A model generated the notes under the pieces. It searched no databases, had not been told where the DNA came from, and was given only the letters and a program-made list of their open reading frames with translations. From an uncultured Enterobacterales bacterium (GTDB lineage: Bacteria > Myxococcota_A > UBA796 > CAZKWG01): a stretch of 36,332 nucleotides of DNA. The translations under genes and the position numbers were made by a program. The stretch spans positions 1 to 36,332 of the forward strand of contig CAZKWG010000003.1 of the NCBI GenBank assembly GCA_964556105.1, read 5' to 3'. The number at the start of each line of letters is the position of its first letter. Position 1 is the first letter of the stretch. Below, piece by piece: positions 1-36,332 of this stretch.

Positions 1-112
1 GCCTCATTGACTGCCTCAGGCAACTCGGGCATTGAGCCTCCCGGGAGGGTGGTTCCCAGGCGCGGATGATGAACATGGGACCACGCGATAGCTTGAGGGT
101 CGAGGAACCTCA

Positions 113-1312
113 ATGCGCCTACATCAGATTCACTTTGACGATGTGAACGAGCAAGACCTTCAGCACCTTGTGGACACCTCCGCTATGGAGTCGATTCGGC
201 TGGACTTCAAGCAGCAACTCCCGGTCCAGGAGGCACGTGATCCTGACGGGAATGCTAAGCGAGAGCTCTGCCGCGATGTCGCAGCCTTCGCGAATGCCGA
301 TGGTGGAGACCTGCTGTATGGGATCGGTGAAGAAGAGGGAATGGCGACCGAAGTCGTGGGTTTGCCGTACGAAGATCAGGAGAAATATCGGTCTAAGGTC
401 GAGGATATTCTCAAGGACCATATTGAGCCTAGAATCTCCCGTGTGCAGACTCGTTTCATCCCGCTATTGAGAGGCGGGGGCGTCTTCCATCTTCGCGTCC
501 CACGCTCCCTTGAGGCCCCGCACGCAGTCCGAGGTCCTGGCACCTGGGACTTTTTTATGCGGCGCTCCACGAGCAAGTACCCGATGTCGATGAGCGAGGT
601 GCGCAATGCCTTCCTCAAGACGCAGGACTGGCGCGCGGAGATTCAGCGCTGGCATCGTAGTCGTATTGATATGTACGAAGCAGGCGAAGGGATGTTGGCA
701 ATGCCGGGCGACGGTCGCCTCTACGTACACGTCGTCCCCGTTGGCTGGAGCGGCGAGATCGATATCGAGAACGCGGTTGCGGATTGGACCTGGGCTCGTG
801 AGTTGAGGACGGCCCGGGTCTGGGGTGCCATGGGTGAGCCAGTCCCGACCATAGAGGGATTGCTCTCCCTCCGCGGGAATCCAGCCTCCATGCCTCCGCA
901 GGCGCTCGCCCTTTGGACCCCAGATTGGCGCTTTGAGGGCGTAGAAAGATTAGATTTTATGATTGCCGCGCCACCGTCTAATCTGGCCGGTGTAGAAGGC
1001 TGGTTGATCGAAGAGCAAGCACACGGATACGCGCTGGCTGGTGTTCTGAGTCTTGCGAAGCTCGGCATAGACGGACCATACTTGGTGTGCTGCTCCCTCA
1101 CCGGATGCAAGGGCAGGGTGGTCAGCTATCGCCTGGATAGAGGTTTCCGAACCGAACGCACAGTCTACCCCCTTAGCCAGGACACACTCACGTTCATGCC
1201 GATGCTGGTCGAACGGGCGACAAGTGAGCTCTGGCCTCAGTTGAGGCCGCTTCTGGACCGTCTCGGGCAGGCTGCTGGATTCCCGTCCTCGCCAAGTGGA
1301 CGACTAGGATAG
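113..1312 (+). CDS. Schlafen/AlbA_2 (PF04326-like) domain protein with uncharacterised C-terminal domain
   Basis: N-terminal ESIRLDFKQ...ELCRDVAAFANADGGDLLYGIGE matches the AlbA_2 pattern ExxxLE/DFK...xxxAFANxxGGxLxxGV/I. GAGG RBS upstream. Third codon positions are visibly more A/T-rich than in the rest of the window. Confidence 0.85.
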   Translation: MRLHQIHFDDVNEQDLQHLVDTSAMESIRLDFKQQLPVQEARDPDGNAKRELCRDVAAFANADGGDLLYGIGEEEGMATEVVGLPYEDQEKYRSKVEDILKDHIEPRISRVQTRFIPLLRGGGVFHLRVPRSLEAPHAVRGPGTWDFFMRRSTSKYPMSMSEVRNAFLKTQDWRAEIQRWHRSRIDMYEAGEGMLAMPGDGRLYVHVVPVGWSGEIDIENAVADWTWARELRTARVWGAMGEPVPTIEGLLSLRGNPASMPPQALALWTPDWRFEGVERLDFMIAAPPSNLAGVEGWLIEEQAHGYALAGVLSLAKLGIDGPYLVCCSLTGCKGRVVSYRLDRGFRTERTVYPLSQDTLTFMPMLVERATSELWPQLRPLLDRLGQAAGFPSSPSGRLG

Positions 1313-1429
1313 CCAGTTCTTCGAGAATTCCGCTCGAGAGCCGACGCGCGTCAGGAGCGCGTCGGCCGTCACGAAGCCGCGGATCTCCCCGAGCACCTCC
1401 TCGCCCTCGACCGCCGTCGAGGCCGCTCC

Positions 1430-1588
1430 CCGACCGATGAGCCCGACGAAGGCCGATCAGCTCCCACATGCCGTCCAGGCGAAGCTGCCGCGCCCGGTCG
1501 GCCGACACGCCCAGGATGTCTCCGATCTCCTGCGCGCCCCAGCCCGCCACGCTGGCACGCCTGACGATCGCGCTCCGCTCGGGACGAC
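1430..1588 (-). pseudogene. Fragment of a sigma-70 region 4-like helix-turn-helix
   Basis: Minus-strand frame reads RPERSAIVRRASVAGWGAQEIGDILGVSADRARQLRLDGMWEL, resembling region 4 (LPER...G.TL.EIG..LGVSRERVRQ...AL.KL). Similarity starts right at the att-like repeat and there is no N-terminal part. Boundaries approximate. Confidence 0.55.
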
Positions 1589-1604
1589 GGCGGCGGATGA
1601 TGGG
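1589..1604 (-). repeat. att-like direct repeat, 16-bp copy of the tRNA-Sec 3' end
   Basis: GGCGGCGGATGATGGG at 1589-1604 is identical to 2190-2205, the T-stem 3' strand, acceptor 3' strand and GCC of tRNA-Sec. Confidence 0.85.
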
Positions 1605-1674
1605 GACGCGGCCCGCTGTCGCCCCCGAGTGATGGGCGCAAGAGCGAGGTCAGACGGCCGACCAGCGTCCCCGA

Positions 1675-1990
1675 TCACTGCAGCGGGAGGCCCTCACCCG
1701 CCGCGGCGACCCTCAGCGCCTGATCAAACGCCACGAAGCCCACGGCCGAGCGTGTCTCTTGCGCGAGCCGAAGCGCGGCGGCAAGGTGAACCGCGTCATT
1801 GGCGCGTAGGACGTGTCTCTCGGCGAGGGCCGCCGCGGCAGGCGCGCGCGAGCGCCCCGAGCACCTCCACCCGCGCCAGGCTCGAGGTCGTGCAGATCTC
1901 CACCGCGGCCAGCGCGGCGCGGACCTGGATGGAGCCACACACGGGCTCGTACAGCGTCACGGGTGCGCTGCTGTCCAGGGTGAGCAGCAT
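1675..1990 (-). pseudogene. vapC: PIN-domain VapC toxin, internally deleted and frameshifted
   Basis: N-terminal half MLLTLDSSAPVTLYE...TSSLARVEVLGALAR (start 1990) and C-terminal half ALAERHVLRANDAVHLAAAL...FVAFDQALRVAAAGEGL (stop 1675) are in different frames, joining near 1835-1840. The 316-nt total is shorter than a typical ~140-aa VapC. Confidence 0.8.
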
Positions 1991-2147
1991 CAACGCCGGC
2001 CTTCCAGGATGCGCTTCGAGAGCGAGCCCTTCATCGCGAGCGGCCGTTGAGCCCGAGAGGTCTCCCCGTCCCCCACCGGATCGCGGAGTCCTCGGCGGCC
2101 TTAGCGCTGGGCGCGGGCGGGACCTGTGAGGTCTGGGGGGCGGGCAT
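1990..2147 (-). pseudogene. Remnant of the cognate antitoxin (VapB-like), frameshifted
   Basis: IRWGTGRPLGL in one frame, then ...KGSLSKRILEGRR-stop in another. Its TGA overlaps the vapC ATG (TGATG), the usual antitoxin-toxin coupling. The SLSxxxxExRR C-terminus is typical of antitoxins paired with this PIN class. Confidence 0.55.
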
Positions 2148-2188
2148 GGCCGATTTCAGTGGAAAGCTGGCGTTAAAGCTCGCTTTTT

Positions 2189-2288
2189 TGGCGGCGGATG
2201 ATGGGAGTCGAACCCACCGAGCGGCGCCTCTCGACGCGCCCCACCGGTTTTGAAGACCGGGGCCGGCACCGGCCTGGCACCACCCACC
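2189..2288 (-). tRNA. selC: tRNA-Sec (anticodon UCA)
   Basis: Reverse complement folds with an 8-bp acceptor stem (GGTGGGTG/CATCCGCC), D arm with CGGT loop, anticodon arm CCGGT-CTTCAAA-ACCGG, long variable arm with GAGA loop, 5-bp T stem with TTCGACT loop, discriminator G and encoded CCA. Confidence 0.96.
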
Positions 2289-2294
2289 ATGAAC

Positions 2295-2324
2295 ATCCTA
2301 ACGCCATCCCGCCGCGCAGCACAA
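2295..2324 (-). promoter_or_regulatory. Candidate sigma-70 promoter for selC
   Basis: TAGGAT (-10) at 2300-2295 lies 6 nt before the mature tRNA 5' end, with TTGTGC (-35-like) 18 nt further upstream. Confidence 0.5.
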
Positions 2325-2425
2325 CGGCTAAGGCGCGCTTCTTCGTGGGCTCCCGCCCCGGGATCTCAACTGCCGCTGGCGCGTCGTTCCGGTCTGCGGC
2401 AAGCTAGGCGCCATCGCGGAAGGTC

Positions 2426-3619
2426 ATGCGCTTTCACGTCAACGCCATCTTCGCGCTACAGACCCGACAGGGGCTCGTCTTCGGTTGCGCGCGCGACATC
2501 GAGGGGGACCACCTGGTCTTCCAGGTGCCAGGCTCGCTCTCGCTCGGGGAGGTGCTGGACTGGCGGATGCAGCTCGTCGGAAGGCCGGAGATGGTGCTCG
2601 GCGCGCTGAGGGTGGAGTCCCAGCGCCCCGGGCCTCCCGGTGAGCACCCGATCTTCGACGGTCGCATCATCGTGATGACCGAGCAGAACCGCGCCCTGAT
2701 GCAGACCTGGCTGGTGGAGCGCAGCGGGAGCACCAGCCGGGAGTCGTCGCAGATCGTGGACTCGCTCGCCGCCGTCCGCGGCGCGCCGAAGCTGGGCTCC
2801 AGCGTGCGCAAGGCCGGTCGGTACCGGTTGAGGGGAGGGGACTCCGCGGGAGGCGGCACCCCCTCGGGCAAGCAGACGGAGCCGCCGGGCGGGCGCGAGG
2901 CGATCACGGCCGCCATCCTGAAGAGCCTGTCGCGGACGATGCGCCAGCCCGTGCCGCAGCAGCGCCCGGTCGCGGCACCTCCTCCCCGCGTGGGCGCCGC
3001 GACCGGCGCGCCCAGGCTCGAGTCGATCCCGCGCCTCGAGCCGACCCCTCCGCCCTCTCGGCCGCGCCTGGAGGCGCCGCCGCCGCGGCCGGAGATGGCG
3101 CTCCCGCCGGAGCTGAGGCCGGCCCCCGGTCGCCTCGCGCCGGGACAGCCGCCCATCACCCAGGTGGTGCTGCCCCCTCAGGCGGGCGCGAGCGCCGCCT
3201 ACCTCTCGCCGCGCAAGATGGCGCCGCCCATCCCGCCTCCCCCGCCCGCGGAGGCGCCCAGGCCGTCTCCCGCCTCAGAGGCCCAGGCTGGTCAGGCCTT
3301 CCGGCGCGGGACCGATCCGGTGGTGGCGATCAAGGTCGGGAGCCGCCCCGTCCAGGTGCTGGTCCGCTATCGGACCTGGCCCGTCTTTCGCCGGGACTAC
3401 GAGCAGCACATCCGGGGATCGGGCCTGTTGCTGGCCATCTCTGAGCTCGAGGACCTGCAGACGCGCGGCACGATGGCCCTGGTGCGCATCGACCTGCCGA
3501 GCGGCGCGAACGTGGTCTGCAGGGCCGAGGTCGTCGCGCCGATGGTGACCGGGACCGGCTTTCAGCTCCACCTCAGCGAAGAGCAGCACCGCGTGCTCGC
3601 GATGGCGACGCGCGCCTGA
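2426..3619 (+). CDS. Hypothetical protein with Pro-rich linker and C-terminal degenerate PilZ-like (TIGR02266-like) domain
   Basis: C-terminal VRYRTWPVFRRDYEQHIRGSGLLL...LVRIDLPSG..VVCRAEVV...GTGFQL resembles the myxobacterial FxxxYxxNISxGGLFI...GxGxxF PilZ-like pattern. The N-terminal ~100 aa is also beta-rich. GGAAGG RBS. Confidence 0.55.
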   Translation: MRFHVNAIFALQTRQGLVFGCARDIEGDHLVFQVPGSLSLGEVLDWRMQLVGRPEMVLGALRVESQRPGPPGEHPIFDGRIIVMTEQNRALMQTWLVERSGSTSRESSQIVDSLAAVRGAPKLGSSVRKAGRYRLRGGDSAGGGTPSGKQTEPPGGREAITAAILKSLSRTMRQPVPQQRPVAAPPPRVGAATGAPRLESIPRLEPTPPPSRPRLEAPPPRPEMALPPELRPAPGRLAPGQPPITQVVLPPQAGASAAYLSPRKMAPPIPPPPPAEAPRPSPASEAQAGQAFRRGTDPVVAIKVGSRPVQVLVRYRTWPVFRRDYEQHIRGSGLLLAISELEDLQTRGTMALVRIDLPSGANVVCRAEVVAPMVTGTGFQLHLSEEQHRVLAMATRA

Positions 3620-3622
3620 CCC

Positions 3623-4384
3623 TCAGGGCCGGTGGCTCCACCATCGCCCCTGGCGGAAGCCGATGCGCGTCGGGCCCTGCACGGGATGGTCGGAGGGGTA
3701 GCTGGCGTCCCCGGGCAGGACGATCTCCCAGCCACCTTCCTCGTTCTGGTCGAGCCGGGGGCAGACGGCGCGCAGGTCTCGCGCGGGACCGGAGGCGAGG
3801 ACGCTGGCGATGCTCCCCAGCTCCGCCAGCTCCTCGAGCGTGCGGAAGGTCGGCGGCGCCATCGGGAACGCGTCCGGGTTGGCGAGGGCGTCCGCCGGGC
3901 GGACCCAGCGGCTCGCGGTCGCCTCGCCGTCATCGGGGCTGGCCTCCGCGCTGGCGGGGACGACGGCCAGATAAAACCAGGTGTCGTAGCGGCGGCTCTC
4001 AATTACGGGTGTGACCCAGCGCGACCAGGGGATCAGGCGGCTGAGGTCGATCTGCAGCCCGGGGATGTCCGCGAGCACGACGGCGCCCGCGTTGACCCCG
4101 GCGCGGATCTCCGGTCCGGGGGCGCCCTCCCCCAACCAGATCCCGGCCTCCTCGAAGCACTCCCGCGCCGCGGCGAGCGCCGCGAGCCTCCCCGTCGCGT
4201 CCACGCCGGGCACCTCGCCCACGGCGGGCAGCCTGGCGTCCGCCTCGTCCACGCGACCGCCCGGGAAGACCCAGGCCAGCGGGAAGAAGCCCACCCGGGA
4301 CGAGCGGCGGAGCAGCAGGGTCTCGGGGCCCGCCGGACCCTCCCTCAGCAGGATCACCGTGGCGGCGAGGCGCGGCTCAGTCAT
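3623..4384 (-). CDS. NUDIX hydrolase (NUDT19/acyl-CoA diphosphatase-like)
   Basis: AATVILLR, WVFPGGRVDEAD...AAARECFEEAGI (Nudix box with insertion), WSRWVTP...RRYDTWFY, MAPPT. Confidence 0.85.
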   Translation of the reverse strand: MTEPRLAATVILLREGPAGPETLLLRRSSRVGFFPLAWVFPGGRVDEADARLPAVGEVPGVDATGRLAALAAARECFEEAGIWLGEGAPGPEIRAGVNAGAVVLADIPGLQIDLSRLIPWSRWVTPVIESRRYDTWFYLAVVPASAEASPDDGEATASRWVRPADALANPDAFPMAPPTFRTLEELAELGSIASVLASGPARDLRAVCPRLDQNEEGGWEIVLPGDASYPSDHPVQGPTRIGFRQGRWWSHRP

Positions 4385-5105
4385 GGGGCTGCTCCGGGGG
4401 CGGATCGCGTCGCACCCAGCGGCGATCCCAGTTGCGCAGCACGGTCGCCCCGTCGGACCGGCCGTCTACCCGCGCGTCGATGCCGCGGAGCTTGAGGAGA
4501 TCCACCAGGGCCTTCGGCGGAAGCTCAGGATGAAACTGCACGCAGCGCAGGTTCGGGCCCAGGGCGAAGGCCTGCCAGGGGCAGTGATCGCTCCCCGCGA
4601 GGCGCAGCACGCCGGCGCGCGTCGGAGGCGAGGTGAGGGAGTCCCTGTGGGTGGCCTGGACGCGCAGGCGCGGCGCCAGCCCGGCGAAGAGCGGATCCTT
4701 GCGGCCCGCCTCGGTCAGCTCCACGTCGATGGTCCCGTACTCGCCGCCGTCGGGGCTCGGCTCCACCCGGCCGCCGAGCGTCTCCCCGAGGAGCTGGTGA
4801 CCGAAGCAGACGGCCAGCACGGGGATGCCCGCCTCCGCCGCCGAGAGCGCCCAGCGCGCGACGCTCTGCATCCACGGGGCCTCGTCGCGCACGGAGAGCG
4901 GCGAGCCCGTCAGGATGATGCCTCCGTAGTTGGCCGCGCGCGGGAGGGTCTGGCCCAGCCAGGAGGCGACGCCGGTGCAGCGCCGCTCCCCGTCTTCCAG
5001 GCCGCGCATGAACCAGTCGTCATAGTCGCCGTGCTGCGCGGCCACGGCCGCCTCGGCGGTGCCCATCTTCAGCAGGAGGATCTTCGGGAGTTCGGGCTTG
5101 GTCAT
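4377..5105 (-). CDS. Class I glutamine amidotransferase, stand-alone GuaA-like
   Basis: ILTGS, VLAVCFGHQLL (nucleophile Cys) and VQFHPE (His-Glu). Overlaps the NUDIX start by 8 nt. Confidence 0.9.
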   Translation of the reverse strand: MTKPELPKILLLKMGTAEAAVAAQHGDYDDWFMRGLEDGERRCTGVASWLGQTLPRAANYGGIILTGSPLSVRDEAPWMQSVARWALSAAEAGIPVLAVCFGHQLLGETLGGRVEPSPDGGEYGTIDVELTEAGRKDPLFAGLAPRLRVQATHRDSLTSPPTRAGVLRLAGSDHCPWQAFALGPNLRCVQFHPELPPKALVDLLKLRGIDARVDGRSDGATVLRNWDRRWVRRDPPPEQPHD

Positions 5106-5165
5106 CGGCCGCTGCTAACGCGCCACCTCGGGACAGGATAGGCGCAGGGGTCAGATGGAGGTGGG

Positions 5166-6011
5166 ATGTTCACGTCGGCGCTGCTTCAAGGTGAGACGAT
5201 CCTCGTGACCGGCGGCGGGACGGGCCTCGGGCGGGCGATGGTGGAGCGGATGGCCGAGACCGGCGCCGCGGTCGCCATCTGCGGTCGCCGCGCCGAGCCG
5301 CTGGAGGAGACGGTGGCGGCCGTGCGCGCGAAGGGCGGGCGGGCGGCCTGGGCCAGCGTGGACGTGCGCGACCCGGCCAGCGTCGGCGCCGGCATCGACC
5401 AGCTCGAGGCGGAGCTGGGGCCCATCACGGGGCTGGTGAACAACGCCGCCGGCAACTTCCTGGCGGCCACCGAGGATCTCTCAGCCAACGCCTTCAACGC
5501 CGTCGTGCAGATCGTGCTCTACGGCACCTTTCACTGCACGCAGGCCATGGGGCGGCGCTGGATCGCCCGCGAGCGCGGCGGGCGCGTGCTCAACATCATC
5601 ACCACCTACGCCTGGATGGGCTCGGCCTTCGTGGTGCCCAGCGCGTCAGCGAAGGCGGGCGTGCTGGCCATGACGCGCTCGCTCGCCGTGGAGTGGGGCG
5701 TCTATGGCATCCGCCTGAACGCCATCGCCCCCGGCCCCTTCCCCACGGAGGGCGCCTTCTCCCGCCTGATGATGGACACGGGCATGGAGGAGGAGGGCAA
5801 GAAGAACAACCCCTGCGGGCGCTTCGGGGAGCCCCCTGAGCTGGCCAACCTCGCCGCCTTCCTCATGTCGCCGATGGCCGCCTACATCAACGGCGAGTGC
5901 GTCACCATCGACGGCGGCGAGTGGCTGCGCATCGGTCAGGAGTTCGGCGGGATCACCGGGATGGACCGGGGCGCCGTAAAGCAGATGCTCTCGTCGATGA
6001 AGTCGCGCTGA
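5166..6011 (+). CDS. SDR family oxidoreductase, 2,4-dienoyl-CoA reductase (DECR)-like
   Basis: TGGGTGLG, LVNNAAGNF, SASAKAG (lacks the catalytic Tyr of YxxxK, as in DECR), IRLNAIAPGP, TIDGG. GGAGG RBS. Confidence 0.9.
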   Translation: MFTSALLQGETILVTGGGTGLGRAMVERMAETGAAVAICGRRAEPLEETVAAVRAKGGRAAWASVDVRDPASVGAGIDQLEAELGPITGLVNNAAGNFLAATEDLSANAFNAVVQIVLYGTFHCTQAMGRRWIARERGGRVLNIITTYAWMGSAFVVPSASAKAGVLAMTRSLAVEWGVYGIRLNAIAPGPFPTEGAFSRLMMDTGMEEEGKKNNPCGRFGEPPELANLAAFLMSPMAAYINGECVTIDGGEWLRIGQEFGGITGMDRGAVKQMLSSMKSR

Positions 6012-6017
6012 GCCCGT

Positions 6018-7520
6018 TCAGCGCCGCGCGAAGACGACGAGATCCAAGGTCTCGGTGCGGTAGCGAGCCGTCTCCTGGAAGCCCTGGCGCGCGTCCAGGA
6101 CGGTCCGCGCCACCGGCGGGATCTCGCGAAGATCGTAGTGGTCGTCCCGCAGCGCGGCGTTGATGTCGGCCGCGGAGGGCCAGCGACCGGCGGTCGGCGT
6201 GATCCAGAGCAGCCGATCCACCTGCCCGATGCGCTCGGTGGTGCCGAAGGGATCGGTGACCACGCCGCGCGCGTCGGCCCACATCCAGCGCGCCCGGACG
6301 GCCAGGATGGCGAAGCCCTCGTAGAGCGTCTCGTCCTCGCTGAACACCAGCACGTGGCGCGGCGACGGTCCGAGCGCCCGCACCGCCTCGTCCAGCGGGG
6401 ATCGCTCGTAGGACGGGGGGCTCGCCAGCGTGTGTCGCGGCGCGACCCAGCGCTCCGGCAGGAAGGGCCCGCCGGGGAGCAGGCCCAGGCCCAGGGCCAG
6501 GAAGGAGAGGGCGCCGCCGGTGATCCCCGCCCAGGCCAGGCGAGGCGCGCGGACGAGGGCCGCCAGGGGCACCAGGGCGGGGAGCGTGTAGAAGACCTGC
6601 TTCTTGGCGATCAGCGTGAAGAAGAGCACGCTGACCCCCGCCGACGCGAGCAGGATCAGCCGCTCGCGGGTGCGCGGCCCTCTCAGGCCCAGGAGCAGGG
6701 CGAGCCCGGTGATGGGGCCCGCCTGGCTGTCCAGCAGCGCCAGCGGATAGTAAGCCAGCGACCAGGGGAAGGGCGTAGCCGTGATCTGCCCGGCGCTGTC
6801 GATCTCGCCTACCGGCGCCTGGCTGAGCAGCTCGTTGGCGCTGGTGCGGATGAAGCAGGCGTACCAGTAGCCGTCCAGGAGCAGCACGGGGAGCATCGCC
6901 AGGGCGAGGTTGGTCCAGCCCCGCCGGTCCAGGCCGCGCAGCAGCGGCAGGAGCGCGGGGAGCAGGAAGAAGGCCACCGAGAGCCGATCCATCAGCAGCC
7001 CGATGGCGAGGCTGAGCCCGAAGCCGAGGGTCATCCGCCTGTCCTGCAGGCCCTCGCTCCGCACCAGAAAGGCCAGCCCGGCGGCCGTCCAGGCCAGCAC
7101 CGCAAGGTTCGGCTCGTAGCGGACCAGCGCGCCGAAGACCCCCGGGCAGCCCACCAGCAGGAGCGGCGCGAGCGGCGCGTTCAGGCTGCGCCCCAGCGCG
7201 ACCATGGCGACCAGCAGCACGCCGAGGTGCGCCAGGTTGCCGGCGACCAGCAGTCCCCAGGGCTGACCGCCTCCGAGCATCGCCGCGCCCCAGAGCAGCG
7301 GCATCGGCAGCACATAGAAGCCTGGCGGCCAGTAATTGCCCTCCACCAGGAGGCGCACCTGCCACCAGGCTCCGCGCAGGATCGCCGACCAGAGATCGTA
7401 GGCGTTCCCGATGTGCAGGTACTCGTTCTGGAAGCCGTCTGGCAGCGGGTTGTTACCGAGCCACCAATGCATCCAGGCCGCCAGAGCGAGCCCGATCAGT
7501 CCTGTCCAGCGCCAGCGCAC
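6018..7520 (-). CDS. Polytopic membrane protein, GT-C fold (ArnT/PMT-like) glycosyltransferase candidate
   Basis: One TM helix, then a loop with acidic residues (PDGFQNEYLH) and NYWPPGFY, then ~10 hydrophobic segments, KKQVFYTLP and a soluble C-terminal domain. Start placed at GTG 7520, 6 nt after TACGGT. Confidence 0.6.
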   Translation of the reverse strand: MRWRWTGLIGLALAAWMHWWLGNNPLPDGFQNEYLHIGNAYDLWSAILRGAWWQVRLLVEGNYWPPGFYVLPMPLLWGAAMLGGGQPWGLLVAGNLAHLGVLLVAMVALGRSLNAPLAPLLLVGCPGVFGALVRYEPNLAVLAWTAAGLAFLVRSEGLQDRRMTLGFGLSLAIGLLMDRLSVAFFLLPALLPLLRGLDRRGWTNLALAMLPVLLLDGYWYACFIRTSANELLSQAPVGEIDSAGQITATPFPWSLAYYPLALLDSQAGPITGLALLLGLRGPRTRERLILLASAGVSVLFFTLIAKKQVFYTLPALVPLAALVRAPRLAWAGITGGALSFLALGLGLLPGGPFLPERWVAPRHTLASPPSYERSPLDEAVRALGPSPRHVLVFSEDETLYEGFAILAVRARWMWADARGVVTDPFGTTERIGQVDRLLWITPTAGRWPSAADINAALRDDHYDLREIPPVARTVLDARQGFQETARYRTETLDLVVFARR

Positions 7521-7660
7521 CCGGCCACCGTAGTCCAAGGGGAGCACGCTGACAATTGCTTGCAACTGGGAAGCCTTGTCCAATGCTCGGGAATGCGCTC
7601 TTTTCTCTGAACATGACACCGGTGCTCGCACGGCGCCTGCGTCGGGCTATCCTGCCATGA

Positions 7661-9139
7661 ATGGAGGCCGCGATGGCGCGCGCTGCAGACGGTGTGCTCG
7701 GCGGGCTGAAGGTAGCGCTGGTCTACCCGCCCTATGGCCCGGTGAAGAACGAGCCCGGGATCAAGGCCGTCAAGGAGAACTACGGGATCTTCCCCTCGCT
7801 CTCGCTGCTCTACGTGGCCGGCATCCTCGAGAAGGCTGGCTGCGAGGTGCTCTTCATCGACGCCCACGCCGAGGAGCTCACGCTCGAGCAGACCGTGGCG
7901 CGCCTGCGCGCCTTTGGCCCGGCCTATGTCGGCTACACGCTGACCACCTACCTCTTCTTCCAGTCCATGGCCTGGATTCAGGCGATCCGCGCCGTGGTGG
8001 ACGTGCCGGTGATCGTCGGAGGCGTGCACCTCTCGATCTATCCGCGGGAGACGCTTGCCTACCCAGGGGTCGATTATGCGGTGACGGGCGAGGCCGAGCG
8101 CGCGCTGCCCGAGCTGCTCGGCGCGCTGGTGCTGGGGCGGGATCTCTCCACCGTGCGCGGCGTCGCTTACAAACGCCAGGACGGTCGCGTCGCCGTGACG
8201 CCCACCGCCGCCGACGTGGACGTGGACGCGGCGCCCTTCCCGGCGCGCCACCTCATCGACAACACCCGCTACTACTCCTTCATCAGCCAGCTCCGCAACT
8301 TCTCCTGCTTCATCACCAGCCGCGGCTGCCCCTACAAGTGCATCTTCTGCGAGCAGGGCTCCAAACCTTTTCGTGGGCGCAGCCCGGACAACGTCGTGGA
8401 CGAGCTGGAGATCTGCCGTAAGGAGCTGGGGATCCGCGAGCTCGACTTCTTCGACAGCAGCTTCACCATCAAGAAGGAGCGCGTGATCGCCATCTGCGAC
8501 GAGATCGTGCGGCGAAAGCTGGACATCGCGTGGGCCGCCCGCACGCGCGTGGACTGCATCACCGACGACGTGCTCGCCGCGATGCGCCGCGCCGGCTGCA
8601 ACCGCATCTATTACGGCATCGAGAGCGGAAACCGCGAGATCCTCGCCACCTTGAAGAAGAGCACGCGCCTCGAGATGTACCAGGACGTGGTCTCGCGCAC
8701 CCGCAAGCACGGCATCAACACGTTTGGCTACTTCATGGTCGGCAATCCCTACGAGGACGAGGCGACCGTGCGCCAGACCATCCGCCTCGCGCTGAAGCTG
8801 GACCTGGACTACGCGCAGTTCTCCAAGGTCACGCCGATGCCCGCGACCGAGCTCTACACGCTCCTGCTCCAGGAGACGGGCCGCGACTACTGGCGCGACC
8901 ACATCGTGGCCGGCTCCGACGAGCCCATCCCGCGCCCCCACTGCGACATGAGCGACGCGGAGATCCAGCGCTGGACGAAGCTGGCCTACCTGCGCTTCTA
9001 CTACCGACCCCGGTACATCCTGCGCGCGCTCCAGCGGATGAAGTCCCGCGAGGAGCTGGCGCGCAGCGTGCGCACCGCCTGGCAGATGTTGGTGGAGCGC
9101 CCGGGAGAAGCGGACAGCGGGATGGAGGTCGTGGCCTGA
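7661..9139 (+). CDS. Cobalamin-binding radical SAM protein (class B / BchE-HpnP-like)
   Basis: B12-binding-like N-terminus (PSLSLLYVAGIL, VIVGGVH, VTGEAE), SRGCPYKCIFC (CxxxCxxC), YGIESG, FMVGNP. Alternative start at ATG 7673, which has a GGAGG RBS. Confidence 0.93.
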   Translation: MEAAMARAADGVLGGLKVALVYPPYGPVKNEPGIKAVKENYGIFPSLSLLYVAGILEKAGCEVLFIDAHAEELTLEQTVARLRAFGPAYVGYTLTTYLFFQSMAWIQAIRAVVDVPVIVGGVHLSIYPRETLAYPGVDYAVTGEAERALPELLGALVLGRDLSTVRGVAYKRQDGRVAVTPTAADVDVDAAPFPARHLIDNTRYYSFISQLRNFSCFITSRGCPYKCIFCEQGSKPFRGRSPDNVVDELEICRKELGIRELDFFDSSFTIKKERVIAICDEIVRRKLDIAWAARTRVDCITDDVLAAMRRAGCNRIYYGIESGNREILATLKKSTRLEMYQDVVSRTRKHGINTFGYFMVGNPYEDEATVRQTIRLALKLDLDYAQFSKVTPMPATELYTLLLQETGRDYWRDHIVAGSDEPIPRPHCDMSDAEIQRWTKLAYLRFYYRPRYILRALQRMKSREELARSVRTAWQMLVERPGEADSGMEVVA

Positions 9140-9180
9140 GCGTCGAGCCGCGGTTCTGCCGATGGCGTTAGACTGCGTGG

Positions 9181-10872
9181 ATGCTGGTCCTCGGAATCGC
9201 AGACAACCATGACAGCGGCGCCGCCGTCACCGTGGACAACGGGCTGGTCTCGGCGGTGAACCAGGAGCGCGTCGATCGCGTGAAGGGCTCGGCGGCCTTT
9301 CCCTGGGGCGCCATCGACTCGGCGCTGGAGGTCGCCGGCGCGAGCGAGCGCGACGTGGACCGCATCGTCGTCGGCACCTCGTTCACGCCCTCCGCGTTTC
9401 TGCGCGCCTTCCCCTCCCAGCACAGCGCCGCGCGCGAAGGCGGGCAGTTCTCGCCGCTCCTGCACGCCTACATCCTCTACCAGTCGGCCCTGCGCGCGAC
9501 CGGCCTGCACACGCTGGATGTAGACCTCTCCCGCCAGATCCTCCGTCGTCGCCTGAAGGCGCGCCCCTTCCAGACGCAGCAGATCGAGCTGGTCGATCAC
9601 CACCGCGCGCATGCCGAGGCCGCCTTCCGCACCCAGGCGGACGCCGACGCGCTGGTCTTCACCGTGGACGCCATGGGCGACGGCACCACCGTCACGGTCT
9701 CGCAGGCCAGCCACGGCCAGCTGGATCGCATCTACAGGCAGTCGGGCCTCTCCGCGATCAACGCCTTCTTTGGTCGCGTCACCGAGATGCTCGGGTTCAC
9801 GGCCAACCGCCATGAGGGCAAGGTGATGGGGCTCGCCGCCCGCGCCGAGCCGCCCGAGGAGCTGCTGGCCCACATCCGCGAGCGCCTGCGCTTCCGTGAG
9901 CCCGGCTTCACGCTCAGCCCGATCTTCCGCGCCGAGGCGCGCACCGATCCGTTCTGGCGCGCGTTCGAGCGCTGGAGCCGGGAGGAGATCGCCAGCGCCG
10001 CCCAGCGGGTCCTCGAGGAGACGGTCGTCGCGTTCGTCTCCCACTGGATTCATCGCACGGGCAAACGCTCCGTCGCGCTGGCCGGCGGCATCTTCGCCAA
10101 CGTCAAGTTGAACCTGCGCATCGCTCAGCTCGAGGAGGTCGAGCGCGTCTGGGTGCTGCCGCACATGGGCGACGGCGGGCTGGCGGTGGGCGGGCTCTAC
10201 GCCGCGCTCGAGGCGCCGCCCAGGCAGATCCCCGACGTGTTCTGGGGGCCGTCGTTCACCGAGAAGCAGTGCTACAAGGCGCTCTCGCTCGGTGACCTGC
10301 CGCGCTACAAGCCCAAGGACATGGTGGGCGAGGTCGCCGCGCTGCTGGCCCGCGGCAAGATCGTCGCCCGCTTCGACGGGCGCATGGAGTGGGGGCCGCG
10401 CTCGCTGGGGAACCGCTCCATCCTGCTGCGGCCGGACGACCCGGCGCTCACCGAGCGGCTCAACGGCCTGCTGCGCCGCAACGACTTCATGCCCTTCGCG
10501 CCGCTGGTGCGCGACGAGGACGCGCCGCTCTATTTCCGCGAGGTCGACCAGGCGCCGCATGCCGCCCGCTTCATGACGATCTGCTTCCAGGCGACGCCCC
10601 TCTTCGCCGAGCTGGCGCCCGCCGCGGTCCATGTGGACGGCACCGCCCGGCCCCAGGTGCTTCGCCAGAGCGACGCGCCCACCCTGCACGCGCTGCTCGG
10701 TGAGGTCGGCGAGAAGACCGGTCGGCCCATCCTCATCAACACCTCGTTCAACGTGCACGAGGAGCCGATCGTCTGCACACCGGGCGACGCCATCCGCACC
10801 TGGAAGGCCGCGGAGCTCGACGCGCTCTGGCTCGGCCCCTTCCTGGTCAACCGCGAGCGGATGAGCGCCTAA
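9181..10872 (+). CDS. Carbamoyltransferase, NodU/CmcH/TobZ family
   Basis: LGIADNHDSGAA, QERVDRVK, DHHRAHA, VDAMGD, HEGKVMGLA, LAGGIFANVKLN, MEWGPRSLGNRSIL, FMPFAP, HVDGTARPQ, INTSFNVHEEPIV. Confidence 0.95.
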   Translation: MLVLGIADNHDSGAAVTVDNGLVSAVNQERVDRVKGSAAFPWGAIDSALEVAGASERDVDRIVVGTSFTPSAFLRAFPSQHSAAREGGQFSPLLHAYILYQSALRATGLHTLDVDLSRQILRRRLKARPFQTQQIELVDHHRAHAEAAFRTQADADALVFTVDAMGDGTTVTVSQASHGQLDRIYRQSGLSAINAFFGRVTEMLGFTANRHEGKVMGLAARAEPPEELLAHIRERLRFREPGFTLSPIFRAEARTDPFWRAFERWSREEIASAAQRVLEETVVAFVSHWIHRTGKRSVALAGGIFANVKLNLRIAQLEEVERVWVLPHMGDGGLAVGGLYAALEAPPRQIPDVFWGPSFTEKQCYKALSLGDLPRYKPKDMVGEVAALLARGKIVARFDGRMEWGPRSLGNRSILLRPDDPALTERLNGLLRRNDFMPFAPLVRDEDAPLYFREVDQAPHAARFMTICFQATPLFAELAPAAVHVDGTARPQVLRQSDAPTLHALLGEVGEKTGRPILINTSFNVHEEPIVCTPGDAIRTWKAAELDALWLGPFLVNRERMSA

Positions 10873-11615
10873 CGCGCGGCGACGCCGTCCGCGGGGAGCT
10901 GATCGCCGGAGACCGCCCACAGGCTGCCGAAGGCGCGCCACAGCTCGCCGGTGAGCCGCGGGCCGCCGTCCTGCTTGCCCGAGCGCAGCCCGTCGTTGAG
11001 CACGACCCCGTCCTCGCGCCGCCCGACGTGCGGGTCGCGCAGGTTCATGCGGATGCGCACGACGCCGTTGCTGCCTCGGTGGACGAGGATGATGGTCCCG
11101 TCCGCCTCGACCTTCTCCACCACCGCGACGTGGCTCAGCTCGTCGTCGCGGCGGCCGTTGCCGTTCCGGTCGTAGGTGTCGTCGAAGAAGGCGATATCGC
11201 CGGGCTGGGGCAGCTTCTTGTGGTGAAGCACGCCCAGCTCGCGAGAGAGGGCGAACATGTCGGCGCTGGACCCGCTCAAGGTCAGGCCCGCCCGCGCGTA
11301 GGAGGCCTCGACCAGGCCCGAGCAGTCGGATCGGTAGGTGCGGCCGTCCACCACCAGCTTCGGCTTGCCGACCAGCCCGCCCGCGCCCTTCGCTACCGCG
11401 TGCCCGACGGTGCTCTCCTGGCGCGCGCGCTTGCGCTCCGCGCGGGAGCGGGGGGCCTCGGTCTTCTCGGGCGTCTCCCGACGGACCAGGCCCGCCTCGG
11501 CCTCCTCGTAGCCGACGTCCTCTCCCAGCGAGCCGAGCGGACCCGGCACGGGCATGCCGCCGCGATGGGCACAGCCGATGGAGAGCAGCAGGGCAGAGAG
11601 CGCGAGGGCACGCAT
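10869..11615 (-). CDS. NlpC/P60-CHAP family cysteine peptidase lipoprotein (peptidoglycan hydrolase candidate)
   Basis: Lipobox-like LLLSIGC, DCSGLV (catalytic Cys), PQPGDIAFF, SHVAVV (His) and ILVH. Confidence 0.85.
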   Translation of the reverse strand: MRALALSALLLSIGCAHRGGMPVPGPLGSLGEDVGYEEAEAGLVRRETPEKTEAPRSRAERKRARQESTVGHAVAKGAGGLVGKPKLVVDGRTYRSDCSGLVEASYARAGLTLSGSSADMFALSRELGVLHHKKLPQPGDIAFFDDTYDRNGNGRRDDELSHVAVVEKVEADGTIILVHRGSNGVVRIRMNLRDPHVGRREDGVVLNDGLRSGKQDGGPRLTGELWRAFGSLWAVSGDQLPADGVAAR

Positions 11616-11751
11616 GGCGGGACTCTATCAGACTTGACGTGGCAAGGGCAAGCCTGTGATGAAGTCTAGGAAATGCCGGGCGTGCAAACTGGCCTGCCGC
11701 CTGCTATCGTGAGGTGGCTGCTTTTCGACCTGTCCCCCCGGGAGTCGGCTG

Positions 11752-13230
11752 ATGACGTGGTCTCTGCTCGGTGTGCTCGCCCTCGGCCCGGTGGCCCAGG
11801 CCCAGGAGGCGGACGTCCTCGTCGCGCCCTTCCAGCCCGTCACGCTCGCCTCGCGCGGCATCTCCAACCTGCTGCACGCCTACCTCGAAGGGACCATCGA
11901 CGATCACCCGGAGCTGGCGGTGATCCCCGTCTCTCAGGCGGGGATGATCTTCGACCAGAAGGCCTCCCTCTATCTGGAGAGCTGTCCGCCATCCGAGCAG
12001 GTCGGCTGCGCGCTCGTCGCCGCAGAGGCGGCCGGCGTGCCCTGGGCGGTCGCCGGCGCCGTGCTGGCGACCGACGAGGGCGCGGATGTCCAGATCTGGG
12101 TGCTGGACGTGGCGCGGCTGCGGCAGGTGGACTTCACCTGGCAGCTGCGCGGCGACGACGACGCGCTGGCGCAGGAGACCGCGGCGCGCCTGCTCGCCGT
12201 CGTGCGCGGAGAGGAGGGGGCGCCCGTGGACGAGCGCTTCCGCGGCGGGCCGCGCAGCCCGGAGGAGATGGCCCTCGAGGAGCAGCGCGCTCAGGACGCC
12301 GCGGCGCTGGAGCGGGCCGGCAGTCAGGTCGGGAAGCTCGGGGACCGCCAGGACGTGGAGCTGGTCCGGGACCGCCTGACCGAGGAGGAGCTGGCCGACC
12401 AGATGGAGGGGGAGGGGAGCAAGCCCTGGGATCGCCTGGACATGACCCCGCGCCAGTACCTGCGCTACAAGAACTCCGGGCTGCCGCTCTACGAGTGGCG
12501 GGCGCGGGCGGCGGGCCGCACGTCCCAGGTCCTGATCCGCCCCACGCTCGGGCTCCTGCGCGGGCCGAGCGACGGTCAGTACTACGGCCGCTACGTGCGC
12601 TCGGAGAGCACGCTCCAGGTCGTGCAGAGCTACGCCTGGCAGGCGCCGACCACGGGCAGCGGGCCGACGCTGGGCCTCTCTGCCGGCTATGGACTCCTCC
12701 CAGGGTTGGAGGTCGGCCTGATCGGCGGCGGCACCATCGGCATCTTCGAGGCGGACATCGCCGCGGTGACCGAGGGGGACCCCCTGCGCGATCGCGAGGC
12801 GCAGACCTACTCGGCGTGGAGCGTCTACGGCGGCCTGCAGGTGCTGGGCACGCTGCTCCCGACCTCGAACGTGCGGCCGGTGCTGGGCGGCCAGCTCATG
12901 GTCTGGCGGGGCTCGGCGGTCGATGACCACGTCCTGCCGCCCGAGGAGCTCCTGGTCTTCTCGGCGCCGCTGATGGGCGTGGCCGGCGGCCTGGTGGGCG
13001 TGGAGGCGCGCCTGGGCCCGCGCATCGACGGCTGGGCGCACGTCCCGGTGCAGGCCGTGATCTTCGGCGGCGATCCTGGCGTTCAAGACGAGGGCGGCGA
13101 CTACCTGGAGACCAAGGAGGCGCCCCCGGCCCTGGGCGCCGTCGGGGCGGGGCTGCTGATGGGCATCCAGATACGCCTCTTCGGTCCGGCCCCAGAGAAG
13201 CGAAGCCTGGACGACTACGACGGAGGGTGA
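11752..13230 (+). CDS. Secreted hypothetical protein with N-terminal alpha/beta domain and C-terminal predicted outer-membrane beta-barrel
   Basis: Signal peptide ending AQA-Q, a C-x7-C pair followed by AVAGAV, and a C-terminal half of amphipathic Gly/aromatic-rich strands (GLSAGYG, VYGGLQV, LVGVEARL, MGIQIRLF). Confidence 0.55.
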   Translation: MTWSLLGVLALGPVAQAQEADVLVAPFQPVTLASRGISNLLHAYLEGTIDDHPELAVIPVSQAGMIFDQKASLYLESCPPSEQVGCALVAAEAAGVPWAVAGAVLATDEGADVQIWVLDVARLRQVDFTWQLRGDDDALAQETAARLLAVVRGEEGAPVDERFRGGPRSPEEMALEEQRAQDAAALERAGSQVGKLGDRQDVELVRDRLTEEELADQMEGEGSKPWDRLDMTPRQYLRYKNSGLPLYEWRARAAGRTSQVLIRPTLGLLRGPSDGQYYGRYVRSESTLQVVQSYAWQAPTTGSGPTLGLSAGYGLLPGLEVGLIGGGTIGIFEADIAAVTEGDPLRDREAQTYSAWSVYGGLQVLGTLLPTSNVRPVLGGQLMVWRGSAVDDHVLPPEELLVFSAPLMGVAGGLVGVEARLGPRIDGWAHVPVQAVIFGGDPGVQDEGGDYLETKEAPPALGAVGAGLLMGIQIRLFGPAPEKRSLDDYDGG

Positions 13231-13334
13231 GCGACCGGAGCGCGCGGCTCGGTTAAGCACCCGCGCGTCGGCGGTTCGGCCGGAGACCCTCTCCTGCCCG
13301 GCCCCGCTTCCAGGGGCGTGAGCCTCCAGGGCGC

Positions 13335-15725
13335 ATGATGTCAGGTTCAACTCCCGGTTTTTATGGCAGGCTCGCCGCGACGGTCATGGATCGGCCATGG
13401 GCGGCCATCCTCATCCTGTTCCTGGTCTCCTGCGTCTCGCTTGGGCTGATCACCCGCCTGGACATCGATCCGGACATGGTCCGCCTGCTGCCCCAGGACG
13501 ATCCGGCCACCCTCGCCATCCGCGACATCCAGCGGGAGGAGGGCTCCACCCAGCTCGTGACCATCACGATGCGGGGCGAGGATCCGGCGAAGCTCGACGC
13601 GTTCATGCTCGCGCTCCAGGCCCGGATCGACGCGATGCCGGAGGTCGCGTTCACCCTCTACAAGGTGGATCCGGAGCTGGCCTGGCGGGTCGGTCTGCTG
13701 AACATCCCGCCCGATGATCTCGCGCGGCTCCGCGACCGGCTGAAGGGCGCGCTGGCGATGGGGCCCGCCATCCAGAACCCCTTCGTCGCCGGCCAGTGGC
13801 TGGACCTCGGCTCGCTGACCGAGCGCCTCAAGGGCAAGGACACGGCGAGCGCCTTCGAGGCGCCTCCGGGGACCGCCCGCCTCATCGTCCGGCCGACGGG
13901 CTCGGCGACGGACATGGGCTTCGCCAGCCCCTTCATGGAGCAGGTCGACCAGATCCTGGTCGAGATGGATCCGGCCTCTCAGGGGGTCACGCTGGCCTGG
14001 CTGGGCGGCCCCTATCACCACAACGTCGAGGACATGCGGGGGATCTCGCGGGATCTCACCCGAACGAACGGCGCCAGCCTCGTGCTGGTGCTGGTCCTGA
14101 TCGCGCTGGCCTTCCGCAACGTTCGCGCGGTCATCCTCATCTTCGCCCCCATCGTGCTGGGCAACCTCTGGGCGCTGGGCTTCGCCGGGGCGACGGTCAA
14201 GACGCTCACCAGCTTCACCTCCTTCTTCAGCGCCGTGCTGGTCGGGCTGGGGATCGAGTTCTCCATCCACCTCTACTCGCGCTACCGCGAGGAGCAGCAC
14301 CGGCTCGGCGACGTGCGCGCCGCCGTCATCCGCACCTGGGACATCGTCGGCCCGCCCAGCCTGACCTCGGCGCTGGCCTCGGCGGGCGGCTTCCTGGCCC
14401 TCTGGGCGGCGCACTTCCAAGGCTTCCAGCAGCTCGGGACGCTGCTCGCGGGCGGAAACCTGCTCTGCCTCACGGCGGTGCTCGTGCTGCTGCCCATCCT
14501 TATCCTCTGGGTGGACACCCGCAAGGCGCCGCGCCAGCTCATGCAGAGCCTCGGGCACTACCGGGCGCAGAAGCTGCCGCCCCGGCCCGCCACCTATCGG
14601 CTCGCGCCGCTCATTCTGGCCCTGGCTGCGCTGTTCTCGGTGGCCGCCGGCTTCATGCTCCCGCGCATCCCCTTTCAGTTCGACGTCTCCGAGCTGCGCC
14701 GCGAGGGCCTGGCCTACAGCGACATGACCGAGGAGGAGCGCAAGCTGGCCCACGACAGCTACTCGCCGCTCGTGGTGAGCTACCCCGACGAGGCGAGCAT
14801 GAGCGCCGACCACGCGCGCCTCACGGCCATGTTGGAGCAGGGCCAGCTCCCCGAGATCGCCCGCGTGCTCAGCCTGCGCTCCGTGCTGCCGGCCGACCAG
14901 GACGCCCGCGTCGCCGTGCTCGGCGAGATCGCGGCGCTGGCGCGCGACCCGAACGCCATCTACCTGCCGCCGCAGGCCCGCGCGAACCTGGAGCACATCG
15001 CCAGCACCCCCATCGCCCCGATGACGCGCGAAGACCTGCCCCCCAGCCTGCGGGGGCTGCTGGGCGCCAATGGCTCCCACCACTGGATCCTGATGATCCC
15101 GAGCGGGAACATGTGGGATCTGCGCGAGACCGCGCGCTTGAAGGAGGCGATGGACCGCGTGCTCCCCGATCGGCCGGTCGCCGGTCAGTACATCGCCCTG
15201 GCGGTGCTCTATGGGCTGGTGCGCGATGACGCCCCGCGCGTGGCCGTCGTCGCCCTGCTCATCGTGTTCGCGACGACCGCGCTCGACCTGCGCAACGTCC
15301 GGCGGGCGCTCGGCGCGATCTTCGCGTTGATCGCCGGCATGTGCTGGGCGGGGGCGGGGATGGCCCTGTTCTCGATCAAGCTCTCGATGATCAACTTCGT
15401 CGGCATCCCCATCCTGATGGGCATCGCCGTGGACGCGATCATTCACCTTCAGCATCGATTGTCGGAGGAGGGGCCGGGGCGGATCGGCAAGGCGCTCATC
15501 ACGACGGGCTGGGCGGTGGCGCTGGGCGCGCTCACCAACGCGTTCTCCTTCTCCAGCCTCGTCTTCGCGTCTACGGTCGGCGTGCGCTCGCTGGGCTACC
15601 TCGTCGTCCTGGGGCTGGCGCTGGTGACCCTGGCGGCCTTCCTCTTCGTCCCGCTGGGGTGGATGACCACCTGGTCCTTCGCCGGCGCGGGCCCGCGGAG
15701 AGACGACGGCGAGGGGACGTCGTAG
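13335..15725 (+). CDS. MMPL family RND transporter (HpnN/YdfJ-like)
   Basis: Two repeats of TM, large periplasmic loop, 5 TM. TM4-like GLGIEFSIHLYSRYREE and TM10-like GIAVDAIIHLQHR, plus FQGFQQLG and GVRSLG. Confidence 0.9.
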   Translation: MMSGSTPGFYGRLAATVMDRPWAAILILFLVSCVSLGLITRLDIDPDMVRLLPQDDPATLAIRDIQREEGSTQLVTITMRGEDPAKLDAFMLALQARIDAMPEVAFTLYKVDPELAWRVGLLNIPPDDLARLRDRLKGALAMGPAIQNPFVAGQWLDLGSLTERLKGKDTASAFEAPPGTARLIVRPTGSATDMGFASPFMEQVDQILVEMDPASQGVTLAWLGGPYHHNVEDMRGISRDLTRTNGASLVLVLVLIALAFRNVRAVILIFAPIVLGNLWALGFAGATVKTLTSFTSFFSAVLVGLGIEFSIHLYSRYREEQHRLGDVRAAVIRTWDIVGPPSLTSALASAGGFLALWAAHFQGFQQLGTLLAGGNLLCLTAVLVLLPILILWVDTRKAPRQLMQSLGHYRAQKLPPRPATYRLAPLILALAALFSVAAGFMLPRIPFQFDVSELRREGLAYSDMTEEERKLAHDSYSPLVVSYPDEASMSADHARLTAMLEQGQLPEIARVLSLRSVLPADQDARVAVLGEIAALARDPNAIYLPPQARANLEHIASTPIAPMTREDLPPSLRGLLGANGSHHWILMIPSGNMWDLRETARLKEAMDRVLPDRPVAGQYIALAVLYGLVRDDAPRVAVVALLIVFATTALDLRNVRRALGAIFALIAGMCWAGAGMALFSIKLSMINFVGIPILMGIAVDAIIHLQHRLSEEGPGRIGKALITTGWAVALGALTNAFSFSSLVFASTVGVRSLGYLVVLGLALVTLAAFLFVPLGWMTTWSFAGAGPRRDDGEGTS

Positions 15726-15729
15726 GGGC

Positions 15730-16488
15730 TCAGGTCCGAAGGATCTTGCGCACCAGCGTGGCGGTGAAGTCGTGGCCCTCCAGGAAGGCCAGGCGGATGT
15801 CCGGCTCGGCGCGCGCGACGCGGATCTGCGTGATGGTCCCCGTCTCCACGCCGTCGGCGACGACCCGCGCCGGGCGCAGGTCGTGGTCGAGCACGTCGAT
15901 CACGATCTGCGTGCTCTCGGGGAGGCTGAAGGGCGAGAGGCGCGGCGTGTGCGGGCAGATGGGCGTGACGTGCAGGGCCCGCACCAGGGGGTGGCAGGGC
16001 ACGCCGCTGGCCGAGAAGCTGTAGGCGGTGCTGCCCAGGCCGGTCGCGACGATGAGGCCGTCGCAGGCCATCTGATCGACCACCTGCACCCCGTCGATGC
16101 TCAGGCGCAGGCGGGCGGTGTGTCCGCTGGAGCGCTCCACGTAGACGTCGTTGACCGCCAGCGCGCGGCGCAGCGCTCCCTCCACCGTGCGCGCCTCGAC
16201 GGCGAGGCGGGGGAAGGTGTGCGGCTGGTAGCGCCCCTCCGAGAGCGCGCGGGCCGCGCGGTCCAGGCCGTTCGTCTCGCCGACGTCGTTCAGCAGGAAG
16301 CCGAGATGGCCGGCGTTCAAGCCAAGATAGACGAAGTCCGGGCCATGATCGCGGATGCAGCGGAGCATCCAGCCGTCGCCGCCCACCACCAGGCACAGAT
16401 CGGCGGGCAGGGCGTCCAGATCCAGCCGGCCCCGGAGCGCCGCGAGCAGCCGTCCAGCCTGAGGGTTACGCGGGTCCAGGCAGATCAT
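15730..16488 (-). CDS. nadK: NAD(+) kinase
   Basis: VGGDGWML, NAGHLGFLLN, AVNDV, DGLIVATGLGSTAYSFSA, LHVTPICP. Start trimmed to ATG 16488. Confidence 0.93.
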   Translation of the reverse strand: MICLDPRNPQAGRLLAALRGRLDLDALPADLCLVVGGDGWMLRCIRDHGPDFVYLGLNAGHLGFLLNDVGETNGLDRAARALSEGRYQPHTFPRLAVEARTVEGALRRALAVNDVYVERSSGHTARLRLSIDGVQVVDQMACDGLIVATGLGSTAYSFSASGVPCHPLVRALHVTPICPHTPRLSPFSLPESTQIVIDVLDHDLRPARVVADGVETGTITQIRVARAEPDIRLAFLEGHDFTATLVRKILRT

Positions 16489-16515
16489 GCGAGCCCCATC
16501 ACCAGAGGTGCAGCC

Positions 16516-17373
16516 ATGCTCCTCATCAAGAGCCATGGCCTCGGAAATGACTACCTGATCCTGGACCGCTGGGCACCCTCGCGGCCCGCACCCTGGCCCG
16601 ATTCCCGGCTCGAGGCCGCTCAGGCTCGCCTGCTCTGCGATCGCCACCGCGGCGTCGGCGGCGACGGCGTCCTGGAGCCGGTGACCTCGAGCTGCGCGAC
16701 CGCGGGCCTGCGCATCTGGAACCCGGATGGCTCGCTGGCCGAGAAGAGCGGCAACGGCCTGCGCATCTTCGCCCGCTGGCTGGTCGAGCGCCGCGGCGCG
16801 CCCCCCTCGCTGACGGTCGAGGTCGCCTCCGGCGTCGTCACCTGCGAGGTGAGCCCCGACGAGATCCGCGTCGCCATGGGGCGCGCCACCTTCGCCCCCG
16901 AGCAGATCCCCGCCCGCGAGCCGCTGCGCCTCACCCCCGTCGAGGTCGGCGGCCACACGCTCCTGCTCACGGCCGTCGGCATGGGCAACCCCCACTGCGT
17001 GGTCTTCGTCGAGGAGGCGCTCGATCAACTCCCATGGCGAACCTGGGGGGCGCTCCTGGAGCGCCACGCGCTCTTTCCCAATCGGACGAACGTCCAGTTT
17101 GCGCGCGTTCTGGACCACGCGCGCGTCGAGGTGCGGGTCTGGGAGCGCGGCGCCGGCGAGACGGCGAGCTCCGGATCCTCGGCCTGCGCCGTGGCTGCGG
17201 CGGCCTGCGCCCTCGGGCGGACGGGCGCGCGCGTGGCCGTTCACATGCCGGGCGGGACCCTGGACGTACACGTAGGGCCCGGCGCGGAGATTACCCTCAT
17301 TGGACCGGCGGAGGAGGTGTGCGAAATCAAGCTCTCTCCAGCGTTCGTAAAAAAACTCATGGCGGAGAGGTAG
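16516..17373 (+). CDS. dapF: Diaminopimelate epimerase homologue, Ser/Ser active-site variant
   Basis: KSHGLGNDY, CDRHRGVGGDG, IWNPDGSLAEKSGNGLR, GMGNPHCV, FPNRTNVQF, VWERGAGETASSGSSACA, MPGGTL. Start trimmed to ATG 16516 (GAGG RBS). Confidence 0.88.
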   Translation: MLLIKSHGLGNDYLILDRWAPSRPAPWPDSRLEAAQARLLCDRHRGVGGDGVLEPVTSSCATAGLRIWNPDGSLAEKSGNGLRIFARWLVERRGAPPSLTVEVASGVVTCEVSPDEIRVAMGRATFAPEQIPAREPLRLTPVEVGGHTLLLTAVGMGNPHCVVFVEEALDQLPWRTWGALLERHALFPNRTNVQFARVLDHARVEVRVWERGAGETASSGSSACAVAAAACALGRTGARVAVHMPGGTLDVHVGPGAEITLIGPAEEVCEIKLSPAFVKKLMAER

Positions 17374-17377
17374 GTGT

Positions 17378-17409
17378 TTGACAAGCGCCCTTGAACCGGG
17401 CACCATGAT
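17378..17409 (+). promoter_or_regulatory. Candidate sigma-70 promoter for the radical SAM pair
   Basis: Perfect TTGACA at 17378-17383 with weak -10 candidates (CACCAT at 17 nt, CATGAT at 20 nt). AGGAGG RBS before GTG 17446. Confidence 0.45.
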
Positions 17410-17445
17410 AGGGATTACGACAAGCTCGAGAGGAGGGATCTACCC

Positions 17446-18849
17446 GTGCGCGTCATGCTCATCCGGCCGCCCGCCAGGCACACGGTGGAGAGTGAGGTTC
17501 CTGAGGCTGTCGAAGCCGAGAACCTCTCTTATCCGCCGCTCGCCCTCCTCTCCATCGCCCAGTTCCTCCTCTCGCAGTCGAGCCACGAGGTCACCCTCCT
17601 CGACGCTCAGCTCGACAATCTCGATTACCCCGAGATGGAGGAGCGGATTCGCGCCTGGGGTCCTGACGTCGTCGGGATCACCTGCTTCACCGTCCAGCTC
17701 GTGGACGTGCACAACACGATCGGCGCCTGCAAGAAGGCCGGCGTTCAGCGCATCGTGCTGGGCGGGCCGCACATCTCGGACTTCCCGCGCGAGAGCGTGG
17801 GGCTCCCCAACGTGGACGCGGTCGTCAAGGGCGAGGGCCAGCAGCCCATGCTCGACCTCGTCAACTGCTGGGCGGCGGGCAAGGAGGCGCGCGGCATCCC
17901 CGGCGTCATGGCCCACCCCGACGATCCCATCCCCGAGCAGGACGTCTACTTCTCGAACAACCTCGACGACTACCCCATCATCGACCGCACCCTGGTCGAC
18001 TACAAGCGCTACTACGACGTGCTCGGGGCCGGCGGCATCTTCACGACGATGATCACCAGCCGCGGCTGCCCCTACCGCTGCACCTTCTGCAACACGCCGC
18101 GCCACCGCTACCGGGTGATGTCGCCGAGCCGCGCCTGCGACGAGATCGAGGCCTGCATCAAGCTGGGCATCAAAGAGATCTACTTCGTAGACGACACCTT
18201 CAACATCACGAACAAGCGCGTCATCGAGCTCTGCGACGAGATCCTCCGCCGCGGGCTGCAGTTCAGCTGGACCGTGCGCTTCCGCGTCAAGGGCGTCGAT
18301 CGCGAGCTGCTCGAGAAGATGAAGGCCGCCGGCTGCAGCCGCATCCAGTTCGGGGTCGAGCAGGGCACCGAAGAGGGCCTCCTGCGCCTGAAGAAGGACG
18401 TCACCTCGAAGGAGATCGAGCACGCCTTCAAGCTCTGCCGCGAGATCGGCATCCGCACGGTGGCCTACTTCATGATCGGCACGCCCACGGAGCGCACGCG
18501 CCGGGACGTGATCGACACCATCGACTACAGCATCCGGCTGAACCCCGACTTCGTCATGTACAACATCCTCACGCCGTTCCCGGGCACGACCCTCTACGAC
18601 GAGGGGATGCGGGACGGGGTGCTGGACATCAACCCCTGGTTGAAGTTCATGCGCGAGCCGTCGGAGGCCTTCAAGGCCCAGGTCTGGGATGAGTACTTCA
18701 CCCGCGAAGAGCTGCGCGACCTGCTGAACATGGCCTACAAGCGGTTCTACTGGCGTCCGGCCTTCGTTCTGCGAAACCTGGCTCAGATCCGCAATCCCCA
18801 GGATCTGATGCGCAAGGCGACCGCGGGCCTGCGGCTGCTCACCGAATAG
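17446..18849 (+). CDS. Cobalamin-binding radical SAM protein (class B-like)
   Basis: YPPLALLSIA, VLGGPH, VKGEGQ, TSRGCPYRCTFC, YFVDDTF, FGVEQG, YFMIGTP, LTPFPGT, AYKRFYWRP. Apparent paralogue of 7661-9139. Confidence 0.94.
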   Translation: MRVMLIRPPARHTVESEVPEAVEAENLSYPPLALLSIAQFLLSQSSHEVTLLDAQLDNLDYPEMEERIRAWGPDVVGITCFTVQLVDVHNTIGACKKAGVQRIVLGGPHISDFPRESVGLPNVDAVVKGEGQQPMLDLVNCWAAGKEARGIPGVMAHPDDPIPEQDVYFSNNLDDYPIIDRTLVDYKRYYDVLGAGGIFTTMITSRGCPYRCTFCNTPRHRYRVMSPSRACDEIEACIKLGIKEIYFVDDTFNITNKRVIELCDEILRRGLQFSWTVRFRVKGVDRELLEKMKAAGCSRIQFGVEQGTEEGLLRLKKDVTSKEIEHAFKLCREIGIRTVAYFMIGTPTERTRRDVIDTIDYSIRLNPDFVMYNILTPFPGTTLYDEGMRDGVLDINPWLKFMREPSEAFKAQVWDEYFTREELRDLLNMAYKRFYWRPAFVLRNLAQIRNPQDLMRKATAGLRLLTE

Positions 18850-18897
18850 CGTATCCTGTCTCTTCTTCATCCTTACCGCCCTCACATGGAGCGATCC

Positions 18898-20442
18898 ATG
18901 AAGCTCACCTCCGCGCTCATCGTCGGCCTTTACGGCATCGAAAACAGCGGTGTTCGTCACGTCACGGCCATGCTCCGTGACCGTGGCGGCTACCGTGCCG
19001 ACCTGATGTTCTTCAAAGACTGGCGTCACAACCGGGTCGAGTGGCCCACCGACGACGAGTACGCGCTCCTCGTGGACCACATCGAGAAGGAGGGCTACGA
19101 CGTCGTAGGTCTGGGCTTCGGCTCGCCCTACTACCGGGTCGCCATCGAGGTCACGCGCCGCATCAAGGAGCGCCTTGGCGACAAGGTCTTGGTGGTCTGG
19201 GGCGGTCTGCACACCACCCTGGTGCCCGAGCACTGCATCGCCTACGCCGATGTCTGCTGCGTGGGCGAGGGCGAGTACCCGCTGCTCGACCTCATGAACC
19301 GCCTCGAGGAGGGCCGCGAGCTCGACGACACGCCGAGCATGTGGGTCCGCCGCAAGGACGGGACGATCGCCAAGAACCCGGTCGGCGAGCTGATGACCAG
19401 CCTCGACGAGCTGCCTTTCCGCCACTACGGCGGCGAGGACGTGTTCATGGTCGATCACGGCATGATGACCCGCGGCGACCCGATGCTGAAGCACCGGGAG
19501 TACCGCATCTTCGCCAGCCGTGGCTGCCCCTACAAGTGCGCCTACTGCTACAACAGCTCGCTGCGCGCCATCTACCCGGAGGGCAAGGGCAACTACCACC
19601 GCCGCCGCAGCGTGGACTCGGTCATGGCCGAGCTTCGCCAGGCCCGCGAGAAGATCCCCGGGATCCGCTGGATCAAGTTCGACGATGACACCTTCGTCTT
19701 CCCCAAGTGGTGGCTGAAGGAGTTCTGCGAGAAGTACAAGGCGGAGTTTGGCGACATCCCCTTCGACTGCATGATGACGCCCGACGTCGCGCGCATCGAG
19801 AACCTGCGCCTGCTCAAGGACGCCGGCCTTCGCGGCGTGCAGCTGGGCATCGAGGCGGGCTCGGACCGCGAGCAGAAGGAGGTCTACGACCGCACCTCCA
19901 CGGTCGAGCAGATCCTGGCCTTCGACGAGATGAACCTCGAGCTTCAGCTCGACACGAAGTACGACGTCATCATCGACAATCCGCTGGCCTGGACCTCGGA
20001 CAAGGACGCGCTCTTCCACCTCCTCCTGGACCTGAAGAGCCCGTACAAGATCTACCTCTACTCGCTGACGCTCTACCCGAAGAGCTCGGTGACCGAGAAG
20101 ATGATCGCCGCGGGCTACGCCACGGAGAGCGACATCGAGGGCTTCGCGACCAAGTCCTTCCGCCAGTTCCGCGTCAGCGTGGACTGGCCGCGCTCCAACG
20201 AGGACAAGTACTACCTCGCCCTCTACATGATGGTGAACAAGCCCTTCCTCCCGCGCGATCTGGTGAAGTACTTCCACGACTCGCCGTTCTGGAAGGAGCA
20301 CCCGGATCTGCTGCTGGAGATCGCCCAGGCCACGAACCTCGTGCGCATGGCCGGCATCGCCTCCCAGATGGCCTACCGCGGTGAGCTCTCCGTCCAGAAG
20401 GTCCGTGAGTACGGCAACATCCGGAAGATGATTAACCAGTAG
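18898..20442 (+). CDS. Cobalamin-binding radical SAM protein, distinct subfamily
   Basis: VWGGLHTT, CVGEGE, ASRGCPYKCAYC, KFDDDTF, LGIEAGS, and YDVIIDNP where others have FIxGxP. Start placed at ATG 18898 (GGAG 6 nt upstream); 18886 is possible. Confidence 0.92.
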   Translation: MKLTSALIVGLYGIENSGVRHVTAMLRDRGGYRADLMFFKDWRHNRVEWPTDDEYALLVDHIEKEGYDVVGLGFGSPYYRVAIEVTRRIKERLGDKVLVVWGGLHTTLVPEHCIAYADVCCVGEGEYPLLDLMNRLEEGRELDDTPSMWVRRKDGTIAKNPVGELMTSLDELPFRHYGGEDVFMVDHGMMTRGDPMLKHREYRIFASRGCPYKCAYCYNSSLRAIYPEGKGNYHRRRSVDSVMAELRQAREKIPGIRWIKFDDDTFVFPKWWLKEFCEKYKAEFGDIPFDCMMTPDVARIENLRLLKDAGLRGVQLGIEAGSDREQKEVYDRTSTVEQILAFDEMNLELQLDTKYDVIIDNPLAWTSDKDALFHLLLDLKSPYKIYLYSLTLYPKSSVTEKMIAAGYATESDIEGFATKSFRQFRVSVDWPRSNEDKYYLALYMMVNKPFLPRDLVKYFHDSPFWKEHPDLLLEIAQATNLVRMAGIASQMAYRGELSVQKVREYGNIRKMINQ

Positions 20443-20447
20443 TAGGG

Positions 20448-20466
20448 GTCCGGCTCTCGGGCCGGA
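20448..20466. terminator. Possible terminator hairpin between convergent genes
   Basis: TCCGGC...GCCGGA inverted repeat just after the tandem TAG TAG stops. No U-tract. A second inverted repeat CAGGTGCG/CGCACCTG lies at 20525-20570. Confidence 0.3.
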
Positions 20467-20581
20467 TGGACGTCAACGCTGCGCCCCGCCTGACCTGGCC
20501 GATGTGCCTGGGTCTCGCGGGGCGCAGGTGCGTCGGGCCTCCGCGGTTTCGCCTGGCTGAGGCGCACCTGGGCGTGTTCGC

Positions 20582-21493
20582 TCAGGGCGTTGGTCGCCGA
20601 TCCTCCATCGGGTGAACCAAGGCAAAGAGCGCTCGAAAGCGATCCTGGTCCTCCAGCGAGGTCGGGAGCGGCAGGAGCGGCACCGGATCCTCGGGCGCCG
20701 CGGCGATGGCGGCATGCAGGCGGGCGGTCTCCGTCTCCAGTCCGGCCTCCGCGCCAGCCCAGGAGTGGGCAGCCTCCAGGTGCCTCGCCAGCGTGTGCAG
20801 GGACGCCTTCGCTACGTGGGTCGGCTGTTCGAAGGTGCCATCGGTGCTGCGCAGCACGGCCAGGATGGGCACGGGCGGCGCCACCTCCTCGGGCGAGGCC
20901 TGGTTCTTCATCCCGACCAGCGCCAGCGGAAAGACCACGGGCGGGATGGCCGCGCAGCCGCTCTTGCCCCAGACGATGGCGCGCCCGACGCCGATCCAGT
21001 CGTCCTCGCGGACCAGCCCGAGATCGCCCACGTCCAGCAGGGTGGGCGGCGGCGTCTGGTCGACGGCGCCGAGGCGATGGCGTCCGATCTCGAGCAGGAG
21101 CGGCATCGAGAGGGAGGCGATGCCCAGCCGGCGGTAGGGCTCCGCGACGTAGCCGGAGCCGTCCAGGCCAGCGACCAGCTGGGCGGCCGGCTCGTAGGTC
21201 ACATAGCGCCCCGCGGCGGCGACCAGCCCGCCGTGCTCGTCCAGCATCACCGCCAGCGGATGGGCGACGCGCACGCCGGCATGCTCGATGGGCGCGCTGA
21301 CGATCCTGCCCAGCACCTCAAGGTCCTCGATCTGGCCCTCGGCGCCGAAGTGTTCGTGCAGGCCCTGGTAGGCGAGCGCGAAGAGCGGATCGTCGGCGTG
21401 CTCGATGGTGTAGGTGGGGAAACGCTCGAAGAGCGTCCGTTGGGAGGGGCGCAGGGTGCGGAGGAAGGCGTCCGAGGGCGAGAGCAGCGGCAT
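20582..21493 (-). CDS. Hypothetical protein with GNAT-like acyl-CoA-binding motif
   Basis: YVAEPYRRLGIA fits GNAT motif A (VxxxxR/QxxGxA), preceded by beta-strand-like segments. Starts 39 nt after the P450 stop on the same strand. Confidence 0.5.
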   Translation of the reverse strand: MPLLSPSDAFLRTLRPSQRTLFERFPTYTIEHADDPLFALAYQGLHEHFGAEGQIEDLEVLGRIVSAPIEHAGVRVAHPLAVMLDEHGGLVAAAGRYVTYEPAAQLVAGLDGSGYVAEPYRRLGIASLSMPLLLEIGRHRLGAVDQTPPPTLLDVGDLGLVREDDWIGVGRAIVWGKSGCAAIPPVVFPLALVGMKNQASPEEVAPPVPILAVLRSTDGTFEQPTHVAKASLHTLARHLEAAHSWAGAEAGLETETARLHAAIAAAPEDPVPLLPLPTSLEDQDRFRALFALVHPMEDRRPTP

Positions 21494-21532
21494 GAGGGTT
21501 CAAGGCCTCGCGGTGTACGGTGGTTCCGGCGC

Positions 21533-22927
21533 TCAGGGAGAGGTCGGCGCGGCTCGGGGCGTCAGGTGAACCCGGAGGCCGTCGCGGGGGCGCAGGGTGA
21601 CGCTGGCCTCGGGCTCGACGACGTGACCAGCCACGGGCCTTAGCCGGTAGCGCGCGATCAGCATGGCCACGATGATCTGCGCCTCGCTCATCGCGAGGCG
21701 GTCGCCGATGCAGCGCCTCGGGCCGGCGCCGAAGGGGATCCAGGCCATCTTGCGGCGGGCCGCGACCGCCTCGGGGCGGAATCGCTCCGGATCGAAGCGC
21801 TCCGGATCGGGCCAGTCGGTCGGGTCACGGTGGATCAGGTAGGGGCTGATGCTGATGACGTGGCGCGGCTCGATCCGGTGGCCGCACAGGGTGTCGGGCG
21901 CGATCGGGCTGCGCTCGAGCATCCAGCCTGGCGGGTACAGCCGCAGGGCCTCCTGAATCACCTGTGTGGTGTAGGTCAGGTTCGGGAGGTCCGCCAGCGT
22001 AGCCGGGCGCGCGCCCAGCACCCGCTGGGCCTCCTCCGCGAGACGCGCCTCGACCTCGGGCGCGCCCAGGACCGCGTGGAAGACCCAGGTGACGGTCGCC
22101 GCGACCGTCTCGTGGCCGGCGATCAACATCGTCATCACCTCGTCGCGGAGCTGCTGGTCGTCCATGGCGGGGCGGCCGTCCTCGTCGCGCGCGGCCATCA
22201 TGGTCGACAGGAGGTCGTCACGCCCGGTCGGGTCCTGGCGGCGCTCGTCGATGATCTGCTGCACCAGCCCGAAGAGCAGATCGCGCGCCTCGCGAAAGCG
22301 TCGGTTGTGGGGGGTCGGGACCCACAGGGGGAGGCTGAGGATGGCGTCGTTGTAGCCGTCGATGTAGCGCAGGCCCGTGGTGACGGCGGCGGCTGCGCTG
22401 TCCGCCTGGCTGAACACGTCGAAGCCGAAGAGCGTCTCGCCCACGATGGTCAGGGCGAGGCGCACCAGCCTGGCGTTCAGGTCCACCTCTTCCCCGCCGC
22501 CCCAGGTGTCCAGCGCCGCTGCGGTCGCCCGCGCGACGCGGTCGATGTGCCCGCTGGCGTGCCCGGCTGGAAAACCTGGCTGAATCATGCGCCGCTGCCG
22601 CCGCCACAGCGCGCCGTCGCTGGTAAACAGCCCCTTGCCCATGACCAGACCGACGCCCTGGTAGGCGGCGCTCTTCCGATAGTTCGCGGCGTTCTCGATG
22701 AGCACCTGACGCAGCGCCTGATGGTCGCACACGATCACCGCGGGCGGATAGAGGCCGGTCTCGACGACGAAGAAGTCGCCGTAGCGCTGCCGCGCGTTCA
22801 GGAGGGTCTCCAGCGGCTGACGACGGTACTGGCGGGCCAGCGCCAGCGCGTCCAGGCCGCGGGGTCCGGGGATGCGGTGGGCAGCGCCGGCTCGTGGCGA
22901 AGGGGAAGGGTTGTTGGGCGACATCAT
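21533..22927 (-). CDS. Cytochrome P450
   Basis: I-helix AGHETVA, K-helix EALRLYPP, PERFDPERF meander, heme motif FGAGPRRCIG. AAGGAGG RBS. Confidence 0.96.
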   Translation of the reverse strand: MMSPNNPSPSPRAGAAHRIPGPRGLDALALARQYRRQPLETLLNARQRYGDFFVVETGLYPPAVIVCDHQALRQVLIENAANYRKSAAYQGVGLVMGKGLFTSDGALWRRQRRMIQPGFPAGHASGHIDRVARATAAALDTWGGGEEVDLNARLVRLALTIVGETLFGFDVFSQADSAAAAVTTGLRYIDGYNDAILSLPLWVPTPHNRRFREARDLLFGLVQQIIDERRQDPTGRDDLLSTMMAARDEDGRPAMDDQQLRDEVMTMLIAGHETVAATVTWVFHAVLGAPEVEARLAEEAQRVLGARPATLADLPNLTYTTQVIQEALRLYPPGWMLERSPIAPDTLCGHRIEPRHVISISPYLIHRDPTDWPDPERFDPERFRPEAVAARRKMAWIPFGAGPRRCIGDRLAMSEAQIIVAMLIARYRLRPVAGHVVEPEASVTLRPRDGLRVHLTPRAAPTSP

Positions 22928-23023
22928 TGCGTTCAGAGCCTCCTTCCCTGGGGGGGGCTGTCCTGCGTTCGGCCTGTGCGATCTCTAAGACGCATCCTCG
23001 CGCCCGTGCGCGCGTGTTGCCCG

Positions 23024-23056
23024 CCTGGCAACCGGAGCACAAGACCCGGCAACCAG
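23024..23056. promoter_or_regulatory. Direct repeat with 21-bp period, candidate AraC-type operator
   Basis: CCTGGCAACCGG (23024-23035) and CCCGGCAACCAG (23045-23056) are 10/12 identical, in the divergent intergenic region between the P450 and the hybrid AraC regulator. Confidence 0.5.
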
Positions 23057-23120
23057 CAGGCAAGGAGCGAGCATCGGCGAATTGCGCTATGATCTCCCTG
23101 CGTACAGGGTCTCCCAGCCC

Positions 23121-26100
23121 GTGCTCCCCCTCCTCGTCATCCTCTTCGCGCTTCTGGGGCTCCGCCCCGCGTGGGGCGCCCCAGCCGTAGGCCATGCCGC
23201 CTGGGACGTGCGCGACGGTCTGCCCCTCAACGGCGTGTCGGACGTCCTGCTCGGCCCCGACGGTTATCTCTGGGTCGCCACCTTCGACGGCGTGGTTCGC
23301 TTCGATGGCGTGCGGTTCAGCCGTGTGCTCCCCCGCGACGGCCCGGGCTGGCCGAGCGCGCGCGTCTCCTCGCTGCGCGTCGCGCCGGACGGTGCGGTCT
23401 GGGCGCAGACCGGGCCAGGCTGGCTGGTCCGCATCGATCCGCGCACCGACGCGCTGCAGGTCTTCAAGGGGGAGCAGCTCAAGCCGGCCGCGGACGGGAC
23501 GGTCTGGACGGTGAGCGGGGGGGAGGTCAGCCATCTCGGCCCGGACGGTCTCCTGCCCTTCGACGCGCCCGCGCTGCGAGGGCGGCACGTGCAGGACGTC
23601 GAGCCCGACGCCAGCGGAGGCGTGTGGTGCCAGACCGAGACCGCCTTGACCCGGATCTCGGCCGACGGCGCAGCCTGGTCCCTCGACGTCGCGGCGCTGG
23701 AGATCGGGACGCCGAAGTGGCTGTTTCAGGGGGGCGACGGTAGCGTCTGGGTGGCCGGAGACCAGGGCCTGGCGCGCCTGCCCGAGCGCGCGGACGACGC
23801 GCCGCTCCTGCTCCGGGTCGGCGGCAGGCCCTGGGGCGCCGTCGCGGTCGCGGTCTCGCCGGATCCCGACGGGGCGCTGTGGGTCGCCACGGAGCAGGAC
23901 CTCTTCCAGTGGCGCGACGGACAGGTGCTGCCCCTGATGGCCGAGAGTCCCGGTCGGCCGCCCAGCCCCTTTCGTGTCGTCGGTCCGGACGGCACGACCT
24001 GGGTGGCGAACCGGCGGACCGTCCTCCGCGAAGGCGAGGTGGTCTTCCGCGTGGGTCCCGGCGACGGGATCACCAGCATCGCCACCGACCATGAGGGCGC
24101 GCTCTGGGTCGGCACACGCCGAAGCGGCCTTCACCAGATTCAGTCCGCGCTGTTCGCCAGCATCGGCTTGAGCGACGGCCTGCGCAGCGACAATGTCTAC
24201 GCCATCGCCGAGGGCCGCGATGGGCTGTGGATCGCCGGAAGCGACACCTGGCTGAGCCGATGGTCGAAGGGCCAGATGCGCGGGCTGGGGGCGGCCGAGG
24301 GCCTGCCCGAGGACATCGCGGCGATCCTGGAGGACCAGCAGGGTGTGCTCTGGGTCGGCGCTCGGGATCAGGGGCTGCTGCGCAGTCCTGGCCCCGCTCA
24401 CGCGCGCTTCGCCCCTGTCGTGGAGGTCGGCAGCGGCGGCGTCCACGCCCTCTTCCAGCGCGGCAACGGCGACCTGCTCGTCGGCCTCGAAGGCGGACTG
24501 TGGCGCAGGCGCGACGATCGCTGGGATCGGCTGGATGACGTCTGGGGCCTTCCGAGCGCGGCGGTGCGGGCCATCGCCGAGACGCGGGACGGCACGCTCT
24601 GGCTCGGCACAGAGGGCGCCGGCGTCATCCGGATGCAGGGCGAGGTCGGCGCCCGATGGTCCGCGTCCGAGGGCGCCGCCGACATGATCCGCGCGATCCT
24701 GCCCGTGGACGGCGGCGCGTGGGTCGGGACCGAAGACCAGGGGATGCTCTTCTTCGACGCGCGAGGGCCGACCGGCATTCGACTGGGCCCCGCCGAGGGC
24801 CTGCCGGACAAGGTCGTACACGCGCTGGTCCCCGACGGGCGCGGCGCGATCTGGGGCAACTCCAACAAAGGGCTGTTCCGTGTGGACGCCGCCGCGCTGC
24901 ACCGGTTCACCCTGGGCGGCCCCTCGCCCGCCATCGACCGCTACTCCCAGCAGGATGGCCTGCCGGACCAGGAGGGCAACGGCGGCAACCACCACGCCGG
25001 CCTTCTCCTCAGCGATGGCATGCTCGCCTTCGCCAACCAGCGCGGGGTCGTCCTGGTCGATCCGACGCGGCTGGCGCGCCCGGGCCCCCTCGCCGGGCTG
25101 CGCATCGAGGCGCTGACCGCTGGCGACCAGCGCTTCCCAGCGGCAGACCCCGTCACCCTCGCGCCCAACCAGCGCACCTTCGAGCTGAGCTACACCGCGC
25201 TGAGCTTTCGTTCGCCCGCGCGGACTCGTTTCCAGCACCGCCTGCTGGGCCTGGAGACCGACTGGGTCTCCGCGGGCGATCAGCGCCTGGCCCGCTACAC
25301 GGCGGTGCCGCAGGGAAGCTACACGTTCGAGCTGCGCGCCACCGACGGCGCCGGGAACGCCAGCGCGTCGATCGAGCGGCTCGCCATCGTCGTGCAGCCG
25401 CACCTCACCGAGACCCTGACCTTTCGTGCGGCGCTCGTCCTGCTGGGCCTGGTCGGGATCGGCGCGGCCTGGCTCGTGCGCGACCGCGCGCTCCGCCGTC
25501 GCGCGGAAGAGCTCACGGCCCTGGTCGCCCAGCAGACCGCGCAGCTCACGGCGGACAACGCAGCGCTCCAGGCGTCGCGGGCGCTGGTGCGGGTTCAGGC
25601 CGAGCGCCTCGCCGAGATCGACCGTCTCAAGACCCGCTATTTCTCCAACCTGAGCCACGAGCTGCGCACCCCGTTGACCCTGGTGCTCGGGCCGCTGGAC
25701 GATGTCCTCGGTGGCCGAAACGGGAGCGTCCCCGCGGCGTCGCGCCGACCGCTGGAGCTGGCCCGACGCAGCGCCCAGCACCTCTTCGGCCTGGTCAACC
25801 AGCTCCTGGACGTGGTCAAGATCGACGCCGGCCAGCTTCGGCTGCGCCTGGAGGTCACCGATCTGGGGGCGCTGGTCCAGGCGGTCACGCAGGATCTGGG
25901 CGCGCTCGCCGAGCGCCGCCGCCAGCGGTTCACCGTCCAGGTCCCCTCCTCGCCCGTCCCGGTGGCCCTGGACCGACGCGAATCCGCCAAGATCATCACG
26001 AATCTCGTGACCAACGCCATCAAGTACACGCCCGTCGGTGGGGCGATCTCCGTGCGCCTGAGCGTCGGGGAGGGCGGCGCGCGGCTGGAGGTCCAGGACA

Positions 26101-27164
26101 CGGGACCCGGGATCCCGGTCGACCAGCAGAAGCGCATCTTCGAGCGCTTCTACATGGCGGACATCAGCGGAGACGTCCAGCCGGGCACCGGGCTCGGCCT
26201 GGCGCTCGCGCGGGAGCTGACCGAGCTGCACGGCTGGACCCTGACGGTCCAGAGCAGCCCTGGCCAGGGCAGCACCTTCGCCGTGGAGCTGCCGCTCAGC
26301 GACGCGCCCGTGCTGCCGCTCGAGCCCACGGGGCCCGGGATGATGGAGGATCTCCCGCTCCCGGAGCCCGCCGAGCCCGATGACCGCGAGGACGTCACCA
26401 CCGTCCTGGTCGTCGACGACAACCCGGACATCCGCGGGTGGATCCGCGCTCGCCTCGGTGAACGTTTTCGTGTGATCGAGGCCGGCGATGGGCAGGAGGG
26501 GCTGGCGCGCACCCGAGCCGAGCGCCCCGATCTCGTCGTCACCGACCTGATGATGCCCGTGCTGGACGGGATCGGCTTCCTTCGGGCGGTTCGGGCCGAC
26601 CCGGAGCTCGAGGGCTTGCCGGTGGTGATGCTGACCGCGCGCGGCAGCGTCGAGGCCCAGGTCGAGGGCCTCTCCCGCGGCGCCGACGTCTACCTCACCA
26701 AGCCGTTCTCGTCCGAGGTGCTCCTGGCCCAGGTCGAGAGCCTCATCCTCCAGCGGCAGCGGCTCCGCGCCCGTCTCGCGGCGCAGGCCCACGCAGCGCC
26801 CGCGGACGAGGCGCTGCTCTCCGCGGACGCTCGCTATCTCCTCAAGATCAAGGCGGCGATCCGCGCGGGAATGGCCCAACCCGAGTTCGGCATTCAGGAG
26901 CTCGCCGACGCGGTCGCCCAGGACCGCAGCCACCTCTACAGACGGGTGGCGGCGCTGACGGGAAAGACGCCCTCCGAGCTGCTCCGCGAGGCCCGGCTGG
27001 ACGAGGCGGCCAGGCTGCTGCGCGCGCGCGCGGGCAACATCAGCGAGGTCGGCTACGCCGTCGGCTTCAACAGCATGGCGCACTTCTCCACGGCGTTCCG
27101 CAAACACTTCGGGGCGAGCCCGACGGCCTGGCTGGCGGAGCAGGGCGGCGACGCGTCCGCGTGA
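23121..27164 (+). CDS. Hybrid two-component sensor kinase / response regulator with AraC output (HTCS)
   Basis: Signal peptide, DGxLWxGT/GL Reg_prop repeats, Y_Y_Y domain (RYTAVPQGSYTFELRA), TM, SHELRTPL, NLVTNAIKY, DTGPGI, GTGLGL, receiver (VVDDN, TDLMMP, TKPF), AraC HTH (SEVGYAVGFNSMAHFSTAFRKHFG). Start likely GTG 23121; the ORF extends to TTG 23082. Confidence 0.95.
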   Translation: MLPLLVILFALLGLRPAWGAPAVGHAAWDVRDGLPLNGVSDVLLGPDGYLWVATFDGVVRFDGVRFSRVLPRDGPGWPSARVSSLRVAPDGAVWAQTGPGWLVRIDPRTDALQVFKGEQLKPAADGTVWTVSGGEVSHLGPDGLLPFDAPALRGRHVQDVEPDASGGVWCQTETALTRISADGAAWSLDVAALEIGTPKWLFQGGDGSVWVAGDQGLARLPERADDAPLLLRVGGRPWGAVAVAVSPDPDGALWVATEQDLFQWRDGQVLPLMAESPGRPPSPFRVVGPDGTTWVANRRTVLREGEVVFRVGPGDGITSIATDHEGALWVGTRRSGLHQIQSALFASIGLSDGLRSDNVYAIAEGRDGLWIAGSDTWLSRWSKGQMRGLGAAEGLPEDIAAILEDQQGVLWVGARDQGLLRSPGPAHARFAPVVEVGSGGVHALFQRGNGDLLVGLEGGLWRRRDDRWDRLDDVWGLPSAAVRAIAETRDGTLWLGTEGAGVIRMQGEVGARWSASEGAADMIRAILPVDGGAWVGTEDQGMLFFDARGPTGIRLGPAEGLPDKVVHALVPDGRGAIWGNSNKGLFRVDAAALHRFTLGGPSPAIDRYSQQDGLPDQEGNGGNHHAGLLLSDGMLAFANQRGVVLVDPTRLARPGPLAGLRIEALTAGDQRFPAADPVTLAPNQRTFELSYTALSFRSPARTRFQHRLLGLETDWVSAGDQRLARYTAVPQGSYTFELRATDGAGNASASIERLAIVVQPHLTETLTFRAALVLLGLVGIGAAWLVRDRALRRRAEELTALVAQQTAQLTADNAALQASRALVRVQAERLAEIDRLKTRYFSNLSHELRTPLTLVLGPLDDVLGGRNGSVPAASRRPLELARRSAQHLFGLVNQLLDVVKIDAGQLRLRLEVTDLGALVQAVTQDLGALAERRRQRFTVQVPSSPVPVALDRRESAKIITNLVTNAIKYTPVGGAISVRLSVGEGGARLEVQDTGPGIPVDQQKRIFERFYMADISGDVQPGTGLGLALARELTELHGWTLTVQSSPGQGSTFAVELPLSDAPVLPLEPTGPGMMEDLPLPEPAEPDDREDVTTVLVVDDNPDIRGWIRARLGERFRVIEAGDGQEGLARTRAERPDLVVTDLMMPVLDGIGFLRAVRADPELEGLPVVMLTARGSVEAQVEGLSRGADVYLTKPFSSEVLLAQVESLILQRQRLRARLAAQAHAAPADEALLSADARYLLKIKAAIRAGMAQPEFGIQELADAVAQDRSHLYRRVAALTGKTPSELLREARLDEAARLLRARAGNISEVGYAVGFNSMAHFSTAFRKHFGASPTAWLAEQGGDASA

Positions 27165-27167
27165 GCC

Positions 27168-27554
27168 TCAGGCGGACGCCCCGTCCGGGTCGGCCAGACC
27201 CAGCCGCCGCGGATCTCCGCGGGTGTGTCGCGTGCAGACCACCTCGGTGGCCCCCAGGCGCTCGGCCAGCTTGCGGAAGCCCTCCTCCGCCAGGAGCCGA
27301 TCCCCGCAGGTGAACAGGTCCAACGCCGCGTACCCGAGCTCTGGCCAGGTGTGGATGGCGATGTGCGACTCGGCGATCACCACCACGCCGCTGACGCCCT
27401 GAGGCGCAAACTTGTGGAACTGGCTGGAGACGATGGTCGCCTGGGCGACCCGCGCCGCCTCCAGCACGAAGGTCGCGATCTGCTCCTGGTCGTCGAGCAG
27501 GGCCGTGTCGCAGCCGTACAGGTCGGCGGTCCATTGAACTCCGAGCGGGGTCAT
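27168..27554 (-). CDS. speD: S-adenosylmethionine decarboxylase proenzyme (class 1B, SpeH-type)
   Basis: HKFAPQGVSGVVVIAESHIAIHTWPELGYAALDLFTCG contains the ESH self-cleavage site. ATGA overlap with the upstream gene. Confidence 0.93.
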   Translation of the reverse strand: MTPLGVQWTADLYGCDTALLDDQEQIATFVLEAARVAQATIVSSQFHKFAPQGVSGVVVIAESHIAIHTWPELGYAALDLFTCGDRLLAEEGFRKLAERLGATEVVCTRHTRGDPRRLGLADPDGASA

Positions 27555-28330
27555 GACCGCGCCTCCTCGTCCGATCCGTCGCTAACCCGGGATCGGACGC
27601 TCCCGTAGAAGAAACAGTTGCATTCGCCATAACTGGGCAGATACACGTCCTCTCGCACCAGATCGTCCAGGGACCCGGCGAGCAGCTCCGCCACCAGCAT
27701 GGACACGTCCAGCTCTCCGGGGGGCACCTCGGACGGTCCTCCCTGCATCGAGAGCCACCCGCCCGGCCGGACCAGGGGGAGCACCGCGTCGATCATCTCG
27801 CGGAACAGCCTCGCCACGTCCTGCGAGCGCGCGGGGTCCAGCGGGATGTCCGTGAGGTCGAGCACCACGCCGTCGAAGGTGTCTCTCGGCAGCCCGCGCG
27901 CGAAGGCCACGCCGTCGCCAATGTGCAGCTCTGTGCGATCATCCAGGCTGAATCCGGGGTTCAGCCACACCTCGGCGAGCTCGACCACGTCCGGGTCGAT
28001 GTCCACCACCACCAGCCGCGCCTGGGGCGCCCGATCATGGACCCGGCGGGCCACATACCCGTCGCCTCCACCGACGATGAGCACGTCCCGGTCGGAGGAC
28101 CGCAGGGGCGCGAGGATGGCGTCGTCATAGAGCAGGTGGTCGGTCGAGGCCGTCTGCATGACCCCGTCGATGACCAGGCAGCGCCCATGCTCGACGGTGT
28201 CGACCACGAGGATCTCCTGGAAGCTGGACCGGCGCTCCGCCAGACGGCGCGTCACGGCGAGCTCGAAGACGCCGCCGGTGGCGTAGAGCACGGTCGAGAG
28301 CAGCTCAGGGGCGGTCTGCGTCTCAGGCAT
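27551..28330 (-). CDS. speE: Spermidine synthase / polyamine aminopropyltransferase
   Basis: SSFQEILVVDT..HGRCLVIDGVMQ, VLIVGGGDG, VVVDIDPDVV, IGDG, DGVVLDLTD. Start trimmed to ATG 28330. Coupled to speD. Confidence 0.85.
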   Translation of the reverse strand: MPETQTAPELLSTVLYATGGVFELAVTRRLAERRSSFQEILVVDTVEHGRCLVIDGVMQTASTDHLLYDDAILAPLRSSDRDVLIVGGGDGYVARRVHDRAPQARLVVVDIDPDVVELAEVWLNPGFSLDDRTELHIGDGVAFARGLPRDTFDGVVLDLTDIPLDPARSQDVARLFREMIDAVLPLVRPGGWLSMQGGPSEVPPGELDVSMLVAELLAGSLDDLVREDVYLPSYGECNCFFYGSVRSRVSDGSDEEARS

Positions 28331-28444
28331 TCTGCGTCTCGGGCATGGGGACCTCGCGGGAGCCACAGCGGGGAGTCGCTCGCTGTCCGTAATGTCGCGT
28401 GTCCGGGCGCTGCGTGCGTTGCGCAGACTTGCGCGCAGGTTGTA

Positions 28445-28480
28445 TTCCGAAAAGATGCGGTAAAGCCGCACCTTTCGGGA
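28445..28480. promoter_or_regulatory. Imperfect inverted repeat in the speE / oxidoreductase divergent region
   Basis: Minus strand CCGAAAGGTGCGG-CTTTA-CCGCATCTTTTCGG forms a 13-bp stem with one G-U and one bulge, in a locally AT-richer patch. Confidence 0.4.
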
Positions 28481-28594
28481 GGCTTCCGCTGGGCTCGAGG
28501 CGAGCGCGAGGCGCGACGGGCCGCGCGGATTCGAGCGTCGGCTGGCTTTCCATCTGGGGCGTGGCCCGATAGCCCATGGCCCGCGGGGTGTGGC

Positions 28595-29773
28595 GTGGAG
28601 CGCGCGGAGGTGATCATCGTCGGCGCGGGCGTCGCGGGAGCATCGGCTGCCCGCTCGCTGGCGCGTCGTCATGACGTGCTCGTGCTGGAGCAGGGCGCGC
28701 AGGCGGGGGCGGAGGCCTCCGCGCAGAACGCGGGGATGGTGCGGCGCCTGGTGACGGACGAGGTCGAGCGCGCGCTGGCCTGCCGCAGCGTCGAGCTGCT
28801 GCCGGCCTGGGTCGAGGACGGCCTGCCCGAAGGTGCCTTCCGGCGAACCGGGGCGGTGCTGGCGACCGTGGCGGAGGGCGAGCGCGCCGAGGCGCTCCAG
28901 GCGGCGGTGTCGGCGCTGCGAGCGCGCGGGATCGGGGTCGAGGCGTCGAGCGGCGCGGCCCTGCAGGAGCTCGCGCCGGCGCTGGCTGGAGCCCACCTGG
29001 CGTGGGCGTGGTGGCTGCCCGAGGAGGGCCTCCTCGACGCGCATGCGGTCGTCCAGACCGGGCTCGCCGTGGCCCGCAGGCTCGGGGGCAGGGTGGAGCG
29101 CGAGCGGCGCGTGGGCGCGCTGCGGGTCGAGGGCGGGCGGGTCATCGGCGTCCAGACGGCCGAGGGGCCCATCTACGCAGAGCAGGTCCTCCTCGCCACG
29201 GGCGCCTGGGGCGCCTGGCTGGCCGCCACCGCGGGGCTTCGGCGCCCCCTGGTCCCGCTGGCCCGCCACCTGCTCCACTCGGACCCCCACCCCCTCGCCC
29301 TGGCGCAGCATCCTTACTGCTGGCTGGACGATGCCGGCCTCTACGTGCGCCCCGAGGGCGGCGGCTGGCTGCTCAGCCCCTGTGACGAGACGCCCCTCCC
29401 GCCACCCGCCGGCGCGGGATCGGCGGGGCCCGTCGCGCCGGAGACGCGCGGGCTGGCGATGGAGAAGCTGGAACGCCACCTCCCCGCCATCGCCGGCGCG
29501 CGCCTCTCGGGTGGTTGGACCGGGCTGCGCACCTTCTCCCCGGATCGGCGCCCCTGGATTGGCCCCGACCCGGATCTGGCCGGGCTCTGGTGGCTGGCGG
29601 GTCTGGGCGGAGCGGGGGTCACCTGCGCATTCTCGGCGGGGGAGGCGATCTGTGCCGCGATGGAGGGCGCTCGGGTCCCGGGCCTGGACCTGGCGTCGCT
29701 GGACCCCGGACGCAGGACAGAGACCGATCGCCTGCCCCTCGGCGCCGCCCGCGTTCTGCCTTGGAACGATTAA
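28595..29773 (+). CDS. FAD-dependent oxidoreductase, DAO / sarcosine oxidase beta-like family
   Basis: VIIVGAGVAGASAA, ASAQNAGMV, VLLATGAW, YVRPEGGG, WTGLRTFSPDRRPWIG, AGLGGAGV. Start trimmed to GTG 28595. Confidence 0.9.
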   Translation: MERAEVIIVGAGVAGASAARSLARRHDVLVLEQGAQAGAEASAQNAGMVRRLVTDEVERALACRSVELLPAWVEDGLPEGAFRRTGAVLATVAEGERAEALQAAVSALRARGIGVEASSGAALQELAPALAGAHLAWAWWLPEEGLLDAHAVVQTGLAVARRLGGRVERERRVGALRVEGGRVIGVQTAEGPIYAEQVLLATGAWGAWLAATAGLRRPLVPLARHLLHSDPHPLALAQHPYCWLDDAGLYVRPEGGGWLLSPCDETPLPPPAGAGSAGPVAPETRGLAMEKLERHLPAIAGARLSGGWTGLRTFSPDRRPWIGPDPDLAGLWWLAGLGGAGVTCAFSAGEAICAAMEGARVPGLDLASLDPGRRTETDRLPLGAARVLPWND

Positions 29774-29898
29774 TCAGCGTTCAAGTATCACAATGAAAGA
29801 GATCACAAAATTCTTGTTGCCTCAAGTGTGATTCCCCGGATAGTGACAACTCGTGACGAGCCGACCCTCCTGTCGGCCGTCGAACCCCCGGAGCGGCC

Positions 29899-29997
29899 AT
29901 GAACATGAAGAACATCGGCGCCACCTCCGGCTTCCCGCGTCCGCAACTTGTAGCGGTCTCGCGCGTAGGGTTCGTCGTCGTCGGAACGCGCTGCTGA
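29899..29997 (+). CDS. Candidate 32-aa leader peptide MNMKNIGATSGFPRPQLVAVSRVGFVVVGTRC
   Basis: GGAG RBS at 29890-29893, ATG 29899, TGA 29995-29997. Six Val codons in an 11-codon stretch. Lies upstream of a hairpin and the MATE gene. Confidence 0.5.
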   Translation: MNMKNIGATSGFPRPQLVAVSRVGFVVVGTRC

Positions 29998-30059
29998 AAC
30001 GAGCTCGCCTCGTCTGAGCCCCGGGCCCCTGAGTCCGGTCCCCCGCGTCCATCCAGCCT

Positions 30060-30080
30060 GACCCACGCTCGTGGGTCTTT
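30060..30080 (+). terminator. Candidate attenuator terminator upstream of the MATE gene
   Basis: GACCCAC-GCTC-GTGGGTC is a perfect 7-bp stem followed by TTT (short U tract), 75 nt before the MATE ATG. Confidence 0.45.
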
Positions 30081-30155
30081 CGCCGCGCCACGTACCCCCG
30101 TCGTGGCCGGTTTCACGGCGTCTCTGCCACGGAGCGCCGCAAGAGGAGGTGCGCC

Positions 30156-31538
30156 ATGGCGGCGCATTCCAGTACTGGTGTGAGCCTTCCCCTCCCCGAG
30201 CGCATCGGATGGCGCTCCGTCTTCGGTCTCGCCTGGCCGATGATGATCTCCAGAATGTCCGACACCTTGATGATGGTGGTCGATACCCTGTTCGTGAGTC
30301 GTCTTGGCACCGCGGCGCTCGCCGGCGTCGGCATCGCCATCAGCGGGAGCCACCTCGTGGTGGGCTTCGGCTGGGGCCTGCTCATGGGCGTGCGCGTGGC
30401 GGTGTCGCATTACACCGGCGCCGGACGCCCCGAGTCCGCGGCGCGCATCGGCTGGCAGGGCGCATGGCTGGCGGCCCTGCTCGGCGCCATCGCCTGGCTG
30501 GCCATTCCCTTCGCCGCCTGGGGCCTCTCGCTCACAGGCGCCGAAGGGGAGGTGCTCCCCCACGCGCTCGGCTTTCTGCAGGTGCGCGTGGCCGGCGCGC
30601 CGCTGCTCTTTGGAGTCCTGGCGGTGAGCGGCTACTTTCAGGGCACCGGGGACACCCGGACCCCGATGGTGGGCACGCTGCTGGCCAACGCGCTGAACCT
30701 CGCGCTGAACCCGCTGTTCATCTTCGGCTGGGGGCCCGTGCCGGCCCTCGGCGCGGCGGGCGCGGCGCTGGCCACTGTGATCTCCATGGGCGTGAACCTC
30801 GCCTGGCTGGGCCTCCGCTTTCTCCGCCACACCCCGCGGGTGGCGCGGGGTCCCCAGCGCGCGCTGCTCGCCGAGATCACCCGGCCGGGCGTGCCGATGG
30901 GCATGAACATGCTCCAGGAGATCGGATCCTTCGCGATCTTCATGGCCTTCCTCGCGCACTGCGGCGCCATCCATCTGGCGGCGCACGTGGTGGTGGTGCG
31001 CATCGTGCTGATGAGCTTCCTGCCCGGCTGGGCGGTGGGCGAGGCGGGCGGTGTGCTGGTGGGGCAGGCGCTGGGCGGGCGGCGGCCCGAGCTGGCGCGG
31101 CAGGCCTGGCGCGCGTCCGTGACCCTCGCGCTGAGCTTCATGGGCGCCTTTGGCGTGCTCTTCGTGGCCTTCCCCGCCACCCTGTTGAGCATCTTCAGCC
31201 CGGCGCCCGAGGTGCTGGAGCTGGGCGTGCGCATGCTCTGGATCGCCGCGGCCTTCCAGATCTTCGACGCCGTCGCGACCGTGGGGCTGTGCTGCTTGAA
31301 CGGGGCGGGGGACAACCGCTTCACGATGGCGCTGCAGCTCATCGGCGCCTGGCTGCTGAAGGTGCCGCTGGCCTGGCTCTTCGCCCTGCCGCTCGGGCTG
31401 GGCGCGCCGGGGGCCTGGCTGGGGATGACCCTGGACATCGTGATGCTGGCCGCGCTCTGCCTCTGGCGGATCCGCGGGGATCGCTGGCTCTCGGCGGCCC
31501 CTGAGCCAGAGCGACGGCTCAGCGAGGCCCTGGCCTAG
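30156..31538 (+). CDS. MATE family efflux transporter
   Basis: LAWPMMIS, VVDTLFVSRLGTAALAGVG, GYFQGTGDTRTPM, NPLFIFGWG..PALGAAGAALAT, FQIFDA, LGLGAPGAW. About 12 TM. GAGGAGG RBS. Confidence 0.95.
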   Translation: MAAHSSTGVSLPLPERIGWRSVFGLAWPMMISRMSDTLMMVVDTLFVSRLGTAALAGVGIAISGSHLVVGFGWGLLMGVRVAVSHYTGAGRPESAARIGWQGAWLAALLGAIAWLAIPFAAWGLSLTGAEGEVLPHALGFLQVRVAGAPLLFGVLAVSGYFQGTGDTRTPMVGTLLANALNLALNPLFIFGWGPVPALGAAGAALATVISMGVNLAWLGLRFLRHTPRVARGPQRALLAEITRPGVPMGMNMLQEIGSFAIFMAFLAHCGAIHLAAHVVVVRIVLMSFLPGWAVGEAGGVLVGQALGGRRPELARQAWRASVTLALSFMGAFGVLFVAFPATLLSIFSPAPEVLELGVRMLWIAAAFQIFDAVATVGLCCLNGAGDNRFTMALQLIGAWLLKVPLAWLFALPLGLGAPGAWLGMTLDIVMLAALCLWRIRGDRWLSAAPEPERRLSEALA

Positions 31539-32839
31539 TCCGGATCCTCGCGCGTCTCGTAGCCGATGGACTCGAGCGCCCCCGGGGACAGCCCCGGGGG
31601 CGCGGAGGGCGGCAGGGTCCGCATGCGAGGCTCGAGCGCCCGGATCCGCGCCTCGTAAGCGCTGACCGCGCCGTCCAGCGAGGGCGGGAGGGTGGCGGGC
31701 TCCTGCAGCGCGCCGCCTCGGTAGACGGCGATCGGCGCCCCGACCGGCCGCCCCAGCGAGCCCGCCGCCAGCCGCCAGAGGGCCTGGTCCTGGCCGGCGC
31801 GAAGAGACAGGAGGCCCGGTCCCTCCCAGGGGTCCGTGGCGGTGGCGACGACCGGGCTCGCGAGCGGGGCCTGGCCCTCGATCAGCGCGAAGACGCCGCT
31901 CAGACCGACCTGATCCTCCACGACGCTCCCGGGGCTCAGGCCCTCGGGCGGAGGTGCGACCACCAGCGGGACGCGCAGGACCTCCTCGCTCAAGGAGGCG
32001 CGGTGGTTGAAATAGTAGCCTCCGCCGAAGCTCTCGCCGTGATCGGCCGTCACGATGATCCGCGCGTCCTTGGGCGCCGCGGCGACGAGGCGGCCCAGCT
32101 CCAGGTCCAGGGCCTCGATCTCGCAGCGGTACAGCGCGATGACGTGCTGAAGATCGACCTCCGGCAGGACCGGGCGCGGCGGGGCCTCTCCCTGATAGTC
32201 CCGTAGCGAGGCCATGCTCCCGTCGATGGCGCCGCGATAGTCGGGGTCACAGGGGCCGGCGGGCTCGTAGGGGTAGTGCGCGTCGAAGTAGTGGACGAAG
32301 GCGAAGAAGGGGCCGGTCTGCGTGGCTATCCAGGCCAGCGCGGCCGCGGTCACCTCGGGCGCGCGGCGCTTGGGCTCCTGCCCGGGCGTGCCGCGGTCAT
32401 CGTATCGGTCGAAGCCCCGGTTCAGGCCGGTCAGGCGCGCCTCCAGCGTGATCCCTCCGACGAAGGCTCCGGTGCTGAAGCCCGCGCGTCGCAGGCGCTC
32501 GGCGGCGGTCTCGCCCGTCCAGGTGGAGTCGTTGGCCTTGGGGATGTCGCCGTGCAGGGCGGGCTCCACGCCGGTCATCATCGACCAGTGGGACCAGGAG
32601 GTCTCGGGGAAGTGGGTGATCGCCTGCGTCCAGCGCGCGCCGCGAGCGGCGAGCGCGTTCAGGTGCGGCGTGGTGGCGCCCTCGCCGTACAGCGCGAGGT
32701 GCAGGGCGCTCACCGTGTCCCAGGAGACGAGGATCACCGACGGCTGCGCCGCGGGCTCCACGGCGGGAGCCTCCTCGCGAGGCGCGCTGGAGCGGGGAGA
32801 ACAGGAGATCAGGAGGCCCAGGGCGATCAGAGCTGCCAT
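31535..32839 (-). CDS. Sulfatase / alkaline-phosphatase superfamily lipoprotein with predicted Thr nucleophile
   Basis: LLISC lipobox-like, ILVSWDT, FPETSWSHWSMMTG, RGFDRYDD, VHYFDAHYPY, VTADHGE, VLRVPLVV, LESIGY C-terminus. Start trimmed to ATG 32839. Confidence 0.85.
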   Translation of the reverse strand: MAALIALGLLISCSPRSSAPREEAPAVEPAAQPSVILVSWDTVSALHLALYGEGATTPHLNALAARGARWTQAITHFPETSWSHWSMMTGVEPALHGDIPKANDSTWTGETAAERLRRAGFSTGAFVGGITLEARLTGLNRGFDRYDDRGTPGQEPKRRAPEVTAAALAWIATQTGPFFAFVHYFDAHYPYEPAGPCDPDYRGAIDGSMASLRDYQGEAPPRPVLPEVDLQHVIALYRCEIEALDLELGRLVAAAPKDARIIVTADHGESFGGGYYFNHRASLSEEVLRVPLVVAPPPEGLSPGSVVEDQVGLSGVFALIEGQAPLASPVVATATDPWEGPGLLSLRAGQDQALWRLAAGSLGRPVGAPIAVYRGGALQEPATLPPSLDGAVSAYEARIRALEPRMRTLPPSAPPGLSPGALESIGYETREDPD

Positions 32840-32866
32840 GATGCCCAGTCTAGCATGAGACGATCG

Positions 32867-34681
32867 ATGGACCGGCTGCTGCGTCGCGTCGGGCGGCCGA
32901 GGGCGGCCGAAGCGGCGGCGTTCCTGCTCGGGGCGGTGGCCCTGACCTGGCCCATGGCCCGCGATCCCGGCGTCGCCGCGCTGGGGCACCCGCGCGCGGA
33001 CGGGCTCAAGCACCTGTGGAACCTGGCCTGGATGCGGCGCGAGCTGTGGGAGCAGGGGCGGCTGCCCTTCCACACGGACTGGCTGAACTGGCCCGTGGGC
33101 ATCGAGCTCTATCCCATCGAGCCGCTCAGCGGCCTCTTCGCGGCCTTGACCCCCGGGATCGCGCTGATCCCGCTCGCCAACCTGCTGGTGCTGCTCAACC
33201 TCTGGGCGACCGGCGTGGCGGGGGCCTGGTTCGGGCGGCAGCTCTCGGGGCGGGACGAGGGGGGCTGGGCCGCGGGCGCGATCCTGCAAGGATCAGCCGT
33301 GTTTGCTGGCTTCGTGCAGCTCGGGGTGGGTGAGCTCCACCACCTCTGGTGGCTGCCGCTCGGTCTGGGCTGGCTGGTGCGCGCGCGGCGGAGCGGCGGT
33401 CTGGGCGCCTTCGTGGCCCTCGGGCTCTGCCTCGCCGGCGCCACGCTGTCCGGCTTCTATATCGGCTTCTTCCTGGCCATCTCGGTGGCGGTCTGGGCGC
33501 TCCTGACCCTGGCGCCGCTGCGAGGCCGGACGCTGCTGGGGTACGCGCTGGCCGCCGGGCTCGGGCTGCTCATCATCCTGCCGGCGCTGCGCAGCTTCGG
33601 CGGGAGCTGGGAGCAGGGCGAGGTGGCCGATGTAGGCTTCCTCTCCTGGGTTCTGGACGAGCACGACCAGCCCGTCACCGACCCGCCCAGCGCCCGCCTG
33701 GAGCCGCTCCACCTGCTGAGCCCCGGCCGCCCGCTGGAGGGGATGCAGGAGGCCTACGGCGGCGGGCGCTACCTCGGGTGGGCGGCGTTGACGCTGGCCG
33801 TGTTCGGGCTGTGGCGCCGTCCCCGTGAGGCGGCGCCATGGCTCGTTCTCGGCCTCGTAGGTGTCATCCTGGCCATGGGCAGCGCCCTGGTCTCGGGCGG
33901 CGAGGAGCGGCTGGTGGGCGGAGAGCCCCTCTACCTGCCCACCTTCTGGCTGAACCGCGCGCTGGGCTGGGTAGCGGAGCCGCTCAATTTCCCGGTGCGA
34001 GCGCTGGGCGTCACGGCGATGGCCGTCGCCGCGCTGGGCGCGCTGGGGGCGCGGGGGAGGGCCACCTGGCTGGCGGGGCTCGCCGTGGTCGAGGTCGCCG
34101 CGCTGCAAGAGATCGACAGGCCCTGGCGGAGCTTCGCGCCCGAGGACGCCGCGGTCCTGGCGGAGGTGGCCGATCACCGGGGCCACGCGCTGGTGGACCT
34201 CGCGCTGATCTGGCGTGGGGACGCCGAGAACCGCTGGAGCGCCTTGTCCTCTCAGCTCGTGCATCAACACCCCATCCAGGCCGTGCCCATCGAGCGCATC
34301 GAGCACTTCGCCCCGGAGGGCGCGCGCTTCGTGGGTGCTCTGGGGCTGGTCGCCGATCTGGAGCCGCTGTACAACCGCCAGCCGGGCGGACTCCCGCGGG
34401 CAGTCCAGGACTATCGTGGTGATCTCGCGCTTCTGCGGGACGCCGGCTTCCACGAGCTGCTCGTGAACTACCGCGGCGGCCGCGAGCGCCTCCCCGACGG
34501 GCTGGTCGCGGCGCTCAGCGCGCTCTGCGGCGAGGCGCTGGCGCTGAGCGCCTCGCGCGGGCTGTGGGAGATCCCGGAGATTGCAGCCTCTAAAGAGGAG
34601 CTTCAGGCTTGGAAGGAGGCGCATGACCTGGCCGTCCAGGCGCGCGCCGCGCGCGAGCAGGGGCCCGGCCCGTCCTGGTAG
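32867..34681 (+). CDS. Polytopic membrane protein, YfhO-like / GT-C fold candidate
   Basis: LTWP, then DGLKHLWNLAW...LNWPVG loop, many TM segments, GRYLGW, LNFPVR, and a C-terminal soluble domain. Start ATG 32867 (32855 alternative). Confidence 0.6.
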   Translation: MDRLLRRVGRPRAAEAAAFLLGAVALTWPMARDPGVAALGHPRADGLKHLWNLAWMRRELWEQGRLPFHTDWLNWPVGIELYPIEPLSGLFAALTPGIALIPLANLLVLLNLWATGVAGAWFGRQLSGRDEGGWAAGAILQGSAVFAGFVQLGVGELHHLWWLPLGLGWLVRARRSGGLGAFVALGLCLAGATLSGFYIGFFLAISVAVWALLTLAPLRGRTLLGYALAAGLGLLIILPALRSFGGSWEQGEVADVGFLSWVLDEHDQPVTDPPSARLEPLHLLSPGRPLEGMQEAYGGGRYLGWAALTLAVFGLWRRPREAAPWLVLGLVGVILAMGSALVSGGEERLVGGEPLYLPTFWLNRALGWVAEPLNFPVRALGVTAMAVAALGALGARGRATWLAGLAVVEVAALQEIDRPWRSFAPEDAAVLAEVADHRGHALVDLALIWRGDAENRWSALSSQLVHQHPIQAVPIERIEHFAPEGARFVGALGLVADLEPLYNRQPGGLPRAVQDYRGDLALLRDAGFHELLVNYRGGRERLPDGLVAALSALCGEALALSASRGLWEIPEIAASKEELQAWKEAHDLAVQARAAREQGPGPSW

Positions 34682-34690
34682 CGGCCGCGC

Positions 34691-36004
34691 TCAGGGCCCC
34701 AGCCTGGCGTACCAGACCTCGCTCTGGCCGCGCACCCACCAGGCCCACACCACGTGGAACGTTCCATCCGGCGCGACGGCCAGGCTGGGCAGACCCGGCT
34801 TCTTTCCTTGCATCCCGGACACGCGCGCTGGCGCGCTCCAGGCGCCCTCCCGTCGCAGGCTGTAGACCAGATCGGCCTCCGCGCCTCCGTCCCAGCCCCA
34901 GACGGCGCAGAGCACGCCGTCCTCGTTCATCGCGATCTCCGGGTCATAGTGGTAGCCCCCCAGGCCGGCGCTCAGAGACGCGATCGCGCCGCCAGGGTCG
35001 CGCAGCAGGATGTGGAGCGGCTGGTCCATGATCCGGTGGAACCACGTCATCCAGGGGGCGCCGTCTCCCTGGAACGCGAAGTGGGGGCGCTCGCCCCAGG
35101 CCCGGCCTGCGCTGGCGTCCACGGCCGGCTCCCACGCGCCGTCGCGACCGATGGCGAAGACCACCTGATTCTCGCCGCCTCCGGGGCCGAGATCCCAGCC
35201 GGCGAGCACGCTCCCGTCGGGGCGACGCTCGACGTTGGTGTGCCAGGCCTCGCGCCCGTTCACCCCGCCAGGAGGGGAGGGGAGGGGGGTGACGGTCTCC
35301 CAGCGCCCGCCGCGTCGCCAGCGGCTCATCGCCTGAAAGGGGGCGCCGGGCGCCAGCGCGCGCTCGATCCAGACCACGGCCAGATCCTCGCCCGCGGCGT
35401 CGGCGACGTGCGCGCTCCCGACCTCGGCGCCCGCGGCCTCGTTGACCACCTCGGGCTCGGACCAGCTCCCGGCGCGCCAGGTCGAGACCAGCACGCGGCC
35501 CTCGTCCGAGCGGGCGGGCTCAGTGTGATCCCAGCTCACCACGGCGGAGCCATCCATTCTGACAACGAGATCGGGCCCCCAGTTCCGTCCTGAGGTGGAT
35601 CCGAAGGGCTCGGGCGGCGTGAACGCGCCCCAGGCGCACGGGAGCTCGGCGCCGCAGGCCGCCTGGACGGGGCGCAGCCGGTGGCGGAGCAGGTCGCCCG
35701 CCGCCGTCTGCGCGTAGTAGACGACGTGCAGCGCGCCGTCCGGCCCGGCGGCGATCTGGGGCCGGAGGCCGCCCTCCTCGGCGCTGATGCGCGAGAGCTC
35801 GCTCCAGCCGGCGGCCGCGCGCGGGCTCGACCCCGCGGGGGCGGGGCGATCGTGGAAGCGCGGGAAGCCGGTCGGGTCCTGAAGCGCCGCGCCGGAGACC
35901 TGGCCGGGGACGGGCGCGGGGGGCGGGGCGACGGCGGGCCGGGGCGCGCTGTGCTGCGCCGGCGCGGGGCCGTCGGAGGGTGAACAGGACAGCAGCCACC
36001 ACAT
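34691..36004 (-). CDS. Putative lipoprotein with beta-propeller (BNR/sialidase-like) repeats
   Basis: Repeated PxI/LxxxxDGxxxVxW/Y units (PQIAAGPDGALHVVY, PDLVVRMDGSAVVSW, PEIAMNEDGVLCAVW, PSLAVAPDGTFHVVW) with W-S-x-P turns. N-terminal MWWLLSC. GGAG RBS. Confidence 0.6.
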   Translation of the reverse strand: MWWLLSCSPSDGPAPAQHSAPRPAVAPPPAPVPGQVSGAALQDPTGFPRFHDRPAPAGSSPRAAAGWSELSRISAEEGGLRPQIAAGPDGALHVVYYAQTAAGDLLRHRLRPVQAACGAELPCAWGAFTPPEPFGSTSGRNWGPDLVVRMDGSAVVSWDHTEPARSDEGRVLVSTWRAGSWSEPEVVNEAAGAEVGSAHVADAAGEDLAVVWIERALAPGAPFQAMSRWRRGGRWETVTPLPSPPGGVNGREAWHTNVERRPDGSVLAGWDLGPGGGENQVVFAIGRDGAWEPAVDASAGRAWGERPHFAFQGDGAPWMTWFHRIMDQPLHILLRDPGGAIASLSAGLGGYHYDPEIAMNEDGVLCAVWGWDGGAEADLVYSLRREGAWSAPARVSGMQGKKPGLPSLAVAPDGTFHVVWAWWVRGQSEVWYARLGP

Positions 36005-36045
36005 GCTCGCTCCACGCCGCGGAGGGCAGTGTATCCTCTCCCGCG

Positions 36046-36332
36046 ATGGTGATGTCCTGCCGGCTGTGGATCCTCGCGCTCTCTGGCCTGGCCCTGGCCG
36101 CGCCCGCCCCGCTGGACGTGGTGGAGCTCCCCGCGACCACGTTCACGCTCGGGAGCGAGCGGCAGCCAGACGAGGGGCCGCCGCGGGCGCTGAACCTCCC
36201 CGCCTTCGCCATCGACCGGCGGGAGGTGCGGCTGGGCGATTACCGCGCGCTGGCGCCTGGCGGCGTCGGCCTGGGCCTGGACCACCCCGTCGTCGGCGTG
36301 ACCTGGGCCGAGGCGGACGCCCACTGCCGCGC
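36046..36332 (+). CDS. FGE-sulfatase (SUMF1) domain protein, secreted, truncated by the window end
   Basis: Own translation, not in the ORF track: MVMSCRLWILALSGLALAAP...LPATTFTLGS..PDEGP...LPAFAIDRREV...HPVVGVTWAEADAHCR matches the FGE-domain N-terminal pattern. Confidence 0.85.
   Translation, partial: MVMSCRLWILALSGLALAAPAPLDVVELPATTFTLGSERQPDEGPPRALNLPAFAIDRREVRLGDYRALAPGGVGLGLDHPVVGVTWAEADAHCR

What the first reader, a model, noticed from the sequence alone, without database searches (positions are those of the whole stretch)
6018..20442. Three B12-radical SAM enzymes with carbamoyltransferase, GT-C and MMPL exporter: candidate undescribed envelope-lipid or glycoconjugate tailoring pathway
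Seen: three cobalamin-binding radical SAM genes within 13 kb, a NodU/CmcH carbamoyltransferase next to the first, a divergent GT-C-like membrane protein and an MMPL transporter. No PKS, NRPS, ACP, squalene-hopene cyclase or RiPP precursor is present. Known: B12-radical SAM enzymes methylate unactivated carbons (HpnP, HpnR) or form or remodel rings (BchE, OxsB, GrsA/B); MMPL/HpnN proteins move lipids; GT-C enzymes use lipid-linked sugars. Inference: these genes may jointly build and export a methylated or cyclised, carbamoylated, glycosylated envelope lipid or glycan. I do not recognise it as a named pathway. Caveat: nadK and dapF are interleaved and several genes appear to have their own promoters.
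Basis: partly seen in the sequence, partly recalled or inferred. Interest (0 to 1): 0.72.

Follow-up and report, generated by a model that had tools for sequence, protein, structure and literature searches.

The report
Conserved glycan-tailoring trio, plus unlinked neighbours

Summary
All the genes listed are present at the stated coordinates: three B12-binding radical SAM genes (7661-9139, 17446-18849, 18886-20442), a TobZ/NodU-type carbamoyltransferase (CT, 9181-10872), a polytopic membrane protein whose model has a GT-C fold (6018-7631, minus strand), and an MMPL/RND transporter (13335-15725). nadK and dapF lie between them.

The 14-kb stretch is not a conserved unit. I examined 41 loci whose CT is at least 48% identical, mostly from Myxococcota MAGs. 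Only the near-identical relative L001 carries rSAM2, rSAM3 and the MMPL gene beside the CT (1 of 19 loci with enough flank).

What recurs is a smaller module:
- rSAM1 occurs in 19 of the 41 loci.
- The divergently transcribed GT-C gene occurs in 13 of the 41.
- A convergent CHAP lipoprotein gene occurs in 20 of the 41.

More distant CT relatives sit in glycan clusters. Of 41 long CT homologues, 27 are fused to glycosyltransferase domains.

None of the three radical SAM proteins reaches the curated cut-off of HpnJ, HpnR, BchE, the ladderane family or any other named family.

Best reading: an uncharacterised module that tailors an envelope glycoconjugate, next to unrelated neighbours. The rSAM2-rSAM3 pair remains unexplained, because no neighbourhood scan anchored on it was possible.

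The parts
6018..7631 (-). Core module. Polytopic membrane protein with a GT-C fold. The likely start is near 7520, giving about 500 aa. It is transcribed divergently from rSAM1.
   Evidence: It has no Pfam or NCBIfam hit. The L040 orthologue gives a sub-threshold PMT_2 hit (23.9 bits, cut-off 26.1). The model has pLDDT 83. The top 35 Foldseek PDB hits are all GT-C enzymes. E33 and D42 are invariant in the stretch after the first helix. An orthologue is present in 13 of 41 related loci.
7661..9139 (+). Core module. rSAM1, a B12-binding (class B) radical SAM enzyme of 492 aa.
   Evidence: It has B12-binding and Radical_SAM domains and a CxxxCxxC motif at residue 223. Its best NCBIfam hits are BchE (192 bits, cut-off 481) and HpnJ (181 bits, cut-off 578). 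Orthologues of 59-92% identity are present in 19 of 41 related loci.
9181..10872 (+). Core module. A TobZ/NodU-type O-carbamoyltransferase of 563 aa, starting 41 bp downstream of rSAM1.
   Evidence: Carbam_trans_N and Carbam_trans_C match over the full length. PDB relatives are 7xb6 (E 2e-61), TobZ (2e-57), GdmN and the novobiocin carbamoyltransferase. Of 41 long homologues, 27 are fused to glycosyltransferase domains.
10869..11615 (-). Frequent neighbour of the module. A CHAP/NlpC-P60 lipoprotein, convergent with the CT and overlapping it by 4 bp.
   Evidence: It has a CHAP domain. The N-terminus ends in LSIGC, which I read as a lipobox. An orthologue is present in 20 of 41 related loci, and in 18 of the 31 with at least 900 bp of downstream flank.
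11752..13230 (+). Neighbour, not co-conserved with the module. A secreted protein, possibly an outer-membrane beta-barrel, upstream of the MMPL gene.
   Evidence: The N-terminus looks like a signal peptide. It has no Pfam hit. The ESM Atlas feature search gives OMP_b-brl clusters at 0.97, which is a lead only. Apart from the window it is found only in L001.
13335..15725 (+). Neighbour, not co-conserved with the module. An MMPL/RND-type transporter of 796 aa.
   Evidence: The MMPL domain scores 101 bits. HpnN TIGR03480 scores 225 bits (cut-off 752), HAE3 182 (352) and BstA 167 (1400). It lies near the CT only in L001, which is 1 of 24 loci with at least 5 kb downstream.
15730..16488 (-). Housekeeping neighbour: NAD kinase.
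   Evidence: It has an NAD_kinase_C domain and hits NAD kinase models. The start was placed by inspection.
16516..17373 (+). Housekeeping neighbour: diaminopimelate epimerase DapF. It lies 72 bp upstream of rSAM2 on the same strand.
   Evidence: TIGR00652 scores 211 bits, above its cut-off of 115. The start was placed by inspection.
17446..18849 (+). Separate unit. rSAM2, a class B radical SAM enzyme of 467 aa, very strongly conserved.
   Evidence: Domains are and the CxxxCxxC motif at residue 208. It is 32% identical to rSAM1. All 120 listed 90%-identity clusters are 76-94% identical to it and 453-484 aa long, most of them exactly 467 aa. It is not near the CT outside L001.
18886..20442 (+). 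Separate unit. rSAM3, a divergent class B radical SAM enzyme of 518 aa, 36 bp downstream of rSAM2.
   Evidence: Domains are and the CxxxCxxC motif at residue 214. Its best NCBIfam hit is HpnJ at 100 bits (cut-off 578). 33 full-length clusters are at least 66% identical, followed by a drop to 54% and lower. 1679 representatives score E<=1e-30. Of 26 relatives scanned, 25 have no NCBIfam hit at E<=1e-40 and the other one (P0159) hits only below cut-off.

Best explanation
The region is a juxtaposition of units, not one pathway.

**Unit A (6018-10872, often with the CHAP gene to 11615)** is a conserved module of uncultured Myxococcota-type bacteria. Two cytoplasmic enzymes modify a sugar. The B12-radical SAM enzyme rSAM1 most plausibly adds a methyl group to an unactivated carbon, though another radical rearrangement is possible. 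The TobZ-like carbamoyltransferase makes carbamoyl-adenylate and O-carbamoylates a hydroxyl. The divergently transcribed GT-C membrane enzyme then transfers a sugar from a polyprenyl-phosphate carrier onto an acceptor on the periplasmic face, such as LPS, another glycan, peptidoglycan or a protein.

**Shown:**
- the domain content of the proteins;
- the GT-C fold;
- co-conservation of the three genes;
- the glycan context of relatives.

**Inferred:**
- the chemistry (methylation, O-carbamoylation);
- the order of steps;
- the donor and the acceptor.

**The other units** are neighbours with no demonstrated link to unit A:
- Unit B is the OMP-like gene plus the MMPL transporter.
- Unit C is nadK and dapF.
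- Unit D is rSAM2 and rSAM3. It is a pair of class B radical SAM enzymes of unknown substrate. Their distant relatives also sit in glycan clusters.
For: **1. The whole stretch is not conserved.**
- Among 41 loci with a CT at least 48% identical, rSAM2 and rSAM3 occur only in L001, which is 1 of 19 loci with at least 9.5 kb of downstream flank.
- The MMPL gene and its upstream partner also occur only in L001, which is 1 of 24 loci with at least 5 kb downstream.
- Synteny between the window and L001 ends right after rSAM3, and starts right after a tRNA-Sec gene.

**2. The core is conserved.**
- rSAM1 orthologues (59-92% identical) occur in 19 of the 41 loci, and in 18 of the 35 with at least 1.6 kb of upstream flank.
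- The GT-C orthologue occurs in 13 of the 41 loci, and in 13 of the 19 that have rSAM1. In 12 of those 13 it is the minus-strand gene next to rSAM1. In L023 a methyltransferase gene lies between them.
- Flanking genes differ between subclades. They include UvrD with TPP enzymes and transketolase; a response regulator with an HD protein; and NadA with a kinase.
- The link survives insertions of 2-6.7 kb (L011, L016, L036) and a rearrangement (L023).
- In the CT tree, rSAM1-linked rows occur in all three subclades of a 36-row clade with 100% support.

**3. The context points to glycans.**
- Loci of the same clade that lack rSAM1 (L003, L004, L007, L008) carry four other genes beside the CT. These are a GT4 gene, an SGNH/GDSL-like gene, a 430-aa membrane protein, and a 600-aa protein with 8 predicted TM segments. 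A GT2 gene lies in L004, L006 and L007.
- That 600-aa protein is a weak homologue of the window's GT-C (E 6e-4 to 4e-6) and of a PMT_2 protein in L063 (E 9e-11).
- Seven of the 39 loci with a CT below 48% identity have a B12-radical SAM gene within 10 kb: L052, L054, L056, L058, L063, L072 and L073. L058's scored no B12-binding domain in Pfam.
- Pfam was run on six of them (not L072). Four of the six carry glycosyltransferase genes: L052, L054, L063 and L073.
- L063 adds three PMT_2 (GT-C) genes. L054, L058 and L063 add a DegT aminotransferase.
- L073 adds heptose-type genes (SIS, GHMP kinase, nucleotidyltransferase, epimerase) and a polysaccharide deacetylase.
- L056 showed none of these.
- 27 of 41 long CT homologues are fused to GT2 or GT1/4 domains, and 2 to radical SAM domains.

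**4. The membrane protein has a GT-C fold**.

**5. Relatives of rSAM2 and rSAM3 also sit in glycan clusters.**
- Their best plasmid relatives (34% and 31% identical) lie in one glycan cluster of Solidesulfovibrio carbinolicus pDCAR1.
- A 26%-identical relative of rSAM2 lies in a GT2/GalE/SIS/GHMP/HAD cluster on a Lawsonia plasmid.
Against: - No enzyme that would load a sugar onto a polyprenyl phosphate (a GT2 like ArnC), no flippase and no nucleotide-sugar genes lie in the window next to unit A. The module cannot be a complete pathway on its own.
- The GT-C orthologue is missing from 5 rSAM1-CT loci that have upstream flank: L002, L009, L010, L012 and L014. rSAM1 is missing from about half of the CT loci. 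The trio is therefore not obligatory.
- Part of the synteny may be inheritance among relatives rather than function. CT-CHAP-NadA is also kept in several loci, and NadA is surely unrelated.
- The window's membrane protein does not reach any Pfam GT-C model.
- The glycan contexts come from relatives only 26-41% identical.
- The absence of rSAM2, rSAM3 and the MMPL gene near the CT elsewhere does not exclude a functional link across the genome.
- Gene calls in the loci came from my own ORF heuristic, not from a gene finder.
Confidence: 0.5

Rival explanations
1. One reading: all three B12-radical SAM enzymes, the CT, the GT-C and the MMPL transporter form one pathway. It would build and export a methylated or cyclised, carbamoylated, glycosylated envelope lipid or glycan.
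For: - All the genes lie within 14.4 kb, and the arrangement is kept in L001.
- The best sub-threshold family hits include lipid-related models: HpnJ, the ladderane B12 radical SAM family, HpnN and BstA.
- Distant relatives of rSAM2 and rSAM3 occur in glycan clusters, as do relatives of the CT, so a shared theme is possible.
Against: - It is conserved only in the nearest relative (CT 89% identical). That is 1 of 19 loci with enough flank for rSAM2 and rSAM3, and 1 of 24 for the MMPL gene.
- Housekeeping genes nadK and dapF and a convergent CHAP gene break the stretch into at least four transcription units.
- All the lipid-family models are missed by wide margins.
- The listed orthologue clusters differ: 120 of 120 listed for rSAM2 are at least 76% identical, against 33 full-length clusters at least 66% identical for rSAM3. 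Neither list could be compared with the range of rSAM1.
Confidence: 0.1
2. rSAM1 and the CT make or modify a soluble small molecule, such as an aminoglycoside-like or other carbamoylated natural product. The GT-C gene is an unrelated neighbour.
For: - The closest solved relatives of the CT are natural-product enzymes: TobZ, GdmN and the novobiocin carbamoyltransferase.
- The best solved relative of rSAM1 is AprD4 from apramycin biosynthesis.
- The GT-C gene is absent from 5 rSAM1-CT loci that have upstream flank.
Against: - No other biosynthetic genes accompany the pair in the window or in the 19 loci.
- rSAM1 is 59-92% identical across genomes whose CTs are only about 50-60% identical. This fits a core cell function better than a secondary metabolite.
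- 27 of 41 long CT homologues are fused to glycosyltransferases.
- GT-C genes recur beside CTs in several phyla.
Confidence: 0.12
3. Unit A tailors a lipid rather than a glycan. For example, it would methylate, ring-modify and carbamoylate a polyol or amino-polyol lipid head group, as in carbamoylated bacteriohopanepolyols.
For: - The sub-threshold hits of rSAM1 include HpnJ (181 bits) and the ladderane lipid radical SAM family (146 bits).
- An RND/MMPL gene lies 2.5 kb away.
- That carbamoylated hopanepolyols exist is recalled, not from any call.
Against: - No squalene-hopene cyclase or other lipid gene is in the window.
- The HpnJ cut-off is 578 bits and the ladderane cut-off 360 bits, and neither is met.
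- The MMPL gene is not co-conserved.
- Neighbours and fusion partners of CT relatives are glycosyltransferases.
Confidence: 0.08
4. The recurrence of GT-C, rSAM1, CT and CHAP is only inherited gene order among related genomes, and the genes have no common function.
For: - All 19 rSAM1-CT loci fall in one CT clade.
- The clearly unrelated NadA gene is also kept next to CHAP in several loci.
- CHAP is convergent with the CT and so cannot be co-transcribed with it.
Against: - Other flanking genes turn over completely between subclades, while rSAM1 and the CT stay together.
- They stay within 7 kb after insertions and a rearrangement.
- CT relatives in other phyla are again near B12-radical SAM and GT-C genes.
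- Two long CT homologues are fused to radical SAM domains.
Confidence: 0.15

Closest known systems
ArnT-type lipid A / envelope modification (GT-C enzymes that use undecaprenyl-phosphate sugars)
   Same: The window's membrane protein has the GT-C fold. ArnT structures 5ezm and 5f15 are hits 2 and 3 (E about 2e-5, TM 0.54-0.56). Cytoplasmic sugar-tailoring enzymes are encoded next to it.
   Different: No gene like ArnA, ArnB, ArnC or ArnD lies nearby. The sequence does not reach the PMT_2 model. The tailoring enzymes are a B12-radical SAM enzyme and a carbamoyltransferase, which are not part of the Arn pathway (pathway content recalled).
TobZ / NodU / CmcH O-carbamoyltransferases
   Same: Both Pfam domains match over the full length. 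TobZ matches at E 2e-57 and 7xb6 at 2e-61. The same two-step chemistry through carbamoyl-adenylate is expected; that chemistry is recalled from the TobZ literature.
   Different: It is not NodU: NF041651 scores 108 bits against a cut-off of 1000. The context is not an antibiotic or Nod-factor cluster. It is a conserved pair with a B12-radical SAM gene in Myxococcota-type MAGs.
Class B radical SAM sugar-modifying enzymes of aminoglycoside pathways (AprD4; GenK-type C-methyltransferases)
   Same: rSAM1, rSAM2 and rSAM3 all have the B12-binding plus radical SAM architecture. AprD4 (6fd2) is the best solved relative of all three. Relatives sit beside sugar-pathway genes.
   Different: Identity is low: the AprD4 family model scores 111, 110 and 47 bits against a cut-off of 500. 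There is no aminoglycoside cluster. The role of GenK is recalled and was not tested here.
HpnJ / HpnR / BchE / ladderane B12 radical SAM families and the HpnN transporter
   Same: They share the domain architecture, and these are among the highest-scoring named models.
   Different: Every curated cut-off is missed by a factor of 2.5 or more. No hopanoid, chlorophyll or ladderane genes are in the window.

Membership tests
Class B (cobalamin-dependent) radical SAM enzymes | N-terminal B12-binding domain (PF02310) followed by a radical SAM core (PF04055) | tested here: met
   Both domains score above the Pfam cut-offs in all three proteins.
Class B (cobalamin-dependent) radical SAM enzymes | CxxxCxxC motif for the [4Fe-4S] cluster | tested here: met
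   There is one motif in each protein, at residues 223, 208 and 214.
Class B (cobalamin-dependent) radical SAM enzymes | Actual cobalamin binding and the type of reaction (methylation or other) | not testable with these tools
   This needs purified protein. AprD4, the best solved relative, is named a diol-dehydratase family by NCBIfam, so methylation is not guaranteed.
HpnJ, HpnR, BchE, ladderane rSAM, PhpK, BzaD, ApyD and other named B12-rSAM families (NCBIfam) | Score at or above the curated cut-off of the family model | tested here: not met
   The best scores are rSAM1 BchE 192/481, rSAM2 BchE 175/481 and rSAM3 HpnJ 100/578. All other families score lower relative to their cut-offs.
GT-C glycosyltransferases | Multi-helix membrane domain with the GT-C fold | tested here: met
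   The model has pLDDT 83 and pTM 0.83. The top 35 PDB matches are all GT-C enzymes, with best E 4.7e-6 and TM 0.56.
GT-C glycosyltransferases | Match to a GT-C sequence family such as PMT_2 (GT39/GT83-like) | tested here: not met
   The window protein has no hit. The L040 orthologue scores 23.9 bits against a cut-off of 26.1.
GT-C glycosyltransferases | Conserved acidic residue(s) in the first extracytoplasmic loop | tested here: inconclusive
   E33 and D42 are invariant in 13 sequences, just after the first helix. That this stretch faces the periplasm and is catalytic is inferred.
TobZ/NodU/CmcH carbamoyltransferases | Kae1-like N-terminal domain and YrdC-like C-terminal domain (Carbam_trans_N and Carbam_trans_C) | tested here: met
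   The scores are 108 and 187 bits over nearly the full profiles. TobZ matches at E 2e-57. The names Kae1-like and YrdC-like are recalled.
NodU (nodulation carbamoyltransferase, NF041651) | Curated equivalog cut-off | tested here: not met
   108.5 bits against a cut-off of 1000.
HpnN / BstA / HAE3 lipid transporters | Curated cut-off of the family model | tested here: not met
   TIGR03480 scores 225/752, NF052374 107/1100, BstA 167/1400 and HAE3 182/352. Only the general MMPL domain is met.
A conserved gene cluster spanning 6018-20442 | Co-occurrence of the member genes in relatives beyond the same species or genus | tested here: not met
   rSAM2 and rSAM3 occur in 1 of 19 loci with enough flank. 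The MMPL gene and its partner occur in 1 of 24. In both cases the one locus is L001.
A conserved GT-C / rSAM1 / CT module | Co-occurrence and kept relative position across divergent relatives | tested here: met
   rSAM1 occurs in 19 of 41 loci and the GT-C in 13 of those 19. The linked loci are spread over all three subclades of the CT clade, and the other flanking genes differ.

The most novel reading that the evidence does not exclude
The GT-C / rSAM1 / carbamoyltransferase trio is a previously undescribed envelope-decoration system of uncultured Myxococcota-type bacteria. A sugar would be C-methylated, or otherwise rearranged, by a cobalamin radical SAM enzyme and then O-carbamoylated. It would be carried on a polyprenyl phosphate and installed on a periplasmic acceptor by a new GT-C subfamily. 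This would make radical SAM chemistry a routine part of building surface glycans. The same pairing of these CTs with B12-radical SAM genes recurs beside glycan genes in Hydrogenedentota, Omnitrophota, PVC, CPR and Thermodesulfobacteriota loci.
Probability: 0.3. Interest if true: 0.65.

Novelty: new variant of a known kind. Interest (0 to 1): 0.45.

Why it matters
Class B radical SAM enzymes are known mainly from antibiotics, cofactors, RiPPs, hopanoids and chlorophyll. I searched one 2026 review of these enzymes by term only (PMC12931638). It has no occurrence of glycan, polysaccharide, lipid, hopanoid or carbamoyl.

If the conserved trio really decorates an envelope glycoconjugate, it would add a new job for this enzyme class. 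It would also define a new GT-C subfamily that current sequence models miss. And it would give a handle on the surface chemistry of a large group of uncultured Myxococcota-type bacteria.

The negative result also matters. Three look-alike radical SAM genes close together are not evidence of one pathway here, and the lipid and MMPL part of the hypothesis should be dropped unless new evidence appears.

Tried and rejected
- **Promoter and terminator scan** of 5000-23200. It found 0 promoter-like sites and 6 terminator-like sites against 4.0 expected. This says nothing useful about operon structure.
- **Rfam**. No cobalamin riboswitch or other regulatory RNA lies in the window; the only hit is a tRNA-Sec.
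- **Contig-length matching.** I tried to infer whether rSAM2 and rSAM3 orthologues share contigs by comparing the longest-contig lengths. No lengths matched. The test is weak, because each list shows only the top 120 clusters and one contig per cluster, so it is uninformative.
- **NCBIfam on 26 relatives of rSAM3** (26 of the 150 listed, chosen from the top of the list plus the long forms). 25 had no hit at E<=1e-40. The other (P0159) hit 7 models, all below cut-off.
- **Pfam on 22 relatives of rSAM3**. It found only B12-binding, Radical_SAM and Radical_SAM_N2 domains. It also found three fusions: P0159 (two B12-rSAM halves), P0207 (rSAM plus B12-rSAM) and P0180 (B12-rSAM plus a class I methyltransferase). 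P0159 joins a BchE-like half, 27% identical to rSAM2, to an rSAM3-like half at 33%. That is a single, distant fusion and too weak to claim that rSAM2 and rSAM3 work together.
- **ESM Atlas** on the unknown 600-aa protein that sits upstream of the CT in L008. The best score was 0.82, which is chance level, so it was dropped.
- **Streptomyces clavuligerus pSCL4 hit** of rSAM2. The record carries no annotation there, so it gave no context.
- **Literature searches**. They combined radical SAM or B12 terms with carbamoyltransferase, polysaccharide, exopolysaccharide, glycosyltransferase, myxobacteria or Myxococcota. They returned one unrelated paper (seen in the listing only) or nothing. These searches cover only the held open-access library.
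- **G+C dip at 18-20 kb** (64%), considered as a sign of gene transfer and rejected. Third-codon-position G+C of rSAM2 and rSAM3 is 0.94, like the rest of the window, so the dip comes from amino-acid composition.

Full report
**What is there.**
The window has about 70% G+C. Six-frame ORF listing with Pfam and NCBIfam scans gives this map of the flagged stretch:

| Coordinates | Strand | Gene |
|---|---|---|
| 6018-7631 | - | polytopic membrane protein, no family hit |
| 7661-9139 | + | rSAM1 |
| 9181-10872 | + | carbamoyltransferase (CT) |
| 10869-11615 | - | CHAP lipoprotein |
| 11752-13230 | + | secreted protein, no family hit |
| 13335-15725 | + | MMPL/RND transporter |
| 15730-16488 | - | NAD kinase |
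| 16516-17373 | + | DapF |
| 17446-18849 | + | rSAM2 |
| 18886-20442 | + | rSAM3 |

All three radical SAM proteins have a B12-binding domain, a radical SAM core and one CxxxCxxC motif. Gaps are 41 bp between rSAM1 and the CT, 36 bp between rSAM2 and rSAM3, and 72 bp between dapF and rSAM2. The CT and the CHAP gene converge and overlap by 4 bp.

**The GT-C claim.**
The membrane protein has no sequence-family hit, and one orthologue (L040) gives only a sub-threshold PMT_2 match. I aligned 13 orthologues and predicted the structure (pLDDT 83, pTM 0.83). The top 35 Foldseek matches in the PDB are all GT-C glycosyltransferases: ALG12, ArnT, STT3, ALG9, AftD, DPY19, AftA, PglB, AglB, Pmt4 and AftB. 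Invariant E33 and D42 lie just after the first helix, where GT-C enzymes keep their catalytic acidic residues. The location of those residues in GT-C enzymes is recalled; the invariance is. The protein is therefore a GT-C fold member that current sequence models miss.

**Family placement of the radical SAM enzymes, the CT and the transporter.**
- No NCBIfam model is reached. rSAM1 scores 192 bits on BchE (cut-off 481) and 181 on HpnJ (cut-off 578). rSAM2 scores 175 on BchE. rSAM3 scores 100 on HpnJ. HpnR, the ladderane family, PhpK, BzaD, ApyD and AprD4 are all lower relative to their cut-offs.
- The best solved relatives are AprD4, the MCR glutamine C-methyltransferase, TsrM, TokK and OxsB. 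The glutamine C-methyltransferase is PDB 9CCB, identified from passages of PMC12931638.
- rSAM1 and rSAM2 are 32% identical. rSAM3 is more distant, at 29% and 83 bits to rSAM1.
- The CT is a full-length TobZ/NodU-type enzyme but not NodU itself.
- The transporter has the MMPL domain but misses the HpnN, BstA and HAE3 cut-offs.

**The neighbourhood test.**
I spent the single genome scan on the CT, because 10-kb flanks around it cover the whole finding. It returned 80 loci. In 41 of them the CT is at least 48% identical, and these form one clade with 100% support in a CT tree. The tree used 66 of the 80 loci plus the window. Four loci were dropped for an in-frame stop in the matched stretch (L007, L046, L051, L071) and ten for under 90% coverage.

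Most of the 41 are labelled Myxococcota or Deltaproteobacteria MAGs. Several third-party labels (Enterobacterales, Rickettsiales) conflict with this placement.

I searched every window protein against all loci with tblastn and counted orthologues. The thresholds were rSAM1 at least 55% identity, GT-C at least 35%, CHAP, MMPL and the secreted protein at least 30%, and rSAM2 and rSAM3 at least 45%, all with coverage of at least 50%.

| Gene | Loci with an orthologue | Among loci with enough flank |
|---|---|---|
| rSAM1 | 19 of 41 | 18 of 35 (at least 1.6 kb upstream) |
| GT-C | 13 of 41 | 13 of 33 (at least 3.5 kb upstream) |
| CHAP | 20 of 41 | 18 of 31 (at least 900 bp downstream) |
| rSAM2, rSAM3 | 1 of 41 (L001) | 1 of 19 (at least 9.5 kb downstream) |
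| MMPL and the secreted protein | 1 of 41 (L001) | 1 of 24 (at least 5 kb downstream) |
| nadK, dapF | 1 of 41 (L001) | not counted |

L001 has a CT 89% identical to the window's, so it is a very close relative. Its synteny with the window runs only from the gene after a tRNA-Sec to the end of rSAM3.

**What is conserved.**
- rSAM1 and the CT stay together across all three subclades of the CT clade, while the other flanking genes turn over completely.
- They remain within 7 kb after insertions (L011, L016, L036) and a rearrangement (L023).
- The GT-C gene is the divergent neighbour of rSAM1 in 12 of the 13 loci that have it. In L023 a class I methyltransferase gene lies between them.
- The GT-C gene is absent from L002, L009, L010, L012 and L014.
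- rSAM1 is more conserved (59-92% identity) than the CT (49-89%) or the GT-C (37-80%) in the same loci.
- Some of this synteny may be simple inheritance. CHAP is followed by the unrelated NadA gene in several loci.

**Functional context.**
- Clade members without rSAM1 (L003, L004, L007, L008) carry three things upstream of the CT. These are a GT4 glycosyltransferase, an SGNH/GDSL-like protein and two unknown membrane proteins. A GT2 gene lies in L004, L006 and L007.
- One of those membrane proteins (600 aa, 8 predicted TM segments) is a weak homologue of the window's GT-C and of a PMT_2 protein in L063.
- Of the 39 loci with a more distant CT, seven again have a B12-radical SAM gene within 10 kb: L052, L054, L056, L058, L063, L072 and L073. 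Pfam was run on six of them (not L072).
- Four of the six carry GT2 or GT4 genes (L052, L054, L063, L073). L063 has three PMT_2 genes. L054, L058 and L063 have a DegT aminotransferase.
- L054, L056, L058 and L063 have SPASM radical SAM genes. L073 has heptose-type genes and a polysaccharide deacetylase.
- A search for long CT homologues found 41. Of these, 27 are fused to glycosyltransferase domains (23 GT2, 7 GT1/4), 2 to radical SAM domains, 3 to a PF13480 domain, 1 to a sulfotransferase and 1 to a deacetylase.

Everything points to sugars as the substrate of this CT family.

**Units B, C and D.**
- The secreted protein upstream of the MMPL gene resembles outer-membrane beta-barrel proteins in a language-model search. 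This is a lead only.
- nadK and dapF are ordinary housekeeping genes.
- rSAM2 is strikingly conserved. All 120 listed clusters are 76-94% identical to it and 453-484 aa long, most of them exactly 467 aa.
- rSAM3 has 33 full-length clusters at 66% identity or more, then drops to 54% and lower. It belongs to a large unnamed family, with 1679 representatives at E<=1e-30.
- Their best annotated relatives lie in one glycan cluster of a Solidesulfovibrio plasmid, at 34% and 31% identity. That cluster has nonulosonic-acid genes, SIS and PfkB genes, a glycosyltransferase and transketolase genes.
- A 26%-identical relative of rSAM2 lies in a GT2/GalE/SIS/GHMP/HAD cluster on a Lawsonia plasmid.
- A glycan role is thus the best guess for unit D too, but it rests on distant relatives. 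I could not run a scan anchored on these genes.

**Verdict.**
The most likely picture (confidence about 0.5) has two parts. The first is a conserved, uncharacterised GT-C / B12-radical SAM / carbamoyltransferase module that tailors an envelope glycoconjugate. The second is a set of unlinked neighbours: an OMP-like gene with an RND transporter, two housekeeping genes, and a second pair of radical SAM genes of unknown substrate.

The chemistry, the donor and the acceptor are inferred. I found no description of such a module in four literature searches or in a term search of a 2026 review. These cover only the held open-access library, and supplements were not consulted.

Noticed in passing
window 2189-2288 (-), and 1-2130: A tRNA-Sec gene (Rfam 68 bits; ARAGORN anticodon TCA). 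The stretch on one side of it (1-2130) has lower G+C (64%) and holds a Schlafen/AlbA_2 gene and an unknown ORF. Synteny with L001 begins on the other side of it. This looks like a variable island next to a tRNA gene.
   Followed up: partly
window 17446-18849: rSAM2 is unusually conserved. All 120 listed 90%-identity clusters are 76-94% identical to it and 453-484 aa long, most of them exactly 467 aa. That is far tighter than the CT (about 50-60% identical) in the related MAGs, and it suggests a strongly constrained, perhaps core, function that is still unnamed.
   Followed up: partly
protein P0159: A 961-aa metagenome protein fuses a BchE/HpnJ-like B12-radical SAM half (27% identical to rSAM2) to an rSAM3-like half (33%). 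P0180 fuses an rSAM3-like enzyme to a class I methyltransferase, and P0207 fuses two radical SAM cores.
   Followed up: partly
window 20582-22927 (-): A cytochrome P450 (273 bits; its nearest named models, albaflavenone monooxygenase and pentalenene oxygenase, are below cut-off) is followed by a 303-aa protein with no family hit. Both converge on rSAM3. No match to the 303-aa protein was found in L001, where a different ORF follows rSAM3, but only about 420 bp of L001 lie beyond rSAM3, so the P450 could not be checked.
   Followed up: no
window 23082-27164 (+): A 1360-aa hybrid sensor kinase with Reg_prop and Y_Y_Y repeats, HisKA/HATPase, receiver and AraC HTH domains. I recall this architecture as typical of Bacteroidota polysaccharide-sensing regulators.
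   Followed up: no
L003, L004, L006, L007, L008: In these relatives the CT has no rSAM1. It sits instead with an SGNH/GDSL-like protein, two unknown membrane proteins, a GT4 gene, a GT2 gene (in L004, L006 and L007), and (in L003, L008 and also L018) an unknown soluble protein of about 600 aa directly upstream. That protein gave only chance-level Atlas hits.
   Followed up: partly
L001, L002, L004, L009, L014, L016, L034, L040, L046, L050 and others: Several third-party MAG records are labelled 'uncultured Enterobacterales' or 'Rickettsiales'. Their CT genes nevertheless nest among Myxococcota-labelled MAGs, and L001's proteins are 67-95% identical to those of this window, which has about 70% G+C. 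The labels look unreliable.
   Followed up: no
window 18000-20000: G+C dips to 64% over rSAM2 and rSAM3, but third-position G+C is 0.94 there, as elsewhere. The dip reflects amino-acid composition, not foreign origin.
   Followed up: yes
L020, L024, L025, L028, L037, L052 (Hydrogenedentota-type loci): Here the CT follows a non-B12 radical SAM gene of about 340-350 aa, an LPG_synthase_TM-type membrane protein, or both. This is a different but again radical-SAM-linked arrangement.
   Followed up: no
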